DNA of 64,000 nucleotides, taken from the NCBI RefSeq assembly GCF_965201005.1, contig NZ_OZ241747.1, forward strand, positions 572,000 to 635,999, read 5' to 3'. How positions within the stretch are numbered: the first letter of the stretch is position 1; every line of letters starts with the position of its first letter. The stretch is from Mucilaginibacter sp. (lineage in GTDB: Bacteria; Bacteroidota; Bacteroidia; Sphingobacteriales; Sphingobacteriaceae). The translations under genes were made by a program, and so were the position numbers. The notes beneath the pieces were generated by a model. That model had not been told where the DNA came from. It worked only from the letters and a program-made list of their open reading frames with translations, and made no database searches. Of this stretch, positions 1 through 64,000 are shown piece after piece.

Positions 1-401
1 TTATTATTGTTGGCGGCATCGTTCAGCAGTTCCATTTGTTTTTCAACGGTCAGGCCAAAGGTTTTATCTACCCATAGTTCGGCCTCGGTCAAAATCTGTC
101 CGCCTTTGGCTTTAAGGGCCGGCAAAGTATCACCAAACTGGATAATCTGGGAAGATAAAAAATACAAAACCGCCGCTACAAAAACGATGAGGGTAAGCAA
201 CGTGAGCACAATGGCCAGCACTTTTGGGATTTTAAAAGTTTTGAGTTTGCTGTAAAACGGATTGAGCAAAATGGCCAGCAAAATGGCAAACGCCAGCGGC
301 ACCAATAAATCCGCGAGCAGATAAAGCATCATCACCAGCAGCGAAATGCCAAAAAGGATAGTGGTGGCTTTAAGGTAAAACGGATATTGTTTGATGAGCA
401 T
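1..401 (-). CDS. AI-2E family transporter (PerM/YhhT-like), N-terminal part; the rest lies beyond the window edge
   Basis: Absent from the ORF track because it has no stop in the window. The minus-strand frame is open from nt 1 up to an ATG (complement of 399-401). Translation MLIKQYPFYLKATTILFGISLLVMMLYLLADLLVPLAFAILLAILLNPFYSKLK... is a run of TM helices typical of this family. The + ORF 7..255 is its antisense shadow. Confidence 0.5.
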   Translation of the reverse strand, partial: MLIKQYPFYLKATTILFGISLLVMMLYLLADLLVPLAFAILLAILLNPFYSKLKTFKIPKVLAIVLTLLTLIVFVAAVLYFLSSQIIQFGDTLPALKAKGGQILTEAELWVDKTFGLTVEKQMELLNDAANNN

Positions 402-424
402 CCAGGCAGGTTTTTTGTATAAAA

Positions 425-540
425 ATGCTTCTTTTACGGTATAAAATCGGGCAGGTTCAAGCAGGGGCAGGTTCAAGCAGTCGGAAAGCATAACCGTTTA
501 TCCGGCACAAGGTTTATTTTATGCCGATAAAAGAAGCACC
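425..540. repeat. ATGCTTCTTTTA-family palindromic element (L...R pair, 116 bp)
   Basis: Left arm is ATGCTTCTTTTACGGTATAAAATCGGG (425-451). Right arm is TTATTTTATGCCGATAAAAGAAGCAC (515-540) and is its reverse complement apart from a few positions. The interior holds a tandem duplication of GCAGGTTCAAGCAG (451-464 and 467-480). Confidence 0.85.
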
Positions 541-543
541 ACT

Positions 544-825
544 TTAATCCACAGAAACGGTCAGTCCTTCCTGCTGCAAAATTTTGCGGTAAACTTCCAC
601 CTCGGTAAAAGAACCTTCCAAAATGGCGCATTTGCCTTTGGTGTGCACTTCCCAGGCAATTTTTTCGGCCTGGGCATCGTTGTAGTCCAAATATTTAACC
701 AGGCAATAAATCACATGCTCAAAAGAGTTGACCTCGTCGTTCCACAAAATCAGGCGGTGGCTTTCTTTCAAACCGGCCAGCAACTCCTCCAGCGTGAAGC
801 TTTCCTCTTTAACCTCTGTTGACAT
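544..825 (-). CDS. clpS: ATP-dependent Clp protease adaptor ClpS
   Basis: 93-aa ORF with the ClpS core ...LILWNDEVNSFEHVIYCLVKYL...AEKIAWEVHTKGKCAILEGSFTEVEVY... Confidence 0.9.
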   Translation of the reverse strand: MSTEVKEESFTLEELLAGLKESHRLILWNDEVNSFEHVIYCLVKYLDYNDAQAEKIAWEVHTKGKCAILEGSFTEVEVYRKILQQEGLTVSVD

Positions 826-928
826 AGCGCAAATTTAATAAAAATTAAAACCTGATATTTAGCAAAAATCAGATAAACCCCGGTTGTTTAAAATTGTCTC
901 TAAACTGAAAAATTATATTTAACAAAAA

Positions 929-1753
929 ATGAAAACTGCTTCTGTTTTATGGTTGATGGCCGGCTGTTTCGGCAGTGTTTTTACGGCCGGTGCACAATCA
1001 AAATCCATTAAAAACCTCAAAAAGTCAAACCAAAATATTGTGGTTGACGGCCAGTTGAAAGATTGGGGCGATAGTCTGGATTATTATAACCCGGGAAAAA
1101 AGCTGCATTACGGGCTGGCCGAAAACCAGGAGAACCTGTATTTTGCGATCCGGATAGAAGACCGCGGGCAGCAGGAGCAGGCCATGCGCAACGGCATTAC
1201 GCTGGCTTTTAACCCCGAAGGAAAAAAGAAGGAAACGTACAGTTTAACTTTTCCTTCGCCCGATCAGGACGAGAACAGCCTGTTTATCATGCCAAAAGCC
1301 GATCATGCCATTACCGAACAGCAATTAAAGCAGGAAGACCTGGAAGAGCACCGCAAAGCCGATTTGCTGAAACTGCGCGATATCCGGGTTAAAGGTTTCC
1401 CCGATGTGGAAACAGACCACATCACCACCGCCAATACTTATGGCATAAAAACAGTATTGCAGTTTGATGATGGCGGCGCACTGGTGTATGAAGCGGCGAT
1501 TCCGGTAAAAATGCTGCACTCGGATCTTACCAGCAAACCCTGGGTTTTTGATATCAGGATCAACAGTTTTAATCCCAATAGTAACAAAGACGGCTTAAAA
1601 CCACCCGGTGAAAATGGCGGCATGAACGGCGGCGGAATGCGTGGCGGCGGTATGCGCGGCGGCCGGGGCGGGATAGGCAATATCGGAAACCCTTCCGATG
1701 GGCAGGGCAATGCCGGTAAAGCAGTGGAGATCAGGGATAAATTTGTGTGGTAA
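929..1753 (+). CDS. secreted hypothetical protein with a Gly/Met/Arg-rich C-terminus
   Basis: Has an N-terminal signal peptide (MKTASVLWLMAGCFGSVFTAGAQ) and a low-complexity tail GGMNGGGMRGGGMRGGRGG. The TAA stop lies inside a repeat arm (GGTAAAAGAAGCAT). Confidence 0.6.
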   Translation: MKTASVLWLMAGCFGSVFTAGAQSKSIKNLKKSNQNIVVDGQLKDWGDSLDYYNPGKKLHYGLAENQENLYFAIRIEDRGQQEQAMRNGITLAFNPEGKKKETYSLTFPSPDQDENSLFIMPKADHAITEQQLKQEDLEEHRKADLLKLRDIRVKGFPDVETDHITTANTYGIKTVLQFDDGGALVYEAAIPVKMLHSDLTSKPWVFDIRINSFNPNSNKDGLKPPGENGGMNGGGMRGGGMRGGRGGIGNIGNPSDGQGNAGKAVEIRDKFVW

Positions 1754-2000
1754 AAGAAGCATCAGCTTAAACTTGACGAAATTATTTTTGCGCTCGAAAA
1801 AGGCAATAATAAAAGGCTTGGAATAGAAAAATTAACTGAAGAAGAGCTTGATGTGCTAAAAGAAGAATATAATCTGGAGGAAGAATTTGAAAATACTTGT
1901 AGTAAGCAAGTTACATGAACTGATCGTATTGAACCAAGCAGCAAAAAGCCGTTTCATCATCACTTGAAACGGCTTTTTGCTGATGCTTCTTTTACCACCT
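1749..2000. repeat. inverted pair of ATGCTTCTTTTA-family arms (R...L) bracketing a 215-bp AT-rich insert
   Basis: GGTAAAAGAAGCATCAGC (1749-1766) and GCTGATGCTTCTTTTACC (1979-1996) form an exact 18-bp inverted repeat. A degenerate third arm, GTGCTAAAAGAAGAAT, sits at 1851-1866. Confidence 0.85.
1943..1978. terminator. bidirectional rho-independent terminator between convergent genes
   Basis: 13-bp stem AAAAAGCCGTTTC / GAAACGGCTTTTT with a 10-nt loop. The A-run on one side and T-run on the other let it serve 929..1753 (+) and 2006..4720 (-). Confidence 0.75.
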
Positions 2001-2005
2001 AAAAA

Positions 2006-4720
2006 TCACTCTACTTTATAGTGATAAACCTCCCGCGCCAAATTTCCTTCATCATCAATGCCTTCAATTACAACGCGGTACGTGGCTTTGCTGTCCGCAT
2101 TAAAAAAGCTGAAACTGGCTTTTCCGGCTGCATCGGTAATTAAATTTGGTTTCCAATAAATTGTGGTGCGCAAATCGGCCACCACTTTATTGGTTTTCGG
2201 ATCGTCGTACTGCGGCGAATAAAATTCTTTGGTATTGGTAAACCCTTTTGGGCTATACGTTACAATTCCGGGCGTGTAAATCTGGCTGACATAACTCGGG
2301 TCGTTGCCGCGCCGGGTAGTAATCAGCAAAACGCCGCCGCCGCCGCGGCCACCATAAATAGCCGTATAACCGCCGGAGCGCAACACTTCAATCGTGGCTA
2401 CATCTGTCGGCGGGATAGATTGCAGGTAATTAGAATCTACATAAACGCCGTCTAAAATTATCTGCATCGGCTGGTTAAAACTGCGGGTAGAATAAGGGAT
2501 TCCTCCCCGGAAAATCACGCCCAGCAATCGGCCTTGCAAGCACTGATCTATCGTGGCACAACCCATTTGCCTGAAAATATCGCCGTTCACAATCTGATCG
2601 GCATTGCCCGAACCGTTTAAGTTTGCTGAGTTTTTTACCGGTTCTTTTTTCTCCGAAATCGTTACTTCTTTCAAAATGATCGTCCGGTTTACCAAGCCGT
2701 ATTTGCGCAAATCATCGTATTGTATTTTGCTGTTGCGCAGGTAACCGGCCAGTTCTGTATCCAGGTTAACGGAAACATCCGGTGCATTTTTGTTTTTGGT
2801 GACAAATTGTGGCGGAACATTGTCCAGCGTTACTTCCACATTTTTTCGTCCGCTGGCACCGCGCGCCTGGATCACAAAGCGGATGCTGTCGGGGAAAATC
2901 AGATTATCAAACTTAAACCGGCCATTGGCATCGGTTACCGTATCCAGCAAAAACGCACCTTTTGTGGTGGTAAACAGGGTAACCTTGCTTTTGGCCAGTG
3001 GTTTGCCGCCTAAAGTTTTTACAAAACCCGAAATCTCCATTGATTTTTCAGGCTGAAAAGTAATTGGCGGGAAACTATTGCCCATCAGCAGCGACCAGGC
3101 AAAACGACGATAACCCTGCGTCAGCATCAGCACATCCAGATCGGCCTGGGTTTTTTCGGTTGGATGAGCAAAATAATAATTTGGCTGCTCAATGTACCCT
3201 TTGATATCCGAAGTTAAAAGCAAATCAGACAAGATCGTGTTTTCCTTGTTTTCATCCACCGGCATCTTCGTTTCATCCGTAACCGCTACCGAAAAACTGC
3301 CCACAACCGGTGCTTTTGCTTTGTTTAGCACGGTAAAATTAAGGTCAACTTTTTGCCGGGGCGACGTGGTTTCGGGTGAGGAAACGGCCACATTTAACTG
3401 ATCAGGATTTTGTATGAAGATGATGCGTTCGTTCATCGGCTGGCCTTCCTGCGTAAACAGCGTAAACTGTGCAATCCCCGAAGGAAACCTGTTTTTTGGG
3501 ATTTTGGCCGAAAACGACTGACTTAGTAACTGACTTTTGGCCGTATAATAAACATCGCCGCCGGATTGGCCGATCACCATAATTTCTGTGCCTTGTTTTT
3601 GTTTGAAGGTTTCGTTGCTCACATTGATGCGGATGTTGATAAACTCCGGATCGCTGTTTAAAGCCAGCACAAAACCCTGATCGGAAGCTTTTGGCAGTTC
3701 CAGTGTTTTTGCAGAACCATCCGGAAAAGTGATTTTGGCCGAATAACTTTTGCCGCTTTCCGGGAAAAGCGAAAACGCGCCCATGCCCAAATGCTGCGTA
3801 CTGATTTTGGCAACTTTAACATTAGCATTGCTAACAACGCTGCCTGTAATATCCACGCCCAAACCATCGGCACCAACCGCTTTAAACGCCACTTTGCTGC
3901 GGATACCGTTGACCAGATTACCGCTTTCCGGAAAAAACTGCACATCCACATCGCTGGAAGTGGCCTTGATCGGTACTGTTTTTACCACTGTTTTTTTAGG
4001 ATCGGTGGTTAATGTGGTGATGATTTGCCCGGATTTTAAATTTCCCGGCTGCGGGTTACTAAAATTTAAACTGAGGTTTCCGCTGGCATCTGTGGTCCCT
4101 TTTCCTTTTAAAACCGTTTTAAAATCCAGCTGCACGCGGTAAGTTACCGGTTTATCTGCATAAGGTTTATTTTCGAGATCGGCATAATGGATCACCGCGT
4201 TGATCCTCTGCAAACCGTTTTCTGCAATAAATTTGTAATTTACCGTGGTAAAAACAGTATTGGAAATAGAATTGCCAACGCTAATGGTTTTATCAAAAAA
4301 ATAATCTTCGCTGAAATTACGCATCCATTGCGTGTATGCACGGATGCGGTAATTGCCTTCCTGCAACGTATCGGTAAGCGGGAAACTGCCCCAGCTGATG
4401 CCGGCCGTAAGCGGCAAACGCAGCGATTGTTTAATAGAATCTTTATCATTGATCAGTTCGACATACAGAATCTTGCTTAAACCCGAAGGCCGGTGTTTGC
4501 CGCCAATGGTGGTGTAAGCTTTAAAATAAATCTGATCACCGATGGCATAATAAGGTTTATCCAACTGGATATGAACCTTTTCTATCGGATAATTATCGGT
4601 AAATTTTTGCAGCTGCGTCAGTATTTTTTTTAGCGGGTCATCATCCTGCCGAACCGCAAAACCGGCAAATAGGATTGCAAAGAGCAGCAGCGCAACTGTT
4701 AAAAATTTCTTTGATTTCAT
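2006..4720 (-). CDS. large secreted protein with a carboxypeptidase-regulatory/MG2-like N-terminal region and a TonB-dependent-receptor Plug-like domain
   Basis: 904-aa ORF with signal peptide MKSKKFLTVALLLFAILFAGFA. The C-terminal third carries a Plug-like segment (...QIILDGVYVD...VATIEVLRSGGYTAIYGGRGGGGVLLITTRRG). No full beta-barrel is apparent. Confidence 0.7.
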   Translation of the reverse strand: MKSKKFLTVALLLFAILFAGFAVRQDDDPLKKILTQLQKFTDNYPIEKVHIQLDKPYYAIGDQIYFKAYTTIGGKHRPSGLSKILYVELINDKDSIKQSLRLPLTAGISWGSFPLTDTLQEGNYRIRAYTQWMRNFSEDYFFDKTISVGNSISNTVFTTVNYKFIAENGLQRINAVIHYADLENKPYADKPVTYRVQLDFKTVLKGKGTTDASGNLSLNFSNPQPGNLKSGQIITTLTTDPKKTVVKTVPIKATSSDVDVQFFPESGNLVNGIRSKVAFKAVGADGLGVDITGSVVSNANVKVAKISTQHLGMGAFSLFPESGKSYSAKITFPDGSAKTLELPKASDQGFVLALNSDPEFINIRINVSNETFKQKQGTEIMVIGQSGGDVYYTAKSQLLSQSFSAKIPKNRFPSGIAQFTLFTQEGQPMNERIIFIQNPDQLNVAVSSPETTSPRQKVDLNFTVLNKAKAPVVGSFSVAVTDETKMPVDENKENTILSDLLLTSDIKGYIEQPNYYFAHPTEKTQADLDVLMLTQGYRRFAWSLLMGNSFPPITFQPEKSMEISGFVKTLGGKPLAKSKVTLFTTTKGAFLLDTVTDANGRFKFDNLIFPDSIRFVIQARGASGRKNVEVTLDNVPPQFVTKNKNAPDVSVNLDTELAGYLRNSKIQYDDLRKYGLVNRTIILKEVTISEKKEPVKNSANLNGSGNADQIVNGDIFRQMGCATIDQCLQGRLLGVIFRGGIPYSTRSFNQPMQIILDGVYVDSNYLQSIPPTDVATIEVLRSGGYTAIYGGRGGGGVLLITTRRGNDPSYVSQIYTPGIVTYSPKGFTNTKEFYSPQYDDPKTNKVVADLRTTIYWKPNLITDAAGKASFSFFNADSKATYRVVIEGIDDEGNLAREVYHYKVE

Positions 4721-4801
4721 GGTTTCAACAAAAAGAAAATCGGGATAAAATAGTAAACATGTTTTTCCTGTAAATGTTGCTGCACGCCAATCAGATCAGC
4801 G

Positions 4802-5338
4802 TTAAAAAATATTTTTCCACATCATGCTTTCTACCGGCCTGGTGGTTGGTTTACTGTATTTTGCGTTGGCTTTTGTGTTGTACATCGTTTCAATTTCGCC
4901 TTCTACCACAAAGTAAATCAGCTGTCCGATCGGCATCCCCGGATAAATTTTCACCGGCTGCGTTACCGAAATTTCCAGCGTCCAGGTATTGCAAAAACCC
5001 ACATCGCCTTTGCCCGCCGTGGCGTGGATATCAATGCCCAAACGGCCGGTACTGCTTTTACCCTCTAAAAAAGGCACATGGCGGTGGGTTTCGGTATATT
5101 CCACTGTTACGCCGAGATATAAAGTGTTGGGCTGAAGCAAAAAACCTTCTTTCGGGATTTCAAAATGATCGATTTCGTTATGTTGTTTGGCATCCAGCAC
5201 ACGGTTGCGGTACGTGGCCAGGTATTTTCCCAAATGCACATCATAAGAATTTGTGCCGAGGCAGGCCGAGTCAAAAGGTTCAATAATAATCGTCCCTTTT
5301 TCTATTTCCTGTAAAATAAGTTTGTCTGATAAGATCAT
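4802..5338 (-). CDS. dcd: dCTP deaminase
   Basis: 178 aa with MILSD..I...IE.G.I.IEPF and the conserved FLEGKSSTGRLGI and WTLEI motifs. Confidence 0.9.
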   Translation of the reverse strand: MILSDKLILQEIEKGTIIIEPFDSACLGTNSYDVHLGKYLATYRNRVLDAKQHNEIDHFEIPKEGFLLQPNTLYLGVTVEYTETHRHVPFLEGKSSTGRLGIDIHATAGKGDVGFCNTWTLEISVTQPVKIYPGMPIGQLIYFVVEGEIETMYNTKANAKYSKPTTRPVESMMWKNIF

Positions 5339-5409
5339 AGCTGCAAAAATGCGGAACCGAAATTAAAGTATTTTAAAGGATATTGCCATCCTTTTCGCAA
5401 CTTTACTTT

Positions 5410-6051
5410 ATGGGGATTGCATACCGGAAAAAGGTGGACGACAACACCGAATTTGCCCTTTGGAAAATTGAAGAAAATGCCGAAGAACTTTACAAACAAT
5501 TACAGCTGGACGCGGCCGAAAAAGCATTTGCCCAGCAACTGAGCAGCAGCAAACGCTATCTGCACTGGCTGGGCACGCGCGTGCTGCTGCGCAAACTGCT
5601 AAACACCGAAGAATATATTGATTGCCAGGTTGATGCACACGGAAAACCTTATTTAACCTCGCTGCCGTATCATATTTCGCTGAGCCATTCTTATGATTAT
5701 GCGGCGGTGATGATCAGCAAAAACAAAGCGGTTGGCATCGATATAGAAAAAATCGAACAGAAAGTGGAGCGCATCGCCCGCAAATTTATACGTCCCGAAG
5801 AAATGGCTTTTATCAGCCCGGACGATAAAATCAACCAGTTGTATGCCTGCTGGTGCGCCAAAGAAGCAGTTTACAAATGTTATGGCCGCAAAGAAATTTC
5901 GTTTTTAAACCATATTATTTTAACGGATTTTGTTTGCTGCGATGCCGGAACGATTGCTGCGGAAATAAAAACTGACACCATTGATTTGAATTTTAAGGTA
6001 GAATATTTGCAGTTTAACGGTTATATGATCGGTTATGCGAAGGAGGTTTGA
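5410..6051 (+). CDS. 4'-phosphopantetheinyl transferase (Sfp-type)
   Basis: Motifs ISLSHSYDYAAV, GIDIEKI and W.AKEAVYK are present. The ORF track starts at TTG 5383, but the ATG at 5410 (MGIAYRK...) is the more likely start. Confidence 0.75.
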   Translation: MGIAYRKKVDDNTEFALWKIEENAEELYKQLQLDAAEKAFAQQLSSSKRYLHWLGTRVLLRKLLNTEEYIDCQVDAHGKPYLTSLPYHISLSHSYDYAAVMISKNKAVGIDIEKIEQKVERIARKFIRPEEMAFISPDDKINQLYACWCAKEAVYKCYGRKEISFLNHIILTDFVCCDAGTIAAEIKTDTIDLNFKVEYLQFNGYMIGYAKEV

Positions 6052-6165
6052 AGCGGTGCGGAGGTTTGGGGCAAGAGGTATCAGCAATCAGCCGACCTTG
6101 TTTATTTTTGACCTTCACTTTTTCATGCCTCTAACCCCGTACCTCATACCTCTCACCTCTAACCT

Positions 6166-6888
6166 ATGAAAAACAAGCAAGTATTCTTCGAGGATTGGGG
6201 CTTAATCGATTACAAAGAAGCCTGGGACAGGCAGGAAGCGATTTTTGCCGCCACCGTAAAACTGAAAACCGAACTGCGCAACCGCGGCGAAAACGATGCT
6301 TCTTTTACAGGCATAAAAACAGTAACGCACAATTATCTGATTTTTTGCGAACACCCGCACGTTTATACGCTGGGCAAAAGCGGCAAAAAAGAACATCTTC
6401 TATTGACCGAAGACCAACTTGCCGAAAAACATGCAGTTTTTTACCCGATCAACCGTGGCGGCGATATTACGTACCACGGGCCGGGGCAGTTGGTGGTTTA
6501 TCCGATTTTAGATTTGGACAACTTTTTTACCGATATCCATTTATATCTGCGCACTTTGGAGGAAGCCGTGATTTTGACTTTGGCTGATTTTGGCATCCCA
6601 GGCGGGCGTTATCCGGGTTATACCGGCGTTTGGCTTGATGCCGATGATCCGCAGAAAGCCCGTAAAATCTGTGCCCTTGGCGTGCGCTGCAGTCGCTGGG
6701 TTACCATGCACGGTTTGGCTTTCAACATCAACCCAAACCTCGGTTATTTTAAAAATATCATCCCCTGCGGGATTGAAGACAAAGCCGTAACCTCAATGGA
6801 GCAGGAACTGGGCAAAAAAGTACCGGTAAAAGAAGCATCAGAAGTTTTGAAACGGCATTTGTACATTTTATTTGGGATGCTGGCATGA
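6166..6888 (+). CDS. lipB: lipoyl(octanoyl) transferase LipB
   Basis: Motifs EHPHVYTLGKSGK, INRGGDITYHGPGQLVVYPILDL and KICALGVR...TMHGLAFNI are present. It contains two repeat-family copies (6295-6326 and 6825-6839). Confidence 0.9.
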   Translation: MKNKQVFFEDWGLIDYKEAWDRQEAIFAATVKLKTELRNRGENDASFTGIKTVTHNYLIFCEHPHVYTLGKSGKKEHLLLTEDQLAEKHAVFYPINRGGDITYHGPGQLVVYPILDLDNFFTDIHLYLRTLEEAVILTLADFGIPGGRYPGYTGVWLDADDPQKARKICALGVRCSRWVTMHGLAFNINPNLGYFKNIIPCGIEDKAVTSMEQELGKKVPVKEASEVLKRHLYILFGMLA

Positions 6889-6994
6889 ATTTAAAAACAG
6901 TTTATCAGCGGTGGATATTAACAATTAGCTACCCTTGTTTAATTTATGGCTTATCCGATCGAAATGCTTTTCTCTAAAATAACCCCTTCTGTTA

Positions 6995-8344
6995 GTGGAA
7001 ACTAAAAAAACAACGTTCGCCAATGTGCTGGTAATAGATGACGAACAGAAGCTGGCCGCCCTGATTTCAAGAATACTGGAACTGGAAGGTTATCAGGTAT
7101 TTAAAGCTTTTACAGCAAAAGAAGGTTTAAAGATATTGGTGCTGGAGGAAATCCATGTGGTTATCAGCGATGTAAAATTACCTGATATCAACGGCGTTGA
7201 ACTGGTAAAATCAATCAAAGAAAAAAAGCCTTATGTAGAAGTCATCAACTTGACTGCTTATGGCACGATAGCAGATGGCGTGAAAGCTATCCAAAATGGC
7301 AGTTTTGATTATATCACCAAAGGGGACGATAACGATAAAATTATCCCGCTGGTTTTTAAGGCCGCCGAAAAGGCCCTGTTTCAGTTACGGAGGTTTAATA
7401 TGGAAAAGCGGTTGCACAACACCCGTGATTTTAAAGATATATTGGGCAAATCCAAAGCTATTTCAGCAGCAATTGATACCGCAAAAAAAGTATCGCCAAC
7501 GGATACCACGGTATTGCTGCTTGGGGAAACCGGAACAGGTAAAGAAGTATTTGCAGAAGCCATCCATTATAACAGTAACCGCCGGGCGCACGCTTTTGTG
7601 GCCGTAAATTGCAGTAGTTTTGCGCCCGAATTGCTGGAAAGCGAATTGTTTGGCTACAAAGCAGGTGCTTTTACCGGTGCCCAAAAAGATAAAAAAGGAC
7701 TGTTTGAGGAAGCGCATAACGGAACCATATTTTTGGATGAGATAGGGGAGATGGGCCTTCAGCTTCAGGCAAAGCTGTTGCGGGTGCTGGAAAGCCGGAC
7801 GTTTATCAAAATCGGGGATACGCAAACAACAAAAGTAAATATCCGCATACTGGCCGCCACTAACCGCGATTTGCAAAAAGAAGCAGATGAGGGCAATTTT
7901 CGCTTGGATTTATATTACCGCTTATCTGTTTTCACCATTTTATTGCCTTCTTTAAATGAACGGGGAAGTGATATCGAATTGTTTGCCAGATATTTTCTTG
8001 AAGAATTTTCTGCTAAGGTTGGCAAACGTATCGACAGGATGAGTGAAGGGTTTTTGCTCGCCCTTAAACAGCATAAATGGAAAGGGAACGTGCGCGAGTT
8101 AAAAAATGTGATAGAACGAGTGGCCATTCTGGCTGATGATGCGGTTATCGATACAGATTTATTACCGGTTGAATTCAGGATGGCAAATTTTGAAAAAGAA
8201 GCATTAGACCTGGAATCTACCGAAAAACAGCATATTTTAAAAGTTTTAAATCACGCGCATGGTAACAAAACTGAAGCTGCACGTTTACTAAACATCGGCC
8301 TTACCACCCTCTACCGCAAACTGGACCATTACAAGCTTTCCTGA
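6995..8344 (+). CDS. sigma-54-dependent response regulator (REC + AAA+ + Fis-type HTH), probable kdp regulator
   Basis: Receiver domain (VLVIDDE...ISDVKLPD), Walker A GETGTGKE, GAFTGA loop, and C-terminal HTH (AARLLNIGLTTLYRKL). It lies directly upstream of kdpFABC. The start is GTG. Confidence 0.9.
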   Translation: METKKTTFANVLVIDDEQKLAALISRILELEGYQVFKAFTAKEGLKILVLEEIHVVISDVKLPDINGVELVKSIKEKKPYVEVINLTAYGTIADGVKAIQNGSFDYITKGDDNDKIIPLVFKAAEKALFQLRRFNMEKRLHNTRDFKDILGKSKAISAAIDTAKKVSPTDTTVLLLGETGTGKEVFAEAIHYNSNRRAHAFVAVNCSSFAPELLESELFGYKAGAFTGAQKDKKGLFEEAHNGTIFLDEIGEMGLQLQAKLLRVLESRTFIKIGDTQTTKVNIRILAATNRDLQKEADEGNFRLDLYYRLSVFTILLPSLNERGSDIELFARYFLEEFSAKVGKRIDRMSEGFLLALKQHKWKGNVRELKNVIERVAILADDAVIDTDLLPVEFRMANFEKEALDLESTEKQHILKVLNHAHGNKTEAARLLNIGLTTLYRKLDHYKLS

Positions 8345-8361
8345 TAAACCCTTTCTTTATG

Positions 8362-8396
8362 AAAAAAAACCCTTCCATTTTGGAAGGGTTTTTTTG
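8362..8396 (+). terminator. rho-independent terminator after the response-regulator gene
   Basis: AAAAAAAACCCTTCCA-TTT-TGGAAGGGTTTTTTT is a perfect stem followed by a T-run. Confidence 0.85.
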
Positions 8397-8503
8397 TTAA
8401 AAATAATTAAGGTATAAATTATTTTACTGATAATAAGGGAGTTAAGAAACAGTTTTCGATCTGGTTCTGGTTTTGGACAAGGCTTTTCCAAAATCATCAA
8501 ACT

Positions 8504-8587
8504 ATGCTCACAATCTTGTTGTTCCTGGCACTGCTTATTAGCTGCTATTTTATTTTTAAAGCAATCGACTGGTTCGAAAAAATCTGA
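8504..8587 (+). CDS. 27-aa hydrophobic micro-ORF upstream of kdpF (possible leader or small membrane peptide)
   Basis: The ORF runs from ATG to TGA and encodes MLTILLFLALLISCYFIFKAIDWFEKI. It ends 4 nt before kdpF. No homology is recognised and it is below the ORF-track size cutoff. Confidence 0.25.
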   Translation: MLTILLFLALLISCYFIFKAIDWFEKI

Positions 8588-8591
8588 AATT

Positions 8592-8669
8592 ATGTTACTA
8601 CTATTCATCATCTCTATCGCAGTATTTATCTACATGATCTATGTACTGCTTAAACCTGAAAAATTTTAA
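8592..8669 (+). CDS. kdpF: K+-transporting ATPase subunit F
   Basis: 25-aa ORF MLLLFIISIAVFIYMIYVLLKPEKF. It has the single TM helix plus the (Y)xLLxPExF ending typical of KdpF and ends 10 nt before kdpA. Confidence 0.7.
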   Translation: MLLLFIISIAVFIYMIYVLLKPEKF

Positions 8670-8679
8670 CTGAAGTACA

Positions 8680-10398
8680 ATGAACACTGAATTACTTGGA
8701 ATCATTGCATCCTTTCTCATCACACTGATTATTGCCGTTCCGTTGGGCAAATACCTGGCAAAAATGTTTGCCGGTGAAAAGGTTTGGACTGATTTTATGA
8801 AACCACTCGAAAATGGTTTGTTCAAAATTTCCGGCATCAACCCGGGCGAGCCAATGAACTGGAAACAGTTTCTGAAAGCCATGATGACCATCAATATTTT
8901 ATGGCTGGTTTACGGCTTTTTTGTGTTGATGAACCAGGATAAACTACCGCTAAACCCGGACGGCAATCCCGGCATGTCGGCAGATTTGGCTTTTAACACC
9001 ATTATCAGCTTCGTGGTAAACTGCAACCTGCAGCATTACTCCGGCGAAAGCGGCGCAACTTATCTCACACAGCATTTCATTTTTATGTTCCTGCATTTTA
9101 CCAGTGCAGCTACCGGTATTGCTGCGGCCGTAGCAGTTTTTAAAGCTTTCCGCGATAAAACTACCACGGATTTGGGCAACTTTTGGAGCTATTTTGTAAA
9201 AACCATTACCCGTTTACTATTGCCGCTTTCTATTGTTATTGCGCTGATTTTGACGTTTAACGGAACGCCCTCAAGTTATGCGGGCAAAGACCGGTTTATA
9301 TCGATGCAAGGCGATACCGTAAATGTTTCCCGCGGACCGGCAGCGCAAATGATCGCTATAAAACATCTTGGCACAAACGGCGGCGGCTGGTTTGGTGCCA
9401 ACTCTGCACATCCGCTCGAAAACCCAAATTACCTGACAAATATGGTCGAAATCGTTTCGCAAATGATTATTCCGATGGCAATGGTTCTGGCTTTTGGCTA
9501 TTTTATCCGCAGGAAAAAATTAAGCCGGATCATTTTTGGCGTAATGATGGCCGGTTTGCTGATGCTTCTTTTACCCGCTATTTTTAGTGAATTGGGTGGA
9601 AATCCATCGATTGCGAAAATGGGCATCAGCCAGAACACCGGCGCAATGGAAGGTAAAGAAGTACGTTTCGGGCCAACCGCAACCGCTTATTGGAGCACGT
9701 TAACTACCATCACGTCAACTGGTTCTGTCAACGGAATGCACGACAGCACCATGCCGCTAACCGGTGCCTGGGAATTATTGGCGATGATGATTAACGCTTT
9801 TTTTGGCGGCTGCGGCGTAGGTATTTTAAATTACCTGATCTACCTGATTATCGCTGTTTTTATTGCCGGATTAATGGTAGGCCGCACACCAGAATTTTTA
9901 GGCCACAAAGTGGAAGCCCGCGAAGTAAAAATTGCCGCTCTGATTACGTTGCTGAGCCCGTTTTTAATTATGGCCGGAACTGCTTTGGCCAGTTATGTTT
10001 TTGTGGCGCACGGCAATGCCAACTGGGCAGTAAAGCCAACGTCCTGGCTCAATAATCCCGGCTTTCATGGCTTTTCGGAAATGCTGTATGAGTTTACTTC
10101 GGCCAATGCCAACAACGGTTCTGGTTTTGAAGGGCTGGGCGATAACAATATCTTCTGGAACGTTTCAACAGGTTTTGTGCTTATCCTCGGCCGCTTCCTG
10201 CCAATCATCGGCCCGGTGGCCATTGCAGGTTTACTGGCACAAAAGAAGTATGTGCCCGAATCTGCCGGAACGCTTAAAATTGATACCGTAACCTTCGGCG
10301 TTATAACGTTTGCCGTTATTATGGTTTTAAATGCCTTGTCGTATTTCCCTGCACTGGCTTTAGGCCCGCTGGCAGAGTATTTCTCTATGCCTAAATAA
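8680..10398 (+). CDS. kdpA: potassium-transporting ATPase subunit A
   Basis: 572-aa polytopic protein with KdpA signatures (NLQHYSGES, LGTNGGG, selectivity-filter-like repeats) in the operon position. Confidence 0.95.
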   Translation: MNTELLGIIASFLITLIIAVPLGKYLAKMFAGEKVWTDFMKPLENGLFKISGINPGEPMNWKQFLKAMMTINILWLVYGFFVLMNQDKLPLNPDGNPGMSADLAFNTIISFVVNCNLQHYSGESGATYLTQHFIFMFLHFTSAATGIAAAVAVFKAFRDKTTTDLGNFWSYFVKTITRLLLPLSIVIALILTFNGTPSSYAGKDRFISMQGDTVNVSRGPAAQMIAIKHLGTNGGGWFGANSAHPLENPNYLTNMVEIVSQMIIPMAMVLAFGYFIRRKKLSRIIFGVMMAGLLMLLLPAIFSELGGNPSIAKMGISQNTGAMEGKEVRFGPTATAYWSTLTTITSTGSVNGMHDSTMPLTGAWELLAMMINAFFGGCGVGILNYLIYLIIAVFIAGLMVGRTPEFLGHKVEAREVKIAALITLLSPFLIMAGTALASYVFVAHGNANWAVKPTSWLNNPGFHGFSEMLYEFTSANANNGSGFEGLGDNNIFWNVSTGFVLILGRFLPIIGPVAIAGLLAQKKYVPESAGTLKIDTVTFGVITFAVIMVLNALSYFPALALGPLAEYFSMPK

Positions 10399-10428
10399 GC
10401 AGCCTTATCCGGCTTTATAAAAATCAAA

Positions 10429-12462
10429 ATGACAACAAAATCCAATAAATTATTTGAACCGGCTTTGGTACAAACTGCCTTAAAAGAGTCGTTTATTAAA
10501 CTAAACCCGCAGGTAATGCTGCGTAATCCGGTGATGTTTACGGTAGAGATCGGAACCGCGGTAATGCTGTTCGTAAGTATTTATAGCTTCGGCCACCGCG
10601 ATCAGGGTACTTTCGGTTACAACTTTGCTATTTTTATCATCCTTTTTTTGACTGTGTTATTTGCCAATTTTGCCGAAGCCATTGCCGAAGCACGCGGTAA
10701 AGCTCAGGCAGATAGTTTGCGTAAAACACGTGAAGAAACACCTGCAAATTTGGTTTCTGCGGATGGTGGCATCACTTCCATTTCATCAAACCAGCTAAAA
10801 AAAGGCGATGTTTTTGTATGTGAAAGTGGCGACACGATACCAACCGACGGCGAAATTATCGAAGGTTTGGCAACGATTGACGAATCGGCCATTACAGGCG
10901 AATCTGCGCCCGTGATCCGAGAATCCGGTGGCGATAAATCTTCCGTGACCGGCGGCACAAAAGTACTTTCAGACAAAATCAAAGTAATCGTGACCACCGA
11001 ACCAGGCGAAAGCTTTTTGGACAAAATGATTGCTTTGGTAGAAGGCGCGTCCAGGCAAAAAACGCCAAACGAAATTGCGCTGACCATTTTGCTGGCCAGT
11101 TTTACGCTGATTTTTATCATCGTTTGTGTAACCTTAAAACCCTTTGCAGATTATGCGCATACGCCAATAACTATCGCCGCTTTGATTTCGCTTTTTGTTT
11201 GTTTGATCCCAACCACAATTGGCGGTTTGTTATCTGCAATTGGTATCGCCGGGATGGACCGCGCATTGCGTGCCAACGTGATCACCAAATCGGGCAAAGC
11301 TGTGGAAACTGCTGGCGATATTGATGTTTTATTGTTGGACAAAACAGGCACTATCACCATCGGTAACCGCAAGGCCACCAACTTTTGGCCGGTAAAAACA
11401 GTATCGCCTGACGAGCTGATCCAGGCTGCCGTGCTTTCTTCGCTGGCAGATGAAACGCCTGAAGGGAAATCTATTATCGAGCTGGCGCAGCAAAGCGGTG
11501 TCCGTTTTTTGCAAACTGCGCCTCAAGGTGCCAATTTTATAAAATTTACTGCCGAAACCCGTTCGAGCGGTATTGATTTGTTAGACGGTTTGCGCATCCG
11601 TAAGGGGGCTTTTGATTCGATCCGAAACCTTTCTGTAAACGCCGGGAACGCTTTTCCGGCGGATGTTGCAGAACGTGTAAAAACGATTTCTTCCAACGGT
11701 GGCACGCCGCTCGTAGTGTCGCAAAACGAAGTGGTTTTAGGTACGATAGAATTGCAGGACATTATCAAAACCGGTATTTCAGAACGTTTTGAACGCCTGC
11801 GGAAAATGGGCATAAAAACAGTAATGGTTACGGGCGATAATCCGCTGACGGCCAAATTTATTGCCGAAAAAGCTGGCGTTGACGATTTTATCGCGGAAGC
11901 AAAACCCGAGGATAAAATGAATTACATCAAACACGAACAGCAAAACGGAAGATTGGTTGCGATGATGGGCGACGGCACTAACGATGCGCCCGCTTTGGCG
12001 CAGGCCGATGTTGGTGTGGCCATGAACAGCGGTACGCAGGCCGCAAAAGAAGCCGGAAATATGGTGGATTTGGACAACGACCCGACCAAACTGATCGAGA
12101 TTGTGGAAATTGGCAAGCAGCTGCTCATCACGCGCGGTACGCTCACTACTTTTTCCATCGCCAACGATGTGGCCAAATACTTTGCCATCGTTCCTGCTTT
12201 GTTTATTGCCTCAATCCCTGCCTTGCAAAGTATTAATATCATGCATTTGCACAGTCCGGAATCAGCCATTTTATCGGCTGTAATTTTCAACGCGATCATT
12301 ATCCCACTTTTGATCCCGCTGGCCTTAAAAGGTGTGGAGTACAAACCGATTGGTGCCAGTGCCCTGCTTCGCCGTAACTTGTTGATTTATGGTTTTGGCG
12401 GAGTGGTTGCCCCTTTTATCGGCATAAAATTAATAGACCTTTTGATTGGTACAATGGTGTAA
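10429..12462 (+). CDS. kdpB: potassium-transporting ATPase subunit B (P-type ATPase)
   Basis: Contains [19 protein letters not shown] and [16 protein letters not shown]. Confidence 0.95.
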
Positions 12463-12468
12463 AGCGCA

Positions 12469-12496
12469 ATGCTTCTTTTATCCCTATAAAATTATT
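12469..12496. repeat. solo ATGCTTCTTTTA-family arm between kdpB and kdpC
   Basis: ATGCTTCTTTTATCCCTATAAAATTATT starts 7 nt after the kdpB stop and ends 4 nt before the kdpC ATG. Confidence 0.8.
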
Positions 12497-12499
12497 ATA

Positions 12500-13066
12500 A
12501 TGAAAAAATATATTCTTCAATCCATCCGGTTAACCTTGGTGCTTACCGTTTTGCTTTGTGTGATCTATCCCGTGTTTATTGCTTACGTTGGCAAACTATC
12601 AAAAGGCCAGGGCAACGGCGAAACCATTACCGTAAACGGAAAAGTGGTTGGCTATGCCAATATCGGCCAAAAGTTTGACAAAGACGGCTATTTCTGGTCG
12701 CGCCCATCGGCTGTTGCTTATAATGCGGCCGGTTCTGGCGGTTCTAACAAAGGCCCTTCCAACCCGGATTATTTGAAAGATGTAGAAGGCCGTATCCAAA
12801 ACTTTTTGAAACACGATCCCGGTGTTAAGCGTGCGCAAATCCCTGCTGATCTGGTTACCGCTTCTGGCAGTGGTTTAGACCCTGATCTTTCTCCGGAAGC
12901 AGTGCAGGTTCAAACGGCACGTATCGCTAAAGCACGAAATTTATCTGTGCAGCAAGTAAGCGAATTGGTCAATCAGCACATCGAAAAACCTTTATTGGGT
13001 TTTTTCGGACCGGCAAAAGTGAATGTTTTAAAGTTAAACGTAGCTTTAGATGCGCTTAAAAAATAA
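12500..13066 (+). CDS. kdpC: potassium-transporting ATPase subunit C
   Basis: MKKYILQSIRLTLVLTVLLCVIYP... plus the VTASGSGLDPDLSPEA motif. The ORF-track start at 12446 would run through the repeat arm, so ATG 12500 is preferred. Confidence 0.9.
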   Translation: MKKYILQSIRLTLVLTVLLCVIYPVFIAYVGKLSKGQGNGETITVNGKVVGYANIGQKFDKDGYFWSRPSAVAYNAAGSGGSNKGPSNPDYLKDVEGRIQNFLKHDPGVKRAQIPADLVTASGSGLDPDLSPEAVQVQTARIAKARNLSVQQVSELVNQHIEKPLLGFFGPAKVNVLKLNVALDALKK

Positions 13067-13121
13067 AAATATAACGGCCACAAATGCTTTATTAAACACA
13101 TGTGGTTTTGATCTGCAAAAA

Positions 13122-14207
13122 ATGAAAAAAATATTGTTAGCTGTTTTTACCGGTCTTTTTTTGTCGGCCGCTGTAAAAGCTCAGGATTCAACACAATCTT
13201 CCGGCAAATTAACCATAAGTGGCTATGCCGAATTGTATTACGGGTACGATTTTAACCGGCCAAAAGATAATAACCGGCCAAATTTTGTTTACTCGCACAA
13301 CCGCCACAATGAAGTAAACCTAAACCTGGGTTTTATCAAAGCAAATTATGATAACGGCACGGTTAGGGCAAACCTGGCATTAATGGCCGGAACGTATGCC
13401 AATGCTAATTTAGCCGCAGAGCCCGGCGTTTTAAAAAATGTTTTTGAAGCAAATGCAGGTTACAAACTTTCTAAAACAAGCAACCTTTGGGTTGATGCCG
13501 GTATTTTTTCTTCGCACATTGGTTTTGAAAGCGCGATCTCTAAAGATTGCTGGGTTTTAACCCGTAACATCTCTTCAGAAAACACACCATATTATGAATC
13601 CGGAGCTAAATTAAGCTATACCACGGCCAATAATAAACTTACTTTAGTGGGTTTGTATTTGAATGGCTGGCAACGCATTTACCGTCAGGCTGGCAACAGT
13701 CAGCCTGCCGGTGGCTTGCAGGTTTTTTATAAACCAGATGATAAAATAACGCTGAATTATAGTAACTATTTAGGAACAGAAGGTGCCGATTCTATCCGCG
13801 TACGTCGTTTTTATAATAATTTTTATGCTATATTTCAGGTAAACAAAGCTTTTGGCTTAACTGCTGGTTTTGATTACGGCATCCAGCAGCAGGCTAAAGG
13901 CAGCAGCAGTTATAACCATGTAATTTCGCCGGTGGCCATTGCTCGTTATCAGTTTACCGATAAATGGGCAATGGCCGGGCGGGTAGAATATTATGAAGAC
14001 AAAACGGGTATTTTTATTGCAACCAATACACCTAACGGTTTTAAAACCACGGGCTATTCTTTAAACCTGGATTATGCACCGGCCACAAATGCCATTATCC
14101 GTTTAGAAGGAAAAGTTTATAACAGTAAAGATGCCATTTTTACAACGCCTGCCGGAACAGCAAACACAAGCCCTTTGCTTACCGCAAGTTTCGCGGTTTC
14201 ATTTTAA
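13122..14207 (+). CDS. kdp-locus outer-membrane porin (beta-barrel)
   Basis: Signal peptide MKKILLAVFTGLFLSAAVKA, an alternating beta-strand pattern and a C-terminal aromatic residue (..SFAVSF). It sits between kdpC and kdpD, as in other Bacteroidota kdp loci. Confidence 0.7.
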   Translation: MKKILLAVFTGLFLSAAVKAQDSTQSSGKLTISGYAELYYGYDFNRPKDNNRPNFVYSHNRHNEVNLNLGFIKANYDNGTVRANLALMAGTYANANLAAEPGVLKNVFEANAGYKLSKTSNLWVDAGIFSSHIGFESAISKDCWVLTRNISSENTPYYESGAKLSYTTANNKLTLVGLYLNGWQRIYRQAGNSQPAGGLQVFYKPDDKITLNYSNYLGTEGADSIRVRRFYNNFYAIFQVNKAFGLTAGFDYGIQQQAKGSSSYNHVISPVAIARYQFTDKWAMAGRVEYYEDKTGIFIATNTPNGFKTTGYSLNLDYAPATNAIIRLEGKVYNSKDAIFTTPAGTANTSPLLTASFAVSF

Positions 14208-14220
14208 GATAAATGTTATG

Positions 14221-14377
14221 GCCTGTTTAAATGTCGTCTGGTTTTTTGCAAATGCTTCTTTTATCGCCTAAAATTTGGTGTTTTTGTGTGAATTTTCAAT
14301 CAGCAACAAATATAAAAAACCAAATTTACAGGCATAAAAGAAGCATTGCAGTTTCTTCAACAGCAGTTTAAACAGGC
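14221..14377. repeat. full nested palindromic element of the ATGCTTCTTTTA family (157 bp)
   Basis: The outer arms are GCCTGTTTAAA (14221-14231) and TTTAAACAGGC (14367-14377), each 20 nt from the core. The core arms are ATGCTTCTTTTATCGCCTAAAATTTGGTG (from 14252) and CCAAATTTACAGGCATAAAAGAAGCAT (to 14346). The centre is variable. Confidence 0.85.
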
Positions 14378-14390
14378 TTTAAATATACCA

Positions 14391-14419
14391 ATGCTTCTTT
14401 TAGCACCTAAAAACAGTAT
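14391..14419. repeat. compact palindrome (A-type arm + B-type arm) abutting the kdpD-N start codon
   Basis: In ATGCTTCTTTTA-GCACC-TAAAAACAGTAT, the final AT of the element plus G14420 form the ATG start at 14418. Confidence 0.8.
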
Positions 14420-15533
14420 GGATACTTCGGTTAGGGATTTTATTGAACTGGTAAAAAAATCAAGGCGCGGCAAATTTAAAATTTACATCGGCATGAGTGC
14501 CGGTGTGGGCAAAACTTACCGTATGCTGCAGGAGGCGCACACGCTTTTGCGCAACGGCATTGATATCCAGATCGGTTATATCGAAACCCACAACCGCGCC
14601 GAAACACATGCCCTGCTGGCCGGTTTGCCCATGATTGTGAAACGCAAGGTTTTTTACAAAGGCAAAGAACTGGAGGAAATGGATTTGCAGGCCATCCTGA
14701 ACCGGCACCCGGAAGTGGTGATTGTGGACGAGCTGGCGCATACCAACATTGAAGGCAGCAAAAACAGCAAGCGCTGGCAGGATGTACTGGACATTTTGGA
14801 AGCAGGCATCAGTGTGATTTCCGCAGTGAACATTCAGCATCTGGAAAGCATCAACGAAGAAGTGGAAACCATTACCGGGATTGCCATTACCGAACGGATC
14901 CCGGACAAAGTGCTGGAACTGACAGACGAAATTGTTAACATTGACTTAACGGCCGATGAACTGATTGACCGGCTGAAAGAAGGCAAAATTTATGACAAAA
15001 GTAAAGTAAACCTGGCACTGCAAAATTTTTTTCAGGCTGATAAGATTTTGCAATTGCGGGAAATGGCTTTAAAAGAAGTGGCGCACCATTTAGAGCGGAA
15101 AATTTCGATCGAAGTCCCGAAACAAATCAAGCTGCGTTCTGAGAAATTTCTGGCCTGCATTTCTTCCAACTCAGAAACGGCAAAAATCGTGATCCGGAAA
15201 ACCGCGCGGCTGGCCTCATATTATCGCTCGCAGTGGATTGTGCTGTACGTGCAAAGCAGTAACGAAAGTTTAGACAAGATCAAACTTGATAAGCAAAGAT
15301 ATCTCATCAACAACTTAAAATTGGCCACAGAACTGGGCGCAGAACTGCTGAAAATCAAAAGCGATGAAATTATGCAAACCATTATGCAGGTGGCCGAAGA
15401 ACGGGAAATTACAACCATTTGCATTGGCAAACCACATTTAAAATTGTTTCAGGTAATATTAAGGACGGGCGCATTTAACGTGCTGCTTAATAAGCTGGCA
15501 GCTACAGAAACTGATTTAGTTATACTATCATGA
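14418..15533 (+). CDS. kdpD: KdpD N-terminal sensor domain + Usp-like domain protein (split KdpD, no kinase core)
   Basis: Contains GKFKIYIGMSAGVGKTYRML (the KdpD P-loop), VIVDELAHTN and AVNIQHLES, followed by a Usp-like C-terminal half. The start is taken at ATG 14418 rather than the track start at 14346. Confidence 0.85.
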   Translation: MDTSVRDFIELVKKSRRGKFKIYIGMSAGVGKTYRMLQEAHTLLRNGIDIQIGYIETHNRAETHALLAGLPMIVKRKVFYKGKELEEMDLQAILNRHPEVVIVDELAHTNIEGSKNSKRWQDVLDILEAGISVISAVNIQHLESINEEVETITGIAITERIPDKVLELTDEIVNIDLTADELIDRLKEGKIYDKSKVNLALQNFFQADKILQLREMALKEVAHHLERKISIEVPKQIKLRSEKFLACISSNSETAKIVIRKTARLASYYRSQWIVLYVQSSNESLDKIKLDKQRYLINNLKLATELGAELLKIKSDEIMQTIMQVAEEREITTICIGKPHLKLFQVILRTGAFNVLLNKLAATETDLVILS

Positions 15534-17287
15534 AAGTAAAAAATAAACTCCGCTTAGGGTTCGGCTTTTTGTTTATCGTTGTGCTCTTTTTTGGCACCGT
15601 TTCCATCTTCTACATCAACGAAATCTCAAACAGTGCAAAAGTTATTTTAAAAGACAACTACGAAACTTTAAACTTTGCACGGGAAATGCGTATGGTTTTA
15701 GATGAAAATACTTTGCCGCTCAATACCGCTTCGCAGGCATCTTTTGACCGGCAGCTGGCAAAGGAGGAAAATAACATTACCGAAACCGGCGAGCAGGCCG
15801 CAGTAAAAAGTTTGCGTACTGCTTTTACCGTTTTACAAAATACGGCTTTGCCCATGGAACAGCAGCTGCAGGCCGAAAAAAATGCCCGAAGGAATTTGCG
15901 CAAAATTGAAATCCTGAACATGCAGGCAATTGTCCGCAAAAACGATCAGGCACAGGCTTCTGTTAAAAAAGCCACGTTGTTTTTAGGTTTGGCCGGCACC
16001 TTTACGTTTTTGGTGCTGTTCAGTTTCAGCGTTAACTTTCCCGGATTTATCTCCAACCCTTTAAATACTTTGCTGGAAGGCATCAGGGAAATTGGCCGGA
16101 AAAACTACAGCCAGCGTGTTCATTTTGAAAAGCAGGACGAGTTTGCGGAAGTAGGCCGTGCTTTTAATGATATGGCAGCCCGGCTGAACGAATGGGAAAA
16201 CAGCAATTTGTCCAAAATTATGTCGGAAAAGCTGCGGATAGAAACCATTATAGAGCAAATGCACGATGCAATTATCGGGATTAACGAAAAACAGGAAGTG
16301 CTGTTTATTAACTCCGCAGCAAAAATTTTATTAAACCTGAATGAGCAAAGTTTGGCAGGAAAATCTGTTGATGCCATTACAAAAAGTAACGATCTGTTCA
16401 GTTCGATCATCAAAGAGACTAAAGCAGGAAAGCCGTTTAAAATTGTGGAGAATGGGAAAGATGCTTATTTTCAGCTGGAAGTGAGGGAGATTTCGGTCCC
16501 GAATATCGAACCTAACAGGAGTGAAACGATATCTATCTCACATCATTCGGCCGGAAAAGTATATGTTTTGCGCAACATCACAGAGTTTAAAGAAAGGGAC
16601 GAGGCAAAAACCAATTTTATCGCCACTATTTCGCACGAACTGAAAACGCCTATCTCTTCCATGAAATTAAGCCTGAAGCTTTTGGCAGACAGCAGGATTG
16701 GCGGATTGAACCCGGAGCAGGAACAATTGGTGCTTCACCTTAACGAAGATGCAGAACGCCTGCTCAAAATCACGTACGAACTTTTAGACCTTTCGCAGGT
16801 GGAAACTGGTAATATCCAATTAAATTTTGTACCAACGCGGCCAGAACAGATCATAGAATATGCAGTCAAAGCGATCAGTTTTGAAGCTGAACAAAAAAAG
16901 GTAACGATTGAACAATCTGTTGATTTAAAGCTGCCCAATGTGCAGGTTGATGTTGAAAAAACAGCCTGGGTGATGATCAATTTTCTTTCCAATGCTTTAC
17001 GCTACAGCCCGTCGGGGTCTAAAATCATCGTTCAGGTTTCACAGAAAATGCAAATGGTCGAATTTGCTGTAAAAGACTTTGGAAAAGGGATTGACACGCA
17101 GTATTTAGAACGTTTGTTTGACCGCTATTTCCAGGTGCCAACGGACGGGCAAAATAAATCTGGCTCGGGGCTGGGGCTGGCAATTTCTAAAGAGTTTATT
17201 GCCGCACAGGATGGCCGGATTGGTGTAGAAAGTGAAATTGGCGCAGGCAGCCGGTTTTATTTTCAGCTGCCGGTAATGGTTGCTTAA
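15530..17287 (+). CDS. HAMP/PAS sensor histidine kinase (kinase half of the kdp two-component sensor)
   Basis: Has two TM segments, a HAMP region, a PAS-like region, the H-box FIATISHELKTP and the G-box GSGLGLAISKEF. It overlaps the preceding gene by 4 nt. Confidence 0.85.
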   Translation: MKVKNKLRLGFGFLFIVVLFFGTVSIFYINEISNSAKVILKDNYETLNFAREMRMVLDENTLPLNTASQASFDRQLAKEENNITETGEQAAVKSLRTAFTVLQNTALPMEQQLQAEKNARRNLRKIEILNMQAIVRKNDQAQASVKKATLFLGLAGTFTFLVLFSFSVNFPGFISNPLNTLLEGIREIGRKNYSQRVHFEKQDEFAEVGRAFNDMAARLNEWENSNLSKIMSEKLRIETIIEQMHDAIIGINEKQEVLFINSAAKILLNLNEQSLAGKSVDAITKSNDLFSSIIKETKAGKPFKIVENGKDAYFQLEVREISVPNIEPNRSETISISHHSAGKVYVLRNITEFKERDEAKTNFIATISHELKTPISSMKLSLKLLADSRIGGLNPEQEQLVLHLNEDAERLLKITYELLDLSQVETGNIQLNFVPTRPEQIIEYAVKAISFEAEQKKVTIEQSVDLKLPNVQVDVEKTAWVMINFLSNALRYSPSGSKIIVQVSQKMQMVEFAVKDFGKGIDTQYLERLFDRYFQVPTDGQNKSGSGLGLAISKEFIAAQDGRIGVESEIGAGSRFYFQLPVMVA

Positions 17288-17323
17288 ATGGAAAGATTTT
17301 GCGTGTCGGGTTTATATGGTGCG

Positions 17324-17347
17324 ATGCTTCTTTTATCACCTAAAAAT
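17324..17347. repeat. solo ATGCTTCTTTTA-family arm at the 3' end of sdaA
   Basis: ATGCTTCTTTTATCACCTAAAAAT ends at the sdaA stop codon (complement of 17347-17349). Confidence 0.8.
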
Positions 17348-18774
17348 CAGCAATCAGGAATTGAAATCGGGATTTGTATCGCCAGGCCGCCATCCGCAGT
17401 TTCCTTGTATTTCGAGTTCATGTCCTGCGCGGTTTCCCACATCGTTTTTACCACGGCATCCAAGCTCACGCGTGCATTGTCCGGGTTGGATTGCAAGGCT
17501 AATTGCGATGCTGTGATCGCTTTGATCGCGCCCATCGTATTGCGCTCGATACAAGGCACTTGTACCAATCCGCCAATTGGGTCGCAGGTCATGCCCAGAT
17601 GATGTTCCATGGCAATTTCCGCAGCCATTAAAACCTGGCGTTGCGATCCGCCCAAAACTTCGGTTAAACCTGCCGCGGCCATGGCGGAGGAAACACCGAT
17701 TTCTGCCTGGCAGCCGCCCATCGCTGCCGAAATGGTAGAACCTTTTTTAAAAATACTGCCGATCTCCGAAGCCGTCAGCAAAAACCTGATAATCTGATCG
17801 ATACTGTTTTTATCACAGAAAATCAGGGCATAATGCAACACAGCCGGGATTACGCCTGCCGCGCCGTTGGTTGGTGCCGTAACCACCCGGCCAAACGAAG
17901 CGTTCTCTTCATTTACGGCCAAAGCAAAGCAGCTCACCCAATCCAAAATATACTGAAAACTGCTGCTTTTTTGTTTGATGGCCGCAACCCAGCTTTCGTA
18001 ATCCCGGTATTCTGCATCGCCCAAAAGCCTTTTGTTGCTGCGTGCCGCCCGCCGTGCCACGTTCAATCCGCCGGGCAAATAGCCGGAAGTGTGGCAGCCA
18101 CGGTACAAACATGTTTTCATCACTTCAAAAATCTGTAAAATACCGGTTTGGGTGGCTTCTTCGGATCGCCAGGCCAGTTCGTTTTCCATCACCACGTCGG
18201 AAATTTTCAGGCCGGTTTTCAAACACCAGTGCAGCAAATCATTGGCGGTATCAACCGGGAAGGGCAAATCAACTTCTGTTTTTGCTGCGGATTGTCCGTT
18301 TTCTTTCACTACAAAACCACCGCCGATAGAATAATACGTTTCTGAAATTGCTTTTCCATCTGCCAGAAAAGCCTGAAACGTAACCGCATTCGGGTGAAAA
18401 GGCAAACTGTTGTTCATCAAAAAAAGCAAATCATGGCCGATACTGAAACCAATGCTGTTTTTACCACCTAAATTTAGTTGTTGGTTGATGGCAATGCTTT
18501 CGATTTTTGGCTCGATCTGATCCACCGGAAACGTAACGGGATCATCTCCGCTTAAACCTAATAAAACGGCAATGTCCGTTCCGTGGCCTTTCCCGGTTTT
18601 GGCCAGCGAACCATACAGCAGGATTTTGATCTGTATAACTGATTCCATCAAATTGGCATCCTCCAGCAAAACCACAAACTGCTGCGCCGCCCGCCACGGC
18701 CCCAAAGTATGCGAACTGGACGGCCCGATACCGATTTTAAACATATCAAAAACAGAAATCTGCTCTTTTTGCAT
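17347..18774 (-). CDS. sdaA: L-serine ammonia-lyase (single-chain, iron-sulfur dependent)
   Basis: Starts [20 protein letters not shown] and contains [16 protein letters not shown] and C.ERN. It carries two B-type repeat copies (17801 and 18452). Confidence 0.9.
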
Positions 18775-19001
18775 GATTAAAAATAGTGTTTTTAATTTGA
18801 TGTTGGTTTATACGGAAAATATTGTTGAACAAACCACGATTGTGGTTGTAAAAACGGTGCGGGAAATTGGCCTAAAAGTTACCGAAAAGCAATATATGTA
18901 AATTGTTAACGGTAAACCTTCAAATATTGTATGTGTAAATTTAATTAAGGTTTTTGAATCGAAAGCCAATTGCTGTTTGGGTTTTTTGCGGATTTATTTC
19001 T

Positions 19002-19092
19002 ATGCTTCTTTTATCGCCTAAAAAACTGTGAAGACAGGTTTGCTGCTTTAGATAAATACAAACCACCAAATTTATAGTGCTAAAAGAAGCAT
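19002..19092. repeat. ATGCTTCTTTTA-family palindromic element (L...R, 91 bp)
   Basis: The arms are ATGCTTCTTTTATCGCCTAAAAAACTG... and ...AAACCACCAAATTTATAGTGCTAAAAGAAGCAT. Degenerate outer arms sit at about 18970 and about 19108. Confidence 0.85.
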
Positions 19093-19379
19093 CAGGGTTT
19101 TAAAACAAAGCTAAACCAGCTATATAATGAGTAAAGTTTTTCCTATATATTTTAATTGGGGTTTACAATAAAGAAAACAACAGGATTGGACCTTCTATAA
19201 CCAACCATTCAAAAATCTTAGTTTTCAACTGGTTCTTTTTTTCGCATTTAATGTTCATATCAAGCATGGAACAAAAGTAGTGCCTGCATTTTTCTAAATT
19301 GTCATATCTATATAAGTTTAAACATTTAATCGTTTGATTAACATAAAAATAATAATTTTTTAACAATTACATTCAGCAG

Positions 19380-19395
19380 ATGCTTCTTTTATCAT
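19380..19395. repeat. solo ATGCTTCTTTTA-family arm next to the groEL terminator
   Basis: The sequence is ATGCTTCTTTTATCAT. Confidence 0.75.
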
Positions 19396-19414
19396 ACATT
19401 TTTTGGCAGAAACA

Positions 19415-19447
19415 AAAAAGCTTGTCTGGTTTCCCAAACAAGCTTTC
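19415..19447 (-). terminator. rho-independent terminator of groES-groEL
   Basis: On the minus strand the sequence is AAAGCTTGT-loop-ACAAGCTTTTTTGTTT. This is a 9-bp stem plus T-run, about 40 nt after the groEL stop. Confidence 0.7.
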
Positions 19448-19483
19448 AGTATATATTAAAATTTATAATGGTTGCACAGCTGA

Positions 19484-21124
19484 TTACATCATGCCGCCCA
19501 TACCGCCGCCGCCCATTGGAGGCATACCACCACCACCTTTTTCATCTTCAGGATCATCGGCCAAAACACATTCTGTTGTTAACAACATTGCAGCGATAGA
19601 AGCAGCATTTTCCAAAGCCACACGGCCTACTTTAGTTGGATCGATCACACCGGCACCGATCAAATTTTCGTATTTATCGGTACGTGCATTGTAACCAAAA
19701 TCAGCAGTGCCTTCTTTTACTTTTTGCACCACGATAGAACCTTCAATACCTGCATTTTCGCAGATTTGACGTAATGGCTCTTCAATAGCACGACGAATGA
19801 TCTGGATACCTGTGTTTTCATCTTCGTTAACGCCTTTAACCTCGGTCAAAGATTCTACCGCACGGATGAAAGCTACACCGCCACCGGCAACAATACCTTC
19901 TTCAACCGCAGCACGTGTTGCATGTAAAGCATCATCAACACGGTCTTTTTTCTCTTTCATTTCCACTTCTGTGGCAGCACCAACATACAATACAGCAACA
20001 CCGCCGGACAGTTTGGCTAAACGCTCCTGTAGTTTTTCTTTATCGTAATCAGAAGTAGTAGTTTCAATCTGAGATTTGATCTGGTTAACACGGGCTTTAA
20101 TCTCTTCGGTTTGGCCGGCACCGTTGATTACGGTTGTGTTGTCTTTATCAACAACAATTTTCTCGGCAGTACCTAAATAAGAAAGATCAGCATTTTCCAA
20201 TTTGTAACCTCTTTCTTCAGAAATTACTGTTCCGCCAGTCAAAATTGCAATATCTTCTAACATCGCTTTACGACGATCGCCAAAACCGGGAGCTTTAACA
20301 GCAACCACTTTCAGCGAACCACGGATTTTATTTACAACCAAAGTAGCCAAAGCTTCCCCGTCCAAATCTTCCGCAATAATTAACAATGGTTTACCGGTTT
20401 GTACTTGTTTTTCCAAAACCGGCAACAATTCCTTCATAGAAGAAATCTTTTTGTCGTAAATTAAAATGTAAGGGTTTTCTAATTCCGCTTCCATTTTATC
20501 GGCATTAGTTACAAAGTATGGAGATAAATAACCTCTGTCAAACTGCATACCTTCAACCGTTCTTACTTCAGTTTCGGTGCCTTTTGCTTCTTCAACTGTG
20601 ATAACGCCATCTTTTCCAACTTTTTCCATTGCTTCTGCAATTAGCGAACCGATGATTTCGTCGTTGTTTGCAGAGATAGAAGCAACTTGTTTGATTTTGT
20701 TATTGTCTTCGCCAACTGTTTGAGATTGCTCTTTCAGGTTAGCCACAACAGCCGCAACCGCTTTGTCAATACCACGTTTCAAATCCATCGGGTTTGCACC
20801 GGCGGCAACGTTTTTAATACCAGCGGTTACAATTGCCTGCGCCAAAACGGTAGCCGTAGTTGTTCCGTCACCTGCAATATCAGCAGTTTTGGAGGCCACT
20901 TCTTTCACCATTTGCGCACCCATGTTTTCCAAAGAATCTTTTAATTCGATTTCTTTGGCAACAGTAACACCATCTTTAGTGATAATCGGGGAACCAAATT
21001 TTTTGTCGATAATTACGTTCCTGCCTTTTGGGCCTAAAGTAACTTTAACCGCATTGGCCAAAATATCAACACCGCGTTTTAAAGCGTCGCGCGCTTCTAC
21101 ATTATATTTAACTTGTTTTGCCAT
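19484..21124 (-). CDS. groL: chaperonin GroEL
   Basis: Starts [20 protein letters not shown] and contains [12 protein letters not shown]. The C-terminal tail is [17 protein letters not shown]. Confidence 0.97.
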
Positions 21125-21186
21125 TGTATTGGTTTTTAAGAATGAATAGAATAGTTTAGGCTGAAAATATCAAACCCGGATATGAT

Positions 21187-21462
21187 TTACAGAACTGCGT
21201 AAACGTCTGATTCACGCATGATTAAGTACTCTTTGCCTTCATAAGTAATTTCAGTACCGGCATATTTGCCATATAAAACCTGATCGCCAACTTTAACGGT
21301 CAGCGGCTCGTCAACTTTGCCTTCGCCAACGGCAACGATTGTTCCGCGTTGTGGTTTTTCTTTTGCAGTGTCAGGGATAAAAAGTCCGGATGCCGTTTTT
21401 TCTTCAGCAGCGGCAGCTTCTACTACTACTCTGTCTCCAATCGGTTTGATGTTTAATGACAT
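21187..21462 (-). CDS. groS: co-chaperonin GroES
   Basis: 91 aa with [10 protein letters not shown]...[26 protein letters not shown]. Confidence 0.97.
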
Positions 21463-21575
21463 TTTTGTATTTAGTTTTTGAATGAAAAATAAAATTACTA
21501 CTGCTTATCGTCAAACAGCAACTGTGCCAAAGCCCTGTTTCTGTACATATTGACTTATTGGCTTGCGAAACTTGT

Positions 21576-21583
21576 CAAAATTA
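21576..21583 (-). promoter_or_regulatory. candidate Bacteroidota -7 box (TAATTTTG) for groES-groEL
   Basis: This is the only TAnnTTTG match on the minus strand in the 236-bp region upstream of groES. It implies a 5' UTR of about 105 nt. No clear -33 TTTG was found. Confidence 0.3.
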
Positions 21584-21642
21584 CTTTCCCTTAAATATTT
21601 TAATTGATTTTAGTTGATGGAAATGTGCCATCCTGACAGCCC

Positions 21643-21678
21643 AACAAAAAAGGCTTTCGTATCATCCGAAAGCCTTTT
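21643..21678 (-). terminator. rho-independent terminator of secG
   Basis: 11-bp stem AAAGGCTTTCG / CGAAAGCCTTT with a 7-nt loop. On the minus strand it is followed by TTTTTTG. Confidence 0.8.
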
Positions 21679-21682
21679 ATTA

Positions 21683-21700
21683 ATGCTGTTTTTACCACCT
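21683..21700. repeat. solo B-type arm overlapping the secG stop codon
   Basis: ATGCTGTTTTTACCACCT; the secG TAG is the complement of 21699-21701. Confidence 0.8.
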
Positions 21701-22043
21701 ATTTTTTAGGCAGCGGCTGTTGTACCGGAGGCAAATTCAGCGGTGCGCTCACCGGAGCGGTTGGTTTTGAAGCTTTGTCAATCTGTTCCTGGTTTTGCAC
21801 ACGGTTTGCAGATGATGGACCGTTTTTAGAAACCACATTTACAGCCAGCGAAAGCACCATCAGCGCAATAGCCAAAAACCAGGTCCCTTTTTCCAGAAAA
21901 TCACCGGTTTTTTGTACGCCCATCATTTGAGACGAACTCGAAAAATTAGAATTCAGGCCGCCGCCTTTCGGGTTCTGGATCAGCACGATCAAACCAAGCA
22001 GCACGCAGATAATCACAATCAAAACAACAAGCACTAAATACAT
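21699..22043 (-). CDS. secG: preprotein translocase subunit SecG
   Basis: 114 aa with two TM helices and LIVLIQNPKGGGL. Confidence 0.85.
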   Translation of the reverse strand: MYLVLVVLIVIICVLLGLIVLIQNPKGGGLNSNFSSSSQMMGVQKTGDFLEKGTWFLAIALMVLSLAVNVVSKNGPSSANRVQNQEQIDKASKPTAPVSAPLNLPPVQQPLPKK

Positions 22044-22049
22044 TTTATA

Positions 22050-23825
22050 TCAGTTTATTTTTTTCTCTATTTCTGTTAGTTGGGCTGCAAAGTAAACGCT
22101 TTTTTCCGGAAATTTCAACAGCAGCTTTTTATAAGTATCTAAGGCTTTGTGGTAAAGCATTTGGTCCAAGTAAACTTTTGCCAGCGTTTCCGTCACCAAA
22201 ATATCTGCATCTTCCGAACTCTTTTTAGCCTTGTTTTCTGTGTCCAACTTATCCATACTTGGCGGGTGGATGTGCGGTTCTTCAATAATAAAACGTTCAA
22301 TCAGCTGCTTCTCCTTCTTTTTAACTGGCAATTCTTCTATCGGCGGCAACACGTTTTCGGGCACTTTCAGCGGTGCTTTGGTATGAAAAATACTTTCTAT
22401 ATATTGCTGGTGCAGCTCCGGGCCAACGCTTAAATCAGTGTTGTTTTGTACATTTTTAGTGTAAGGCTGATAGTTCCCATCATGTTCTTTGCGCGTTCTG
22501 TCCAGCCACCACATAAACGTGTACGGCATTTTATCATCATGATATTTGGAAACCGTATCTGCTTCATTTTCAGTTTGATAATCCGTTTTTATAGGTTCAG
22601 CCAAAGCTTTTTCTAATGGATCATCACCTTTTTCTATCAATTGTTTTTCAGTTTCAGGCGTTTGGTTTTGCCCGAATTTCTGGTTAAAAGAAAAATAATC
22701 GATCGAAGCAATGTTGCTCAGCATTGCTTTTTCCGCCTCATCGCGGGCATTTAAAGGTGTTTCTTCCGAAGTAATTTCGGGTGTAACTGCAACTTCCGGT
22801 GCTAATGATTCAGGTTCGGATCCGGGAACAATTTGGGGCGATGCTTCTTTTACCACCTCAAATTTGATGTCCTCAATCGCCATGATTTCCTCAAAAACCT
22901 CTTCGTCAATTTCCTGGCCGGCGGGTTTTTGATTAAAGTTTTCTTCGAATGCTAAAATCGTTGGTTCAGGGAAAACAAGTTTTTCATCGTCCTCATTTAC
23001 AAATGTTTGGCTTATGTCTTCTGCCCGGAAATCATTTTCGGCAGCCATTGCTTCCTCCAAATTTTCACCTGTAAAAGAAGCATCAACGTTTTCTGCGGAA
23101 GGGATATCTTCTGTAAAAACCGCTTCCTCGTCCTCAATTTCCGCAGGTTTTGGTTCGATAAAAGCCGCGTCGGTAGTTTCCTGCGGATCAGTTTCTTCCG
23201 ATTTTTCCTGACTATCGGTTCCGGTCAAATTTCCCTCAATAAAAACAGCATCGTTTTCTGCGGAAGGAGCAGCCCCGGCCACATCTGAATCCGCAGTAAC
23301 CACTTCCAGTTCCAAATCAATAAACGCGGCATTGTTGATTTCGTCAGCAGGTATTTCATCCGAAAAGTCCGCTTCCGTTTCAGGTTTTGGGTTGATAAAA
23401 ACAGTATTGGTTTCTTCTTTCGCAGCAACTTCCACCGGATAATTTGCTGCAAAAGCTGCCGGTGCGTCCACCAAATTTTCCTCTGTAAAAACAGTATCAG
23501 TTGTTGTTTTATGATCGGTTTTACTTCCATCAAAACCAACAAAACGATCTGGTTTTGGCGCAACCAGCAATTCCGGCCGGTGGATCAGCCGGAACAAAAC
23601 TTCCCGGTTTGCCGCATAAACTGCCGCCGAACGAAGTGCTTTTTCTGCAATTTCGGCATCTGGCTTTTGCACTGCTTTGGCCAGCAACATCCGGAAAATA
23701 CCGCAGGCCGGATAATTTTGCACCAACGCTTCCAACTGCTGCCGGTGCATTGCGTTTGCCGCCGCCGGATTGGCCAATAGTTGCTGCAAAAATTCGGGGT
23801 TTAACCCGTTTTGTATCTGATCCAC
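22050..23825 (-). CDS. acidic repeat protein with a C-terminal TPR-like helix pair
   Basis: 591 aa. The central Asp/Glu-rich region carries the repeated peptide D-[AT]-[AVS]-F-[TI]-x-[EG]-N-L, encoded by the genome-wide repeat motif. The C-terminus is ...ETLAKVYLDQMLYHKALDTYKKLLLKFPEKSVYFAAQL. Confidence 0.7.
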   Translation of the reverse strand: MDQIQNGLNPEFLQQLLANPAAANAMHRQQLEALVQNYPACGIFRMLLAKAVQKPDAEIAEKALRSAAVYAANREVLFRLIHRPELLVAPKPDRFVGFDGSKTDHKTTTDTVFTEENLVDAPAAFAANYPVEVAAKEETNTVFINPKPETEADFSDEIPADEINNAAFIDLELEVVTADSDVAGAAPSAENDAVFIEGNLTGTDSQEKSEETDPQETTDAAFIEPKPAEIEDEEAVFTEDIPSAENVDASFTGENLEEAMAAENDFRAEDISQTFVNEDDEKLVFPEPTILAFEENFNQKPAGQEIDEEVFEEIMAIEDIKFEVVKEASPQIVPGSEPESLAPEVAVTPEITSEETPLNARDEAEKAMLSNIASIDYFSFNQKFGQNQTPETEKQLIEKGDDPLEKALAEPIKTDYQTENEADTVSKYHDDKMPYTFMWWLDRTRKEHDGNYQPYTKNVQNNTDLSVGPELHQQYIESIFHTKAPLKVPENVLPPIEELPVKKKEKQLIERFIIEEPHIHPPSMDKLDTENKAKKSSEDADILVTETLAKVYLDQMLYHKALDTYKKLLLKFPEKSVYFAAQLTEIEKKIN

Positions 23826-23845
23826 GGTTTGAAACTACGATTTGC

Positions 23846-24373
23846 TTACCAATTGGCAAAAGCCTTGTTAAAAATATCTTCAGTCAGTTGCGTATTGATG
23901 GCTGCAATCAGCCCTTGTTCGCGCGTGCCAATATCGCCCTGATAATCCTGATAACGCGAAAACGATTGCTCAAAATTTTGTTTTGGGTCTAAATTATTGG
24001 TGTATTTCACGTTCACCGTAATGGTTAAACGGTTGGTGTTGGATATTGGTGCGATGCTGCTGTTGGCCGCCGGCAAAACCGTTGGCGCAATGGTGTAGCC
24101 CGTAATGCGGCCTTCCAAAGTGCAATCTGCATCGCCCCGAACCGTGCTTAAACGGGTTTGCGTGCGGATACGGTCCTGCAAAGCGGTGGTAAAAGTCTGG
24201 CTTAAATTGTTGATCACCAGCGGTGCCACGTTTTCAAAAATCGGAATGTTGATGGTTTTTAACGCGCCAACCGAACCGCCGTTTAATTTGTAGGAGCAAG
24301 CCTGAAAGCAAAAAAATATCGGCAGTAAAAAAAACAAGCCCGATTTTTTGCCGATAAAAGAAGTATTGGCCAT
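23846..24373 (-). CDS. LptE-like lipoprotein
   Basis: Has a lipoprotein signal (LLPIFFCFQAC) at about 175 aa. The assignment rests on its position between the sigma-54 activator and the TPR/secG genes. The N-terminus MANTSFIGKK is encoded by a repeat-family arm. Confidence 0.45.
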   Translation of the reverse strand: MANTSFIGKKSGLFFLLPIFFCFQACSYKLNGGSVGALKTINIPIFENVAPLVINNLSQTFTTALQDRIRTQTRLSTVRGDADCTLEGRITGYTIAPTVLPAANSSIAPISNTNRLTITVNVKYTNNLDPKQNFEQSFSRYQDYQGDIGTREQGLIAAINTQLTEDIFNKAFANW

Positions 24374-24383
24374 TAATGTATGT

Positions 24384-25640
24384 TTATAAATTCAGTTCTT
24401 TAATTTTTCGGTACAAAGTGCGCTCGGAAATGCCCAGTTCCTGAGCGGCAAATTTGCGTTTGCCTTTGTGTTTTTTCAACGCTTTTTTTATCAGGTCTGA
24501 TTCTTTTTCCAGCAATGAAAGTGATTCTTCCACTTCTTCAGCTTCGTGTGCAATGCTAAAATCTTTGTTGTTTTGCGTTGGTTGCTGGATAGTTAATTTG
24601 GGTTCCTGCGGATGATTGTTCTGGTGATGAAACTGATGGTCGCCTTCAATCTCAATATCGCGGTAAAGCTGGTTCAAAACCTGCGGATTGCCGGTATAAT
24701 TTGCCGTAACGCCGCCATTTTCAATAATATCGACCACTAATTTTTTAAGGTCCGTCACGTCGCGCTTCATGTCAAAAAGCACTTTGTACAAAATATCACG
24801 TTCCGAAAAATCGTCTTTTTTCTGTTGATTGATGCGCATCGGCAAATTGCTGCCGCTGTTTTCCTGCGGGATGTATTGCAGCAAACTTTGCGCAGAAATG
24901 GTATGATCGCGCTCTAAAACGGCTAATTGCTCGGCAATATTTTTCAGCTGACGAACATTTCCCGGCCAGCTGTAATTCACCAGCATTTGCTGCGCTTCTT
25001 CATTCATTTGTATGGGCGGAGAACGATATTTCGCCGTAAAATCTGCCGTAAATTTTCTAAAAAGCAGATAAATATCTTCTTTCCGGTCGCGCAACGGCGG
25101 GATGCGCAACGGAACGGTATTCAGCCGATAATACAAATCTTCCCGGAAACGGCCTGATTTTACCGCATCATAAACATCCACGTTGGTGGCCGCAATTACA
25201 CGTACATTGGTTTTTTCTACTTTGGATGAACCAACTTTAATATATTGCCCGGATTCCAAAACCCGCAGCAAACGCGCCTGAGTCCCCAAAGGCATTTCGG
25301 CAATTTCATCCAGAAAAATCGTTCCGCCGTTTACCGTTTCAAAATAACCTTTACGCTCGCCAATGGCACCCGTATAAGCACCTTTTTCATGTCCAAAAAG
25401 TTCCGAATCAATGGTTCCTTCGGGGATGGCACCGCAATTTACCGCGATAAACGGACCATGTTTCCTGGGGCTCATCTGGTGGATGATGTGCGAAAAAACC
25501 TCTTTACCGCTGCCGCTTTCGCCTGTAATCAGCACCGAAATATCTGTTGGTGCCACCTGGTTGGCAATATCTATCGCCCGGTTAAGCAAAGGCGAATTAC
25601 CAATAATCCCGAAGCGCTGTTTAATTTCCTGAATCTCCAT
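24384..25640 (-). CDS. sigma-54 interaction-domain transcriptional activator (no receiver domain)
   Basis: Walker A GESGSGKE, a GAYTGA loop, and a C-terminal Fis-type HTH (AAQELGISERTLYRKI). Confidence 0.85.
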   Translation of the reverse strand: MEIQEIKQRFGIIGNSPLLNRAIDIANQVAPTDISVLITGESGSGKEVFSHIIHQMSPRKHGPFIAVNCGAIPEGTIDSELFGHEKGAYTGAIGERKGYFETVNGGTIFLDEIAEMPLGTQARLLRVLESGQYIKVGSSKVEKTNVRVIAATNVDVYDAVKSGRFREDLYYRLNTVPLRIPPLRDRKEDIYLLFRKFTADFTAKYRSPPIQMNEEAQQMLVNYSWPGNVRQLKNIAEQLAVLERDHTISAQSLLQYIPQENSGSNLPMRINQQKKDDFSERDILYKVLFDMKRDVTDLKKLVVDIIENGGVTANYTGNPQVLNQLYRDIEIEGDHQFHHQNNHPQEPKLTIQQPTQNNKDFSIAHEAEEVEESLSLLEKESDLIKKALKKHKGKRKFAAQELGISERTLYRKIKELNL

Positions 25641-25647
25641 ACTGTTT

Positions 25648-27066
25648 TTAGCCTACAATTTTACCAATTAAGGTTGCGGTTGTACATTTTTCGATCAAAA
25701 CATTGGCATAATCGCCCGGCTGGTAGCGTTTATCTGCCGGAAAAACCACCGTTGCATTCAAATCATTCCGTCCGCTATAATCTAAAGCTGATTTTTTAGA
25801 ACGTTTCTCGATCAAAACCTGCTGCACCTGGCCGATTTGTTCTAACAATCTGAAATGCGAATGCTGTTGTTGTTTAGCCACAATTTCGCGCAACCGGCGG
25901 CTTTTGGTTTCCTCCGGAATATCGTCCGCATAACGCTTTGCCGCCAGCGTTCCCGGCCGTTCCGAATACATAAACATGTAGGCGAAATCGTACTGCACAT
26001 AATCCATCATGCTCAGCGTTTCCTGGTGTTCTTCTTCCGTTTCCGAACAAAAACCGGTAATCACATCGGTAGAAATGGCACAACCGGGAAGAATGCGACG
26101 AATGGCATCAATCCGGTTCATGTACCAGGCACGGTCGTAAGTACGGTTCATCAGTTCCAAAATCCGGCTGTTGCCCGATTGTACCGGCAAATGGATGTAT
26201 TTGCAGATGTTGTCGTACTTTTTCATCGTGTAAAGCACTTCATCCGTAATATCTTTTGGGTGAGATGTTGAAAAACGTACGCGCAACTTTGGGTTGATTA
26301 ACGCCACAAATTCCAGCAACCCGGCGAAATTTAGGATGATGCCGTCTTCATTCGTCCATTTGTACGAATCCACATTTTGCCCAAGCAGCGTAACTTCTTT
26401 ATAACCGGCATTAAATAAATCCGCACATTCTTTGACGATAGAAAAAGCATCACGGCTACGTTCGCGGCCGCGTGTAAACGGAACCACGCAAAATGAACAC
26501 ATGTTGTCGCAGCCGCGCATAATCGACACAAAAGCGTTGATGCCGTTGCTGTTTAAACGCACCGGACTAATATCAGCGTAAGTTTCTTCGCGGGAAAGCA
26601 GCACGTTTACCGCTTTTTGTCCGCTGTCCACCTGTTCAATCAAATTTGGCAGGTCGCGGTAAGCATCCGGGCCAACCACTACGTCAACCAATTTTTCTTC
26701 TTCCAAAAACTTGGCTTTTAAACGTTCGGCCATGCAGCCCAAAACGCCAACCACCATTCCCGGGTTCCGCTGTTTGGAAACTTTAAATTCTTTCAAACGA
26801 TTACGTACACGTTGTTCCGCATTTTCGCGGATTGAGCAAGTGTTGATAAAAACCACGTCCGCTTCCTTAAAATCCGAAGTGGTTTCAAAACCCTGATCCG
26901 CCAGAATGGAAGCAACAATCTCACTGTCCGAAAAATTCATCGCGCAGCCATAACTTTCAATATACAGTTTGCGGCCATTGTTTTTCAATATCGTTTTATC
27001 CAGCACCAACGCTTCGCCTTGCCGGCTTTCATCGTGTTTGCTGGTTGGAAAATCCAAATTCATCAT
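25648..27066 (-). CDS. miaB: tRNA (N6-isopentenyl adenosine(37)-C2)-methylthiotransferase MiaB
   Basis: Contains [10 protein letters not shown], the radical-SAM motif [13 protein letters not shown] and a TRAM-like C-terminus. Confidence 0.9.
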
Positions 27067-27150
27067 AAAAAATTGAACTGCAAAAGTAAGAAAATGTTAT
27101 TTAATTGCGTGACAGATTGGCAGTATTAAACACAAATCGGCTTAAATAAT

Positions 27151-27175
27151 GATTTTATACCGATAAAAGAAGCAT
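27151..27175. repeat. solo ATGCTTCTTTTA-family arm (R orientation)
   Basis: GATTTTATACCGATAAAAGAAGCAT matches the extended arms at 515-540 and 39309-39335. Confidence 0.8.
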
Positions 27176-27268
27176 TGCCTGTTTCCAAACGTATCATTTT
27201 AAATACTATTCTATATCTTGTACAAATTTGCTGCTGCCCAACGTATAAAAGCAGGAAGGATTTGGGAA

Positions 27269-29104
27269 ATGAAATTTAGAAGGTTACGCCGCAGATTTAA
27301 AAAATTACGCCGTAAAAAATGGTTCAAAAGGCTGGTTTTGCCTTTGTTTGTGCTGCTGTTTTTTACGCTGATAATTGCGCTGGCCATCAATATTTACTTC
27401 TCGCCGGTTTTGTCCAATCAGCTAAAAAAAACGGTTTTTAAGTGGGGAAACGGTTTGTATCAGATTGATTTTGAGAGAAGTAGCCTGCATGTGTTGGCCG
27501 GCCGCATTGTGATCGATCACCTCAGCCTGAAACCCGACACGGCTGTTTTTGACCGGCTAAAAAAAGCAGGCAAAGCACCAAATAATCTGTACACGCTTTC
27601 GGTTGACAGGATAGTTTTTAAACATATCCATCCGTTTAAACTGTATTTTAAAAAGGAGTTTGAGGTAGATGAAATTTCCGTCAGCAAACCAAATGTGCAG
27701 GTTTTTTACCAAGATCTGCACCAGCCGGAACGCATCAAAAACGATCCGAAAACGATTTACCAGGAAATTGCAGGCACGCTGAAATCGATCCATGTTGGCC
27801 GGATTTTGGCGGATAACATCAGTTTGCGTTATCAGGAAAAAACCGCTGGCGGGACACGCATCCGGCATCTGCAGAAAATCAACCTGAAAGCAAGCGATTT
27901 TCTGATTGATCAAAGCAGCCAGTTGGATCAAAAACGTTTTAATTTTTGCCGGGACATTACCGCTTCCATCAGCGATTATGCACTGCAGACTGAAAACCAT
28001 CAGCATGAATTTACGGCCAAATCAGTCACGTTTTCCAGTTCAAAAGCAAGCGTGAAACTAATTGATGCTGTTTTTATGCCGGTAAAAACAGCATCGCCAA
28101 CGCCAGATCAGCGGCGGCGCGAACTGCAGATGGAAAGTGATTCGGTGTGTATCAATCACTTTGATTATCAGCAATTTATTTCAAACAGAAAAATAAAAGC
28201 TTCGGATGTAACCGTTTTTGGCCGAAAAATAAGCTTCTTTTATAACCGAAATTTGCCCCGCCCTGAAAAACCTGCGGGTGCGGCCAAAACCGGTTTGTAC
28301 AAACTATTGAAAAGCGTGCATCGGGACATCAACATCCAAACCATCAATTTTAAAAACGTGGAAGTGGTTTATGCAGAGATCAGTGCCAAAACCAAGCTGC
28401 TCGGCGTGATAACTTTTGAAAACTTGAACGGTTCCATCAGCAATTTCCTTACCGGAAACGATCCGCTGCAGGCCAACCGCAACATAACGGCCAGTTTAAC
28501 GGCCAACTTGATGGGTTACGGCAAACTGAACGCCAATTTGCAGTTTGATGCGGCCAGCCCGGCCAATATTTTATATTATAAAGGCAGTTTGGGCGTGATG
28601 AACTTAGTGAACCTGAACAACGCCACCAAGCCGCTTGGCCTGATCCAGTTTACCAATGGGATTGTGACCAGTTTGGATTTTGATATGCAGGCCGATGCAC
28701 AAAAAGCCATCGGAAAAGTTACCTTTTTGTATAATGATCTGAATGTAATTTTGCTTAAGCAGGACGAGAAAAATGGCTTGCACCGCATGTCGTTTATGTC
28801 GATTTTGGCCAATGCTTTTGTGCTGATCCGCGATAACCCACGCCAGAATGCTGCCGCAAGGGTTGCAGATGTGGTTTATTTGCGGCCGGAAAACACATCT
28901 TATCTGGGTTTGATCTGGCGTTCGGTTTATGCCGGGATCAAAGAATCGATTGGTTTATCCGCGGAAGTTGAGCAAAAACTGCGGCAAAAAGTGGTTGATT
29001 ACAAGCAGAACAAAGAAATACGCAATCAAAAAAAAGCCGGCCGGCAGGAGCGGAGGCGGTTGCGCCGCTTAAAAAGAAACCTAAAAGAAGCACAGGATGA
29101 TTAA
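27269..29104 (+). CDS. membrane-anchored hypothetical protein (basic N-terminus + single TM; possibly AsmA/DUF748-like)
   Basis: Starts MKFRRLRRRFKKLRRKKWFKRLVLPLFVLLFFTLIIALAINIY and has a basic C-terminal tail. The ORF-track start at 27218 is TTG, so ATG 27269 is preferred. The family call is weak. Confidence 0.6.
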   Translation: MKFRRLRRRFKKLRRKKWFKRLVLPLFVLLFFTLIIALAINIYFSPVLSNQLKKTVFKWGNGLYQIDFERSSLHVLAGRIVIDHLSLKPDTAVFDRLKKAGKAPNNLYTLSVDRIVFKHIHPFKLYFKKEFEVDEISVSKPNVQVFYQDLHQPERIKNDPKTIYQEIAGTLKSIHVGRILADNISLRYQEKTAGGTRIRHLQKINLKASDFLIDQSSQLDQKRFNFCRDITASISDYALQTENHQHEFTAKSVTFSSSKASVKLIDAVFMPVKTASPTPDQRRRELQMESDSVCINHFDYQQFISNRKIKASDVTVFGRKISFFYNRNLPRPEKPAGAAKTGLYKLLKSVHRDINIQTINFKNVEVVYAEISAKTKLLGVITFENLNGSISNFLTGNDPLQANRNITASLTANLMGYGKLNANLQFDAASPANILYYKGSLGVMNLVNLNNATKPLGLIQFTNGIVTSLDFDMQADAQKAIGKVTFLYNDLNVILLKQDEKNGLHRMSFMSILANAFVLIRDNPRQNAAARVADVVYLRPENTSYLGLIWRSVYAGIKESIGLSAEVEQKLRQKVVDYKQNKEIRNQKKAGRQERRRLRRLKRNLKEAQDD

Positions 29105-29121
29105 CCGATGCTTCTTTTAGG
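29080..29121 (+). terminator. repeat-family hairpin (R...L) enclosing the stop codon of 27269..29104
   Basis: CCTAAAAGAAGCA-16 nt-TGCTTCTTTTAGG is a 13-bp stem. The TAA stop (29102-29104) lies in the loop, and TATGCTTTTTTG follows the stem. Confidence 0.65.
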
Positions 29122-29232
29122 TATGCTTTTTTGTTGCCATGCCGAAATTTATTTGGCATCCCACGAGCAAATCCGCTACTTTTTACGAGATCCTGAAACA
29201 AGTTCAGGATGACAATCTAAGTTCAGGATAAC

Positions 29233-29258
29233 AAAATTTTGTCGGTAAAAACAGTATC
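29233..29258. repeat. solo B-type arm downstream of ilvE
   Basis: The sequence is AAAATTTTGTCGGTAAAAACAGTATC. Confidence 0.75.
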
Positions 29259-29276
29259 CGAAATCAAGACAAAACT

Positions 29277-30344
29277 TTACACGATATAATTCCAGCCGTT
29301 TGTGTCTTCTGTTCGGCCGTATTTTATATCATCCAGCGTGCGGCGCAATTTGGCGGCAATTGCCGCTTTTGCCGGATCAGGAAGTGTATAGATTTTCCCT
29401 TCAAAACCAATTTCTGCAATAGGCGTGATGGTTGCTGCCGTGCCTACGCCAAAAGCTTCGGTCAGTTTTCCGGTTTTGATACCGTCCAAAACTTCGGCAA
29501 CGGCCACGCGGCGTTCTTCTACCGGCATGTTCCAGCTTCGGGCAAGTTCTAAAATACTATCGCGCGTAACGCCTTTTAAAATCGTATCGCGTGTGGATGG
29601 CGTAACCAATTTCCCATCTAAAACAAAAATAATATTTGCCGCGCCGAGTTCTTCCACATAAGCATGTTCGCGGGAATCGGTCCAGATGATCTGATCAAAA
29701 CCTTCTTCGGCCGCTTTTTTGGCCGGCAAAAGCGAACCGCCATAATTTCCGGCAGCTTTTGCAAAACCGAAACCGCCATCGCTGGCACGCGAATATCCGG
29801 TTTCCACTTTCACTTTTAAATACTTGGAAAAATAAGGGCCAACCGGGCAAGTCATCACGCAAAATTTGTAACTTGATGACGGGTGCACGCCCAGTGCCGC
29901 TTCGGTGGCAAACATAAACGGACGGATGTACAGCGCGTGGTTTTCCTGCTCCGGGATCCATTGACGGTCAGCTTCCACCAGCGCGGCAATGCTTTGGATG
30001 AACAAATCTTCGGGAAGTTGCGGCATACACAAACGCTCGGCGGATTTGTTAAAACGCTCGGCATTTTTGTTTGGTCGGAAGATGGAAACCTGTCCGTTTT
30101 GAAGTTTATAAGCTTTTAAGCCTTCAAAAAAAGCCTGGCCGTAATGCAGTGCAGAAATTGCAGGGCTTAATTTCAGTTCGCCATAAGGTAAAATCTCAAA
30201 ATTCTGCCATTGTCCGTTTTTGTAATCGGCCACCAGCATGTGGTCGCTAAAAGTTTGTCCGAAAACCAAATTGCCATAATCTGTTTCTGCCAGGCGGGAA
30301 TTTTCTATTTTGCTGATTTTAATGTCGAGCGTATCTGTAACCAT
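29277..30344 (-). CDS. ilvE: branched-chain amino acid aminotransferase
   Basis: Fold-type IV PLP enzyme pattern (YGQAFFEGLKAY, IRPF..ATEAALGV, GNYGGSL, VEELGAANIF, TPS...ILKGVTRDS). The start is taken at ATG 30344 (MVTDTL...). Confidence 0.85.
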   Translation of the reverse strand: MVTDTLDIKISKIENSRLAETDYGNLVFGQTFSDHMLVADYKNGQWQNFEILPYGELKLSPAISALHYGQAFFEGLKAYKLQNGQVSIFRPNKNAERFNKSAERLCMPQLPEDLFIQSIAALVEADRQWIPEQENHALYIRPFMFATEAALGVHPSSSYKFCVMTCPVGPYFSKYLKVKVETGYSRASDGGFGFAKAAGNYGGSLLPAKKAAEEGFDQIIWTDSREHAYVEELGAANIIFVLDGKLVTPSTRDTILKGVTRDSILELARSWNMPVEERRVAVAEVLDGIKTGKLTEAFGVGTAATITPIAEIGFEGKIYTLPDPAKAAIAAKLRRTLDDIKYGRTEDTNGWNYIV

Positions 30345-30360
30345 GATGCTGTTTTTATAG
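30345..30360. repeat. B-type arm directly abutting the ilvE start codon
   Basis: The + strand reads GATGCTGTTTTTATAG. On the gene strand this is CTATAAAAACAGCATC followed immediately by ATG. Confidence 0.75.
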
Positions 30361-30585
30361 ATATAAATGTGGTGCAATTTACTATTTTTGTTTATCTTCT
30401 TTAAAAGTCATCCTAATGAGTTTTATGTACTATCGAGCAAAAAACTGTAACAAAATCGAACGCTTTTGTTCATAATCGAACATAATCAGATTTGCAAATT
30501 ATTGATTATAAACTCATTAGCTGTTGGCTTAAAATGTGCCATTGACAAGTCATACATCATTAATAAAGTTTTTAAAAGCCTTGTC

Positions 30586-32964
30586 ATGACTAAATTAGAT
30601 TTCAAAATCGCATTGCGCACTTTTTTAAAAAGCAAATGGTATAATTTTTTAAATCTAACCGGATTAGCAGTTGGTTTGGCCGCATTCATTTTAGTTACCT
30701 TGTACGTTGATCATGAAACCAGTTATGACCAGTGGAACAAAAACATCGACCGTATTTTTTTAGTTGAGAGGGAAATGCCAACCGGCCCATCACCTTACAC
30801 ACCAGGAAAACTTGCAGCTGCCATAAAAAGCCAGTGTCCGGAAGTTGAAGAAACAGGAAGGACAAACACAGCCTTGTTTCAAATTCCATTTTATACTGCA
30901 TCAGGAAGATTTCTGATCAAAAAATGGGTTGGCGCAGACTATTCAATTGCTAAAATATTAGGTGTTAAACCTAAAAGGTTCAATTTGAATCCGAACAGCA
31001 CAACACCAACTATTTTACTGTCAAAGCAAACCGCTAACGTACTCTTTCCTGCTGGGAAATCTGTTCAGAATCAGACCGTAAACATGCTTTCAAAGTCTGG
31101 GATGCCGATGATGATTGCTGGAGTAGCTGAAGATGCGCCTGGAAATACGAACCTAAACTTTGATTGTATTGGGTTTGCTGAAGATATTACTTCAGGGAAA
31201 GACCAAAGTTATGCAAACCAGGTTTATCAAACTTATTTATTGGTAAAACCTAACACGGATATCAAGCTGCTTTCCAAAAAAATCGATCAGATTTACAAAG
31301 AAGGCGTGATGGCAGATACGAGCCAGGTTGCTAAGGAAGCATTAAGCCGATCCGGAGCAGCTATCTATTTGGACCCTTTAAAAAACCTGCATTTAAAACC
31401 TCATTATGGTTCTTCTGTAAATAATCAGCTGGTAGATGGCCTGATCGTTCTGGCGATGATTATATTGATTGTAACTGGCGTTAATTTTACAAACTTGTAT
31501 ATTTCTCAGGCTAATAAACGTTCAAAAGAAGTGGGGATTAAAAAAGTTAACGGCATTATCAAACGGCAAATTGCTTTTCAGTTTCTGTCCGAAATATTTA
31601 TTCAATGTTTGATTGCTTTAGTTGTTTCTTTTGGAATCGTTGTCATTGGTTTACCTTATTTTAATCATTTGTTACAAGTCAACCTATTTATTTCAGGCAT
31701 CAGCTTCCACATTATATTCCAGCTGTTCCTTACCTTAATCACACTTACTTTACTGGCCGGAATTTACCCGTCGTTAGTGATGACAGGATTTAAACCGGTT
31801 GAGGTTTTTAGAGGAAACCAGCTTTTGGAAGGTGGTAAGTTTTCCTGGATACGAAGTTCAATCACCATATTTCAGTTCACCTTTGCTATTGTTTTTGTGA
31901 TAACCTTGATTGTTATCAATCAGCAGATCACGTATATGAAAACTGAAAATCCTGGTTTTACAGCCAAACAGGTTATTTACATAGATAACCTCGCCCTGTT
32001 TAATCATCCAAGCAAATTTGAACCCGTACGAAACCGCATAAAAGCTATACCTGGTGTAAAAAATGTTACTATTGCTTCTAATATTCCCGGCGGCAACCTC
32101 CCAACTACTTACGAATATGCTGTTCAGGGCAAAGCATTTGCCATGAATACGATTAGTGTGGATTATGGATATTTTGAAACCTTAAATATCGGATTAAAAG
32201 AAGGACATGTTTTTTCCTCGTCTTTTCCGGGAGACTCTGCAAATGCAATCATTAATGAGGCCGCAGCAAAGGCAATGGATTTGAAGCAACCTATTGGTAA
32301 GAACGTAAACGGAAAGGGAGGAAATTATAGCATAGTAGGTGTAGTTAAAGATGTGAAAGCCTACGGATTTGAGCAGAACATTCAGCCAACGATTTATTTG
32401 ATGAACGATCCGGGCGGATTTTCTAAACTACAAATTATGTTTAGTGCCGAAGGTAAAGCTATACCATCAATTCTCAGTACTTTAAGCCATCAGTGGCATG
32501 ACATCAATAAACTTGATGGCGATAGTTTCAGCTATCATTTTCTGGATGAATTGTATGGACAGCTTTTTGTAAAACAGGAACAATTGCAAACGATACTGAC
32601 CTGTTTTTCGGTGCTGGCCATATTTATTGCTTCGCTTGGCCTTTTTTCTACGGCAGCACACACTATTGCACTGCGTATGAAAGAAATTGCCATCCGAAAA
32701 GTGCTGGGTGCAAATGGAGAACAGTTGATGATAACGTTTAGCAAATCGTTTTTTTATACGGTTTTTATTGCCAATGTTATTGCATGGCCGGTTTCTTTTT
32801 TGGTTGCACAAAAGTGGCTCGAAACTTTTGCTTACCGAATTCATTTTTCTGTAATGCTTTTTGTAACAGCGATGACAATTTCTGTTGCAATTGTTATTTT
32901 AACGGTGTGTTTACAGGTGCTCAGGGCTGTGCGGTTTAATCCGGCCACTAAATTAAATGTATAA
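30586..32964 (+). CDS. ABC transporter permease, MacB/FtsX family (two FtsX domains)
   Basis: Starts MTKLDFKIALRTFLKSKWYNFLNLTGLAVGLAAFIL. It has two 4-TM FtsX-type blocks separated by a large periplasmic domain. The start is taken at ATG 30586. Confidence 0.8.
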   Translation: MTKLDFKIALRTFLKSKWYNFLNLTGLAVGLAAFILVTLYVDHETSYDQWNKNIDRIFLVEREMPTGPSPYTPGKLAAAIKSQCPEVEETGRTNTALFQIPFYTASGRFLIKKWVGADYSIAKILGVKPKRFNLNPNSTTPTILLSKQTANVLFPAGKSVQNQTVNMLSKSGMPMMIAGVAEDAPGNTNLNFDCIGFAEDITSGKDQSYANQVYQTYLLVKPNTDIKLLSKKIDQIYKEGVMADTSQVAKEALSRSGAAIYLDPLKNLHLKPHYGSSVNNQLVDGLIVLAMIILIVTGVNFTNLYISQANKRSKEVGIKKVNGIIKRQIAFQFLSEIFIQCLIALVVSFGIVVIGLPYFNHLLQVNLFISGISFHIIFQLFLTLITLTLLAGIYPSLVMTGFKPVEVFRGNQLLEGGKFSWIRSSITIFQFTFAIVFVITLIVINQQITYMKTENPGFTAKQVIYIDNLALFNHPSKFEPVRNRIKAIPGVKNVTIASNIPGGNLPTTYEYAVQGKAFAMNTISVDYGYFETLNIGLKEGHVFSSSFPGDSANAIINEAAAKAMDLKQPIGKNVNGKGGNYSIVGVVKDVKAYGFEQNIQPTIYLMNDPGGFSKLQIMFSAEGKAIPSILSTLSHQWHDINKLDGDSFSYHFLDELYGQLFVKQEQLQTILTCFSVLAIFIASLGLFSTAAHTIALRMKEIAIRKVLGANGEQLMITFSKSFFYTVFIANVIAWPVSFLVAQKWLETFAYRIHFSVMLFVTAMTISVAIVILTVCLQVLRAVRFNPATKLNV

Positions 32965-32993
32965 ACTATATCAGCTTGTTCAAATTAGTTTCT

Positions 32994-33085
32994 ATGCTTC
33001 TTTTATCACCTAAAAAACAAAATTTATTATCTTTTGAGATAATCATTAACCTGAAAGAACAAAAATACTGGCATAAAAGAAGCAT
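32994..33085. repeat. ATGCTTCTTTTA-family palindromic element (L...R, 92 bp)
   Basis: The arms are ATGCTTCTTTTATCACCTAAAAAAC... and ...ACTGGCATAAAAGAAGCAT. An outer-arm-like CTTAAACAGGC sits 21 nt downstream (33107-33117). Confidence 0.85.
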
Positions 33086-33203
33086 TACAACTCTATCTAG
33101 TATAAACTTAAACAGGCCATCAGTATAGTTGCAAGTGTTTGTGGTTAAGCGGTAAAACTTTTCAGGCTAAAAAACCTTAATTTGCAGCATCAACATAAAT
33201 TTT

Positions 33204-33677
33204 ATGGAATTTAAAAAGATTTTGATCGGGATTGATGACAGCCACCAATCAGAAAAAGCCGCGGCTTACGGTTTTGCGCTGGCCAAATTGCTTGGGGCAG
33301 AAGTAGGTTTGGTGGAAGTGATCGAGCCGATGATTGTGCCGCCTTTAAGCACCGGGATCGTGGGCGGCGAAATGGACATGCTGAACAACCTGCCGCCGGT
33401 ACAGGTGATGAACGCACAGGATGCTTCGGCCAAAAACGTAATGCAGCATTATGTGATGCAATACCGTGCAGAACACAACATTACGCAGTTTTTGGAAACC
33501 GGTGATGCGGCAACTGTAGTGGTAGATACGGCCCTGAAATTTCAGGCGGATTTGATTGTGGTCGGCTCACACGCGCGTACGGGTTTTAGCCGGTTTTTTA
33601 CGGGGAGCGTGTCCGAAGATGTAGCGCGCCACACCGAAATCCCGGTGCTGGTAGTGCCGATGAAGGACAAAGATTAG
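33204..33677 (+). CDS. universal stress protein (UspA family)
   Basis: 157 aa with KKILIGIDDS...ADLIVVGSHARTGFSRFFTGSVSEDVARHTEIPVLVV. Confidence 0.85.
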   Translation: MEFKKILIGIDDSHQSEKAAAYGFALAKLLGAEVGLVEVIEPMIVPPLSTGIVGGEMDMLNNLPPVQVMNAQDASAKNVMQHYVMQYRAEHNITQFLETGDAATVVVDTALKFQADLIVVGSHARTGFSRFFTGSVSEDVARHTEIPVLVVPMKDKD

Positions 33678-33761
33678 GCGGTAAAAACAGCATTCCGTCA
33701 TTTCGGGCAGAGGGAAAAATTTTATTAAAGCAGCCTGATTTTAGGTGGATAAAAGAAGTAT
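33677..33761. repeat. two same-orientation repeat-family arms (B-type, then A-type with C->T)
   Basis: GGCGGTAAAAACAGCAT is at 33677-33693 and GATTTTAGGTGGATAAAAGAAGTAT is at 33737-33761. Confidence 0.75.
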
Positions 33762-33835
33762 TGTTTTGCGGAAAATCTTTTGACAGGCCGAGGATGACAA
33801 AGGGTAAACTTTAGACAGAACGCTAAACAGGTACA

Positions 33836-33933
33836 ACGGTGGTGCAGCTCTCGCGTGAGGGATTGCAGTGGAAAGCCCGCAGCGCAGCGAGGACTTGGAA
33901 CGTAAAGCCCGACCGGCCCAAGCCGGGCACGCC
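33836..33933. other. GC-rich island of unknown nature in an AT-rich intergenic region
   Basis: The sequence is AACGGTGGTGCAGCTCTCGCGTGAGGGATTGCAGTGGAAAGCCCGCAGCGCAGCGAGGACTTGGAACGTAAAGCCCGACCGGCCCAAGCCGGGCACGCCC. AAAGCCCG occurs twice and there is a small CCGGC-CCAA-GCCGG hairpin. There is no usable ORF and no tRNA features. Confidence 0.5.
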
Positions 33934-34021
33934 CAAATTATTTTATTGAAAAGAGCAGGGAAGTTTAAAAAATAATAGTTTGAAAAAGGAGCGAGGGAAC
34001 GGTTTACGGATATTAAAATCA

Positions 34022-34067
34022 GATGCTTCTTTTAGCAGGTAAATTTTAAGGCGATAAAAGAAGCATC
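34022..34067. repeat. minimal ATGCTTCTTTTA-family element (46 bp) just after the stop of 34071..35381
   Basis: The sequence is GATGCTTCTTTTAGCAGGTAAATTTTAAGGCGATAAAAGAAGCATC. It probably acts as the 3' hairpin of the minus-strand gene. Confidence 0.85.
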
Positions 34068-34070
34068 TAA

Positions 34071-35381
34071 TCAATACAATAACCTGAACCTGATGGTGTG
34101 CTCAATCTGTTTCAATTCTGTTAAAACCTGCTGGCCGTAACCGGCGTTTACATCTGTGATCACGTAGCCGATTTGGGCGTTGGTCACCAAAAATTCGCCT
34201 ACGATATTAATCTGATGGCGGGCAAAAACGTCGTTGATTTTGGCCAGGATGCCGGGCACGTTTTTGTGGATATGGATCAACCGGTGTGCATTGTTGATGC
34301 GTGGCGGCTGCAGATCGGGGAAGTTGGTGCTGGTATGCGTTTTGCCTTCGTTCATAAAATCCATCACGCGTTTCGGGATAAAATCAATGTTGTGCGGGTT
34401 GTGCTTTACGTCATCAAATATAATAATGCCTTTTCCGCAGGCAAATTCGGCTGTTTTGCGGTTTATTTTTCCAAAACAACCAATTACTTTTAAGCGTCCG
34501 GCGTTTTCCATTTGCGCTTCGGTTGGCTGGGTTTCTTCATCGCAAAACAAAATCCCGGCTTCTTCCAGATACTTTTTTTCGATTTTTGGCCGGATGCGGA
34601 TGTTGTAACCTTCTTTGGCCAGTTGCACCACGGCTTCATCGGCCACATCGCCGGTAACCAAACATTTGATGCGGTTTTTGGGGTAAGAAATGGCACGCGG
34701 AAACTTGTTGATGTACAAAAACTCGTCAAAACTCGGCGTTACGTAATCTGCTTTTTCGATGATGGTTTTGCGTTCGATGTTCTCCGTATAAGCAAAAAAC
34801 TTTTTGATCAGGCCGTATTCTTTCAGCTGGAAATCAGAATGGCCGTCGCCGATACCAAAAATTTCGCCCTGTAAATTTAGTCCGCGCAGCAGTTTTACTT
34901 TGCCGCCTTCCTGCGAAAGCGGGTTGGTTTGATCGTAACCTGTGATGTTTCCCTGCTCATCAAACACAAAAGTATTGGCATAAATATTTTCTGTTTTGAT
35001 GTAATATTTAGAAACCACGGGAATGATAAATTCTTTAAAACCACCGGAAACGATCAAAACTTCATCGCTGTGTTCTTTAAAAAACTGGCGGTTGCGGGAA
35101 AAAGAGGCCGACACTTTTTTGCGCAGATGTTTCACTAATAAATCCAGATGACCGCGGTTGGCCTGCAGCAATTTTACGCGCTGTGATAAACTTTCGGTGA
35201 ACGACAGGCGGCCTTCCATGGCGGCGTTGGTTAAATCTTCAATCTGTTTATAAACTTTTTCGCGTTCGGGATGATTTTTTAAAGAAATGCGCACCAGTTC
35301 GTCCAATGCTTCAACTTGGGTGAATGTGCTGTCAAAATCTATGATAAAGTATTGGGGCATGAGTTTGGGAGGTTTGAGCAA
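34071..35381 (-). CDS. HAD-IB phosphoserine-phosphatase-like domain fused to a truncated 2-hydroxyacid-dehydrogenase-like/ACT region
   Basis: HAD motif I is FIIDFDSTFT, and further HAD motifs are LIVSGGFKEF and GDGHSDF. The C-terminus has an ACT-like fold (HRLIHIHKNVPGILAKINDVFA...). The start could instead be Met8 (35360). Confidence 0.7.
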   Translation of the reverse strand: MLKPPKLMPQYFIIDFDSTFTQVEALDELVRISLKNHPEREKVYKQIEDLTNAAMEGRLSFTESLSQRVKLLQANRGHLDLLVKHLRKKVSASFSRNRQFFKEHSDEVLIVSGGFKEFIIPVVSKYYIKTENIYANTFVFDEQGNITGYDQTNPLSQEGGKVKLLRGLNLQGEIFGIGDGHSDFQLKEYGLIKKFFAYTENIERKTIIEKADYVTPSFDEFLYINKFPRAISYPKNRIKCLVTGDVADEAVVQLAKEGYNIRIRPKIEKKYLEEAGILFCDEETQPTEAQMENAGRLKVIGCFGKINRKTAEFACGKGIIIFDDVKHNPHNIDFIPKRVMDFMNEGKTHTSTNFPDLQPPRINNAHRLIHIHKNVPGILAKINDVFARHQINIVGEFLVTNAQIGYVITDVNAGYGQQVLTELKQIEHTIRFRLLY

Positions 35382-35431
35382 TCAGCTTTCGGCAATGAAC
35401 TATGAACTATTAACACTGAGCCATCAACCAA

Positions 35432-35460
35432 ATGCTTCTTTTAGCACTATAAAACTGGTG
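35432..35460. repeat. solo ATGCTTCTTTTA-family arm overlapping the thioesterase stop codon
   Basis: ATGCTTCTTTTAGCACTATAAAACTGGTG; the TAG stop is the complement of 35447-35449. Confidence 0.8.
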
Positions 35461-35836
35461 TCGGTTTTTTGTTTTCATCGATGGCAACAAAAGTAAATTC
35501 GCCATGGATGGCGCGATAGCGTTCTTCGGCATATAGCTGCTCTACATAAATTTCCACCATTACTTTAAGGCTGGTGCGGCCGATATAAATGATGCGGCCA
35601 ACCAGTTCAATAATCGTCCCGGCCGGGATGGGCACTGTAAAATTGATCTTATCTGAAGAAACCGTGACCAGTTTTTTGCGGCAGAACCGCGTGGCAGCCA
35701 TAAACGCAACTTCGTCCATCAGCGCCATCGCCGTGCCGCCAAAAAGCGTATCGTAATGGTTGGTAGTGTTGGGGAATACGGTTTTGAAAACGCGTGTTAC
35801 CGAGTTTTCGATGCGTTCTTCTATGGTCATCTGCAA
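35447..35836 (-). CDS. acyl-CoA thioesterase (hotdog fold)
   Basis: 129 aa with NHYDTLFGGTAMALMDEVAFMAA...VTVSSDKINF. Confidence 0.8.
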   Translation of the reverse strand: MQMTIEERIENSVTRVFKTVFPNTTNHYDTLFGGTAMALMDEVAFMAATRFCRKKLVTVSSDKINFTVPIPAGTIIELVGRIIYIGRTSLKVMVEIYVEQLYAEERYRAIHGEFTFVAIDENKKPTPVL

Positions 35837-35890
35837 AAGTAGCTTTTATGTTGAAAAATTTGTAAAGATGCACTTGGCAGAATTTGCATC

Positions 35891-35904
35891 GGTAAAAACA
35901 GTAT
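35891..35904. repeat. solo B-type arm
   Basis: The sequence is GGTAAAAACAGTAT. Confidence 0.7.
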
Positions 35905-35943
35905 CATGTTTATCAACCACTTGAATTTCATTAAAATAATCAT

Positions 35944-36040
35944 GGTGCTTCTTTTAGCACCAAGAAATTAGTGTTTGCGGCTTGCCCCTTTATCTAAGCA
36001 AACAATGCCGGGCCATTTTTTTAGGTGCTAAAAGAAGCAT
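35944..36040. repeat. ATGCTTCTTTTA-family palindromic element (L...R, 97 bp)
   Basis: The arms are GGTGCTTCTTTTAGCACC... and ...GGTGCTAAAAGAAGCAT, with 16 bp complementary. Confidence 0.85.
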
Positions 36041-36155
36041 CATAAGTTTAATAAAATATGGACAGGTGCCTGTAAAAAAAGTGTTTATTATTATAAATAT
36101 TATTAAATAAACTGTGGTTTAAGGGCCGGGTTAAATTTCTAACGATCAATTTACA

Positions 36156-36249
36156 ATGCTTCTTTTATATCCATAAATTTTGCTTTTGTATTTGTTGCAG
36201 ATTGAAAAATCCCTAAAAACCACCAAAAGTTAGGTGATAAAAGAAGCAT
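36156..36249. repeat. ATGCTTCTTTTA-family palindromic element (L...R, 94 bp)
   Basis: The arms are ATGCTTCTTTTATATCCATAAATTTT... and ...AAACCACCAAAAGTTAGGTGATAAAAGAAGCAT. An outer-arm-like GCCGGGTTAAA sits 20 nt upstream (36125-36135). Confidence 0.85.
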
Positions 36250-36445
36250 ATAAAAACTTTAAAACGGAATTTGAACACGCCCAAAATATATATGATTTTC
36301 AAAAAAATGCTTATTTATAGTATTTGATAAATCAATATAATCACTATTTTTAACATTTTAAAAACCTGAATAATATTTAATTTGCAGCAGATTTTTTACG
36401 TAACCTAAAAATGACTTTTTTAATATTTTTTCCCGGCTTAGGTTT

Positions 36446-36453
36446 TAAATTTG
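36446..36453 (+). promoter_or_regulatory. candidate -7 box (TAAATTTG) for the glycosyltransferase cluster
   Basis: An exact TAnnTTTG match lies 17 nt upstream of ATG 36470, at the end of a 220-bp AT-rich spacer. It implies a very short leader. Confidence 0.3.
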
Positions 36454-36469
36454 ATTTAATAAGCTGTTA

Positions 36470-37492
36470 ATGTTTGAAAGAACGCCGGTTGCCCCGCCAA
36501 AAATAGTCCCGTTAACAAAAAGTGATCTTAAAAGGCCGCTTTGGTCTGTAATGATCCCGGTTTTTAACTGTATCGGTTTTTTAGCCCAAACTCTGCATTG
36601 TGTACTTATACAGGATCCTGGAGAAAAACTGATGCAGATTGAAGTAATTGACGATTTTAGCACGGATGGCAACGTACAGGCACTGGTTGAGCAGATTGGG
36701 CAAGGCCGTATAAAATATTTCCGGCAAGAAACAAATGTAGGCAGCTTGCGCAATTTTGAAACCTGTATCAATCGTTCTTGCGGTGCGCGCGTACACCTTT
36801 TGCATGGCGATGATTTGGTGTTGCCGGGTTTTTATCAGGAAATCGACCGGTTATTTAATCAAAACCCCGAAGCTGGTGCTGCTTTTACCAGCAATAGTTT
36901 GATCGATGCAAAAAATGCGGTGTTTTATAAGCGGGAAAGTATTCTCCGGTTTCCCGGTATTGTAAAAGATTTTTTAATTAAAAGTGCACAATGGCCCAAA
37001 TTAGAACCCGCGGCAATTGTGGTCAAAAGAAGTGTTTATGAAAATTTAGGAGGTTTTTATGCCGTACATTATGGTGAAGACTGGGAAATGTGGACCAGGA
37101 TTGCAGCCAATTATCCGGTTGCCTACTCGCCGAAGCACCTGGCCGCTTACCGGGTTTTAAGGGAAGGAAACATCACGCAGCAATCGTATTTAAACGGACA
37201 AAATGTGCGTGATATGATTAAAGTGATCGATATCATCCAAAACTATTTGCCGGCAGATAAACGTAAAAAAATTAAAGCAGCAGCCTTAAAATATTATGCT
37301 GTTCATTGTGCAAAAACCGCAATCAAACTGCAGCCAACACAAAAAGCAGCAGCTGTTTTGCAGGCAAAAGCAGCATGGGTATTAGATAAAAATTTTAAAT
37401 CAGTTTGTTTTTTAGGTATTTTTTGGATGAAGCATACTTTCAAAACCATAATCTCAGCACTTGCAAAATTTAAAACTGCATCAGCATGGTAA
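36470..37492 (+). CDS. family-2 glycosyltransferase, paralogue 1 of 4
   Basis: Contains PLWSVMIPVFNC (start of the GT-A fold), the DxD-like IDDFSTD, LLHGDD and YGEDWEMW. It is about 65% identical to paralogue 2. Confidence 0.85.
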   Translation: MFERTPVAPPKIVPLTKSDLKRPLWSVMIPVFNCIGFLAQTLHCVLIQDPGEKLMQIEVIDDFSTDGNVQALVEQIGQGRIKYFRQETNVGSLRNFETCINRSCGARVHLLHGDDLVLPGFYQEIDRLFNQNPEAGAAFTSNSLIDAKNAVFYKRESILRFPGIVKDFLIKSAQWPKLEPAAIVVKRSVYENLGGFYAVHYGEDWEMWTRIAANYPVAYSPKHLAAYRVLREGNITQQSYLNGQNVRDMIKVIDIIQNYLPADKRKKIKAAALKYYAVHCAKTAIKLQPTQKAAAVLQAKAAWVLDKNFKSVCFLGIFWMKHTFKTIISALAKFKTASAW

Positions 37493-38493
37493 ATAATAAA
37501 TTGGTTTTTGATCGGATACCCGCTTCTCCACCCAAAATTCAGCCGCTTGAAAATAGCTCCCGAAGGCCATTATGGTCGGTAATGATATCGGCTTATAACT
37601 GCATTGCGTATCTGGAAAGAGCTATCCGGAGTGTGCTTGTTCAGGATCCGGGCGCAGCTGATATGCAGATTGAAGTGGTGGATGATTGCAGTACAGATGG
37701 TGATTTGGCTGCATTGGTGCAGCAGGTTGGGCAGGGGCGGGTCGGTTATTACAGGCAGGAAATAAACTGTGGCAGCTTGCGGAATTTTGAAACCTGCATC
37801 AACCGTTCCAAAGGGATATACGTGCATATTTTGCATGGTGATGATTTGGTAAAACCAGGTTATTATCAGGAAATAAAAATGTTGTTTGATACTTATCCGC
37901 AAGCCGGTGCTTCTTTTACCAACAATAATTTTATAAATAAAACGGATGTAAACCTTTTTATCAAAGAAACGCTTGCCCACAAACCACAGATTTTAGAAAA
38001 CTTTTTGCTTAAAATCGCTAAATGGCAATTACTTGAACCTGCTGCAATTACTGTCAAAAGAAGTGTTTACGAGCATTTAGGGGGATTTTACGCCGTACAT
38101 TACGGTGAAGACTGGGAAATGTGGACCAGGATAGCAGCCAATTATCCGGTTGCCTACTCGCCAAAATGTTTGGCTTCTTACCGGGTTTTAGATGAGGCTA
38201 ATATTACTCAAAAATCGTATTTAACCAGCCAGAATGTACGGGACATGAGCAAGGTGATCGATATCATCCAGACTTATCTTCCTCCAAATCAAAGAAAAAA
38301 ACTGAAACAGACCGCACTGAAACGGTATTCAGTTTATTTTGCACAGGTTGCCAACACCTTATATCCTGCCCAAAAAGCCGCAGCATTTATGCAGGCAAAA
38401 GAAGCATGGCACATGCATAAAAATGTAAAAGCCTTATATTATATAGTTAAATTATATTTTAAAAAGTTTATTGGTTATAAAGGTAAATTATAA
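37486..38493 (+). CDS. family-2 glycosyltransferase, paralogue 2 of 4
   Basis: Same motif set (PLWSVMISAYNC, VVDDCSTD, ILHGDD, YGEDWEMW). It overlaps paralogue 1 by 7 nt. Confidence 0.85.
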   Translation: MVNNKLVFDRIPASPPKIQPLENSSRRPLWSVMISAYNCIAYLERAIRSVLVQDPGAADMQIEVVDDCSTDGDLAALVQQVGQGRVGYYRQEINCGSLRNFETCINRSKGIYVHILHGDDLVKPGYYQEIKMLFDTYPQAGASFTNNNFINKTDVNLFIKETLAHKPQILENFLLKIAKWQLLEPAAITVKRSVYEHLGGFYAVHYGEDWEMWTRIAANYPVAYSPKCLASYRVLDEANITQKSYLTSQNVRDMSKVIDIIQTYLPPNQRKKLKQTALKRYSVYFAQVANTLYPAQKAAAFMQAKEAWHMHKNVKALYYIVKLYFKKFIGYKGKL

Positions 38494-38499
38494 AACATT

Positions 38500-39783
38500 T
38501 TGGATACAGTTATTAAAGTTGAAAACATTTCAAAAGTTTACCGTTTGGGTGAGGTTGGAACCGGGACCATATCACGCGATCTGGAACGATGGCTTGCAAA
38601 AGTACGGGGCAAAGAAGACCCGTTTTTAACTGTAGGGGAAATAAACGATAGGACAAAAAAAGGGGGCAGCGATGTAGTTTGGAGTTTAAAAGATGTAAGT
38701 TTTGAGATAAAACATGGTGAAGCAGTTGGGATTATCGGTGGTAACGGTGCCGGAAAAAGCACGCTTTTAAAACTATTGAGCCGGGTTACAGGCCCAACTT
38801 CGGGCACCATAAAAGTTAAAGGCAAAATTGCAAGCCTGCTTGAAGTAGGTACAGGTTTTAACCCGGAACTCACCGGCAGGGAAAACATCTATTTAAACGG
38901 TGCGATCCTTGGTATGCGTAAAAAAGACATCACCAGGCATTTTGACGAAATTGTAGATTTTTCGGGTGTAGAACGTTATATAGATACTCCGGTAAAACGC
39001 TATTCATCAGGCATGTACGTGCGTTTGGCATTTGCTGTTGCGGCACATTTAGAAACAGACATCATGATCATTGACGAAGTCTTGGCCGTAGGCGATGCCG
39101 AGTTCCAAAAAAAATGTATGGGCAAAATGAGCCAGGTATCATCCGAGCAGGGCCGCACGATTTTATTTGTCAGCCATAATATCAACGCTATCAGAAACCT
39201 TTGCTCTAAAGCGATCTGGCTGGATAAAGGCAGGGTGTATGCAAACGGAAATGTAAACACGGTAGCCAATCAATACATGGGCGCCATCCAGCAAAAAGCA
39301 CCGAAGCAAAAATTTTATACGATAAAAGAAGCACCGGGGAATGATTTGATCAAAGTCTTTTCTGTAGAACTGATATCTGATTTACCTGATCCGTCTGCCG
39401 CTATTGATATCCGTACGCCTGTTACGGTAAAGTTCAGCTTTTACAGTTTTAGCGACCAGGTTAATTTATCAACCGATCTGATGCTTTACACTTTATTGGG
39501 CGAATGTATCTTTAGCGTCCCGTCTCAGCCCGTTTTATTTAATAAAGGAATGATAGAAGGGGAATGTACAATCCCCGGAAATTTGCTTAACGATGGCTCT
39601 TATTTTATAACCATTCTTTTTGTAAAAGATACCTCTGTTTATTTATACAAGCATGAGGCCTGCGTTTTTTTTGATGTGGCAGATTACCGCGAAAATGAAA
39701 ACAGGTATGATAAATGGCCGGGTTTTGTGCGGCCTGCTTTGCCTGTATTGTTAAAACCGTCTGACACAAAGATGGAGCTTTAA
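38500..39783 (+). CDS. polysaccharide/O-antigen-type ABC transporter ATP-binding protein (Wzt/TagH-like) with an extra C-terminal domain
   Basis: Walker A GGNGAGKST, signature YSSGMYVRLAFA, Walker B MIIDEVLAVGD and an H-loop SHN. An additional beta-rich region of about 150 aa follows. The apparent start is TTG. Confidence 0.85.
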   Translation: MDTVIKVENISKVYRLGEVGTGTISRDLERWLAKVRGKEDPFLTVGEINDRTKKGGSDVVWSLKDVSFEIKHGEAVGIIGGNGAGKSTLLKLLSRVTGPTSGTIKVKGKIASLLEVGTGFNPELTGRENIYLNGAILGMRKKDITRHFDEIVDFSGVERYIDTPVKRYSSGMYVRLAFAVAAHLETDIMIIDEVLAVGDAEFQKKCMGKMSQVSSEQGRTILFVSHNINAIRNLCSKAIWLDKGRVYANGNVNTVANQYMGAIQQKAPKQKFYTIKEAPGNDLIKVFSVELISDLPDPSAAIDIRTPVTVKFSFYSFSDQVNLSTDLMLYTLLGECIFSVPSQPVLFNKGMIEGECTIPGNLLNDGSYFITILFVKDTSVYLYKHEACVFFDVADYRENENRYDKWPGFVRPALPVLLKPSDTKMEL

Positions 39784-39825
39784 AAACATCATTTTTATAT
39801 CAGCATAAATTATTAAAAAAACGTT

Positions 39826-40848
39826 TTGCAAAGGATACCATCTACCCCGCCAGAAATCGCGCCGCTCGGCAAATCGGATGAACGCCCTTTTTGGTCTGTG
39901 ATGATCCCTGCCTACAATTGTTCTGTTTTTTTGCCCGATGCGATACAAAGTGTGTTAAGTCAGGACCCGGGCGAAGCCATGATGCAGATAGAGGTTGTGG
40001 ACGATTGCAGCACGGACGCCGATGTAGGGGCATTGGTAAAAAGGCTTGGAAAAGGAAGGGTTTCATATTACAGGCAGGAAAAGAATATGGGCAGCCTGCG
40101 TAATTTTGAAACTTGTATCAACCGCGCCCAGGGCTATCACATTCATTTATTGCATGGGGATGATCGTGTAAAGCCGGGATATTATCAACATATCCAATCA
40201 CTTTTTAAAAAGTATCCCGAAGCCGGTGCTGCGTTTTGCGCCTGGAATAATATAGATGAAGAAAATAATATTTTGCGGCGTTCTGCCATTGAAGTCGGAA
40301 AGCCGGATATTTTGGTTAATTGGTTGCCAAAATTAGCGGAACACACCAGGATTCAATACGTTGCCATTGTTGTAAAGCGGGAAGTTTACGAGAAGTTAGG
40401 CAGCTTTTACGGTGTTACCTACGGCGAAGATTGGGAAATGTGGGCACGTGTGGCCAGGGATTATCCGATAGCTTACACGCCGGAAATTCTTGCCGAATAC
40501 CGCGAACATAAAAGTTCAATTTCGAGCAACAGTTTTCTTACGGGCAAAAATATTCAGGATATTTCTAAAGTAATCCACACCATTAGTGGGTATCTGCCGC
40601 AAAAAGACCAAAAAAAAATCAATCGGCTGGCGCATAAAAACTTTGTTCACTGGTCATTTCAATATACAAAGTATTTATGGAAACAAACCCGGAATGCACG
40701 GCTTGCTTATAATCAGGTAAAAGAAATGCTCAGGGTTTACATCGATTTAAGGCTGTTGATATTGCTGTTCATGTTCGGATTGATGGTTTTGGCAGATTTT
40801 ATTTTTAAATTGTTAAAAAAGTTATACTACAGGATGCGGCTCGTTTGA
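39826..40848 (+). CDS. family-2 glycosyltransferase, paralogue 3 of 4 (with a C-terminal TM segment)
   Basis: Contains PFWSVMIPAYNC, VVDDCSTD, LLHGDD and YGEDWEMW, with the hydrophobic tail LLILLFMFGLMVLADFIF. Only a TTG start is available after the in-frame TAA. Confidence 0.8.
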   Translation: MQRIPSTPPEIAPLGKSDERPFWSVMIPAYNCSVFLPDAIQSVLSQDPGEAMMQIEVVDDCSTDADVGALVKRLGKGRVSYYRQEKNMGSLRNFETCINRAQGYHIHLLHGDDRVKPGYYQHIQSLFKKYPEAGAAFCAWNNIDEENNILRRSAIEVGKPDILVNWLPKLAEHTRIQYVAIVVKREVYEKLGSFYGVTYGEDWEMWARVARDYPIAYTPEILAEYREHKSSISSNSFLTGKNIQDISKVIHTISGYLPQKDQKKINRLAHKNFVHWSFQYTKYLWKQTRNARLAYNQVKEMLRVYIDLRLLILLFMFGLMVLADFIFKLLKKLYYRMRLV

Positions 40849-40872
40849 ACCTGTTTTTTTAAAAGGGATTAC

Positions 40873-40964
40873 ATGCTTCTTTTATCCGGTTAAAATTAGT
40901 GGTTATACTTAGTATTTTTGAAAAGGGCAAAAGTTCACTGTTTTTTGTACAATAAAAGAAGCAT
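40873..40964. repeat. ATGCTTCTTTTA-family palindromic element (L...R, 92 bp)
   Basis: The arms are ATGCTTCTTTTATCCGGTTAAAATTAGTGG... and ...GTACAATAAAAGAAGCAT. Confidence 0.85.
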
Positions 40965-41018
40965 GAAAATATTGAAAGTAAGGTTGATGGCCTGTTTAAA
41001 TTTTATCAAATGGCTTTC

Positions 41019-41101
41019 ATGCTTCTTTTATCACCTAAAATTTGGTGGTTTGCCGATAGTATTAATTACCAAAACAAAATTTACAGGCATAAAAGAAGCA
41101 T
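41019..41101. repeat. ATGCTTCTTTTA-family palindromic element (L...R, 83 bp), near-consensus copy
   Basis: The arms are ATGCTTCTTTTATCACCTAAAATTTGGTGGTTT... and ...AAAATTTACAGGCATAAAAGAAGCAT. An outer arm GCCTGTTTAAA sits at 40990-41000. Confidence 0.9.
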
Positions 41102-41159
41102 ATAAACATCCGGATGAGATTAAAAAAAACGCTTAACTAAAAATTAAACAATAGCAGTT

Positions 41160-42206
41160 TTGCAAAGGATACCCGCCACCCCGCCAGAAATCGCGCCGCT
41201 CGGCAGCTTGGATGAACGTCCGTTTTGGTCTGTGATGATCCCGGCCTACAACTGTTCTGTTTTTTTGCCCGATGCGATTGAAAGTGTGCTGGCGCAAGAC
41301 CCGGGCGAAGCCATGATGCAGATAGAAGTTGTGGATGACTGCAGCATGGACGAAGATGTGGAGGCATTGGTAAAAAGGCTTGGAAAAGGAAGGGTTTTAT
41401 ATTACAGGCAGGAAAAAAACGTGGGCAGCCTGCGTAATTTTGAAACTTGTATCAACCGAGCTAAGGGTTATCACATCCACTTACTGCATGGCGACGACCG
41501 CGTAAAATCGGGCTTTTACAGCAGTTTGAAAAGGTTGTTTGACAATTTCCCCGATGCCGGAGCTGCTTACTGCGCCTGGAATTATATTGATGATCAGGGA
41601 AATATTTTGCGGCCATCAAGGATAGAAGCAGAGGCAGAATGTGTTATAGATAATTGCTTATCATTACTGGCCGAGCAACAACTGCTTCAATACGTTTGTA
41701 TTGCTGTTAAGCGGGAAGTTTATGAAAAGTTAGGCAGCTTTTATGGTGTTACTTATGGCGAAGATTGGATTATGTGGGCAAGGATTGCAAAAGAATATCC
41801 GATAGCTTACTTACCTAAAATACTTGCCGAGTATCGGGAGCACGAAAGCTCTATCTCGAACACCAGTTTTATTTCTGGTAAAAATATACGAGACATCAGC
41901 AAAGTTTTCAGTATAATCAACAGCTATCTCCCAAAAGAAAAACAAAAAAAAGCAAGTTTGGCAGCCAGAAAAACATACTGTTACTGGGCGTTAGGTGTAA
42001 CATGTGATATTTGGCACACCACCAGAAACAAGGAGATTGTTTACAACCAGTTAAGAGAAATCGTTAAGCTGTACAAGGATCCGAAAGTCCTTAAGATAAC
42101 GGCCGGTTTGCTCTTTTTAATGCAGGTGGAACCTTTTTCCAAATACCTGAAGCGTATTATAAATTTCAATCCTAAAAATGAACAAAACAATACCGGCCAA
42201 AATTGA
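41160..42206 (+). CDS. family-2 glycosyltransferase, paralogue 4 of 4
   Basis: About 75% identical to paralogue 3. The first ~200 nt are about 90% identical at the DNA level, including the TTG start context GTTTTGCAAAGGATACC. Confidence 0.8.
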   Translation: MQRIPATPPEIAPLGSLDERPFWSVMIPAYNCSVFLPDAIESVLAQDPGEAMMQIEVVDDCSMDEDVEALVKRLGKGRVLYYRQEKNVGSLRNFETCINRAKGYHIHLLHGDDRVKSGFYSSLKRLFDNFPDAGAAYCAWNYIDDQGNILRPSRIEAEAECVIDNCLSLLAEQQLLQYVCIAVKREVYEKLGSFYGVTYGEDWIMWARIAKEYPIAYLPKILAEYREHESSISNTSFISGKNIRDISKVFSIINSYLPKEKQKKASLAARKTYCYWALGVTCDIWHTTRNKEIVYNQLREIVKLYKDPKVLKITAGLLFLMQVEPFSKYLKRIINFNPKNEQNNTGQN

Positions 42207-43452
42207 GCATGTACAGCTTGAGGGTTTGGCTTTTAAGCCAGCACAAAAAGGTTATTATTATTTAGTGTTCTGGTGGTATAATATCCCGTTGGGGGATTTA
42301 TATATTGAATTTGACGGGCAGGAAACCGACGATAGTAAACTGAACAAAGCCATTATTAATGCTATTGCGCCTGCAATTGATTTTTATATTTCAAAATACA
42401 AATCTCAAGGAAAAGATAATTACCAAAAGGAATTTACACAAGGTAATTTCGATGGTTTTAAAAAAACCATGGGCGAAATTTTTTCTGCCTGTCTGCCGGT
42501 TGATATTCCGCGTAAAGTGGACGTTTCTGTTGTTATTTGCACCAGAAACAGAAGCCGTGATTTAAAATTGTGTATAGAGAGCCTGCTTAAGCAAACCTGT
42601 CTTCCGATAGAAATTATTGTGGTTGATAACGCACCGACAGACGACAGTACAAAACTTGTTGCACAACAACACCCGGAAGTTACGTATTACCTGGAAGAAC
42701 GGCCCGGACTCGATATTGCGCGCAACACGGGGGCTTTAAAGGCTAAATATCACATAATTGCTTATACAGATGACGATGTTCAGGTACATCCTTTATGGAC
42801 ATACCGGGTTTGGGAAACGTTTTTAAAAGAAGATGTTCATGCCATGACAGGTTTGGTGCTTGCTTCATCACTTGATACGGAAAGTCAGCAAATTTTTGAA
42901 AAGCATTGGGCCTTTAACAAAGGTTATATTTATAAAATATATGATAATTATTTTATAAAGTCAAATTTAAAAGTTGGGCCAAAAGTTTGGGACATTGGTG
43001 CTGGCGCAAACATGGCTTTCAGAAAAGCTGTATTGGCAAAAGTAAACTGGTTTGATGAAAGGTTGGATGTTGGGGCGGCCGGTTGCAGCGGCGACTCTGA
43101 AATTTGGTTCAGGGTTTTAGAAAATAACTTTAACATCCAGTATAACCCTCAGGCTGTCGTTTACCACGAACACCGTAATGAATTGAGCAAACTGCATAAA
43201 CAGCTTTTTAATTATATGCGTGGTTTTGCTGCTGCCGCTTTGATCCAACATGATCAAAATAAGCACGCAGGCTACCGCAAACATTTGTTTTACACACTTC
43301 CGCGATACTATTTCTTTTCCATGGTCCGCGGTTTTCCGTTTTACAAATTCAATCACCAAACTGTTTTTAGTGAGGTACATGGTTTACTTTCGGGTATAAA
43401 ATTTTATTATCAGAACAAAAAAAAACCACCTTTCCGCTCTGGTATTAGTTAA
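42178..43452 (+). CDS. family-2 glycosyltransferase with a ~110-aa N-terminal extension
   Basis: Contains VSVVICTRNRSRDL, IIVVDNAPTDDS and AYTDDDV. It overlaps the previous gene by 29 nt. Confidence 0.8.
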   Translation: MNKTIPAKIEHVQLEGLAFKPAQKGYYYLVFWWYNIPLGDLYIEFDGQETDDSKLNKAIINAIAPAIDFYISKYKSQGKDNYQKEFTQGNFDGFKKTMGEIFSACLPVDIPRKVDVSVVICTRNRSRDLKLCIESLLKQTCLPIEIIVVDNAPTDDSTKLVAQQHPEVTYYLEERPGLDIARNTGALKAKYHIIAYTDDDVQVHPLWTYRVWETFLKEDVHAMTGLVLASSLDTESQQIFEKHWAFNKGYIYKIYDNYFIKSNLKVGPKVWDIGAGANMAFRKAVLAKVNWFDERLDVGAAGCSGDSEIWFRVLENNFNIQYNPQAVVYHEHRNELSKLHKQLFNYMRGFAAAALIQHDQNKHAGYRKHLFYTLPRYYFFSMVRGFPFYKFNHQTVFSEVHGLLSGIKFYYQNKKKPPFRSGIS

Positions 43453-43461
43453 AATTAAGCA

Positions 43462-44361
43462 ATGGAACAACCGCTTGTTTCTGTAATTATACCATGCTAT
43501 AATCAGGGTATTTATCTTGAAAAAGCCATCGAAAGTGTTTTTTCACAATCTTACCTGCATTTTGAAATTATTGTTGTGGATGACGGTTCGGCTGACCAGA
43601 CAAAAGAAGTTGTACAAAAATATAGTTCCGTAAAATACATTTATCAAACCAATCAAGGGGTTTCTGCTGCCCGAAACAATGGCATCAAAAACAGTAACGG
43701 AAAATTGCTGGTATTTCTGGATGCTGACGACTGGCTTTTGCCGGATGCTTTTTTTATCAATATAAATTACTTGGCACAAAATCCTGACGCTGTTTTTGTA
43801 TCTGGTGCGCATGAATTGTATTATCAGCCCGAAAACAAAAACTGGCTGATCCGGAAAGAAGTGAAAGAAAATCATTATTGCCGGTTGCTGGAAGGAAATT
43901 ACATAGGTATGCCTGCCGTGGCAATGTACCAAAGATGGGTTTTTGATGAATTTCAGTTTGATACCAACTTGGATTATTGCGAAGATTATGATTTATGCCT
44001 GCAAATTGCACGCAAATATCCGGTTATCCATCATACCGAGTTGATTGCGATTTATAATTTTCGTGAAGACAGCGTTTCTTCAAACATTTTAAAAATGCTA
44101 AAATATGCTTTATTGGTATTGAACAAACAAAAAAGCTTTATTTTAAATAACCGGGAAGAAGCATGTTTGCAGCACGGTTTAAGCAATTGGAAAACTTATT
44201 ATTCTGAAAAAATTTATAACCGTTTGCATTTTCAGTTGTACGGGCCAGAATTGCAGGTTGACCAACAAGAGCTTGAAGCTTTGAAGGAAAATTCCCCGGA
44301 GTTGTACGCTAAATTTATTACTGAAAACGGTTTCAACGATGATGCAAACTTGGCGGTATAA
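43462..44361 (+). CDS. family-2 glycosyltransferase
   Basis: Contains VSVIIPCYNQGIYLEKAIESV, IIVVDDGSAD and FLDADDW. Confidence 0.85.
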   Translation: MEQPLVSVIIPCYNQGIYLEKAIESVFSQSYLHFEIIVVDDGSADQTKEVVQKYSSVKYIYQTNQGVSAARNNGIKNSNGKLLVFLDADDWLLPDAFFININYLAQNPDAVFVSGAHELYYQPENKNWLIRKEVKENHYCRLLEGNYIGMPAVAMYQRWVFDEFQFDTNLDYCEDYDLCLQIARKYPVIHHTELIAIYNFREDSVSSNILKMLKYALLVLNKQKSFILNNREEACLQHGLSNWKTYYSEKIYNRLHFQLYGPELQVDQQELEALKENSPELYAKFITENGFNDDANLAV

Positions 44362-44425
44362 ACAAGTGGTTTGAGTGTTTTTTAAATTTCTGTTCCTGCC
44401 GAAACTTCATTGAAAAACGCTTCAC

Positions 44426-44499
44426 ATGCTTCTTTTATCACCCTAAATTTGGTCTTTTATATAGATTTTTCAGTAAAATTTATGGCATAAAAGAAGCAT
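44426..44499. repeat. ATGCTTCTTTTA-family palindromic element (L...R, 74 bp)
   Basis: The arms are ATGCTTCTTTTATCACCCTAAATTTGGTC... and ...AAAATTTATGGCATAAAAGAAGCAT. An outer arm TTTAAACAGGC starts exactly 20 nt downstream (44520-44530). Confidence 0.9.
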
Positions 44500-44554
44500 G
44501 GTAAACTTGCCGACAAAGCTTTAAACAGGCTCTTGTTTTCGGAAATGTTGGATG

Positions 44555-45517
44555 CTAATTTTCGCAAATTTCCCAGATCGATTGCTTCACCGGTTTAAAC
44601 TCAAAACCGATTGCCGCTTTTATCTTTCGGTTATCGTAATCCTGCACGCGGCTGGCCGCTTGTGCCGAAATTTTATCAACGCCCATTTTTTTGCCGGTAA
44701 AAACAGTACCGGTTGCCGATGCGCGCCAGGCAATTTCCAGCATCCAGGGTTTGGCTTCGGTTTGCGGCGGTTTTAGGTTAAAGTTTTTGGCAATTTCTGC
44801 AAAGAGGTTTTTATAGTTCCAGTTTTCAGCATTCAAAATAAAGCGTTCGTTGCTGATACCGCTTTCCATCAGCAAAATCATTGTTTTGGCCACATCTTCA
44901 ACGTCCACCAAACCGCAACTGCCGGAAGTATAAAATTTTAAACCGTTGCGCACCGTTTCAAAAATCTGTCCGGTGCCTTCTTTGCCCGCATTTTTACCGA
45001 TGATTAAGGATGGGTTAACAATCACGGCATCCAAACCTTCGGCCATGCCGCGCCAAACTTCCATCTCACTTTCGTATTTTGAAATGGCGTAGGCATTGTC
45101 TTTCGGCGTTTCTTCCAGGTGGTGGTTTTCGTTGATCAGCTCGCCGGGTTTTCCTTCGCCAATGGCCGCAATGGAACTTACATGGAGCAAACGGATGCCA
45201 TTCTCCGTACAAAGATTGACCAAGTTTGCCGTGCCTTCCACATTATTTTGGATCAGTTTTTTTTTGAGCGACGGATCAAACGAAACCAAAGCCGCGCAAT
45301 GATAAACCTGCGTAACGCCCGGCAATGCTTCTTTTAAGGCATTAATTTCGAGCAAATCAGCCTCAACCCAAACAATTTTATGCTGAAAAGGAAGCAGCAT
45401 TTCCGGGATTTTGGAAGATGCGCGTTTGGTGCAATGGATGCTGTTTTTACCACCTAAAATTAGTTGCCGGCAAACTTCGGAACCGAGAAAACCTGTTGCA
45501 CCTGTTACTAAAATCAT
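44555..45517 (-). CDS. NAD-dependent epimerase/dehydratase (extended SDR)
   Basis: Starts MILVTGATGFLGSEV (Rossmann GxxGxxG) and has the catalytic YAISK. It contains three repeat-family copies (44697, 45325, 45438). Confidence 0.85.
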   Translation of the reverse strand: MILVTGATGFLGSEVCRQLILGGKNSIHCTKRASSKIPEMLLPFQHKIVWVEADLLEINALKEALPGVTQVYHCAALVSFDPSLKKKLIQNNVEGTANLVNLCTENGIRLLHVSSIAAIGEGKPGELINENHHLEETPKDNAYAISKYESEMEVWRGMAEGLDAVIVNPSLIIGKNAGKEGTGQIFETVRNGLKFYTSGSCGLVDVEDVAKTMILLMESGISNERFILNAENWNYKNLFAEIAKNFNLKPPQTEAKPWMLEIAWRASATGTVFTGKKMGVDKISAQAASRVQDYDNRKIKAAIGFEFKPVKQSIWEICEN

Positions 45518-45705
45518 AAAAAATTTAATATCTCCATGCTGAATTTACACAATCGGCACAGCGGTAAAATTAACGTTAAATCAAATCAATGCTGATTTAA
45601 AAAGGCTGATTTAACTGATGATTATGTTAAAATAAAAATTTATGCCCGGGAAATAATCAAACAACGTTGCTAAGTAATTGGTTTTCTGTTTTATAACCCT
45701 TAAAC

Positions 45706-46005
45706 ATGAAAACGATCTTAAAATCAGCAGCTTTATTGATGTTCTTTTTTGCGGCAGCCTTATCGGTAAATGCACAAACTATTGTCCGTAAAAAACCGGT
45801 TGCGCCGCAAACAACTGCTGTGCGGCCACCGGCACCATCGCCAAAACATACCTGGGTAAGTGATGAATGGAAGCACGACCCGAAAGGTTACGTTTGGAAA
45901 GGCGGCCACTGGGAAACGCCGCCCAAAGACAAGGCTTTTTATGTTAAAGGCCATTGGCGCCACGTGCCAAAAGGTTATGTATGGATGCCGGGCCACTGGA
46001 AATAA
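45706..46005 (+). CDS. small secreted protein with YxWxxGHW-type repeats
   Basis: Has a signal peptide. GYVWKGGHW and GYVWMPGHW are direct repeats, with HTWVSDEW and FYVKGHW as looser copies. Confidence 0.6.
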   Translation: MKTILKSAALLMFFFAAALSVNAQTIVRKKPVAPQTTAVRPPAPSPKHTWVSDEWKHDPKGYVWKGGHWETPPKDKAFYVKGHWRHVPKGYVWMPGHWK

Positions 46006-46008
46006 TCC

Positions 46009-46040
46009 GATGCTGTTTTTACCGGGTAAAAAACTTGCTG
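46009..46040 (+). terminator. imperfect compact repeat-family hairpin right after the 45706..46005 stop
   Basis: GATGCTGTTTTTACC-GG-GTAAAAAACTTGCTG is a B-type arm paired with a degenerate partner. Confidence 0.45.
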
Positions 46041-46165
46041 CCAAAGCCCAAACCTAAAAATCGGTTGCAGCTGTGCCCCGGGGCAAAAGTGGGCTGTCGA
46101 TCTTCTGCAAAAAAACCGGCTTTTGCTTTTTGTTGATTACTGCTTTTTAATGATCCATATAATTA

Positions 46166-46221
46166 AACTGAAATATAAGTTAAATAACGTAAAAAACAGT
46201 TGTATAACTGAAATATAAGTT
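46166..46221. promoter_or_regulatory. two exact 16-bp direct repeats upstream of the BlaI-family gene (candidate operators)
   Basis: AACTGAAATATAAGTT occurs at 46166-46181 and 46206-46221, with a 40-bp period. Each has palindromic ends (AACT...AGTT). Confidence 0.4.
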
Positions 46222-46233
46222 TTAGTTTTGGGC

Positions 46234-46602
46234 ATGGAAGAATTGACCAAAACAGAAGAACGCGTGATGCAGGTTTTATGGCGATTGAAAAAGTGTTTTA
46301 TAAAAGACCTTATCGATGCCCTGCCAGATGATCCCAAACCGCCATATAATACCATTTCCTCTGTGGTGCGGCTGCTGGAGAAAAAAGGCTATGTAGCTTT
46401 TAAAGCTTATGGCAAAACGCACGAATATTTCCCGGCAATTTCAAAATCTGATTATCGGAAAGCTTCTTTTAAGAAGGTTTTTTCGGGATATTTTGACAAT
46501 TCTGCCGAATCACTTTTTTCTTTTATGCTGAAAGAAGAAAAACTGAGCGAAGAAGATCTGGACAAAATCAAAGCCATCATCAACAAAAACGAAGAAAAAT
46601 GA
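46234..46602 (+). CDS. BlaI/MecI/CopY-family transcriptional repressor
   Basis: Starts MEELTKTEERVMQVLW and has the winged-helix pattern ...NTISSVVRLLEKKGYV. The start is taken at ATG 46234 rather than TTG 46228. Confidence 0.8.
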   Translation: MEELTKTEERVMQVLWRLKKCFIKDLIDALPDDPKPPYNTISSVVRLLEKKGYVAFKAYGKTHEYFPAISKSDYRKASFKKVFSGYFDNSAESLFSFMLKEEKLSEEDLDKIKAIINKNEEK

Positions 46603-48251
46603 AAGCGGTGGTTTACCTGTTGCAGGTTTCGGCCTGCAGCGCAATTTTCTATCTGTTTTATTTCCTGCTGCTGCGGAAACTTACTTTTTTCACGCTCAAC
46701 AGATGGTTTTTGCTGACAACGGTTTTGCTAAGTTTTCTGATCCCGGCCATTTCGCTGCCGGTTGACCGCGGGCAGCCGCATATCGTTATCGTGCAGCAGG
46801 CGGTCAATGTGAACACTTTGCAATTCTCATCGGCAGAAAAAACAATTGTCCGGGTAAAAACAGCACCGAAAACTTTTGATTACCTACTGTTTTTAAGGGT
46901 AATTTATTGGATTGTGGTAATTGGTTTGTCCGTTAAGCTGATTGTTACTTTGATCCGGTTTTTTAGAAAACTCAAAGGCAAGCAAACGGTCAAATCCGGT
47001 CGTATAAATATCATCCAAAGTCAAAGTGAATTCCCAAACGGTTCATTTTTAAATTACATTTTTCTCAACGGTCAGGATTTGTCTGCGGATGAATTGCAGC
47101 AGATCATTACCCACGAAATGCTGCACGTACAATTGGCACATTCCGTTGATCGGGTCCTGATCAAAATCGCGCAGATTTTGCTTTGGTTCAATCCTTTTAT
47201 TTATTTCTATGCAAAATCCGCAGAAGAAAACCACGAATTTGAGGTGGACCGCGCGCTCACAAATGCTACCGACAAACGAAGCTATGCCAACCTGCTGCTG
47301 CATCTTTCGGTGGCTGGCGGTGGCACGCTTTACCACAGTTTTAGTAAAGTACCACTTAAAAAACGTATCGCCATGTTATTTAACCAACCCTCAGCAAAAA
47401 TGAAAAAAGTGATTTATGTATTGATCTTACCGGTGGTATTGATCAGTTGCCTGGCTTTTGCCAAATTGAAAAGCAATAAAACAGACAATAAGTATCTTAA
47501 AAAGACAGAAAAAGCAGACAAAAGCCCAATGGTTTTAAAAGATCAGTTTTATACACGTTTAAGATTAAAAGATGGAAAAGGGCGGGATTATGATAAAGTG
47601 ATTGTTCAAACGAAGGAAAATAATGGGCGGAGTACCTACTCAAATATAAAAGTTGACGGTAAAGCTGTTTTTTTAATTGATAAAAAGCCTTATACCGAAG
47701 AGCAGATCAAAAATATGCCAGGTTCGGTTATTGCAAAATTATTTTTAGATGGTTCTTTTTTTGGTAAAAAACAGGCAGCTTTTCCGGCTGATATAGCAAG
47801 ATACAACGCTATATTTATTTTGCACACCAAAAAAAGTGCTGATACCACAAAATATCGCCAGAAACTTAAACGTACACCGGAACAAATAAAAGGCAAAGCA
47901 GATAAGATACCCAACCATCCTTTCTTATTCGAAGTAAAAAAAGGCCATCGGTTCCCTGAACCTTTTAAACTTAAAGATCAGGACAAAAAATCGACCTTCA
48001 AAGTTACTAAACTATCCTATCTTGCTCCAAAGAATATACTTACACAGTTAAAGAACGATCAAAATAACTCTTATGTATCTGTAGGTAAAATAATCAACAT
48101 GAATACTTTTCAAAAGGAACAGGATAGGGTTTTTAAATTTCTTTCTGCGATGTTCCCTAATGTTGAAAAAAAGCATATTATTTTTAAGGTTGATACTACA
48201 CAACAAAAAAATGCTTGCACTGTAATTATGGACGTGTGGTTTGGCAAGTGA
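46599..48251 (+). CDS. BlaR1-like M56-family membrane metallopeptidase/signal transducer
   Basis: Has N-terminal TM helices and the zinc motif HEMLHVQLAHS. It overlaps the repressor gene by 4 nt. The Lys-rich C-terminal domain is of unknown type. Confidence 0.75.
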   Translation: MKAVVYLLQVSACSAIFYLFYFLLLRKLTFFTLNRWFLLTTVLLSFLIPAISLPVDRGQPHIVIVQQAVNVNTLQFSSAEKTIVRVKTAPKTFDYLLFLRVIYWIVVIGLSVKLIVTLIRFFRKLKGKQTVKSGRINIIQSQSEFPNGSFLNYIFLNGQDLSADELQQIITHEMLHVQLAHSVDRVLIKIAQILLWFNPFIYFYAKSAEENHEFEVDRALTNATDKRSYANLLLHLSVAGGGTLYHSFSKVPLKKRIAMLFNQPSAKMKKVIYVLILPVVLISCLAFAKLKSNKTDNKYLKKTEKADKSPMVLKDQFYTRLRLKDGKGRDYDKVIVQTKENNGRSTYSNIKVDGKAVFLIDKKPYTEEQIKNMPGSVIAKLFLDGSFFGKKQAAFPADIARYNAIFILHTKKSADTTKYRQKLKRTPEQIKGKADKIPNHPFLFEVKKGHRFPEPFKLKDQDKKSTFKVTKLSYLAPKNILTQLKNDQNNSYVSVGKIINMNTFQKEQDRVFKFLSAMFPNVEKKHIIFKVDTTQQKNACTVIMDVWFGK

Positions 48252-48259
48252 TCGCAGCA

Positions 48260-48285
48260 ATCTTCTTTTATCACCATAAAATTCA
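48260..48285. repeat. solo degenerate arm (one-base deletion) after the BlaR1-like stop
   Basis: The sequence is AATCTTCTTTTATCACCATAAAATT. Confidence 0.65.
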
Positions 48286-48334
48286 ATACTTGATAAGAAA
48301 TACCAGATATTTGGGCCAGAACTAAGCTGCTTAA

Positions 48335-49519
48335 ATGTCTTTAATTGATTTTTTTTCGCCTGTGGATGCCGGGCGTTTGCTGCCCGAAAACGGCTTTAAC
48401 AATGGCCGTTTGGGCACTTGTATTACTGTTTTTACCGATACTTTCCCGGATTTGGAAAACCAAAAACCTGATCTGGCCATCATCGGCGTGCTCGAAGACC
48501 GCAATGCAGACGGAAATTCCGGCTGCGCTTTGGGCCCGGATTATATCCGCGAAAAATTATATCAATTGTTTGAAGGAAGTTACAAAACCAAAATTAACGA
48601 TCTGGGCAACATCCGCCGCGGCGAAACGGTGGTTGACACTTTTATCGCCCTAAAAACAGTAGTGGCCGAACTGATCAAAAAAGATATTTTACCGGTCATC
48701 ATCGGCGGCAGTCAGGATTTGACCTATGCCCAATACCTGGCTTACGAAGTGCTGGGGCAAAAGGTCGATCTGGTGGTTGTGGATGCCAAACTGGACATGG
48801 ACGATGACCATTTCCCGGGAACGATTGAAACCACTTCTGCAGCTTACCTCAACAAGATATTTATGCACGAGCCGGATATGCTGTTCAACTTCAGCAACCT
48901 CGGTTATCAAACGTATTTTGTAAACCAGGAGCGGCTGCAAATGATGGAAAAGCTGTTTTTTGATGTGCACCGTTTGGGCAGTTTAAGCGGGAAAATCCAG
49001 CTGACAGAACCTGTAATCCGCAACGCCAGCATGATTAGTTTTGATGTCGGGGCGGTTCGTTCTTCGGATGCGCAGGCTAATTTTAACGCCGTGCCGAATG
49101 GTTTTTATGGCGAAGAAGCCTGCCAGGTTTGCCGTTATGCCGGATTTAACGATAAACTCACGTCGATCGGTTTTTATGAATTTAACCCCGCTTATGACAG
49201 CAACGGGCAAACGGCGATGTTGCTGGCGCAGATGATCTGGTATTTTATTGACGGTTTTTATAATCGGAAAAAAGACTTTCCGGTTCACCCGAAATCACAA
49301 TATCTGATCTATAAAACGAGTTTAAAGCATAAAGAACACGAACTGGTTTTTGTAAAAAGCAAAAAATCCGAACGCTGGTGGATGCAGATACCTTATCCAA
49401 CGGGCGGCTCTAAAAACGAGCGTTATCATTGGGTTCCCTGCCATTATGATGATTATTTGCTGGCAGTTTCCGGCGAAATGCCCGATCTTTGGTGGCGCAC
49501 TTATCAAAAATTAATCTGA
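48335..49519 (+). CDS. arginase/formiminoglutamase-fold protein with degenerate metal-binding motifs
   Basis: The fold markers read VIIGGSQDL (canonical GGDHS), VVVDAKLDMD (canonical DAHxD), ISFDVGAVRSSDA (canonical SxDxDxxDP) and FYEFNP. Confidence 0.65.
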   Translation: MSLIDFFSPVDAGRLLPENGFNNGRLGTCITVFTDTFPDLENQKPDLAIIGVLEDRNADGNSGCALGPDYIREKLYQLFEGSYKTKINDLGNIRRGETVVDTFIALKTVVAELIKKDILPVIIGGSQDLTYAQYLAYEVLGQKVDLVVVDAKLDMDDDHFPGTIETTSAAYLNKIFMHEPDMLFNFSNLGYQTYFVNQERLQMMEKLFFDVHRLGSLSGKIQLTEPVIRNASMISFDVGAVRSSDAQANFNAVPNGFYGEEACQVCRYAGFNDKLTSIGFYEFNPAYDSNGQTAMLLAQMIWYFIDGFYNRKKDFPVHPKSQYLIYKTSLKHKEHELVFVKSKKSERWWMQIPYPTGGSKNERYHWVPCHYDDYLLAVSGEMPDLWWRTYQKLI

Positions 49520-49534
49520 TATTTATATTACGTT

Positions 49535-49559
49535 ATACTTCTTTTATCACCTAAAAAAC
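49535..49559. repeat. solo arm (ATAC variant) immediately upstream of the TlpA-like start codon
   Basis: ATACTTCTTTTATCACCTAAAAAAC is followed by AAC and then ATG at 49563. Confidence 0.8.
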
Positions 49560-49562
49560 AAC

Positions 49563-50678
49563 ATGAAAAAAATACTTTTTATAATGCTGTCGGCCTCGCC
49601 GTTTCTGGCTACTGCACAAACTGCTAATTATGATATAAAAGGGAAAATAGGAAACCTTAACCAGCCTGCTAGGGCTTATTTGATCCATCGCGATCAGGGG
49701 AAAAACATCACTGATTCTGTTGTTTTGACAGCCGGAAATTTTGAGTTTAAAGGAAATATTGCATCGCCAACACAAGCATTGTTACTGCTTGACCATGCTG
49801 GGGCTGGGCTTCAAAGTTTGGGCAGAGGAGCAGATGTGCTGAATATTTATATCGAAAACGGAACGATTGCAATCAACGGAAAAGACTCGGTAAAAACAGC
49901 AAAAATCATCGGTTCTAAATTAAACGATGACAACGCAAAACTGGCCGCGGCCATTAAGCCGGTGCTGGATAAAGCGCAGGTTTTGAACAACGATTATCAG
50001 AAAGCCACAGAAGCAGACCGCCCGAAACTGGCCGAAAAATTTACCGCACTGCAAACCGAGCAAAAGGCGGTTTTGAAAACTTTTATCCAGCAAAACCCGC
50101 AATCGCTGGTTAGTTTGGATGCCTTGCGCGCTTTTGGTGGCCCATCGCCAAGTTACAGCGAAGTGATGCCGCTTTATGGCACTTTGTCCCCGGCGATACA
50201 AAACAGCAATAATGGCAAAGATTACAAAGCCTCTATTGAAAAACTGAAAGCAACGGCAGTAGGCTCTGTTGCGCCGGATTTTACACAGAATGACCCAGCC
50301 GGAAAACCCATCAGCCTGTCATCATTTAAAGGAAAATACGTGCTGCTGGATTTCTGGGCTTCCTGGTGCGGCCCTTGTCGGCAAGAAAACCCGAACGTGG
50401 TAAAAGCTTACAATGAGTATAAAAATAAAAACTTTACGATTTTGAGCGTTTCCTTAGATCGGCCAAACGGTAAAAATGCCTGGTTGCAAGCTATTAAAGA
50501 TGATGGTTTGGCCTGGAACCACGTTTCTGACCTTCAATTTTGGAACAATGAGGTTGCAAAATTATACAGTGTCCAATCAATCCCCGGCAACTTTCTGATT
50601 GACCCAACCGGAAAAATTGTAGCCAAAGATTTGCGTGGTGAAGAACTGGAGCAAAAGCTGGCACAAGTGCTGAAATAA
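49563..50678 (+). CDS. TlpA-family thiol:disulfide oxidoreductase with an N-terminal beta-rich domain
   Basis: Has a signal peptide and the thioredoxin motif LDFWASWCGPCRQENP. Confidence 0.85.
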   Translation: MKKILFIMLSASPFLATAQTANYDIKGKIGNLNQPARAYLIHRDQGKNITDSVVLTAGNFEFKGNIASPTQALLLLDHAGAGLQSLGRGADVLNIYIENGTIAINGKDSVKTAKIIGSKLNDDNAKLAAAIKPVLDKAQVLNNDYQKATEADRPKLAEKFTALQTEQKAVLKTFIQQNPQSLVSLDALRAFGGPSPSYSEVMPLYGTLSPAIQNSNNGKDYKASIEKLKATAVGSVAPDFTQNDPAGKPISLSSFKGKYVLLDFWASWCGPCRQENPNVVKAYNEYKNKNFTILSVSLDRPNGKNAWLQAIKDDGLAWNHVSDLQFWNNEVAKLYSVQSIPGNFLIDPTGKIVAKDLRGEELEQKLAQVLK

Positions 50679-50746
50679 CAAATTTAGGTTGATAAAAGAA
50701 GCATTGGATATATAATTGATACGATGCTTCTTTTATCAACTATTTT
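50679..50746. terminator. repeat-family hairpin (R...L) acting as a bidirectional terminator between convergent genes
   Basis: GTTGATAAAAGAAGCAT-19 nt-ATGCTTCTTTTATCAAC is a 17-bp stem flanked by T-rich tracts on both strands. It begins 1 nt after the + gene stop, and the last stem base is the first base of the minus-gene stop-codon complement (50740-50742). Confidence 0.75.
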
Positions 50747-51234
50747 TCGTCTGCCGATGGCCCGTATAATCCCGGAACCGGCAGATCATTCAGCCTTAAA
50801 TAAACGGTTAACTGGCCACGATGATGAATAAAGTGGTTCATCACGATAAAACGCAAAACGTTAATACGCGGCATATCAAAAATAATATGGTTGCCGTGCT
50901 GTAGTTTCCAGTTGGCCAATAACGTTTCATCCGAAGCACTTTCCAGCGCGGCCAAAGCATTGGCCACGTGCTTTTTGTGGTTTTGCAGAAGTTCTGCCTG
51001 TGTTGCCGCAGGTATCGGCCGATTGTCAGGAACGGAAAAATCCATATTTTCTTGTTGGATAATCGGTGTAATCCAGGAGGTTAGCTGTGCAACATGATTG
51101 GCCAGGGCACCAATGCTCATGCTTTTTTCGTGCGGTTTCCAGCCAAATTTTTCATCAGGGATACGTTCAAAAATCCGTTCGGTTAAAGCGGATTCGCGTT
51201 TTAATTCTTGTATAAATGCTTCGTTTAAGGCCAT
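50740..51234 (-). CDS. DinB-family protein
   Basis: 164-aa four-helix pattern with spaced His residues (..LANHVAQL.., ..HFIHHRGQLTVYLR). Confidence 0.7.
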   Translation of the reverse strand: MALNEAFIQELKRESALTERIFERIPDEKFGWKPHEKSMSIGALANHVAQLTSWITPIIQQENMDFSVPDNRPIPAATQAELLQNHKKHVANALAALESASDETLLANWKLQHGNHIIFDMPRINVLRFIVMNHFIHHRGQLTVYLRLNDLPVPGLYGPSADEK

Positions 51235-51282
51235 TTTTATTGTTTTAAGTTGGATTTTTGTTTGATGGAAATTAGCAAGGTG

Positions 51283-51307
51283 ATACTTCTTTTATCGGGT
51301 AAAATTT
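51283..51307. repeat. solo arm (ATAC variant) abutting the purD stop codon
   Basis: The sequence is ATACTTCTTTTATCGGGTAAAATTT; the purD TGA is the complement of 51307-51309. Confidence 0.8.
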
Positions 51308-52581
51308 CAGATCAGGTCAAAACCAATGTCTTTCCTAAATTGCATACCGTCAAAATAAATCCGGGCAGCATCCAAAGTAGCTTGTTGCAAAGCGTTAAAC
51401 ATCGTATCCTGTAAGCTGGTTATGGCCAAAACACGGCCGCCGACTGTTTTAATTTCGCCGTTTTCCAGCTTGGTCCCGGCCTGAAAAACCATGGACCCGC
51501 GCACATTTTCAATCCCTGTTATGGTTCTGTTCTTAAGATATTCGCCGGGATAGCCGCCAGCCACCATCATTACGGTTGCCGCAATTTGATCGGAAATTTT
51601 AAGGTTGATCTGATCCAGATTGCCTGATGCTGTGGCTTGTAAAATTTCTACCAGATCATTCTCAATCCGCGGTAAAACCGATTCCGTTTCCGGGTCGCCC
51701 ATGCGGCAATTATACTCGATTACGTAAGGTTCGCCGCCGCAGTTCATCAAGCCGATAAAAATAAAACCGACATACGGAATATTTGCATTTTGCAAACCCT
51801 GCATGGTTGGTTTTACAATGCGCTCCTCAACTTTGGCCATAAAAGTAGCATCCGCAAATGGCACCGGCGAAACAGAACCCATGCCGCCAGTATTTAAACC
51901 GGTATCGCCCTCGCCAATGCGTTTGTAGTCTTTAGCTTCGGGCAAAATTTTGTAGTTTTTGCCGTCCGTAAGCACAAAAACAGACAATTCTATGCCTTGC
52001 AAAAACTCCTCAACAACAACTTTTTTACTGGCGGCACCAAATTTGGCATCACGCAGCATGGCCGTTAATTCCTGTTGTGCTTCTTCCCAACCGGTGCAGA
52101 TCAAAACGCCTTTTCCCGCGGCCAAACCATCGGCTTTTAACACAATAGGCAAACCATGTGTGGCCAGGTAAGCCAAACCTTCGTCCAGCGTTTCGGGTGT
52201 AAATGTTTTGGAAGCAGCCGTTGGGATGCTGTTTTTAAACATAAATTCTTTGGAAAAATCCTTGCTGCCTTCCAATTGTGCGGCTTGCTTTTGCGGACCG
52301 ATCACAGGAATGTTTTTGAGCGATCCATCCGCCAGGAAAAAATCATGGATGCCGTTTACCAGCGGTTCTTCCGGGCCAACCAAAACCAGATCAATGCTGT
52401 TTTTATGCACTAAATTTTTGATCCCTTCAAAATCATTTACGTTGAGATCAACGTTTTGGCCATAAATACCGGTTCCGGCGTTACCAGGCGCAATAAATAA
52501 TTGATCGCATTTCGGGCTTTGCGATAATTTCCAGGCAAAAGCACTTTCTCTTCCGCCGGACCCGAGAAGCAGGATGTTCAT
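51307..52581 (-). CDS. purD: phosphoribosylamine-glycine ligase
   Basis: Starts MNILLLGSGGRESAFAWKL and contains VLKADGLAAGKGV and an ATP-grasp core. The start is taken at ATG 52581. It contains two B-type repeat copies (52226 and 52394). Confidence 0.9.
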   Translation of the reverse strand: MNILLLGSGGRESAFAWKLSQSPKCDQLFIAPGNAGTGIYGQNVDLNVNDFEGIKNLVHKNSIDLVLVGPEEPLVNGIHDFFLADGSLKNIPVIGPQKQAAQLEGSKDFSKEFMFKNSIPTAASKTFTPETLDEGLAYLATHGLPIVLKADGLAAGKGVLICTGWEEAQQELTAMLRDAKFGAASKKVVVEEFLQGIELSVFVLTDGKNYKILPEAKDYKRIGEGDTGLNTGGMGSVSPVPFADATFMAKVEERIVKPTMQGLQNANIPYVGFIFIGLMNCGGEPYVIEYNCRMGDPETESVLPRIENDLVEILQATASGNLDQINLKISDQIAATVMMVAGGYPGEYLKNRTITGIENVRGSMVFQAGTKLENGEIKTVGGRVLAITSLQDTMFNALQQATLDAARIYFDGMQFRKDIGFDLI

Positions 52582-52726
52582 TCGGTAAAGATAGAATTTG
52601 CAGGAGTGTTTTGTAGCCAAGCTACAATAAATCTGTTATTAATCCGTAATTTTACCTGCCATTTTGGCCTCGGCCAGCGGTGGCGTAATTGTTGCAAACG
52701 AAGAATTTTATCTTAAGATCAAATAC

Positions 52727-55700
52727 ATGTTGGGATTTATCAGTAAGCTTTTCGGTAATAAATCGGAGCGGGACGTTAAAGGCGTGCAGCCTTTGGTAGA
52801 AAAAATAAAGGCAGAATTTGCCAAGCTGGAGCAGATCAGTAATGATGAGTTGCGCGCAAAAACCATCGATTTCAAAGCCCGGATCAGTGCAGGCTTAGAA
52901 AAAACCGATGCCGAAATCAAAGCCGCAAAAGAGGAAGCAGAAAACGATTCTTCTATCGAAGTAAACCGCAAAGTGGAACTTTACGGTGAAATTGATAAGC
53001 TGGAAAAAGACCGCAACAAAGAGCTTGAAGTTATTTTGATGGAGATTTTGCCGGAAGCTTTTGCCGTGGTAAAAGAAACAGCGCGCCGCCTGGCCAATAA
53101 TAAAACGCTGGAAGTTACGGCCACAGATTTCGATCGGGAACTGGCAGCTCATAAAAAGAACGTTTTGATTTCGGGCGATAAAGCCATTCACCACAACTCC
53201 TGGCTGGCTGCCGGAAACGAAGTAACGTGGAACATGGTACATTATGATGTGCAGCTGATTGGCGGTATCGTTTTGCACGAAGGAAAAATTGCCGAAATGG
53301 CAACAGGTGAAGGTAAAACGCTGGTGGCAACATTACCTGCTTACCTGAATGCCCTGGCCGGGCAAGGCGTGCACATCGTTACCGTGAATGATTATCTGGC
53401 CCGTCGGGACAGTGAATGGATGGGCCCATTGTATGAGTTTCATGGCTTGTCGGTAGATTGTATAGATCGCCATGAGCCAAACTCCGAAGAACGCAGAAAT
53501 GCTTATTTAGCAGATATTACCTTTGGCACCAACAACGAATTTGGTTTTGATTACCTGCGTGACAACATGACACGCAGCCCTGAAGAACTGGTACAGCGCA
53601 AACTGCATTACGCGATGGTGGATGAGGTGGATTCGGTTTTAATTGATGACGCCCGTACGCCGCTGATAATTTCTGGGCCGGTTCCGCGTGGTGATGAGCA
53701 TGAGTTTTATGATTTGAAACCACGTATTGAACGTTTGGTAAACGTACAGAAAGCGTACATAACCACCAAGCTGAATGAAGCCAAAAAGCAAATTGCGGAA
53801 GGAAAATCCGGTGTGGATGAAGGCGGTTTGGCATTGTTGCGGGCACATCGCGGTTTACCAAAAAACAAAGCTTTGATCAAGTTTTTGAGCGAGCAGAACA
53901 TCAAACCGGTGCTCAACAAAACCGAAAACTATTACATGCAGGATCAGAATAAAGAAATGCCCAAAGTGGATGAGGAGCTTTATTTTGTAATTGATGAAAA
54001 AAACAACTCGGTAGAACTGACCGAAAAAGGGATTGAACTGATCACCACTTCCGGTGAAGATCCGCACTTTTTTGTAATGCCGGACGTGGGTACGGAAGTT
54101 GCCGAAATTGAAAAATCAAGTTTTTCTGCAGAAGAAAAAGTAGCTAAAAAAGATGAGTTGATGCGCGATTTTTCCATCAAATCAGAACGTATCCATTCTG
54201 TAAACCAGTTGCTTAAAGCTTATACTTTGTTTGAGCGCGATACCGAATACATTTTGGATGATGGAAAAGTAAAGATCGTGGATGAGCAAACCGGCCGTGT
54301 TTTAGATGGCCGTCGTTATTCTGATGGTTTGCACCAGGCTATTGAAGCCAAAGAAAATGTGAAGGTGGAAGATGCCTCGCAAACTTTTGCAACAGTTACG
54401 CTGCAAAACTATTTTAGAATGTATCACAAATTGTGCGGTATGACGGGTACAGCAGTTACCGAAGCCGGTGAATTCTGGGAAATATACAAGCTGGACGTGG
54501 TAGAAATACCGACCAATACACCTGCAAGCCGTGCTGATCGTCAGGATTTGGTTTACCGGACCATGCGCGAAAAATACAATGCCGTTGCCGATGAAATTGT
54601 AACGTTAACGCAAGCTGGCCGACCGGTTTTGGTGGGTACAACTTCCGTAGAAATATCTGAATTATTAAGCCGGATGTTGAAATTGCGTGGCATTAAACAT
54701 AACGTTTTGAACGCCAAAATGCACCAGAAAGAAGCGGATATTGTTGCTGAAGCCGGTAAAACCGGAACCGTAACCATTGCCACCAATATGGCTGGCCGTG
54801 GTACAGATATTAAGCTGGGCGAAGGAGTAAAAGATGCCGGTGGTTTGGCCATTGTGGGCACAGAACGCCATGAATCCCGCCGGGTTGACCGGCAGTTGCG
54901 CGGTCGTTCCGGTCGTCAGGGTGATCCGGGTTCTTCGCAGTTTTTCGTTTCGCTGGAAGATGATCTGATGCGTTTGTTCGGTTCCGAACGGATTTCGGGA
55001 CTGATGGTAAAAATGGGCATTGAGGATGGTGAAGTAATCCAGCATTCCATGATCACCAAATCTATCGAACGCGCACAGAAAAAAGTAGAAGAGAACAACT
55101 TTGGCATCCGTAAACGTTTGCTGGAGTATGATGACGTGATGAACTCGCAGCGTACCGTTATCTACACGCGCCGTAAAAATGCGTTGTTTGGCGAACGGCT
55201 GGATGTTGATTTGAACAATACCATTTTTGATGTAACAGAAGATGTGGTAACCGAGTTTAAAGACGCCAACAACTATGAAGGTTTTCAGTTGGAGATGATC
55301 CGTTTGTTTTCAGTTGATACAGCAATTACAGCCGAAGATTTTACCGCTAAAAACAGTATGGCATTGGTTGAAACGGCTTTCCACGAGATTACGGATTTTT
55401 ATAAACGCAAATCAGAGGCGATTGCCAAACAGGCTTATCCAGTTTTGAAAGATGTTTATGATACGCGCGGCAACATGATCGAAAACATTATTGTGCCTTT
55501 TACAGATGGTGTTCATGGCATTCAAGTTGCTGTCCCGTTGCAAAAAGCAGTGGAAAACAATGGTCAGGAAGTATTGAAATCCTTCGAGAAAAACGTGGTT
55601 TTGACCTTTATTGATGATGCCTGGAAAGAACATTTGCGCGAAATGGACGAGCTGAAGCAATCAGTACAAAACGCCGTTTACGAGCAGAAAGACCCGTTGC

Positions 55701-56035
55701 TGGTTTACAAGTTTGAAGCTTTTGAATTGTTCCGCCAGATGCTGGCCAGTGTAAACAAGGAAATTGTAAGTTTCCTGTTTAAAGGAGGCATTCCGGTACA
55801 GCAGCAACCGGAAGAAATCCGTGAAGCAAGGCCGGAGCCAAAGCTGGATATGCGGCAGATGCGCGTTTCTAAACCGCAATTGGTACACGAAACCAACGGC
55901 GTGCCGGATGAAGACACACGCGAACTGCAAAAACCAACGCCTGTAAAAGTGGAGCAGAAAATTGGCAGAAATGATCCCTGCCCTTGCGGAAGCGGTAAAA
56001 AATACAAAAACTGCCACGGTGTAGGTTCAGCATAA
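52727..56035 (+). CDS. secA: preprotein translocase ATPase SecA
   Basis: Starts [18 protein letters not shown] and contains [20 protein letters not shown] and [13 protein letters not shown]. The C-terminal zinc motif is [14 protein letters not shown]. The start is taken at ATG 52727. Confidence 0.95.
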
Positions 56036-56045
56036 ATTATTCTGG

Positions 56046-56519
56046 ATGACACACCAAAATTTATACCCTAAAAGAAGCATCCGGGCAACACCAGTCTGGA
56101 TGCTTCTTTTATCAATGTTTTTTCTGACTGTAAAATCCTCCGCACAAATACGCGGGGAAGTTGAGGTAATCAAAGACCCGCGGATTGATTCGATCATTGC
56201 ACACCGTTTAATCGATATAAAATCCCCGTTAGGAAAAATCGGAAACAGTTCTGGTTATGGCTATCGTGTACAGTTTTTCATCAGCCCAAAACGCAATGAA
56301 ATTTATGCAAAACAGGCTGCTTTTAATGAGCTTTATCCTGATTTGCGCACCTATATTATTTATCGCGAACCTAATTACAAGCTCAAAGCCGGTGATTTCA
56401 GGACTCGGTTGGAAGCACAAAAACTGATGCGCGATATCCGGCCGCAGTTTCCAACGTTGTTTTTGCTTTCCGAAAAAATCAATCTACCTAAACCCGACGC
56501 TGCTGATGCTAAAAACTAA
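56046..56519 (+). CDS. SPOR-domain protein (start ambiguous: ATG 56046 or ATG 56100)
   Basis: The C-terminal SPOR-like region is GYGYRVQFF...YKLKAGDFRTRLEAQKLM. The N-terminus MTHQNLYPKRSIRATPVWMLLLSMFFLTVKSSAQ is encoded by the palindrome. Confidence 0.65.
   Translation: MTHQNLYPKRSIRATPVWMLLLSMFFLTVKSSAQIRGEVEVIKDPRIDSIIAHRLIDIKSPLGKIGNSSGYGYRVQFFISPKRNEIYAKQAAFNELYPDLRTYIIYREPNYKLKAGDFRTRLEAQKLMRDIRPQFPTLFLLSEKINLPKPDAADAKN
56054..56113. repeat. repeat-family hairpin (R...L) between secA and the SPOR gene, inside the SPOR ORF's 5' end
   Basis: CCAAAATTTATACCCTAAAAGAAGCATCC-15 nt-GGATGCTTCTTTTATC has a 14-bp stem. Confidence 0.85.
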
Positions 56520-57690
56520 AATAAAAGAACTTGCCAAAAATATACATCAGGAAGTAATCGCCAGCCGCAGGCATCTGCACCAAAACCCCGAACTTTCTTT
56601 TGAAGAAGAAAATACGCGGGTTTACGTGGCAGGCAAGCTGGATGAACTTGGGATTTCGTATGAACGCATGGCCGGAAATGGTTTGGTTGCTTTGCTGCAG
56701 GGCGAAAAACCATCAAACCAAGTGGTAGCTTTGCGAGGCGATATGGACGCGCTGCCGATTTTAGAAACCAATGATGTGCCTTATAAATCGCAAAACCCGG
56801 GTGTGATGCACGCTTGCGGCCATGATGTGCACACGTCGTCTTTGCTGGGCACGGCGCATATCTTAAATCAGTTGAAAGCTAAATTTGGCGGAACGGTAAA
56901 ATTTATTTTTCAGCCTGCGGAAGAGAAACTGCCCGGCGGCGCAAGTTTGATGATTGCAGAAGGCGTACTGGAAAACCCGAAGCCGCAAGCCGTAATCGGC
57001 CAGCACGTAATGCCGCTGATTGATGCCGGAAAAGTTGGTTTTCGTGCCGGAAAATACATGGCTTCTACCGATGAACTGTATGTTACCGTAAAAGGAAAAG
57101 GCGGCCACGGCGCGCAGCCACAGCAAAATATTGACCCGGTAATTATTACGGCGCATATTTTAACGGCTCTGCAACAGGTAGTTAGCCGTTTTGCTGATCC
57201 GAAATCGCCCTCTGTTTTATCTTTTGGGAAAGTAATTGCTAATGGTGCAACGAACGTAATCCCAAATGAAGTTTACTTGGAAGGAACATTCCGGACGATG
57301 GATGAAAACTGGCGGCAGGAAGCACACGTCCGCATGAAACAAATGGCGGAAGGCATGGCCGAAAGTATGGGTGCCACATGTGATTTTGAGATCAGAAAGG
57401 GCTATCCGTTTTTGATCAATGAAGAAAAACTAACCGCTAATGTCCGGGCTTTTGCAGAAGATTATTTAGGAAAAGAAAACGTTTTGGATCTGGATTTGTG
57501 GATGGCCGCTGAAGATTTTGCCTATTATTCGCAAGTGGCCGATGCCTGTTTTTACCGATTGGGAACGCGCAATGAAGCACGCGGAATCGTATCTTCTGTA
57601 CATACACCAACTTTTGATGTGGACGAAAGTTCGCTGGAAGTAAGTACCGGTTTAATGGCTTATCTTGCTTTAAAACAGTTGGGCAATTAA
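56506..57690 (+). CDS. M20-family amidohydrolase (N-acyl-L-amino acid amidohydrolase type)
   Basis: Contains RRHLHQNPELSFEE, ALRGDMDALP and MHACGHDVH. Confidence 0.85.
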   Translation: MLKTKIKELAKNIHQEVIASRRHLHQNPELSFEEENTRVYVAGKLDELGISYERMAGNGLVALLQGEKPSNQVVALRGDMDALPILETNDVPYKSQNPGVMHACGHDVHTSSLLGTAHILNQLKAKFGGTVKFIFQPAEEKLPGGASLMIAEGVLENPKPQAVIGQHVMPLIDAGKVGFRAGKYMASTDELYVTVKGKGGHGAQPQQNIDPVIITAHILTALQQVVSRFADPKSPSVLSFGKVIANGATNVIPNEVYLEGTFRTMDENWRQEAHVRMKQMAEGMAESMGATCDFEIRKGYPFLINEEKLTANVRAFAEDYLGKENVLDLDLWMAAEDFAYYSQVADACFYRLGTRNEARGIVSSVHTPTFDVDESSLEVSTGLMAYLALKQLGN

Positions 57691-57693
57691 GCC

Positions 57694-57720
57694 GATACTG
57701 TTTTTATCGGTATAAATTTG
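57694..57720. repeat. solo B-type arm directly after the M20 stop
   Basis: The sequence is GATACTGTTTTTATCGGTATAAATTTG. Confidence 0.8.
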
Positions 57721-57819
57721 TCCCGTCGTTTTATCTTTTTTATGGAAGGAAGAAACCCTCATTAAATTTCAACATCTAAATAAAATTTCCCCCTTTGCAT
57801 AAAGATCAAAAATTAAAAT

Positions 57820-58248
57820 TTACTTGGTAAAAACACTTGTGACATTTGTGATTTTCCAGCCATCGCTGCATTCGTTCATCGTTACATAATTAACGCGAAC
57901 AAAAGTTGGATATTTCATTTCTACTTTTATCAAAACATAACTGCCGCGGGTTTCTAAAATATCAAATTTTGTAGTGCAATTTTGCTGTACGCCACGCAAA
58001 GTTTCCATTTGGTTTAGCAATTGTTTTTTGTTTATGCTGATGATCTGGTTGCCGCGCATTAGGTCAAACCTGGCGTTATCGGCAATAATATCCGCCAAAC
58101 CATCACATAAACCGCGTGCATCGGCATCAATAAATGCGGTGATAGAAAAAGTTATGCTAAAAGAAGCATGTGTTTTTGGCTTATCTGCCTTGGCAGTTCC
58201 GAACAAAAGCAAGAAGCCGATAAAAATGGTTGATTTTAATGTTTTCAT
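57820..58248 (-). CDS. small secreted hypothetical protein
   Basis: Has signal peptide MKTLKSTIFIGFLLLFGTAKA. The start is taken at ATG 58248. It contains an exact repeat copy at 58158. Confidence 0.5.
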   Translation of the reverse strand: MKTLKSTIFIGFLLLFGTAKADKPKTHASFSITFSITAFIDADARGLCDGLADIIADNARFDLMRGNQIISINKKQLLNQMETLRGVQQNCTTKFDILETRGSYVLIKVEMKYPTFVRVNYVTMNECSDGWKITNVTSVFTK

Positions 58249-58516
58249 AATTGTTATTTTTAAAAAGTTTGAATAGTTACTTGTAAAATTGGGTACAACG
58301 ATCATTCAATTATATTGCTGACTTGGAACTTCTCAACTGCTGGTTTGGGTTTTATTATTCTAAACTTCATGCGGCAAATCCTCCGCAGAAAGTTTAAAAA
58401 ATACACACTCAAAATAATATCAATATAATCTTCCAATAAGTTGATAAAGTAAAACAGAAGAACTAAGCTAATAGGATCAATCAGCATGATAAATTACTTT
58501 ATATTAGATAGTTAAG

Positions 58517-58822
58517 TTAATGTTTGTGACTGATTAAGTTTGCAAGTGCAGTATTTCCCAACGCATGGTTATTGCTTAAAACAGTGGTCAAAACGCCATC
58601 AAGCATCTTACGTATCCGTTTTCTGGAACTGTTTAATACTTTGCTGTTGTAATCTTCCTGGTAAAGCAATTGCTGGTTTGTGTTGTAAAATTTTACCGTT
58701 TGTTTTTTTGGGGAAGCGGTATTACTTTCAATCACCCAGCAACCCTGGGTTAGTTCTGTTTTTTGCTGAGCCTGTGCAGCCAATCCTGTACTTAACAGAA
58801 TCATAATGAGTAATCTTTTCAT
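58517..58822 (-). CDS. small secreted hypothetical protein
   Basis: 101 aa with signal peptide MKRLLIMILLSTGLAAQA. Confidence 0.45.
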   Translation of the reverse strand: MKRLLIMILLSTGLAAQAQQKTELTQGCWVIESNTASPKKQTVKFYNTNQQLLYQEDYNSKVLNSSRKRIRKMLDGVLTTVLSNNHALGNTALANLISHKH

Positions 58823-59038
58823 TTTTACCTGTACAATCCTTGTGGATCATGAATGTAAAGTTCTGATGAAAAGCAGCCGGATTTAACCGTTGTAAAACGG
58901 TATTTGCATACGTGCTGATACGCATTTTTTTAAAGTAACCACGCAGGGAAAAACAATTGGTTTATTTTGATTTGTTGGGATTAGCTGCCTTTTTAGGATT
59001 GCTTATCCTTACTTTTACAAGTATTATTTTAATTATTG

Positions 59039-59983
59039 ATGAAGTATATCGGCCTTTCCATACTGTTTTTATGTTGCTTAAATAATGCTTTCAGCCAGCA
59101 GATCAACCGTTTCAATCCGGATACGGTCAAAACCATTGTAATTGATTCTGCCGTGGCAACTATCCGTGGCCGAAGCGGCTTAAATGCACAGGATTTTATT
59201 GACCAAATTTTGCGCGACACCAGCTTTTATGAAGCCTTCCGCAACATGAAAAAGTATGCTTTTACAGCCGAAAACCGGATTTATACATATGATAAAAATG
59301 ATCGGGTGAATGGTAAAATCTATCGGAAATTAAAGCACAGCAATGTGGCCGGCGCGCACAAAATTCAGTATTTGGCCAAGCGCGACAGCGGACAGGTTTT
59401 TAAACGCAACGGCAAATACGAGCTTTATACCACCGAAATGTTTGATTACATTTTTATGAACGCTTACAATTCTGATTTTGTAAAAGGCGGCGATTCCCCA
59501 AATTCAGGAGGCAAAAATGAATCTTATAAAGACAAGTTAAAAACCCTCATTTTCAGTCCGGGACGGCCGGTCAGCGGTATTCCTTTTATCAGTAAAAAAA
59601 CAGAAATTTTCTCGCCGCAAATGCGTAATTATTATCGTTATGATTTTGCAAAAGGTACTTATTTAGATTCGATCCCGGTTTATCGTTTTAAAGTAACCCA
59701 GCGCCCAAGTTTAAATTCAGATCAAAAAGACGAAGTGATGATCAAAGAGTTGACAACCATTTTTGATCAGCGTGATTTTCAGATACTTGGCCGTTATGTT
59801 GATATGAAATTTAAAAATTTTGTGATGGATTTTAACGTGCAGATGAACATTGAACTAAACCGTTTTGACGGCGAACTGCTCCCGACTAAAATTACTTATC
59901 AGGGCAATTGGGACGTGCCTTTTCATAAAGAAGAACGTGCAAGTTTCTTGGTTTTGCACAAAGATTATCATTTAGAAAAGTAA
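59039..59983 (+). CDS. secreted hypothetical protein
   Basis: Has signal peptide MKYIGLSILFLCCLNNAFSQ. The signal-peptide core ILFL is encoded by a B-type copy (59060). Confidence 0.55.
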   Translation: MKYIGLSILFLCCLNNAFSQQINRFNPDTVKTIVIDSAVATIRGRSGLNAQDFIDQILRDTSFYEAFRNMKKYAFTAENRIYTYDKNDRVNGKIYRKLKHSNVAGAHKIQYLAKRDSGQVFKRNGKYELYTTEMFDYIFMNAYNSDFVKGGDSPNSGGKNESYKDKLKTLIFSPGRPVSGIPFISKKTEIFSPQMRNYYRYDFAKGTYLDSIPVYRFKVTQRPSLNSDQKDEVMIKELTTIFDQRDFQILGRYVDMKFKNFVMDFNVQMNIELNRFDGELLPTKITYQGNWDVPFHKEERASFLVLHKDYHLEK

Positions 59984-59987
59984 AATT

Positions 59988-60506
59988 TCAGGTTAAAGTT
60001 TTTTCCATCAGCCAATCACATTGCTTATCATTCCCAAGTTTAAAATCCATTTCCCCGGTTTTTACAAATCCCCAATCCAAATAAAAGTTGATTGCTTTTT
60101 GGTTGTGTTCCCAAACGCCCAGCCATAGTTTTTCAGCTTGATTTTTTCGGGAGAAATCAATGGCAAATTGCATCAAACCTGCACCAACTTTTTGATTATG
60201 ATAAAGTTTGGAAACATACAATCTTGAAAGTTCTGCTGATTTTATGCCGGTAAAAGAAGCATCCGTCAATATCAGTTTCATACAACCAACGGGCATACTG
60301 TTTTTAGTGGCATAAAAACAGTATGTGTTTAGATCAGCTAATTCTTGTTGAATCTTTTCAATTGCAAAACTCTCTTCCAGATACAATTTCATATCTTCTG
60401 CAGAATTAGACTCAGCAAAAGTTTCTTTAAATAAAGCTGCACCAAACTTTGCAAATCCGACAGCTTCTTCGATAGTTACTTGGCGGATGGAAACTTCCGG
60501 ATTCAT
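59988..60506 (-). CDS. GNAT-family N-acetyltransferase
   Basis: Has an acetyl-CoA-binding pattern (RLYVSKLYHNQKVGAGLMQ). It contains two compact repeat palindromes (60234-60262 and 60294-60325). Confidence 0.8.
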   Translation of the reverse strand: MNPEVSIRQVTIEEAVGFAKFGAALFKETFAESNSAEDMKLYLEESFAIEKIQQELADLNTYCFYATKNSMPVGCMKLILTDASFTGIKSAELSRLYVSKLYHNQKVGAGLMQFAIDFSRKNQAEKLWLGVWEHNQKAINFYLDWGFVKTGEMDFKLGNDKQCDWLMEKTLT

Positions 60507-60518
60507 AGGTTATTTATT

Positions 60519-60624
60519 AACACACCCCTAACCCCTCTCAAGAGGGGAAGCATAGTTTAATACCTTGTAGTTTATAGAGGTCTGCAAGCGATTTCCCCCT
60601 CTTGAGAGGGGTTAGGGGTGTGTT
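60519..60624. repeat. unrelated G/C-tract palindrome: a 29-bp perfect inverted repeat separated by 48 bp
   Basis: AACACACCCCTAACCCCTCTCAAGAGGGG (60519-60547) and CCCCTCTTGAGAGGGGTTAGGGGTGTGTT (60596-60624). Each arm also contains its own 7-bp palindrome, CCCCTCT-CA-AGAGGGG. Confidence 0.9.
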
Positions 60625-60645
60625 GTTTATGCGTTTCGATTCAAC

Positions 60646-62094
60646 CTAAAACGCTGCATTTTTTGGAAAACGCGGGAAAGGGATCACGTCGCGGATGTTG
60701 CCCATTCCTGTTACAAATTGTACCAATCGCTCAAAACCTAAACCAAAACCTGCGTGTTCGCAGGCACCAAAACGGCGCGTGTCCAAATACCAATCCAGTT
60801 CTTCTTTCGGGATATTCATCTCATCCATGCGTTGTTCCAGCTTGTCCAAACGTTCTTCCCGCTGTGATCCGCCAACCATTTCGCCGATTCCGGGAAATAA
60901 AATATCCATTGCCCGAACGGTTTTTCGCCCTTCTGCGTCCGGTTCGTTCTGGCGCATATAAAAAGCTTTGATCGCGGCCGGATAATCCGTTAAAATCACT
61001 GGTTTTTTAAAGTGTTTTTCAACTAAATAACGCTCATGTTCTGATTGCAGATCCGCGCCCCAGCCTTCAATTAAATATGTAAATTTCTTCTTTTTGTTTT
61101 GAGAAGAATTTTTGAGGATTTCAATTGCTTCGGTATAAGTCAGCCGTTCAAAATCGTTGTCCAAACAAAATTGCAGCTTCTCCAGCAAAGTCATTTCCGA
61201 GCGTTCCTGCTGCGGTTTTTGCTTTTCTTCTTCGGCTAAACGTTGCGCTAAAAATTCCAGGTCGTCAGTATTTTTTTCCAATGCTTCTTTTATCACCTGT
61301 TTTAGCAATTCTTCGGCTAAATCAGCATTATCGTCCAAATTATAAAAAGCCATTTCCGGCTCGATCATCCAAAATTCTGCCAAATGTCGCGTGGTGTTAG
61401 AATTTTCTGCACGGAAAGTTGGACCGAAAGTATAAATATCACTCAAAGCCATTGCGCCCAATTCGCCTTCCAACTGACCGGAAACCGTTAAGTTAGTTGC
61501 TTTTCCGAAGAAATCTGCTGTGAAATCAATTTCTCCTTCTGCTGTTTTCGGCACATTATTTAAGTCGAAATTAGTCACGTGGAACGTCTCGCCTGCGCCT
61601 TCTGCATCCGAAGCGGTAATAATTGGCGTGTTCAAATACACAAATCCGCGCTCCTGGAAAAACTGGTGCACAGCAAAAGCCAAGGTATTTCTCACCCTAA
61701 AAACAGCACCGAAAGTATTGGTACGAAAACGTAAATGCGCAATTTCACGCAGAAATTCCAAGCTGTGTTTTTTGGGCTGAAGCGGATATTTTTCCGGATC
61801 AGAATCGCCCAGAATTTCGATTGATGCTGCTTTTAGCTCTACTTTTTGGCCTTTTCCCAACGAAGCAACAACTTGTCCGGTTACGCTGATGGCCGCGCCG
61901 GTTGTTATGCTTTTTAAAATTGCCGGATCGGTATTTTCAAAATCAACAACAATTTGCAAATTTAGGTTGGTTGAGCCATCATTTAAAGCAATAAACTGGT
62001 TGTTGCGGAAAGTGCGCACCCAGCCTTTTACGGTAGTTTCAAATCCGGTTTCCGCGCTTTGCAAAAGCGATTTGATTTTTGTTCGCTGCCTCAT
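60646..62094 (-). CDS. asnS: asparagine-tRNA ligase
   Basis: Class IIb pattern with [21 protein letters not shown] and GSQREE. The C-terminus is [27 protein letters not shown]. The start is taken at ATG 62094. Confidence 0.92.
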
Positions 62095-62282
62095 ATCAAT
62101 AAAGTATTTTTTGGAGCCGCGAAAATACAATTATTTAAGCACTGCCGGATTTTAAGGATTGTATTTTGAAAAACTGCAAAACTTAATCCTGATAAACAGA
62201 AAGTTTTTGGCAGGTTCAGTCATTTGCAACCAGCTTTGGTTAAAGTTAATGTTTATTTAACTTTGATTTAAAGCGTATTTTA

Positions 62283-62375
62283 ATGCTTCTTTTATCACCT
62301 AAAATTTAGTGGTTTTGCGTTTTTTAAATCGGGAATGATTGTAAAAAAGCAAAATTCAGGTGATAAAAGAAGCAT
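62283..62375. repeat. ATGCTTCTTTTA-family palindromic element (L...R, 93 bp)
   Basis: The arms are ATGCTTCTTTTATCACCTAAAATTTAGTGGTTTT... and ...AAAATTCAGGTGATAAAAGAAGCAT. Confidence 0.9.
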
Positions 62376-62498
62376 TGCGTTTTTTGTTTACTCCAGTTAC
62401 GTCCGGTTGTATGATTCCTGTTTTCAGGCTATTTAAAAAAAAGTTTAGCTTGATAAATTTGTTTTGATAGGATTATCGGTACAAAATTTACCAGTAAC

Positions 62499-62855
62499 TT
62501 AACTTTTGGGGAAAGGCATGTCAGATGATTTCATTTTTTCCAGCCGTTTGTAGTTATAAACGCCCAAATAGGCAAAACCGATGCCCAGCAATGATAAAAT
62601 GGCTGCCACGCCCCACTTTCCGCCAACTTTGTACAGTGCCCACTCGATGGTTGTAACGGATATATAACTTCCCATTATCTCGGCCATATTGAGTTCATGC
62701 CAGCGATACCAGGCCAGGTAACACAGGCCGGCACCAAAAATCAAACAAAAAACCAGTGAAGGCCAGGTACGCCTGGAGTGTTTGCCATAATATTCGTAAT
62801 CAGCGTAAGGGTTGCCAAACTGCGGTTTCGCCTTATTGTATCCTTCAAATGCCAT
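62499..62855 (-). CDS. small membrane protein (hypothetical)
   Basis: 118 aa with two or three hydrophobic helices. Confidence 0.5.
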   Translation of the reverse strand: MAFEGYNKAKPQFGNPYADYEYYGKHSRRTWPSLVFCLIFGAGLCYLAWYRWHELNMAEIMGSYISVTTIEWALYKVGGKWGVAAILSLLGIGFAYLGVYNYKRLEKMKSSDMPFPKS

Positions 62856-62858
62856 AAT

Positions 62859-63566
62859 TTAATATTTTTTGTAAAGATGCCCGTTTCGGTATAAACTCCA
62901 TACCATCCCGTATTGTACTGGCTGGCTAACGTAAGTGAACATATCTGCCGCTTGTGCCTGGCTGATGGAAAACCCGATTTGCCCCTGCTCATAAGCATCA
63001 TTGTTTAAAGGCACCTCGTCCCATTCTTTCATTTTTTTTATATCGGTGATATGTACTTTGGATGGGTTGAAATAAATACTGTCGCCACGGCTGCCCGCTA
63101 CCCTGAAATAAGTATAATAAGTATGTGTGCCATCGGTGTGCGTAATTTGAAATATGTCTCCTTTGCGAGGGTTTGAGATGGCCTCTTTGATCAAAACCTG
63201 GTTGTTTTCCTGCTTTTGCTGACCGGTTTTTATAAAAAGAAAGGCAATGCCAACAATTAAAGCTATCAAAAGCGGGAATACCAGCAGCCCGCGATACAAG
63301 CGGCCGGGTGTTTTAAGGTCTTGCTTTAAAGTGCGGAAACTGCTGTCCATTTCATCCGTCCATTTTACTTTCGGTACGTATTGGTTACAGTGCCCGCAAA
63401 AAGCCACTGCGTATTTAGACGAAGGCGCAACCGGCCCCAGCGTCCACATATATTTTTGCATAATACTTATTTGCAAGTGGCCTCCTGTGTTACAAACTGG
63501 GCAAATAATTTGAGGAACAGCTTCGGTTTTATAATGATGCGTACGTACCTGATAGTAAAGAAACAT
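62859..63566 (-). CDS. hypothetical protein with an N-terminal Cys4 (zinc-ribbon-like) motif and one TM helix
   Basis: CPVC...18 aa... and a later CGHC, followed by the TM segment LLVFPLLIALIVGIAFLFI. Confidence 0.5.
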   Translation of the reverse strand: MFLYYQVRTHHYKTEAVPQIICPVCNTGGHLQISIMQKYMWTLGPVAPSSKYAVAFCGHCNQYVPKVKWTDEMDSSFRTLKQDLKTPGRLYRGLLVFPLLIALIVGIAFLFIKTGQQKQENNQVLIKEAISNPRKGDIFQITHTDGTHTYYTYFRVAGSRGDSIYFNPSKVHITDIKKMKEWDEVPLNNDAYEQGQIGFSISQAQAADMFTYVSQPVQYGMVWSLYRNGHLYKKY

Positions 63567-63674
63567 GTATCGGAATTTTAAAAAACTTCTGCCGATTTAA
63601 CTGTTATGCTTATTTTTTGTTTAGGGTTGAAGTAAGAAATAAGTTATTTTAATATTTACCATAAAACAATTGAT

Positions 63675-64000
63675 ATGTTTATTATTTGGAGAGGTTACGG
63701 TTTTTTAGTCCCCATCATTACTATTGTAGTGGGTGGCTTGGTTAGCGGTGTTACCAGTGTCATCTTTAATCGTGTGCCGCTGTTAGGGATGTGTTTAGGC
63801 ACTTTAGCTTCGGCCGCTGTTATTTGGTTTGTTGGCAACAAGTTAAATAATCCTGCAAAAGCAAGGGTCATGATTGATAAGCAAACCGGCCAGGAGTTCT
63901 TACTCAAGCAAAACCACTCCCTGTTTTTTATCAAAATGCAATACTGGGCATATCCGATTGCTTTGATCGGCATTATTTTGCTTGTTACGATGGTGATATC
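63675..64000 (+). CDS. membrane protein, N-terminal part (runs off the window end)
   Basis: Absent from the ORF track because it has no stop. ATG 63675 opens the frame MFIIWRGYGFLVPIITIVVGGLVSGVTSVIFNRVPLLGMCLGTLASAAVIWFVGNKL..., which stays open to nt 64000. The track's minus ORF 63695..63973 is probably its shadow. Confidence 0.4.
   Translation, partial: MFIIWRGYGFLVPIITIVVGGLVSGVTSVIFNRVPLLGMCLGTLASAAVIWFVGNKLNNPAKARVMIDKQTGQEFLLKQNHSLFFIKMQYWAYPIALIGIILLVTMVI

Follow-up and report, generated by a model that had tools for sequence, protein, structure and literature searches.

A hyper-abundant word with uptake-sequence-like traits in one lineage of Mucilaginibacter

What holds a short word at about one copy per kilobase in a bacterial chromosome, inside genes as well as between them? 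The question is raised by a 64-kb stretch of the chromosome of Mucilaginibacter sp. (the window), in which the 12-mer ATGCTTCTTTTA or its reverse complement (form A) occurs in 42 exact copies, 23 on the plus and 19 on the minus strand, whereas dinucleotide shuffles of the window contain 0.02 on average and one at most. A second form, AT[GA]CTGTTTTTA (form B), is found in 26 exact copies versus 0.07 expected, and sites with at most one mismatch to either form number 91, where order-3 Markov simulations average 4.1 and never exceed 7. The first-pass annotation had claimed about 40 exact copies of form A, examples of form B, 85-90 half-sites including single-mismatch copies and an excess over compositional expectation. 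All 42 listed form-A positions match exactly, the 25 listed form-B copies were recovered together with an additional one at 1446, and the half-site estimate and the excess agree with our counts. The longer context proposed at the time, GATGCTTCTTTTATCACCTAAAATTTGGTGG, is borne out by a position matrix: the full unit spans about 28 nt, in which the 12-mer is followed by yCrCC and an AT-rich tail (consensus AT[G/A]CT[TC/GT]TTTTA, yCrCC, TAAAATTTGG). Its specificity is sharp, with 79 perfect form-A copies versus 52 single-mismatch copies of all mismatch types pooled, among which positions 3, 4, 9 and 10 are invariant. The fixed sequence had been described on both strands, and strand polarity is indeed absent (334 plus and 315 minus copies; skew per locus 0.345 versus a binomial 0.308 ± 0.025).

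The word is not limited to the window. It is present in at least 11 related genomes, the 22-mer ATGCTTCTTTTATCACCTAAAA matches at least 103 eight-kb stretches in 11 species genomes, and exact sites reach a density of 0.6-1.2 per kb in a 149-kb sample picked blind to the motif. Syntenic outgroup loci (21 kb from two outgroup Mucilaginibacter species) contain no exact site, and aligned coding sites show at least two mismatches or a gap in both outgroups, with at least three mismatches in all but one comparison. Both forms are restricted to one Mucilaginibacter lineage. DNA that is likely foreign also lacks the word, namely all viral contigs, an insertion sequence (IS) in L107 and the ORFs of a glycosyltransferase cluster of low GC content. 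That the word is technical in origin (an adapter, a chimera or a spike-in), or an effect of composition or codon usage, is a practically negligible possibility, for which we found no evidence and which is refuted by these observations: the word is carried by an isolate genome and by MAGs of several independent projects, in frame and at orthologous positions within conserved genes, the shuffles and Markov models give only 0.02-4 copies, and the word is missing from syntenic outgroup DNA whose composition is similar.

Within the genomes, placement is uneven. A density above one copy per kb in coding and non-coding DNA alike had been proposed; spacers do exceed it (2.8-8.0 per kb), but coding DNA does not (0.31 per kb), and the overall value is about 1 per kb. 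Convergent spacers are the densest class at 8.0 per kb, and about 72% of the copies are intergenic. The word is biased towards 3' ends, and many copies lie 3-11 nt past stop codons. Two single words at 1751..1994 lie where convergent genes have their 3' ends: ORF 929-1753 stops at the TAA within TAAAAGAAGCAT at 1751, and ORF 2006-4720 at the TAG in the tail of the copy at 1983. A form-B word follows the stop codon of an M20 peptidase gene by 4 nt (57695..57722, plus strand; its orthologues in L106 and L107 are form A), and an inward-facing pair with 32-bp spacing (34023..34066) lies 4 nt beyond a gene end. The 200 coding copies classified comprise 81 sense and 119 antisense copies and use five of the six reading frames, the sixth being closed by TAA, consistent with the multiple frames noted initially. 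In the window, coding copies include two form-A words in lipB (6296..6838; 6296 on the plus, 6827 on the minus strand), one in kdpA (9562..9573, plus strand, in-frame reading MLLL) and five words in a single 591-aa ORF (22841..23497; form A at 22841(+) and 23072(-), form B at 23240(-), 23396(-) and 23486(-)).

How did words come to lie inside genes? Coding copies occupy fixed orthologous positions without indels, and only one of 64 orthologous comparisons contains a gap; the coding words arose by substitution, not insertion. Once present, they are conserved between species: 12 of 16 coding sites (75%) are identical, compared to 16.4% of control 12-mers (p = 4e-7), as are 15 of 25 intergenic sites (controls 16.8%, p = 1e-6), where the words stand as islands in spacers that are elsewhere just 65% identical. 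Forms A and B swap at orthologous sites, in the manner of uptake-sequence dialects. An NAD-dependent epimerase gene carries form A at 45325 and form B at 45438 (45325..45449, plus strand), the latter conserved throughout the clade, its position 2 being either G or A. A form-B word in secA (55348..55359, minus strand) is kept in close relatives and missing from outgroups, a form-A word in a GNAT gene (60251..60262, minus strand) is identical in L106-L109, and an antisense form-A word in a class II aminoacyl-tRNA synthetase gene (61281..61292, plus strand) reads ATGCTTCTTTTATCAC in the clade, and GGGCGTAGCCTATCAG and AAGCGTAGGCAATTAC in outgroups. Such words have altered protein sequence, as is apparent in PurD. 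Two antisense form-B words with tails lie in purD on the plus strand, one (52226..52253) encoding FKNSIP, identical in seven clade genomes and with at least three mismatches in both outgroups, the other (52394..52421) encoding HKNSI and likewise clade-specific. KNSI at these two separate sites was found in this clade only; xKNSI occurs at both in 25-27 of 28 clade sequences, while those positions read R[HN]N or L[AND]N in 92 outgroup sequences, and PurD is 424 aa long in clade and outgroups alike.

A role in RNA or transcription, with the word acting as half of an intrinsic terminator (stem plus U-tract) or as a promoter via its TAnnTTTG-like tail, would suit the positions past stop codons and the density in convergent spacers. 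Pairs that face outward have folding energies of -20 to -34 kcal/mol and are bordered by A and U tracts. One such pair between convergent genes (50693..50735) has the shape of a bidirectional terminator, with an A-tract, a GAAGCAT...ATGCTTC stem and a U-tract (dG -27.7 and -21.9 kcal/mol; z -9.8 and -8.9), and its L021 orthologue keeps the stem via a compensatory change (GAAGCAC...GTGCTTC). Another terminator-shaped pair just past the secA stop codon (56069..56111) is conserved in five clade genomes, its left copy being form B in L106. However, coding copies occur in both orientations, the majority of copies stand alone, lacking a partner arm, the arms of the larger element described below do not covary, and generic terminator and promoter scans yield chance counts. 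For a promoter, moreover, convergent spacers should be avoided rather than densest, and no conserved -33 element lies upstream. We therefore regard this reading as very improbable.

Inverted pairs right after genes had also been reported. Pairs do exist there, but most are the two arms of a palindromic, MITE-like dispersed element of about 168 bp, which holds about a quarter (~23%) of all copies. Some 100 inward-facing pairs show a sharp arm spacing of 79-83 bp, an indication that this fraction arose by a process akin to transposition. Of 4005 element pairs, 443 can be aligned across 110 nt or more, their ends lying consistently about 36 nt beyond the 12-mers, and the best-matching copies across different loci are 80-88% identical. 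The ends carry TTAAGAGCCTGTTTAAA-like inverted boxes. Covariation between the arms is absent (z about -1), so that selection acts on the sequence rather than on pairing. In the window, elements lie at 14216..14382 (arms 14252(+)/14335(-), each followed inward by yCrCC-TAAAATTTGG, with outer GCCTGTTTAAA boxes at 14221 and 14367), at 18966..19128 upstream of the groEL 3' end (19002(+)/19081(-)), at 32958..33121 after an FtsX/MacB-type permease gene (32994(+)/33074(-)), at 36120..36285 (36156(+)/36238(-); when inverted, its interior is related to the one in the 14252 element) and at 62247..62411 upstream of the class II aminoacyl-tRNA synthetase gene (62283(+)/62364(-)). Two adjoining elements share a spacer in the glycosyltransferase cluster (40837..41137; 40873(+)/40953(-) and 41019(+)/41090(-)), and a shorter one at 44390..44535, with arms 62 bp apart (44426(+)/44488(-)), is missing from the orthologous 37-bp spacer of L106. 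Block presence or absence between species at two orthologous sites indicates a mobile-element component alongside the word.

These data would fit a word that serves a MITE-like family as its transposase-binding arm, single copies being decayed or solo arms and abundance reflecting selfish transposition. Like MITEs such as the Neisseria Correia element, the family is dispersed, of defined length, bounded by terminal inverted boxes and present or absent as a block; unlike them, it has an unconserved interior around two nearly invariant internal 28-nt words. The 12-mer is conserved far beyond the putative terminal repeats, single spacer copies lack the outer flank of the element yet are conserved at orthologous positions, and coding copies with multiple frame-compatible substitutions, conserved and free of indels against outgroups, are left unexplained. 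A search for a target-site duplication, a parent IS or a cognate transposase found none; the ends of the L107 IS are unrelated, and the window holds no transposase or RAYT gene, as stated before. The word resembles REP/REPIN sequences with RAYT transposases in its inverted doublets of about 100 bp in spacers, its 3'-end preference and its hundreds to thousands of copies, but REPs are spacer-confined and selected as hairpins, and the one RAYT-like gene found, in L002, is flanked by a different REP. Rickettsia RPEs also occur within protein-coding genes, though as in-frame insertions that add residues. Neither MITE/REP nor RPE, Chi, promoter or artefact readings suffice as a full explanation, and we consider the transposase-arm reading unlikely.

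Compact double sites direct attention to a protein. A perfect 30-bp site in a 628-aa ORF (28065..28094) joins form B, a 6-nt spacer and the reverse complement of form B; a double form-B site in the GNAT acetyltransferase gene (60295..60324) is kept in L106-L109; and directly before the likely kdpD start codon, form A(+) is followed by a 5-nt spacer and form B(-) (14391..14419). Such dyads, with 17-18 bp spacing, occur 10 times, and the palindromic in-gene examples suggest a dimeric DNA-binding protein. The word could thus be the binding-site array of a clade-specific cellular protein under purifying selection at each site with no role in uptake, for instance a factor associated with the nucleoid or organising the chromosome, a recombination or repair signal without polarity, or the self-marker of a defence system. 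Sharp specificity, the bipartite core-plus-tail layout typical of protein recognition, strand symmetry and conservation in coding and spacer DNA alike speak for it. Yet no candidate protein has emerged, we know of no cellular DNA-binding protein that requires thousands of 12-mers in housekeeping genes even at the price of altered amino acids, and the preference for convergent spacers suggests placement by tolerance rather than position-specific function. We rate this reading as somewhat unlikely.

Our preferred, tentative reading, to which we assign a probability of about 40%, is that the word is USS/DUS-like and kept by a drive at the DNA level such as sequence-biased DNA uptake. The ~28-nt unit would be recognised in double-stranded DNA by a sequence-specific protein and held at about 1 copy per kb by a force on DNA, not on encoded products. 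Fragments bearing it may be preferentially taken up and recombined, as in Pasteurellaceae and Neisseriaceae, and point mutations creating or restoring it would be over-transmitted, so that words pile up wherever tolerated, mainly in convergent spacers and at gene ends, but also in coding DNA in permissive frames. Inverted copies at gene ends might double as bidirectional terminators, with the ~168-bp element and its two words adding about a quarter of the copies. This uptake-like reading draws on over-representation, sharp specificity, missing polarity, substitution origin, conservation, clade-specific origin, coding copies, PurD distortion, A/B swaps, convergent-spacer density and absence from likely foreign DNA. 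It also draws on competence with self-DNA preference documented in Bacteroidota, in Riemerella columbina, where no discrete word was identified (PMC7965970). We found no report of such uptake tags in Bacteroidota in the literature, and a motif screen of about 950 kb, a weak test, yielded no comEC, dprA, comF, secretin or pilus genes.

Counting against uptake are the ~168-bp element, the dyad sites, the tail and the HIP1 precedent. We know of no counterpart of a fixed-spacing dispersed element in USS or DUS biology, neither tag is known to be read by a dimeric DNA-binding protein, and the tail is similar to the -7 promoter box of Bacteroidota, TAnnTTTG. Cyanobacterial HIP1 (GCGATCGC) illustrates that hyper-abundant conserved words are possible with no link to uptake; both words abound in coding and non-coding DNA and exceed expected conservation in orthologues, but HIP1 is a palindromic octamer, whereas the 12-mer is asymmetric, has a tail and comes in two discrete forms.

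The closest likeness of the word is to the DNA-uptake tags found in Neisseria and Haemophilus. The Neisseriaceae DUS is a 12-mer (AT-GCCGTCTGAA) with dialects, read by the minor pilin ComP; here, neither a ComP-like receptor nor a type IV pilus has come to light, an AT-rich tail is added, forms A and B share one genome and swap, and a dispersed-element component exists. Shared with the DUS are the 12-nt length, about 1 copy per kb, spacer enrichment, inverted pairs as terminators (in shape, here), dialects differing at few positions and absence from foreign DNA. The Pasteurellaceae USS (9-bp core plus AT-rich flank) differs in sequence and phylum and belongs to a known mechanism of biased uptake by competent cells; the Mucilaginibacter word is a putative uptake tag, is more intergenic, has a quarter of its copies in the palindromic element with fixed arm spacing and forms compact dyads. 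In common with the USS, it combines an asymmetric core with a spaced AT-rich tract, occurs about once per kb on both strands and in whichever coding frames tolerate it, originated by point substitution with conservation at orthologous sites, alters peptide content, forms inverted pairs downstream of genes and has clade-specific variants.

We found that all 42 positions at which the first-pass annotation had listed the 12-mer ATGCTTCTTTTA or its reverse complement (form A of the word, with the core TC) carry exact copies, 23 on the forward and 19 on the reverse strand, compared to a mean of 0.02 and a maximum of one copy in dinucleotide-preserving shuffles of the window. The 25 examples given for the sister form AT[GA]CTGTTTTTA (form B, core GT) hold as well and are joined by an extra copy at 1446, so that 26 exact copies are present where 0.07 are expected. 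When one mismatch to either form was allowed, 91 sites were obtained (mean 4.1, maximum 7 in order-3 Markov simulations). The position matrix of these 91 sites describes a bipartite unit of about 28 nt, in which an asymmetric 12-nt core, AT[G>A]CT[TC|GT]TTTTA, is followed by the C-rich spacer yCrCC and an AT-rich tail of approximately TAAAATTTGG. Core positions 5-6 are TC or GT in nearly all cases. In a 149-kb sample drawn independently of the motif, with a word density of 0.6-1.2 per kb, these positions read TC 95 times, GT 49 times, GC seven times and TT four times; positions 3, 4, 9 and 10 showed zero variation, and 79 perfect form-A copies stood against 52 single-mismatch copies in total. 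An Rfam search of the whole window returned zero family matches, and the literature on the 12-mer and on uptake sequences in Bacteroidota or Mucilaginibacter yielded no published description or equivalent.

The ORFs of the window are ordinary chromosomal genes, among them kdpABC, a split kdpD, groEL, secA, secG, lptE, purD, lipB, a class II aminoacyl-tRNA synthetase gene, two genes for sigma-54 activators and a glycosyltransferase/ABC polysaccharide cluster. As noted earlier, no transposase or RAYT gene is found in the window, and competence genes are likewise missing from it. The apparent split of kdpD separates an ORF for the KdpD sensor domain (14346-15533) from a PAS/HAMP histidine kinase ORF (15530-17287), with a 4-nt overlap.

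Relatives, to which the first-pass annotation had pointed for a search, carry the word as well. The 22-mer ATGCTTCTTTTATCACCTAAAA matched at least 103 eight-kb stretches, and the matches listed came without exception from M. arboris HMF7410 and ten MAGs of Mucilaginibacter/Sphingobacteriaceae, some of them lichen-derived; without the seeded copies, the matched loci retain 0.2-0.7 form-A copies per kb. Altogether, the word was found in 12 genomes of this clade and not in two syntenic outgroup loci: for strains PPCGB 2223 and HMF5004, 21 kb of syntenic DNA per strain holds zero exact copies and also lacks any alternative hyper-abundant 12-mer. PurD identity divides the genus along the same line, with 86-100% within the word-bearing clade and at most 78% for every other Mucilaginibacter, a clean split. 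The matches in relatives, the PurD split and the absence from the outgroups thus indicate that the word is real, genome-wide and shared by the clade, of which it is an innovation, and occurrence across clade genomes together with absence in the outgroups rules out a technical artefact. Three GenBank MAGs with matching loci (JBPBQV, JBPBQN and JBPBPL) bear the evidently wrong title 'Janthinobacterium lividum'; they contributed loci L007-L009, L012, L016, L021, L026, L029, L054, L055, L065, L069 and L097-L099. Since L021 shares 86% identity with the window across a 7.1-kb stretch of secA-purD synteny, the bins appear mislabelled.

Across 951,693 bp of clade DNA, 880 exact sites were counted (0.92 per kb). 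The occurrence on both strands noticed before was confirmed and is even (334 forward, 315 reverse), the per-locus skew fits a binomial and the two orientations are interleaved in every locus, which excludes polar signals of the Chi or KOPS type. Word density is 0.31 per kb in ORFs, 2.8 in divergent, 4.5 in tandem and 8.0 in convergent spacers. Still, 246 of the 880 sites lie inside ORFs, and among the 200 of these that were classified by frame, 81 are sense and 119 antisense. The earlier claim that multiple coding frames are occupied was borne out: all open frames are used, the antisense frame starting with TAA being closed, and the encoded peptides include DASF, [IV]KEA, MLLL and xKNSI. One ORF of 591 aa without a Pfam match (22050-23825) holds five words; the three of form B share a frame, and the other two are of form A. 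Several genes take their stop codon from the unit, either as the TAA of TAAAAGAAGCAT or as a TAG in the tail CCTAAAA (in the window at 1751-1753, 2006-2008, 17347-17349, 35447-35449 and 50740-50742), and gene 3' ends seem to have been remodelled as the word spread. A different pattern was observed in the glycosyltransferase cluster at 36470-44361, whose seven ORFs contain zero exact sites, compared to about four expected from the density in other ORFs, and whose spacers contain nine. The cluster has a low GC content (39%) and comprises glycosyltransferase family 2 genes and a Wzt-like ABC transporter; a similar cluster in the related locus L106 differs in spacer layout. It was likely horizontally exchanged. 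The word is also absent from an insertion sequence (IS) in the related locus L107, and the 22-mer was not found in viral contigs.

How single copies arise can be read from interspecies alignments of 72-95% identity. Orthologous words were identical in 46 of 64 comparisons, compared to 17% of control 12-mers, and a gap occurred in just one of the 64. This holds for coding words (12 of 16 identical, 16.4% in controls; p = 4e-7) and for spacer words (15 of 25, 16.8% in controls; p = 1e-6), the latter surviving as islands within spacers otherwise just 65% identical. Near purD, the positions of coding words are fixed in five or six species of the clade, and nearly all of them show at least three substitutions in both outgroups; at a site in the tRNA synthetase gene, for instance, the clade has ATGCTTCTTTTATCAC and the outgroups have GGGCGTAGCCTATCAG and AAGCGTAGGCAATTAC. 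In PurD, this comes at a cost. At two separate sites, 25-27 of 28 clade proteins read xKNSI, encoded by AAA AAC AGC AT, which is form B in antisense, while 92 outgroup proteins have R[HN]N and L[AND]N at the same sites; PurD length is equal in both groups. Forms A and B interchange at orthologous positions (56069, 57695). Single words are thus not inserted blocks: coding copies show no indels relative to the outgroups, and an origin of the Rickettsia RPE type is ruled out. Taken together, these alignments argue for a force at the level of the DNA sequence itself, by which single words are generated and preserved.

Part of the word complement is organised in pairs. Inward-facing pairs whose starts lie 79-83 bp apart number about 100 in the clade DNA. 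Minor classes are spaced by 17-18 bp (10 pairs) or 32-33 bp (6 pairs), and spacings of 27-31 and 50-52 bp prevail among outward-facing pairs. The 81-bp class corresponds to a palindromic unit of about 168 bp, each half of which runs from an outer TTAAGAGCCTGTTTAAA-like box over about 20 nt to the word with its tail; the mirror-image halves are separated by a variable central stretch of about 30 nt. The outer boxes (GCCTGTTTAAA) are too variable for a regular-expression search for empty palindromes to serve as a test of nested insertion. When 90 such units were compared in all 4005 pairings, 443 gave alignments of at least 110 nt, the ends of which lie consistently about 36 nt outside the 12-mers. 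Identity between the closest copies from different loci is 80-88%, and filled and empty states were found at two orthologous sites (window 44390-44535 compared to L106, and L096 compared to L050). Aligning copies with consistent ends and the filled/empty sites mark the unit as a dispersed family of MITE-like type, in which about 23% of all words reside. No clean target-site duplication was seen at the two filled/empty sites. A tRNA gene adjoins the second of them (L096:6150-6250, L050:6590-6690), which hints at insertion beside tRNA genes. Within the unit, conservation of the 28-nt words far exceeds that of the ends or the centre, and the arms are no more alike (identity 0.51) than shuffled arms from different copies (0.52; z = -1.0), indicating that pairing is not selected; selection for a hairpin is ruled out by arms that lack covariation. 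Neither was a parent or autonomous IS with the same ends found in about 1 Mb of clade DNA, and derivation from the IS in L107 was rejected, as the ends of that IS are unrelated. A selfish family centred on a transposase fits the ~168-bp unit but leaves all other words unexplained, and we consider it improbable as an account of the word. That the word forms a binding-site array for a cellular DNA-binding protein is suggested by compact dyad double sites inside genes; we regard this as unlikely, if somewhat less so than the transposase-centred family.

For outward-facing pairs (50693/50724 and 56069/56111), folding energies of -20 to -34 kcal/mol were obtained, and A and U tracts flank the folds; the stem of the 50693/50724 pair is maintained in L021 via a compensatory change. 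As judged from these predicted folds, such pairs are probably bidirectional terminators made of two words. A primary role of the word as promoter or terminator is contradicted by coding copies in both orientations, the distribution over spacer types and the missing arm covariation; generic promoter and terminator scans gave counts at chance level. The sigma-A promoter of Bacteroidota consists of a -33 TTTG element located 19-21 nt upstream of the -7 box TAnnTTTG and precedes genes. The position matrix of the 91 sites showed nothing conserved upstream of the 12-mer that could serve as a -33 element, and words are densest in convergent and sparsest in divergent spacers, so that the sigma-A promoter reading was rejected.

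Known word systems offer a closer match. The uptake sequences of Pasteurellaceae (USS) and Neisseriaceae (DUS) combine an asymmetric core with an AT-rich tail and occur about once per kb on both strands; their copies arise by substitution, are conserved at orthologous sites and distort encoded peptides; they are enriched at 3' ends, form terminators as pairs and are restricted to clades with dialect-like variants. The word resembles them in being short, fixed and present about once per kb on both strands equally, in coding copies that are substitution-derived, orthologously conserved and peptide-biasing (KNSI at two PurD sites), and in its enrichment downstream of genes with inverted pairs of predicted terminator shape. 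Restriction to one clade, TC and GT forms that swap like dialects, and absence from an IS, viral contigs and the ORFs of the likely exchanged cluster complete the likeness. In contrast to REP/REPIN elements, which are extragenic only and maintain hairpin pairing, 246 of 880 words lie in ORFs and arm identity is at the shuffled level. Unlike Rickettsia RPE, which are in-frame insertions, coding words lack indels relative to the outgroups, and unlike HIP1, a palindromic octamer, the word is asymmetric and 12 nt long. MITEs are dispersed families of set length that end in inverted repeats; the likeness to them is confined to the ~168-bp unit, and coding copies are explained by neither REP/RAYT nor MITE models. 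Against REP/RAYT also speaks that the only Y1_Tnp ORF found is flanked by GGTCGGGATTTGCAATCCCGACC and not by the word. This IS200-like (RAYT-like) ORF at 1580-2125 (M. arboris NZ_WPIK01000009.1, L002:1380-2400) is accompanied by five copies of the palindromic repeat GGTCGGGATTTG[CT]AATCCCGACC, which was not found in the window; repeat and ORF are a separate REP/RAYT-type system in the clade. None of the conventional classes alone accounts for all features of the word.

Because the full property set matches USS and DUS, we rank first, at a probability of roughly 40%, that a USS/DUS-like uptake drive maintains the word, the step from a DNA-level drive to uptake being made by analogy; its main rivals are the binding-site array and the transposase-centred family. 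The comprehensive version of this reading is more tentative: the word may be the first discrete DNA uptake sequence of Bacteroidota, a bipartite self tag of about 28 nt for transformation with two interchangeable dialects (TC and GT), in a Mucilaginibacter lineage known partly from lichen metagenomes, whose proteome would have been partly rewritten and in which a small palindromic mobile element would have acquired the tag and ride the uptake bias. The type of phenomenon is already known from USS, DUS and HIP1, and we found no Bacteroidota equivalent in the literature; the word is set apart by its interchangeable pair of core forms, its bipartite layout of 28 nt and its tie to a dispersed element of fixed geometry. 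To our knowledge, sequence-biased DNA uptake is established in two proteobacterial families only, and an uptake function would add an independent, recently evolved case in another phylum. Even without uptake, a DNA word that prevails over the amino-acid preferences of PurD, SecA and a tRNA synthetase speaks for a strong selective force, and it serves as a clade marker. As M. arboris HMF7410 is a cultured member of the clade and close relatives lack the word, the system is experimentally tractable and direct tests are possible; comparison of word-bearing and word-free relatives could permit a search for the receptor, measurement of uptake bias and dating of the drive's origin. If uptake is sequence-specific, the word is likely required for efficient genetic manipulation of these bacteria.

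Within Bacteroidota, natural competence with a preference for self-DNA is documented for Riemerella columbina, for which poly-A-type k-mers only and no discrete word were reported (PMC7965970). Our weak motif screen of the clade loci, whose coverage is fragmentary, returned no signatures of pilin, secretin, PilB/T, DprA, ComEA or ComF. The secA-purD spacer measures 44 bp in the window (52621-52663) and carries insertions in relatives. In L109:8887-9633, it contains a small ORF with a TfoX_N domain. In Haemophilus and Vibrio, competence is under the control of TfoX/Sxy proteins, and the ORF is only a hint at competence machinery. Two further relatives carry a DUF433 and DUF5615 pair in the same spacer (L107:9384-9948 and L108:9387-9951).

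Follow-up and report, generated by a model that had tools for sequence, protein, structure and literature searches.

In the 64-kb stretch of Mucilaginibacter DNA analysed here (the window), the octanoyltransferase gene lipB and a GNAT N-acetyltransferase gene encode the same peptide, DASFTGIK, because each of them holds a copy of one dispersed nucleotide repeat in the same reading frame: the frame xAT GCT TCT TTT Axx is used in both copies, so that both are translated as D-A-S-F-T-G-I-K. We put a probability of about 80% on the explanation that copies of a lineage-specific repeat, built in place by substitution at tolerant loops, gave rise to the shared peptide. Such a substitution origin, combined with retention of the copies at the DNA level, makes the peptide a by-product of a nucleotide-level process. 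A literature search returned nothing relevant on the motif string, on Mucilaginibacter repeats or on Mucilaginibacter competence, and since the searchable literature does not contain the sequence of the motif, the family appears to be undescribed.

The coordinates of the two genes, of their copies and of other members of the family are given in Table 1. A sequence-only reading of the window had pointed out the common in-frame peptide, and this was borne out: positions 6295-6318 on the plus strand and 60240-60263 on the minus strand are identical at 23 of 24 nucleotides (27 of 32 over the full copies), and both frames were confirmed. The reading had also found the right GNAT site, although its coordinates were off by 1-2 nt. 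With up to three mismatches allowed, the 24-mer occurs at four sites in the window against 0.00 expected from shuffles, and the 12-nt core occurs 42 times against 0.1. Chance resemblance of two AT-rich coding segments, for which AT-richness and nothing else speaks, was therefore given no weight.

Table 1. Positions of the genes, repeat copies and intergenic units within the window.
Feature	Positions	Strand	Content
lipB (octanoyltransferase) ORF	6166-6888	+	holds NDASFTGIKTVT
GNAT N-acetyltransferase ORF	59988-60506	-	holds TDASFTGIKSAE
lipB copy	6295-6326	+	GATGCTTCTTTTACAGGCATAAAAACAGTAAC; in-frame DASFTGIKTVT; G + exact half-site ATGCTTCTTTTA (6296-6307), spacer CAGGCA, degenerate arm TAAAAACAGTAA (6314-6325)
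GNAT copy	60232-60263	-	GATGCTTCTTTTACCGGCATAAAATCAGCAGA; in-frame DASFTGIKSAE; G + exact half-site (60251-60262), spacer CCGGCA, TAAAA + degenerate arm
Second exact half-site within lipB	6827-6838	- (antisense)	read VKEAS near the C-terminus
Third in-frame DASFTG of the window	23072-23083	-	VDASFTGENLE; acidic low-complexity 591-aa ORF
Perfect 30-nt palindrome, AsmA-like/DUF748 gene	28065-28094	+	ATGCTGTTTTTA-TGCCGG-TAAAAACAGCAT; encodes DAVFMPVKTA
Perfect 30-nt palindrome, same GNAT gene	60295-60324	-	ATACTGTTTTTA-TGCCAC-TAAAAACAGTAT; encodes YCFYATKNSM
~93-bp unit	14252-14346		inverted ATGCTTCTTTTA...TAAAAGAAGCAT ends; ~30 nt conserved subterminal sequence
44-bp class unit	34023-34066		between convergent genes
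83-bp intergenic unit	41019-41101		second of tandem two after glycosyltransferase gene
93-bp intergenic unit	62283-62375		fold z -8.1

The focal pair is no isolated coincidence, both copies being members of a dispersed, high-copy repeat. In addition to the 42 exact occurrences of the core ATGCTTCTTTTA, the window contains 26 exact copies of two variants, ATRCTGTTTTTA (that is, ATGCTGTTTTTA and ATACTGTTTTTA), which brings the exact half-sites to 68 in 64 kb, or about one per kb. Half-sites with at most one mismatch number 102, and their distribution, 52 on the plus and 50 on the minus strand, ruled out a Chi- or KOPS-like polarity. At 0, 1, 2 and 3 mismatches we observed 68, 34, 71 and 355 matches against 0.1, 4.8, 56 and 362 expected from a third-order Markov model, the excess thus being limited to exact and near-exact copies. 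The whole motif is about 24-30 nt long and comprises (G)ATGCTTCTTTTA, a spacer of 5-6 nt, TAAAA and then either an inverted second arm or TTTGGTGG; its consensus, reaching inward to about 30 nt, is (G)ATGCTTCTTTTA-YCRCC or CNGGCA-TAAAA-TTTGGTGG. No Rfam family matched anywhere in the entire window at gathering thresholds, and the top 10-mers of other Bacteroidota loci, considered as analogues, came from tandem arrays or protein repeats instead.

Exact copies lie inside genes in 33 of 68 cases (49%). The main form is placed between genes for the greater part, with 28 of its 42 copies in intergenic DNA, which makes up 10% of the window, and its density there is about 19-fold higher than that within genes; of the 26 copies of the GT variants, most (19) are coding. 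When the main form is coding, its sense frame xAT GCT TCT TTT A yields DASF or HASF in 4 of 14 copies, and the same DNA motif read antisense or in other frames yields KEA, KNSI, KTV or MLLL, antisense copies being equally common. The GT variants are read as KNS[IM] nine times and as [DN][AT]VF five times, and never in the frame that contains TAA.

Both focal copies occupy sites where the protein appears tolerant. The GNAT copy forms loop 83-88 between strands E71-82 and E89-98 of an AlphaFold2 model with a pLDDT of 93, and this loop is the block of lowest pLDDT. The LipB copy is found in a hypervariable stretch that leads from helix 1 to the EHPHVYTLG strand and is flanked by the two blocks that PDB homology aligned to Thermus LipB. 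Because the AlphaFold model of LipB had a low pLDDT (52), it was left out of the loop mapping, and the loop placement was taken from PDB homology and alignments.

Two origins had been put forward for the LipB segment: some 11 codons might have been inserted in frame in the manner of an RPE, or codons already in place might have been converted toward the motif. On the first, an RPE- or REP-like mobile palindrome of about 30 nt would have been inserted in both lipB and the GNAT gene, adding some 10 codons to surface loops. Insertions of REPs and RPEs in frame are on record from other bacteria (PMC3733652; PMC6006769), the intergenic members of the family come in discrete lengths, one class with a conserved interior, as copied elements would, and the LipB linker of Mucilaginibacter is about 9-10 residues longer than that of Pedobacter, Sphingobacterium, Dyadobacter and other Bacteroidota, in line with the few extra residues noted in the sequence-only reading. 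However, the extra length does not go with the motif. All LipB orthologues of at least 78% identity carry DASFTGIK or a one-residue variant of it, and in those of at most 76% identity the linker is unrelated in sequence and at least as long, the closest motif-free orthologue (P0023/L085, 76% identity) having 12 linker residues against 13 in the window. Since motif-free Mucilaginibacter thus also have a long linker, its expansion is older than the motif.

Comparison with motif-free homologues was extended to 12 coding sites (three in LipB, two in GNAT, two in serine dehydratase, one in the AsmA-like protein and four others), and none of them, two perfect 30-nt palindromes included, revealed an element-sized insertion or deletion, which leaves the RPE-like insertion unsupported. 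Against homologues of 29-47% identity both GNAT sites gave 0-2 gap columns in a variable loop, and one homologue (P0168) reads ..EESISGEKPI.., already similar to the motif peptide. The AsmA-like palindrome aligns with 31-36% identical homologues without an indel, DAVFMPVKTA standing opposite DDINLEPVSPE or GLVFEPVNPH; the nearest motif-free homologues of GNAT and the AsmA-like protein are only 31-47% identical. At nine coding copies in addition to the LipB linker and the two GNAT sites only substitutions were seen; they include NTVFT against NKVFT or NNVFT in a TBDR-like protein, GGKNSIG against GGTHAIS and CDKNSID against CDGFDEQ in serine dehydratase, and GIKTV against GIKTA in ORF929. At the C-terminal LipB site VKEAS is replaced by the same-length INEVK in outgroups, and in SecA, at 55348, the motif was approached stepwise through point changes. 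Several ancestral peptides (NKVFT, GIKTA, GLVFEPVN) were thus near-matches already, which again speaks against insertion. For the focal sites the insertion reading is largely refuted, and we hold it to be highly improbable, although the LipB linker is too variable for residue-by-residue alignment and may have undergone an insertion together with a compensating deletion. The comparisons show instead that the focal copies arose by in-place nucleotide substitution, in a hypervariable LipB linker and a GNAT beta-beta loop, at sites already unconstrained or motif-like, in support of the conversion of existing codons.

Among the genomes and loci examined, the motif is confined to one Mucilaginibacter subclade that includes M. 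arboris. Eight relatives carrying the peptide (L081-L084 and L086-L089, M. arboris among them) have 2-12 exact copies per 9-20 kb, while L085, which holds the nearest LipB orthologue lacking the peptide, has zero copies in 10 kb. Neither motif nor peptide was present in 80 other Bacteroidota loci among the matches listed, seven of which are Mucilaginibacter or close relatives with LipB identities of at most 73%. A LipB profile search of genome contigs gave no member of the DASFTGIK clade among the matches listed (best 73%), and these served as motif-free controls. It had been suggested that the peptide would prove ancestral if it occurred in genomes without the motif elsewhere; this was not the case, all eight peptide-bearing relatives examined being motif-rich. 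A metagenome scan for inverted pairs collected 120 loci with 1.09 Mb and 649 exact main-form copies. Viral contigs searched with the 22-nt extended motif and for inverted pairs of 74-104 bp gave 0 matches, and blastn of one unit against PLSDB plasmids gave no match.

Within the subclade, the lipB copy is kept at the DNA level in L081-L084, the clade encoding DASFTGIK by GAT GCT TCT TTT ACM GGY ATA AAA, with TCT as the sole Ser codon and GCT as the sole Ala codon, although the adjoining codons vary synonymously. A family member was kept in 38 of 56 orthologous coding comparisons (68%; 32 identical and 6 variant-switched), which are not phylogenetically independent, whereas control 12-mers were kept in 11.7% at an overall identity of 81%. 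The switch between the TC and GT variants takes two adjacent changes, yet its frequency equals that of any single mismatch (9 versus 9). These data, with a DNA-level sample of four LipB-clade and four GNAT-clade genomes, show that the coding copies have been kept constant as nucleotide sequence, even at synonymous positions, in the motif-bearing subclade. They also bear on the reading in which DASFTGIK (or DAxF) is a functional peptide, convergent or ancestral, and the DNA similarity is secondary. The peptide is indeed kept in all clade orthologues of LipB and GNAT, and in the 591-aa acidic ORF, which has more motif copies at 23240, 23396 and 23486, four of the eight DAxF[IT]-like repeats are written in non-motif codons, so that peptides of this kind can occur where the exact DNA motif does not. 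Selection on the protein, however, would not account for synonymous sites that stay invariant (TCT Ser, GCT Ala, ATA Ile) next to flanking codons that vary, for a motif that is equally common antisense or in other frames and commoner still between genes, for the lack of the peptide in any orthologue from a motif-free genome, or for the placement of the copies in a LipB linker that is hypervariable and a GNAT loop modelled with low confidence. We consider it very unlikely that the peptide itself was selected.

The shared segment had been described as a compact palindrome, a term that fits the two focal copies only loosely. They are quasi-palindromes with one exact half-site, a spacer and a degenerate second arm, only 9 of 13 nt being complementary between the 13-nt arms, and they fold no better than shuffles (z of -0.5 and -0.2 as RNA, +0.2 and -0.7 as DNA). 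In the lipB copy of L084 both arms have changed together, and complementarity rises from 9/13 to 11/13. Half-sites pair in two ways, as compact 30-nt palindromes or as longer intergenic units. Two of the compact palindromes are perfect and coding: the one in the AsmA-like gene shares the frame of the lipB and GNAT copies and folds with a z of -6.2, and the one in the GNAT gene itself (z of -6.9) encodes a beta hairpin. Copies of the repeat within genes span 12-30 nt and thus fall short of the 100-150 bp of an RPE palindromic unit.

Between genes, the copies form inverted pairs downstream of genes. Unit lengths are discrete, with a mode at 93-94 bp (74 of 168 units) and further classes of 30, 44 and 58 bp, the interior being conserved in the 58-bp class; the unit at 14252-14346 forms a long hairpin with a fold z of -9.5. 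Half-sites were found in 7 of 7 convergent and 2 of 10 divergent spacers, often with a stop codon 0-50 nt away. Canonical GC-rich hairpin-plus-T terminators adjoin motif copies at 1940-1982 and 19400-19450, so that the motif is not merely the terminator. The hairpin foot reads (G/A)ATGC, a GT[AG]G or CGTC tetranucleotide being absent from it, and outside the units a weak T at -5 is the sole feature of the flanks. In 135 units direct flanking repeats were not above chance, and this lack of target-site duplications, along with the absence of a recurrent transposase family from the metagenome loci, speaks against a MITE in spite of the terminal inverted repeats. No clean unit-sized indels between the window and its relatives were found within BLAST alignments, intergenic presence/absence differences falling in regions too divergent to call. 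The intergenic units, the 58-bp class above all, look copied and not substitution-built, and a single mechanism may not cover both compartments.

We propose a DNA-level drive or density-dependent selection that would turn near-matches into exact matches genome-wide. Protein constraint would oppose it and filter the frames, sites and variants that survive, with the ATRCTGTTTTTA variants prevailing within genes and, at orthologous sites, switching to and from the main form; in the spacers, this core would build fixed-length, REPIN-like inverted doublets just 3' of genes. We searched for a protein partner that might act in this. Pfam detected neither a RAYT, an Ssn nor a transposase in the window, where nearly all of the 55 ORFs called were covered, no recurrent transposase family emerged when the 1,211 ORFs of the 120 metagenome loci were clustered all against all, ORFs bracketed by repeats in 1.3 Mb of clade DNA gave no RAYT/Ssn candidate (a weak test for a single-copy gene), and the search for a competence receptor as partner gave none. 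Since no protein partner was found, the driving force is one that we infer, and the candidates for it are biased uptake, a RAYT/Ssn-type enzyme and a chromosomal binding protein.

Translated dispersed repeats are already known, namely RPE, intragenic REPs, USS/DUS and HIP1. Cyanobacterial HIP1 (GCGATCGC), a perfect palindrome of 8 bp with a link to methyltransferase sites, resembles the Mucilaginibacter repeat in that both are short and hyper-abundant inside and outside coding DNA, are created by substitution and stay conserved where sites are orthologous. The core of the Mucilaginibacter repeat, however, is an asymmetric 12-nt sequence that becomes palindromic only in pairs. With RPEs the repeat shares in-frame translation of a palindromic repeat in unrelated functional proteins at surface-exposed sites; RPEs, however, insert 100-150 bp and add residues, whereas the coding copies described here are of 12-30 nt and show no element-sized insertion at any of the 12 sites compared.

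Between genes, the family resembles REP, BIME and REPIN elements. The family is palindromic and high in copy, its 30-nt compact palindromes and conserved ends of about 30 nt are within the 20-40 nt of such imperfect palindromes, and it is lineage-specific and vertically retained. Its intergenic copies lie mostly 3' of genes, in convergent or same-direction spacers and rarely in divergent ones, although 33 of the 68 exact copies are intragenic. As in REPs and REPINs, inverted doublets at sharply peaked spacing are formed without target-site duplication (PMC3733652). Atypical AT-rich REP-like structures are known to adjoin the Bacteroidetes TnpAY1 genes of subclass 2.6 (PMC6006769). On the other hand, the hairpin foot of the Mucilaginibacter repeat is tagged by neither GTAG nor CGTC, and neither a RAYT (TnpA-REP) nor an Ssn was found in the window or in 1.3 Mb of clade DNA, by the weak test mentioned above; moreover, intragenic REPs are described as insertions, whereas about half of the exact copies here are intragenic and made by substitution. 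A REP/REPIN-type system, in which a cognate DNA-processing protein would act together with short-patch templated conversion, is a tentative candidate for the driver, less likely than not.

Inside genes, the repeat is closer to uptake sequences. To our knowledge, these are recorded in Neisseriaceae and Pasteurellaceae alone, and the Mucilaginibacter repeat belongs to a different phylum. An uptake signal of this kind would spread through biased uptake and homologous recombination of better matches, with the inverted pairs as a side product. Like the Neisseria 12-mer (DUS) and the Pasteurellaceae USS, the repeat has a short exact core, here of 12 nt, that occurs on both strands about once per kb. 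In those systems, too, coding copies are made by substitution from near-matches at poorly conserved residues, many of them intragenic in few frames with certain peptides enriched, inverted pairs stand 3' of genes, and the sequences are common to related species, with variants (PMC2817400); the drive on near-matches opposed by protein constraint follows a logic worked out for uptake sequences (PMC2817400). Correspondingly, 49% of the exact Mucilaginibacter copies are in coding sequence, where they favour certain frames and residues of low conservation, their positions are conserved between species and the variants are dialect-like; this intragenic share is nearer to that of DUS (34%) than to the roughly 2% of Ssn-served hairpin repeats such as NTS (PMC11893778). 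Against an uptake signal count the much stronger intergenic bias, with the main form about 19-fold denser between genes, the extended consensus of about 30 nt and the doublets of fixed length (30/44/58/93-94 bp); units of 44, 58 and 93-94 bp whose ends are conserved over some 30 nt, in part with a conserved interior as well, are no trait of uptake sequences. We regard biased uptake as possible but doubtful, and the more specific proposal that the 12-mer would let a Mucilaginibacter lineage recognize its own DNA during uptake or recombination as distinctly improbable. Selection for dense sites of a putative chromosomal binding protein is also unlikely, and the remaining weight is left to a driver that would be none of these three.

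By these comparisons, the family looks REP/REPIN-like between genes and seems to behave in an uptake-sequence-like manner inside them, uniting two phenomena that are usually kept apart. REPIN-like doublets between genes are combined here with substitution-built coding copies, including perfect 30-nt palindromes in conserved genes, and perfect DNA palindromes have come to stand inside enzymes without any insertion. A nucleotide-level process is thus seen to rewrite proteins in one lineage of soil Bacteroidota, unrelated proteins gaining DASFTGIK, DAVF.., KNSI or KEA. If the repeat were an uptake signal, uptake-sequence-like systems would for the first time be known beyond Neisseriaceae and Pasteurellaceae, and from Bacteroidota, and the molecular drive would be strong enough to have built perfect 30-nt palindromes in conserved genes through substitution alone. 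Because the motif-bearing clade is culturable (M. arboris), the driving force is open to direct testing. Copies of the motif also create spurious local similarity between unrelated genes, which may mislead homology, recombination and annotation tools, as is exemplified by the ATG-containing copies located at apparent gene starts.

At the same orthologous position the motif reads ATGCTTCTTTTA or ATRCTGTTTTTA depending on the species, as we found by comparing window positions 18452, 56069 and 57695 with the loci of relatives around lipB or the GNAT gene (L081-L089). The two forms differ by a switch of two bases, which has arisen independently more than once, and the aligned sequences look as if two discrete states, and no others, were permitted. 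Among the 120 metagenome loci from the inverted-pair scan (L090-L209), a distinct 58-bp subclass of units has the structure ATGCTTCTTTTA-TGCCTGTAAATTTTGTGTTTGCATTTTATACCGA-TAAAAGAAGCAT, with an asymmetric and conserved interior, and is found at several unrelated loci; the unit size classes of 30, 44 and 58 bp differ by steps of 14 bp.

Features discussed in this part (window positions unless a locus is named)
Feature	Position	Strand	Remark
Acidic low-complexity ORF	22050-23825	-	591 aa; eight [DN]-x-[AVS]-F-[IT]-E-like repeats
DinB-family gene	50740-51234		between thioredoxin-like gene and purD
Thioredoxin-like/purD spacer	50679-51306		with DinB-family gene
Same spacer, relative L088	18647-18760		without DinB-family gene
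Same spacer, relative L089	19158-19263		without DinB-family gene
Terminator	1940-1982		AAAAAGCCGTTTCA...TGAAACGGCTTTTT
Terminator	19400-19450		AAGCTTGTCTGG...CCAAACAAGCTTT
58-bp unit, L165	5530-5587
58-bp unit, L204	1712-1769
58-bp unit, L190	145-202
Motif copy with ATG, KdpD-like gene	14391-14402
Motif copy with ATG, gene after secA	56100-56111
Hairpin beside secA	56069-56111
Hairpin repeat array, L075	8466-8770

The acidic ORF, for which Pfam gave no match, encodes four of its eight peptide repeats by exact motif copies and the other four by non-motif codons, and at three of the four motif-encoded repeats the full extended motif of about 30 nt lies in frame, as in GAT ACT GTT TTT ACA GAG GAA AAT TTG GTG (DTVFTEENLV). 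Either a peptide repeat already present is undergoing conversion to the motif, or motif-derived repeats are in the course of decay. The motif ATG may also be the real start of the KdpD-like gene (N-terminus MLLLAPKNS...) and of the gene after secA (MLLLSMFFLTV...), in which case the hairpin at 56069-56111 would belong to the secA-downstream spacer and not to coding sequence; the motif-encoded peptide MLLL was seen repeatedly in loci of the clade.

Between genes, conserved motif copies stand on both sides of the variable segment that holds the DinB-family gene, adjoining the ends of the two flanking genes, while two relatives have the same spacer without this gene. Canonical bidirectional or intrinsic terminators directly adjoin motif copies at two sites, one copy lying between stop codon and terminator and another past the terminator.

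In the homologue lists of the GNAT and AsmA-like proteins alike, members of the motif-bearing clade share at least 55-64% identity, and the values then drop sharply to at most 36-47% in other Mucilaginibacter; this suggests that the clade branches deeply and may rank as a genus of its own. Proteins of NCBI MAGs labelled 'Janthinobacterium lividum', a betaproteobacterium (P0007, P0008, P0010, P0139, P0147, P0150, P0198, P0216), are 70-87% identical to these Mucilaginibacter genes; the label is probably a taxonomic mislabel.

In L068 (Bacteroidota MAG CTOTU10745) an unrelated dispersed motif, CATATAT-N12-AAAAAATGCTTT, occurs on both strands at nine sites in 12.8 kb, perhaps as a promoter-like or repeat element specific to its lineage, and L075 contains an array of GGTTTCTCAAAACC hairpin repeats.

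Follow-up and report, generated by a model that had tools for sequence, protein, structure and literature searches.

The window, the whole 64-kb stretch of DNA analysed here, carries housekeeping genes of the Bacteroidota type, among them a long-form SecA, a split KdpD and GroEL. Its SecA shares 83–86% amino-acid identity with those of named Mucilaginibacter species, and thereby assigns the window to this genus. In the kdp locus lies a palindrome at 14221–14377, which is real and far beyond chance, and of which the preliminary description had seen only a part. The arm sequences it gave for this copy are all in place. The outer arm GCCTGTTTAAA occupies 14221–14231 and returns as its reverse complement at 14367–14377, each 20 nt from a core arm, and the core arms, ATGCTTCTTTTAT and ATAAAAGAAGCAT, lie at 14252–14264 and 14334–14346. 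We could also confirm the further copies listed in that description, with their outer-arm spacings of 18–21 nt.

The complete element extends from 14219 to 14379 (Table 1), and its predicted fold has an energy of -47.4 kcal/mol (z = -6.9). The two 3-bp flanks, TTA and TAA, differ by 1 base. A compact palindrome follows at 14391–14419, and its last 3 bases are ATG (14417–14419), the start codon of a KdpD-like gene.

Table 1. Word copies, word pairs and transposon copies in the window; forms A and B of the word are defined in the text
Feature	Coordinates	Strand	Remarks
Whole window	1..64000		word ATRCTKYTTTTA with <=1 mismatch: 102 copies, 1.6 per kb; 47 intergenic, 55 coding
Full MITE copy	14219..14379		flanks TTA (14216-14218) and TAA (14380-14382), in the place of the 3-bp target duplication
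Left terminal inverted repeat, TGGCCTGTTTAAATGT	14219..14234	+	left "outer arm" of the preliminary description
Left subterminal word	14252..14280	+	form A core ATGCTTCTTTTA with extension TCGCCTAAAATTTGGTG
Variable centre	14281..14317		matches centre of the 36156-36249 element (23/25, inverted)
Right subterminal word	14318..14346	-	form A core with extension TGCCTGTAAATTTGGTT
Right terminal inverted repeat	14364..14379	-	right "outer arm" of the preliminary description
Compact form A/form B hybrid palindrome	14391..14419		ATGCTTCTTTTA-GCACC-TAAAAACAGTAT
MITE copy	32972..33119		core pair 32994-33085; right terminal repeat 33107-33119; left repeat degenerate
MITE copy	36123..36282		core pair 36156-36249; both terminal repeats degenerate
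MITE copy	40988..41101		terminal repeat left only (40988-41003); core pair 41019-41101
MITE copy	44426..44532		between convergent genes; terminal repeat right only (44520-44532); core pair 44426-44499
Inverted core pair	40873..40964		terminal repeat not recognisable
Further inverted core pairs, terminal repeats not recognisable	425..539, 19002..19092, 34023..34066, 35945..36040, 62283..62375		34023-34066 is compact
Reversed pair across a stop codon	29082..29119		stop codon of the 27269-29104 gene; predicted terminator
Reversed pair TAAAAGAAGCAT-N19-ATGCTTCTTTTA, then T run	50693..50735		convergent genes on either side; predicted bidirectional terminator hairpin
Reversed pair	56069..56111		34 nt past the secA stop codon; conserved in L001; predicted terminator
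Perfect 12+6+12 form B palindrome	28065..28094		within coding sequence
Similar palindromes in coding sequence	6296..6325, 60295..60324		lipB-like gene; GNAT gene
Lone form A word in kdpA	9562..9573	+	codons of the outgroup (M. galii) at this site: ATGCTGATGATA
Lone form B word in kdpB	11393..11404	-	gained by substitution, in the window's lineage only
Lone form B word in secA	55348..55359	-	no indel against 16 word-less orthologues

A MITE family with a 3-bp target duplication

What are the outer arms? First, they belong to a terminal inverted repeat with the family consensus G-R-GCCTGTTTAAATTT, which is found at both ends of the elements. Second, they stand at a fixed distance from the core. 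In 713 kb of clade DNA, 63 of the 79 exact copies of GCCTGTTTAAA have a same-strand core 18–23 nt downstream and 10 more have one at 39–44 nt, giving 73/79 in total, so that the association of outer and core arms, as first described, is upheld. Finally, the 3 bp abutting the outer edge of the repeat are identical on the two sides in 26 of 52 elements, against 9 expected from the flank composition (P = 7e-8), while other offsets give 0–3 matches. The duplicated triplet is mostly TTA or TAA; CAA, ACA, TTG, ATA and TGA also occur. Therefore, the outer arms are transposon ends, and the element at 14219–14379 is a non-autonomous DNA transposon (MITE) that inserts with a 3-bp duplication. When copies are aligned across loci, the family is about 155–177 bp long; the window element measures roughly 157 bp.

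The preliminary description had proposed to look for target-site duplications, which are present (P = 7e-8), and had argued that the element was not a classical MITE. The latter view is contradicted by the terminal inverted repeats, by the duplication (26/52), by a paralogous empty site in the locus L114, and by the conserved interiors of the copies in sister genomes. The centres had been described as dissimilar between copies. This is mostly correct in the window, where the MITE centres have diverged except in the 14252 and 36156 elements (23/25 positions, in inverted orientation), but it fails in the sister genomes: about 18 of the 32 full elements of related genomes share one common centre within different flanking contexts. 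The MITE copies of the window are old and diverged.

The empty site in L114 is paralogous and lies within a duplicated segment. It is the only one that we found, the search with joined flanks having otherwise matched mostly nested or adjacent MITEs. The orthologous kdp spacers in L201 and L202 have no MITE, at a divergence too high to define the exact junction. The MITE is presumably moved by a transposase acting in trans, and the 3-bp TWA duplication suggests an IS5-type enzyme. No transposase genes were seen in the 64-kb window, and the 2.8 Mb of fetched loci contain no autonomous partner with the same terminal repeats; apart from an unrelated repeat adjoining two terminal-repeat-like sites, the partner search returned nothing. 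The terminal repeat is absent from the non-clade loci.

Several known families resemble this one. As in the Correia element (CREE), a length of ~100–160 bp is combined with terminal inverted repeats and a short target duplication. The hundreds of intergenic copies, with their putative effects on termination and transcript ends, recall both Correia and NIME of Neisseria, and the short conserved inverted repeats around variable segments recall NIME/dRS3. However, Correia duplicates TA and carries no DUS, whereas the present family duplicates 3 bp (TWA) and its subterminal arms are the genome-wide word of the host. The REP/BIME sequences of enterobacteria and Pseudomonas, which are bound by host proteins (IHF, gyrase), are likewise short imperfect palindromes in alternating orientation, placed after genes, with variable or mosaic spacers. 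In contrast to the present case, with 55 of the 102 window copies in coding sequence, REP is strictly extragenic; a GTAG-type 5' tetranucleotide is lacking here, and true terminal repeats and a target duplication are present. The genes of the 64-kb window include no RAYT (Y1 transposase) gene.

The word in genes, intergenic DNA and related genomes

The core arm is one form of a word that is scattered over the whole window. Form A is the 12-mer ATGCTTCTTTTA, followed by YCRCC and an A/T run, and its sister form B is ATRCTGTTTTTA. With <=1 mismatch, the window has 60 copies of form A and 42 of form B, on both strands and many of them single; about 25 of the 60 form A copies are inside genes. The form A 13-mer with <=2 mismatches is observed 71 times in the 64-kb window, as compared to 4.1 expected, and a k-mer census of the window finds exact form B 26 times, mostly within genes, as compared to 0.07 expected. 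The copies had initially been taken for intergenic palindromes. The palindromes are real, but many copies are single and 55/102 lie in coding sequence.

Both forms share an extension with C at +13 and, around +18 to +24, a run of A/T, and the intergenic consensus of this extension is tCACCTAAAATTTGGTG. In 1.13 Mb of clade DNA, positions 6–7 of the core are bimodal—TC in 765 copies and GT in 209—and the intermediates are rare (TT 35, GC 22). The self-folding tier CACC-N8-GGTG, which had been put forward as a general feature of the copies, occurs in only 19 of 394 intergenic copies.

Does the MITE account for the word? Exact words number 617 in 713 kb of clade DNA; 150 of them are coding, as compared to about 0.3 that chance would give if composition were uniform (the outgroup count given below is the cleaner control). 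The intergenic density is ~14 times that of coding sequence, with genes delimited by crude ORF calls. A terminal repeat stands upstream of only ~25% of the intergenic form A copies. Inside MITEs we counted 0 of 256 form B copies and 3 of 191 coding form A copies, so that ~75% of the intergenic copies and essentially all of the coding copies are outside any recognisable MITE. The word is a property of the host genome, and the MITE does not account for it. The intergenic excess is partly a product of MITE amplification.

How did the word come to reside within genes? The word in secA lies in a variable stretch of the protein, and no indel separates it from the 16 orthologues without the word. Among 15 testable coding copies, 12 are gapless against every word-less orthologue; the remaining three comprise one with a 1-residue gap and two in N-terminal signal-peptide regions. 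The coding copies were therefore not inserted. Aligned kdpA and kdpB genes of three clade genomes have shared as well as lineage-specific words at aligned codons, and M. galii has non-word codons at every one of these word sites; at one of them it reads ATGCTGATGATA in place of the ATGCTTCTTTTA of the window. The reading frames of the coding words are biased, stop-creating frames being avoided, and the sense and antisense orientations are roughly equal in number (67 and 83). Once gained, the word is retained: its core positions are identical in 114 of 120 cases, as compared to 85.6% elsewhere (P = 9e-4), and in a second comparison 36/36 word positions are identical at an overall identity of 79% (P = 2e-4). 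The word in genes thus arises by point substitution at permissive codons and then persists, and the core arm is kept by a DNA-level constraint independent of the element. Since its orientation is not polar within loci (P = 0.2), strand-polar motifs such as Chi or KOPS are ruled out. Together with the similar numbers in sense and antisense and the frame bias, this points to recognition of duplex DNA and not of RNA.

The two main forms add up to 974 copies in 1.13 Mb of clade DNA. The outgroup, 79 other Bacteroidota secA loci that include about 15 Mucilaginibacter species, holds 1 copy in 1.64 Mb. The sister contig L001, with identities to the window of 97% in protein and 86% in DNA, has the same word density as the window, and the frequency across the Mucilaginibacter sub-clade is 1 to 1.6 per kb. 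Metagenome contigs found by means of the word and its extension are 76–79% identical in DNA to the window over the overlaps; they contain 0.73 exact words per kb, a density biased upward because the loci were chosen for containing the word. The viral contigs scanned for the word plus extension gave 0 matches. Words follow one another at a mean distance of 0.69 kb. Two of the longest stretches free of them are low in G+C: the longest, of 9.8 kb in L167, encodes an integrase with a D5-type primase, and the third-longest, of 6.9 kb in L152, an IS1595 transposase. The word is specific to one Mucilaginibacter sub-clade and is missing from integrated mobile or foreign DNA. We also looked for dialect words in other Mucilaginibacter; the top repeated 10-mers there belonged to local repeats, in tandem or in intergenic clusters, and not to words dispersed over the sequence. 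In terms of anatomy, it is very probable that a MITE is combined with a genome-wide word that is confined to the clade and is formed by substitution.

Inverted word pairs and termination

The predicted folds of paired elements are far more stable than those of shuffled sequence (z from -4 to -9.5), and the folding expected in the preliminary description is borne out for them. The single word copy at 17310–17370 does not fold (z = +1.5). Reversed pairs are situated directly after stop codons, with predicted stems of 14–20 bp and then a T run; for the pair at 50693–50735 the predicted fold reaches -27.7 kcal/mol (z = -7.9). The spacers of this pair and of those at 29082–29119 and 56069–56111 are 14–19 nt long, and thus leave no room for terminal repeats. 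The two forms can also be paired with each other, as in the compact palindromes at 6296–6325 and 14391–14419.

A word is present in 84% of the convergent intergenic regions. The sequence that follows the kdp porin gene is a conventional GC-rich hairpin with a T run in M. galii, a reversed word pair in L201 and in L202, and the MITE in the window. Downstream of secA, GC-rich palindromes occupy in the outgroups the place where the clade carries a word pair. On the basis of these predicted folds and replacements, the inverted pairs have probably been recruited as transcription-terminator hairpins, a secondary use and not the reason for the word to exist.

In the MITE consensus, the left and right extensions beyond the core differ, and would therefore not pair. 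Because the single copies are unfolded and these extensions are unable to pair, single-strand structure is not likely to be the constraint on the word. The arms had been thought to be conserved through structure or through protein recognition: a DNA-level constraint on the word is supported, and single-strand structure is not likely.

Other signals were considered as well. The extension was compared by eye with the Bacteroidota -7 box, TAnnTTTG, which some copies match, and no properly spaced -33 TTTG was seen; the promoter reading was rejected also because the coding copies occur in both orientations. The consensus sequences of DnaA boxes and of IHF and sigma-54 sites, again compared by eye, do not fit the word. 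An Rfam scan of the window gave no family at the gathering score. A generic scan for sigma-70 promoters and terminators performed no better than on shuffled sequence, its 8-nt loop limit being such that it misses the word pairs.

Possible functions of the word

Why would a genome carry this word about once per kilobase? The hallmarks of the DUS/USS uptake sequences include intragenic and intergenic copies, inverted pairs at terminators, frame bias, permissive sites and dialects (bioRxiv 10.1101/2025.10.24.684340). The word has the same anatomy. A word of 9–12 bp is joined to a weaker, A/T-rich flank, and occurs at about 1 copy per kb on both strands. The genic copies are formed by substitution at permissive sites, with frame bias and stop avoidance, and the intergenic copies are often inverted pairs in terminators, a role that is predicted here. 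Moreover, the word is lineage-specific, comes in variant "dialects", and is missing from integrated mobile DNA. Since this anatomy fits the published hallmarks of DUS, we favour a "self" word spread by biased uptake or transfer, and we regard the locus as an ordinary, previously undescribed MITE built around an undescribed, DUS/USS-like "self" word. To our knowledge, uptake sequences are the only case in which gene exchange has filled a genome, genes as well as intergenic DNA, with thousands of copies of a long word.

We propose the following sequence of events. The word would be recognised as double-stranded DNA, and would serve as a "self" tag that most likely biases DNA uptake or transfer between cells, in the manner of DUS/USS. 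Because the word biases uptake or transfer, the mutations that create it would preferentially spread and become fixed (molecular drive), within the limits that protein-coding constraint sets to its placement. Inverted pairs arising after gene ends would then be co-opted as terminator hairpins, and the MITE with its two words would hitch-hike on the same uptake or transfer bias. As a whole, this two-layer explanation, in which a MITE accompanies a word acting as a "self" tag, falls a little short of an even chance. The function of the word in uptake or transfer bias, which leans on the analogy with DUS/USS, is a tentative assignment. By the same analogy it is possible, if rather doubtful, that the word is a true Bacteroidota uptake or transfer "self" signal, the first outside Proteobacteria, with ATGCTTCTTTTA and ATRCTGTTTTTA as dialects, captured by the MITE and spreading with biased exchange.

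There are differences from the known uptake sequences. The host is a soil or freshwater Bacteroidota instead of a host-associated Proteobacterium, and the sequence of the word is unrelated. The same genome contains two discrete forms, in a ratio of about 3.7 to 1, which would not be expected from a single uptake receptor. Intergenic DNA is far more strongly enriched than with DUS/USS, and a MITE bears two copies of the word; this large excess, ~14 times the coding density, also speaks against uptake. Furthermore, the likeness is one of genomic signature, and both uptake and a receptor are putative here. The 64-kb window contains no competence genes, and our literature search found no report of natural competence in Mucilaginibacter, nor any prior description of the word, of uptake sequences in Bacteroidota or of Mucilaginibacter repeats of this kind. 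In another member of the Bacteroidota, Riemerella columbina, own DNA is preferred in transformation, and no motif has been defined (PMC7965970).

What would such a signal add? We know of the DUS/USS pattern so far only from Neisseriaceae (Neisseria) and Pasteurellaceae (Haemophilus), and tests of how uptake sequences evolve are limited by their being known in these two proteobacterial families only. The questions concerned are whether the sequences evolve by drive or by selection, how their receptors originate, and in what way dialects isolate species. If true, a third independent case, in a soil genus of Bacteroidota, would be a natural replicate; close relatives such as M. galii are entirely without the word, and both of its forms occur in the same genome. 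In practical terms, the phylogenetic contrast may lead toward the recognition protein, and the word offers a defined sequence with which to assay uptake, possibly a means of manipulating Mucilaginibacter genetically, and a marker of resident versus acquired DNA. The MITE alone is ordinary, while a transposon bearing the "self" word of its host is an unusual arrangement; it is the clade-specific, DUS/USS-like word in the MITE arms that deserves further study.

The "self" tag has to be weighed against four other explanations. In the strongest of them, the word is bound by an abundant protein of the host, for example one that is nucleoid-associated or architectural, or that acts in termination or replication. 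About 1 site per kilobase would then be maintained because binding is selected for, with no part for transfer bias, and the MITE would build its transposition complex with the help of the same protein, in the way that IHF serves the Correia element and IS10. The strand-symmetric, duplex-like recognition of the word agrees with this, as do its enrichment at gene ends, its conservation at orthologous sites, and its fixed subterminal position 20 nt inside each terminal repeat of the MITE; the A/T runs of the extension, spaced about one helical turn apart, would favour bending. Selection for binding an abundant host protein would also leave the same footprint as uptake. However, close relatives that have the same core proteome lack the system, which would be odd if its function in the chromosome were essential, and the site-by-site, lineage-specific gain and loss fits drive better than a position-specific function. 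Nor do we know of an architectural protein that imposes a 12-bp, >20-bit site on coding sequence this densely, which counts further against such a protein. We consider this explanation unlikely, though the best of the alternatives. Were it correct, there would be no precedent for a 12-bp site imposed on genes at a density of about one per kilobase.

The second explanation is a repair bias like that suspected for HIP1, in which a clade-specific repair or modification of the very-short-patch type would turn near-matches into the word, with no transfer involved. HIP1 (GCGATCGC, of cyanobacteria) is likewise a hyper-abundant lineage word of genic and intergenic DNA that is conserved in orthologues and whose function is unproven. 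The accumulation of point substitutions at pre-existing near-matches would follow directly from such a bias, and so would the clade specificity, the presence in coding sequence and intergenic DNA alike, and the two discrete preferred forms with rare intermediates. However, HIP1 is a palindromic octamer linked to methyltransferase sites, and known repair biases concern words of 4–8 bp tied to such sites, whereas the present word is a non-palindromic 12-mer with a further 10–12 nt of weaker extension; it is also strongly enriched at gene ends, unlike HIP1. No enzyme of this kind is in view, and the 14-fold intergenic excess and the pairing at gene ends would be left unexplained, making a repair bias improbable.

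Third, the three nested stems themselves could be functional, as a terminator, small RNA or recombination site in RNA or single-stranded DNA, the arms being kept for their fold and the centre free to vary. The very stable predicted hairpins would be expected, as would their location after gene ends and, at the kdp locus, their presence in place of an ordinary terminator. However, most copies are single and unfolded, half of the window copies are inside genes in both orientations, and the third tier occurs in only 5% of the copies; the outer tier represents the ends of a transposon that duplicates its target, and no Rfam family matches. This explanation is accordingly very improbable.

The weakest explanation, with hardly any probability left to it, is that all copies are debris of the MITE or of a REP-like element with a RAYT- or DDE-type transposase, with singles as decayed halves and coding copies as old in-frame insertions comparable to the Rickettsia palindromic elements (RPE): the genuine MITE features, the predominance of form A in intergenic DNA and the many intergenic pairs lacking terminal repeats, possibly decayed copies, agree with it, but the coding copies are gapless against word-less orthologues, all form B copies and all but 3 of the 191 coding form A copies are outside MITEs, the 14–19 nt spacers of the reversed pairs exclude terminal repeats, and no transposase was seen in the window. 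For the coding copies this reading is largely refuted, and MITE amplification stays an alternative for the intergenic copies only. The RPE also form a palindromic family both between genes and within coding sequence; they are in-frame insertions of 100–150 bp, whereas the coding copies of the word span 12–30 bp and bring no indels.

Variants of the word-based element and a separate repeat

The MITE, the palindromic element in which a core lies inward of each terminal repeat, occurs in more than one form. In one subfamily, an additional segment of about 20 nt (..CAAGATCCTTCGGTATGCTCAGGATTGATG..) separates the left terminal repeat from the core; this arrangement, present at loci L098, L106, L112, L116, L117, L135, L139, L143 and L145, gives rise to the second class of spacing, in which terminal repeat and core stand 39-44 nt apart. 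In another subfamily, found at L085, L118 and L153, the centre holds a further copy of the word (..TTTTATACCGATAAAAGAAGCAT..), the third in the element. Within the window, the core pair at 425-539 carries a direct 16-nt duplication in its centre, at 449-480 (GCAGGTTCAAGCAG-GG-GCAGGTTCAAGCAG).

A further repeat (GGCTAAAGCC...CCACGGCCTGAAGGCCGTGGCAA) is present at about 9930-10130 in L094 and at about 1350-1550 in L100. At both loci, it directly adjoins a copy of GCCTGTTTAAA, a terminal-repeat-like site, that lacks the core. This repeat is outside the word family and unrelated to it.

Differences between the window and its sister contig

The sister contig L001 lacks a 1.4-kb segment located at 57691-59094 in the window, which contains two small open reading frames. 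Form B of the word is present in identical orientation at both borders of this segment (57695 and 59060). At a site common to the two sequences, directly past a stop codon, the word is of form B in the window and of form A in L001.

Small open reading frames within the segment of the window that is missing in L001
Feature	Position	Strand	Remark
Small ORF, function unknown	57820-58305	minus	no Pfam match
Small ORF, function unknown	58517-58822	minus	no Pfam match

A GC-rich palindromic element (AACACACCCCTAACCCCTCTCAAGAGGGG ... CCCCTCTTGAGAGGGGTTAGGGGTGTGTT), distinct from the word-based MITE, lies at 60518-60625. It occupies a 141-bp spacer that is missing in L001, where the two flanking genes abut. 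In other Mucilaginibacter, CCCTCCC/GGGAGGG palindromes resembling this element are found 3′ of secA. The element looks like a member of a second REP-like or MITE-like family, unrelated to the first.

Gene content and labels of the relatives

In the kdp operon of the window (8680-17287), a BBP2-type porin gene sits between kdpC and a split sensor, which consists of a KdpD-like non-kinase protein and a separate histidine kinase. The same layout of porin and split sensor is also found in L201, L202 and L203, and it appears to be ordinary for the group.

Two clade loci contain long stretches of low G+C content without the word, which are probably integrated mobile elements. The stretch in L167 (3079-12846) encodes a tyrosine integrase, a D5_N/DUF5906 primase-helicase and a DUF6965 protein, and that in L152 (3479-10411) encodes an IS1595 transposase and a macro-domain protein.

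Several contigs and proteins (L001 and the proteins P0011, P0016, P0033 and P0035) are labelled “MAG: Janthinobacterium lividum”. With SecA 97% identical to that of the window and a kdp porin of the Bacteroidota type, these entries are clearly Mucilaginibacter-like, and they appear to have been mis-binned in the source MAGs.

Follow-up and report, generated by a model that had tools for sequence, protein, structure and literature searches.

The two almost identical 29-nt stretches found in a serine dehydratase gene and an epimerase gene of a Sphingobacteriaceae genome represent two independent copies, both of them old, of a DNA motif that is hyper-abundant and specific to one lineage. The window analyzed here, i.e., the whole stretch of DNA, comprises 64,000 nt. 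Ordinary base substitutions build up the motif in resident chromosomal DNA; within proteins, they fall mostly where changes are tolerated and in frames yielding acceptable peptides. A core that has formed is held at the DNA level, silent codon positions included. By analogy with the uptake signals USS and DUS, the best explanation, although only about as likely as not, is that the motif would be built and maintained by sequence-biased DNA uptake by competent cells followed by homologous recombination. If uptake is not involved, the data require instead an intracellular process of another kind that writes and holds an asymmetric 12-mer genome-wide, housekeeping genes included, where both silent and replacement sites are affected.

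Form, abundance, and lineage of the motif

The core of the motif is the 12-bp sequence ATRCTKYTTTTA, which is asymmetric and non-palindromic. Its favoured forms are variant A (...CTTCTTTTA) and variant B (...CTGTTTTTA). Downstream of the core come Y and C, and approximately one helical turn away lies an obligatory A/T tract (AAAWT), such that positions +20 to +24 are about 98% A/T. This tract recalls the phased A/T tracts that the Haemophilus USS reportedly has. The core is two-peaked (TC or GT), single-step intermediates such as CTTTTTTTA and CTGCTTTTA are rare, and four direct switches between variants A and B were found at orthologous sites. In the literature, the 12-mer appears in six papers, none of which, by title and abstract, deals with repeats of bacterial genomes.

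Copies in the window were counted with a strict and a loose pattern.

1-64000, both strands: motif copies in the whole window, 74 strict (ATRCTKYTTTTA) or 86 loose (RTRCTKYTTTTA)

Only 0.36 copies of the core were expected versus the 74 observed, and their spacing is even, at 2-9 copies per 4 kb. The 86 loose copies are split into 47 on the plus and 39 on the minus strand, and those in genes into 22 sense and 23 antisense. Genes hold 45 of the 86 (52%), while the remaining 48% lie in non-coding DNA that makes up 11% of the sequence, a density about seven times higher than in genes. The two forms are also distributed differently, with 23 variant B and 17 variant A copies in coding DNA versus 34 variant A and 7 variant B copies in intergenic DNA.

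Inverted pairs are common, have A/T-rich stems, and in some cases lie between divergent genes. A fixed length of about 93 nt, with an inner spacing of 69-70 nt, is typical of many intergenic pairs, which form subfamilies with a common interior sequence; some belong to a larger spacer repeat, about 165 nt long and bounded by terminal inverted repeats of its own. In addition, tight palindromic double copies have spacers of 5-6 nt. Inverted doublets fold strongly (z from -4.5 to -8.4), in contrast to solo arms in genes, which have no RNA structure (z about 0). A search of the whole window against Rfam gave zero matches.

14218-14380, no strand: composite intergenic palindromic element, in which outer inverted repeats (GCCTGTTTAAA ... 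TTTAAACAGGC) surround inverted motif arms at 14252-14263 and 14335-14346; RNA fold z = -8.4
28065-28094, no strand: tight palindromic double copy in a gene, ATGCTGTTTTTA-TGCCGG-TAAAAACAGCAT; z = -6.2
6296-6325, 14391-14419, and 60295-60324: further tight pairs of this kind

Every genome sampled from one Sphingobacteriaceae clade has the motif, at 0.57-1.2 copies per kb; the sample comprised the window, the assemblies L001 and L081-L085, and metagenome contigs totalling about 650 kb. In 1.44 Mb of DNA from Mucilaginibacter, Pedobacter, Sphingobacterium, and Chitinophagaceae, variants A and B combined number 6 copies, a frequency approximately 270 times lower, and none of the outgroup loci has a dispersed motif of comparable density. 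Within the clade, an accessory SusC/SusD insert of L001 (5.2 kb, GC 0.35) contains 0 copies versus about 4.7 expected. Viral contigs gave zero matches to three long motif patterns; with a 15-mer, nearly all of the matches listed were single and at chance level, and no motif-dense phage was among them. The clade that bears the motif consists of soil and rock Sphingobacteriaceae. The cultured isolate Mucilaginibacter sp. HMF7410 probably carries the motif as well, judging only by a GKNSI peptide.

Base substitution, peptide usage, and core conservation

At 11 of the 15 coding motif sites that are comparable with motif-free genera, the alignment is gap-free and amino acids have been replaced towards the peptides that the motif encodes. 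Examples of this are DGYTD to DKNSI, LSNGI to HKNSI, and INEVK to VKEAS. Sequence comparison shows that coding copies arose by base substitution without indels at most sites, an extra codon in the epimerase being an exception. The gene sdaA, identified as encoding L-serine dehydratase because of its matches to Pfam SDH_alpha and SDH_beta, carries two copies.

17347-18774, minus strand: L-serine dehydratase gene sdaA, with motif copies at 18452 and 17801
18452-18480, plus strand: sdaA motif copy, with a variant B core at 18452-18463 and then a 17-nt extension
17801-17812, plus strand: second sdaA copy, ATACTGTTTTTA, encoding D-K-N-S-I where motif-free genera have DGYTD or DGFSD
19002-19092, no strand: intergenic inverted motif pair of 91 nt in the groEL-sdaA spacer

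The formed core is conserved beyond what the proteins require. In codons whose amino acid is conserved, third positions are identical in 92.4% (133/144) of cases in the core versus 62.6% (8575/13697) outside it, while amino-acid identity is 80.7% at motif codons versus a background of 82.6%. When 18 sites were compared with their most divergent orthologue, core identity was 0.917 versus a null of 0.763 ± 0.033, and 0 of 5000 permutations were as high. An earlier sequence-only reading of this DNA had proposed that native codons were overwritten, which would fit a motif-creating drive better than simple transposition. This overwriting, as opposed to insertion by transposition, is borne out by the copy at 18452, which has zero indels versus 19 orthologues, by the gap-free coding sites, and by the silent-site conservation of the core, which a codon-level comparison with orthologues places far above background. 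The same reading expected the motif-encoded peptides to be over-represented relative to motif-free relatives, and KNSI, ASFT, KEAS, and MLLL are indeed 10-30 times commoner in the clade; KNSI occurs 39-48 times per 100,000 residues versus 1.6 in outgroups. For annotation, the motif accounts for recurrent odd peptides (KNSI, DASFT, and VKEAS) and for many intergenic hairpins in the clade.

Some arms contain TAAATTTG, which we take to resemble the Bacteroidota -7 element TAnnTTTG. A promoter reading was dropped, since genes contain copies in both orientations and silent sites are conserved.

Forces that could build and hold the motif

Uptake signals are a textbook case of molecular drive reshaping bacterial genomes and proteomes. 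Under biased uptake, alleles closer to the ideal motif would enter cells more frequently and displace inferior versions, so that the motif would spread regardless of its coding cost. The intergenic inverted pairs and small two-copy palindromic elements would profit from this bias as well and may additionally serve as hairpins or terminators. The motif has several of the features by which USS and DUS are recognized, namely, approximately one copy per kb on both strands, restriction to a lineage, an origin by substitution with a proteome bias, and maintenance at the DNA level. By the same analogy, we tentatively suggest that it may constitute an uptake-signal system of independent origin, the third of its kind and the first one beyond Proteobacteria, with a 12-bp A/T-rich core, two interchangeable forms, a phased A/T tract, and presumably a non-ComP receptor.

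The USS of Pasteurellaceae (in Haemophilus influenzae, the core AAGTGCGGT plus flanking A/T tracts) is similar in frequency, in its presence on both strands, and in its confinement to one lineage. It also combines a strong short core with weaker A/T tracts in helical phase, its copies lie at tolerant positions in genes, where they distort the proteome and are conserved in position between related species, and its intergenic inverted pairs give hairpins. Unlike USS, the present motif belongs to Bacteroidota, has an unrelated, very A/T-rich sequence with a 12-bp core in two discrete forms, is more biased to non-coding DNA, and is tied to fixed-length palindromic elements. The DUS of Neisseriaceae, which exists as dialects and is bound by the minor pilin receptor ComP, is likewise a 10-12-mer at about one copy per kb with lineage-specific forms and inverted repeats near gene ends, and is under-represented in acquired DNA, as is the motif in the copy-free SusC/SusD insert. 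Each species of Neisseriaceae has one dominant dialect, whereas here two forms share a genome and swap at orthologous sites. The inverted pairs of both USS and DUS have been described as strong hairpins (bioRxiv 10.1101/2025.10.24.684340).

Several observations count against uptake, including the non-coding bias and the fixed-length pairs of about 93 nt, some of them within the repeat of about 165 nt. The non-coding bias of USS is said to be weaker than that of this motif. The two-peaked core and the four direct switches are no obvious prediction of a simple uptake bias and could point to templated conversion. The sequence data are compatible with uptake bias, with gene conversion, and with repair as the drive. 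The analysis covered the 64-kb window and loci of up to about 21 kb, and of the 37 window proteins scanned against Pfam, none fell in a competence family; the genes ComEC and DprA occur too widely to serve as discriminating markers. No report of competence was found in the literature for Sphingobacteriaceae. The phylum context favours uptake, as Riemerella, which also belongs to Bacteroidota, is reported to be naturally competent and to prefer self DNA, with no signal yet defined (PMC7965970). A 2025 survey still treats uptake signals as confined to Pasteurellaceae and Neisseriaceae (bioRxiv 10.1101/2025.10.24.684340). If true, biased uptake here would provide the first uptake signal in Bacteroidota, would test whether the drive model extends past two families, and would direct attention to a new receptor and a new route of uptake in a phylum with self-preferring but unexplained competence (PMC7965970). 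The motif placed on donor DNA could then aid the transformation of soil bacteria that are hard to engineer, and the two-form core with its direct orthologous switches would bear on how uptake specificities drift into new dialects.

Another, rather unlikely explanation is that the motif serves, similarly to HIP1 or Chi, as a site at which a sequence-specific process inside the cell takes place. A binding or modifying protein would act in chromosome organisation, self-DNA marking, or the control of repair or recombination, and abundance would be kept by selection or biased repair within the cell and not by uptake. Silent-site conservation of the core fits any DNA-level function, and the tight palindromic doubles with their short spacers suit a dimeric binding protein. 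Extended intergenic arms include the Chi-like TTTGGTGG, which presumably resembles the E. coli Chi sequence; however, the strong strand skew of Chi or KOPS is absent here, as seen in the 47:39 split and the frequent inverted pairs. To our knowledge, no known nucleoid protein or segregation site is based on an exact 12-mer that recurs within genes once per kb, and this lack of precedent, too, speaks against such a process. Moreover, without a drive, selection could hardly be sustained at every one of thousands of sites, given the cost in amino acids. HIP1 (GCGATCGC) of cyanobacteria resembles the motif in being hyper-abundant in genes and spacers and conserved beyond coding need; HIP1 motifs are 15-300 times over-represented and maintained by selection, with an unsettled mechanism (PMC5861425). 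Its function was long unresolved, and a recent report ties it to transformation efficiency (PMC5861425; bioRxiv 10.1101/2024.09.10.611283). HIP1 is an 8-bp palindrome linked to dedicated methyltransferases, whereas the present motif is longer, asymmetric, and accompanied by an A/T tract, and because it is no palindrome, it is not HIP1-like in form.

Coding copies might also descend from a mobile element with a MITE- or REPIN-like arm, either as insertion remnants or through ectopic gene conversion from intergenic arms. We consider this improbable for the coding copies, although the fixed-length pairs and the repeat of about 165 nt, which is bounded by inverted repeats, indicate that a mobile-element process operates too. 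The intergenic copies resemble REP/REPIN and MITEs in that they form inverted doublets of about 93 nt with the preferred inner spacing, long hairpins, and subfamilies with a common interior, and the direct A/B double changes at orthologous sites could be conversion events. REP and REPIN are essentially extragenic; however, 45 of the 86 copies here lie in genes, about half of all copies being solo arms with no inserted DNA and no hairpin, and no associated transposase was seen. The gap-free alignments at 11 of the 15 outgroup-comparable sites likewise show no inserted DNA, and coding copies prefer variant B while the intergenic copies prefer A. Genes conserve only the 12-nt core and not the 17-nt arm extension, so that arm-long conversion tracts are not seen. 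Neither a clean empty site nor a target duplication was found for an intergenic element, and the spacers adjacent to the epimerase are not comparable between genomes.

The 29-nt stretch shared by sdaA and the epimerase

The second gene with the shared stretch encodes an epimerase/dehydratase of the SDR type and carries three motif copies.

44555-45517, minus strand: NAD-dependent epimerase/dehydratase (SDR) gene, assigned by Pfam, with motif copies at 45438, 45325, and 44698
45438-45466, plus strand: epimerase motif copy, with a variant B core at 45438-45449 followed by the extension; encodes Q-L-I-L-G-G-K-N-S-I
45325-45336, plus strand: second epimerase copy, variant A; encodes L-K-E-A-L
44426-44534, no strand: inverted motif pair at 44426-44499, intergenic, with a single outer repeat at 44520-44533, between convergent genes and adjoining the epimerase gene; fold z = -5.0

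The sequences at 18452-18480 (ATGCTGTTTTTACCACCTAAATTTAGTTG) and 45438-45466 (ATGCTGTTTTTACCACCTAAAATTAGTTG) differ by a single mismatch (28/29 identity), and both lie inside minus-strand genes in the same reading frame, exactly as the sequence-only reading had described. None of 100 dinucleotide-preserving shuffles contained any match to the 29-mer at ≤3 mismatches. The same motif is present at the same positions in independent assemblies (L001 and L081-L085), which dispels the concern that the identity might be an assembly artefact. Of all 3,655 pairings of motif copies within the window, 4 reach an identity of 28/29, and the remaining three of these are intergenic; the present pair thus marks the extreme end of a large family and is no unique duplication.

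The view of the 29 nt as a unit, an extended arm, has to be given up. Among 848 motif copies in approximately 825 kb of clade DNA, the extension occurs within one mismatch only in sdaA, the epimerase, and an sdaA orthologue, and in coding copies, the 17-nt extension is conserved no better (0.761) than background (0.779). A recurrent 29-mer subfamily or a 29-nt master copy was also considered and rejected: the exact pattern GCTKYTTTTACCACCTAAANTTAGTTG had zero matches in metagenome contigs, and the mismatch scan of the 848 copies led back to the same two loci and their orthologues. The part of the 29-mer that exceeds the family consensus is AGTTG, about 5 bases encoding Q-L, and these bases derive from peptides older than the motif. 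The extra resemblance of the pair stems from a common reading frame of the motif in the two genes (L-x-L-G-G-K-N-S-I) together with underlying ancestral peptides of the form Q-L...L.GK, and a coincidence of this kind is expected about once among approximately 1,000 coding pairs.

Orthologues of both genes show how the copies have been kept. In L001, the sdaA orthologue has variant A at the same codons as the copy at 18452 (KRS in place of KNS). The epimerase peptide MILVTGATGFLGSEVCRQLILGGKNSIHC is located immediately C-terminal to GxxGxxG, in agreement with the position first noted for it. Its copy is present in 45 of 45 clade orthologues, down to 71% identity, with the DNA core conserved. 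The codons GGT AAA AAC AGY ATC are kept in L081, L082, L083, and L084, the first codon is GAT in L085, and flanking silent sites are variable. The extension (TAAAATTAGTTGCCGG) is older than the window lineage, only the change from GCC/TCC to GGT being new. The length of the epimerase, initially thought to be normal, is not strictly so, as the motif-bearing clade has one additional codon inside the core compared to Mucilaginibacter proper (GKNSI versus GEN-L).

A direct swap of the 29-nt stretch between sdaA and the epimerase, or recent copying of both from one 29-nt template, would account for the 28/29 identity in the same frame and for a rank among the top 4 of 3,655 copy pairs, but it is very improbable and already contradicted by the age and ubiquity of the epimerase copy, by the sdaA copy of L001, by the older extension with its single new codon, by the absence of the extension from any other of the 848 copies and of the exact pattern from metagenome contigs, and by an excess over the consensus of only about 5 bases, for which about one coincidence is expected. 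In five clade orthologues of the epimerase, the site corresponding to the second copy at 45325 reads TAAACGAAGCAT in 4/5 and TAAAAGAAGCCT in 1/5, each one step off the motif.

A dispersed, lineage-specific motif

K-mer counting identified ATGCTTCTTTTA (42 copies), ATACTGTTTTTA (15), and ATGCTGTTTTTA (11) as the commonest 12-mers of the window. For the degenerate core ATRCTKYTTTTA, 74 copies were counted where chance predicts 0.36, and for the looser form RTRCTKYTTTTA, 86. These loose copies are divided between the strands (47 plus, 39 minus), and each 4-kb bin holds 2–9 of them. Non-coding DNA contains 41 of the 86, though it makes up about 11% of the window; the remaining 45 are genic (22 sense, 23 antisense).

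The two central bases of the core are two-peaked: variant A (CTTCTTTTA, TC) and variant B (CTGTTTTTA, GT) prevail, and the single-step forms TT and GC are rare. The window, six related loci, and 650 kb of metagenome contigs all show this pattern; in the contigs TC, GT, TT, and GC were counted 457, 103, 21, and 13 times, respectively. Spacer copies are mostly A (34 vs 7 B) and genic copies mostly B (23 vs 17 A). Both variants share Y at +13, C at +14, a stretch at +20 to +24 that is about 98% A or T (AAAWT), and then a weak GG. The A/T tract begins 12 bp past the core T-run, or about one helical turn. Some intergenic copies (12469–12502, 49535–49565) stop 16–20 nt upstream of an ATG AAA AAA start. 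Several arms (a motif copy plus a 17-nt extension) contain TAAATTTG, which resembles the Bacteroidota -7 promoter element. Some copies may also serve as a promoter or leader.

The window is ordinary chromosomal DNA (kdp operon, groESL, secG, secA, purD, and similar genes), placed in Sphingobacteriaceae by orthologue searches. The closest genome is L001 (SdaA 93% identical), and Mucilaginibacter follows at about 78%. The epimerase clade is well populated (orthologues P0001–P0045, 71–97% identity), and a gap to ≤69% divides it from Mucilaginibacter proper. Motif density is 0.57–0.95 per kb in each sampled clade member (L001, L081–L085), and the motif is also present in more than 120 metagenome stretches. 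An outgroup of 79 loci from Mucilaginibacter, Pedobacter, Sphingobacterium, and Chitinophagaceae, plus M. paludis, contains six A or B copies in 1.44 Mb; another dispersed motif of comparable density was not found in any of these loci or in M. paludis. A 5.2-kb insert in L001, probably a recently acquired polysaccharide-utilisation module, has 0 motif copies compared with about 4.7 expected:

L001 12348–17236, inserted relative to the window, GC about 0.35, with a SusD/SusC-like pair of 547 and 1074 aa

The public MAG records L001 (JBPBPL010000007.1) and L085 (JBPBPF010000042.1, GCA_050921655.1) carry the name of a betaproteobacterium, "Janthinobacterium lividum". Their proteins are 82–93% identical to those of the window and about 75% identical to those of Mucilaginibacter. 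The label must be wrong; both are Sphingobacteriaceae.

Origin and constraint of genic copies

Two genes carrying 29-nt copies, both read on the minus strand in the identical frame, were studied in detail:

17347–18774, minus strand, L-serine dehydratase (sdaA), Pfam SDH_beta and SDH_alpha
44555–45517, minus strand, NAD-dependent epimerase/dehydratase by Pfam families, with the peptide MILVTGATGFLGSEVCRQLILGGKNSIHC

The sequence-only reading had proposed that native codons were overwritten by a motif-creating drive rather than by transposition, and codon alignments support this. The sdaA site is gap-free against 19 orthologues. As other genera have L-x-L-x-G-K-x-E-I there, substitutions must have created the motif within a stretch that was variable and already similar to it. 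Among coding sites comparable with motif-free genera, 11 of 15 are gap-free, with replacements toward motif-encoded peptides.

Replacements at coding sites (motif-free genera, then window)
sdaA, second site: DGYTD, DKNSI
purD: LSNGI, HKNSI; FRHHI, FKNSI
lipB-like gene: INEVK, VKEAS

The epimerase site reads G/D-K-N-S-I in 45 of 45 clade orthologues; in Mucilaginibacter proper this site is one residue shorter (e.g. G-E-N-(gap)-L). The DNA GGT AAA AAC AGY ATC is retained in L081, L082, L083, and L084, and L085 has GAT as its first codon. The sole variable core base is the one left free by the motif, and flanking codons are freely variable at silent sites. In the window lineage, GCC or TCC (Ala/Ser) was changed to GGT (Gly), bringing the flank nearer to the family CCACC.

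Constraint was compared between 25 window genes and their clade orthologues. At third positions with an unchanged amino acid, identity was 92.4% in the core (133/144) and 62.6% elsewhere (8575/13697), whereas amino-acid identity of motif codons (80.7%) was not above the 82.6% background. A second test used 18 sites and the single most divergent orthologue per gene, with random 12-mers from the identical genes as the null. Core identity was 0.917 vs 0.763 ± 0.033, and none of 5000 permutations was as high. The 17-nt extension (0.761) equalled its background (0.779), so genes conserve the core rather than the entire "extended arm". The tract likewise retains its A/T composition.

Motif sites are kept in place relative to L001, at 82–86% nucleotide identity. 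The whole TC/GT dinucleotide differs at four orthologous sites, including spacer 19380, gene 56046, and sdaA 18452, where L001 has AAA AGA AGC (A, K-R-S) and the window AAA AAC AGC (B, K-N-S) at the identical position. Single-step differences at the two central positions are not commoner than double changes. Against the orthologous positions of L001 and L084, A/B replacements are placed at 18452, 19380, and 56069.

Candidate explanations

The motif resembles the uptake signals USS (Pasteurellaceae) and DUS (Neisseriaceae) in its density and strand symmetry and in being confined to a single lineage. Further points of agreement are the strong core accompanied by a phased A/T tract, a spacer excess with inverted pairs, and absence from an accessory insert. 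As in those systems, genic copies arise by substitution at a protein cost and the motif is maintained at silent sites. Because of this point-for-point match, a USS-like uptake signal is ranked first, as a candidate with about an even chance of being correct. A 2025 survey still regards uptake signals as confined to Pasteurellaceae and Neisseriaceae (bioRxiv 10.1101/2025.10.24.684340). Riemerella, also of the Bacteroidota, is naturally competent and prefers self-DNA, with the signal undefined (PMC7965970). The motif in this sense was not found in the literature searched, and the underlying phenomenon appears unreported so far. Should uptake bias be confirmed, the motif would represent a new version, evolved independently, of a known type of system.

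An intracellular binding or modification site, similar to HIP1, is a possible but clearly less probable reading of the same constrained core. The two-peaked core and the direct A/B switches remain unexplained by any model tested.

Derivation of genic copies from intergenic palindromic elements, via insertion or conversion, is improbable. Inverted pairs are common among intergenic copies, with inner spacing peaking sharply at 69–70 nt to give elements of about 93 nt; these fold strongly (z -4.5 to -8.4), compared with z of about 0 and no fold for the two solo coding copies. Tight pairs with 5–6 nt spacers also occur inside genes (6296, 14391, 28065, 60295). A larger palindromic unit, about 165 nt long and delimited by AGAGCCTGTTTAAA ... 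TTTAAACAGGCTCT, encloses an inverted motif-arm pair and looks MITE-like:

14218–14380, the one complete unit in the window
40987–41101, partial unit
44426–44534, partial unit (outer repeat 44520–44533)
Metagenome contig loci with the unit: L092, L094, L111, L120, L122, L123, L130, L132, L141, L145, L149, L151, L153

One subfamily in JAABU* metagenome contigs has interior sequence and flanks in common and lies within this larger unit. Such shared interiors and the larger units indicate that a mobile-element-like process is present in spacers; its share of the 86 copies is small.

The 29-mers at 18452–18480 (sdaA) and 45438–45466 (epimerase) are exactly as first read and differ by one base; 100 dinucleotide-preserving shuffles gave no chance match. 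The sequence-only reading had put much weight on this identity; that weight is not supported. Four of 3,655 copy pairs, this one included, reach 28/29. A comparison of 848 copies from about 825 kb of clade DNA found the extension, at up to one mismatch, in sdaA (window and L001) and the window epimerase alone, with epimerase orthologues next best, and the exact 29-mer pattern had no match in the metagenome contigs scanned. AGTTG, the five bases outside the family consensus (CAACT on the complementary strand), encodes Q-L, which is ancestral in both proteins (epimerase KQL/RQL; SdaA KKL/HKL/QQL). Direct exchange of 29 nt between the genes was rejected as highly implausible, since about 1,000 coding-copy pairs predict one such five-base coincidence. 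On these comparisons the 29-mer is not a special unit.

Peptide content and variable loci

Per 100,000 residues, KNSI is found 39 times in the window, 48 in clade loci, and 1.6 in outgroups, and ASFT, KEAS, VKEA, TVFT, and MLLL are enriched about 10–25-fold in the window. The predicted over-representation of motif-encoded peptides is thus borne out, and the refuting outcome, equal frequency in relatives that lack the motif, was not seen. KNSI (B) exceeds KRSI (A) by 8:1 in the window and 16:4 in L001 plus L081–L085, whereas KRSI to KNSI is 23:8 in JAABU* contigs (among clade metagenome loci L087–L166). This sub-lineage difference in genic variant use may be an incipient "dialect" shift.

The 36470–44361 cluster encodes family-2 glycosyltransferases and an ABC transporter, with paralogous repeats (36790–37258 vs 37821–38289, 75–78%; 39807–40106 vs 41141–41440, 88%). 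Its GC is lower (0.38–0.39) and all its coding motif copies are imperfect. Identity to its L084 and L085 orthologues is just 56–84%, which indicates a fast-evolving surface-polysaccharide locus.

A 591-aa acidic low-complexity protein (22050–23825, minus strand) had no Pfam match. Its gene has five motif copies within about 650 nt, coinciding with the repeated peptide D-[AT]-[AVS]-F-[TI]. Instances are TDTVFTE, TNTVFIN, NDAVFIE, and VDASFTG; DAAFIE and EAVFTE occur without the full motif.
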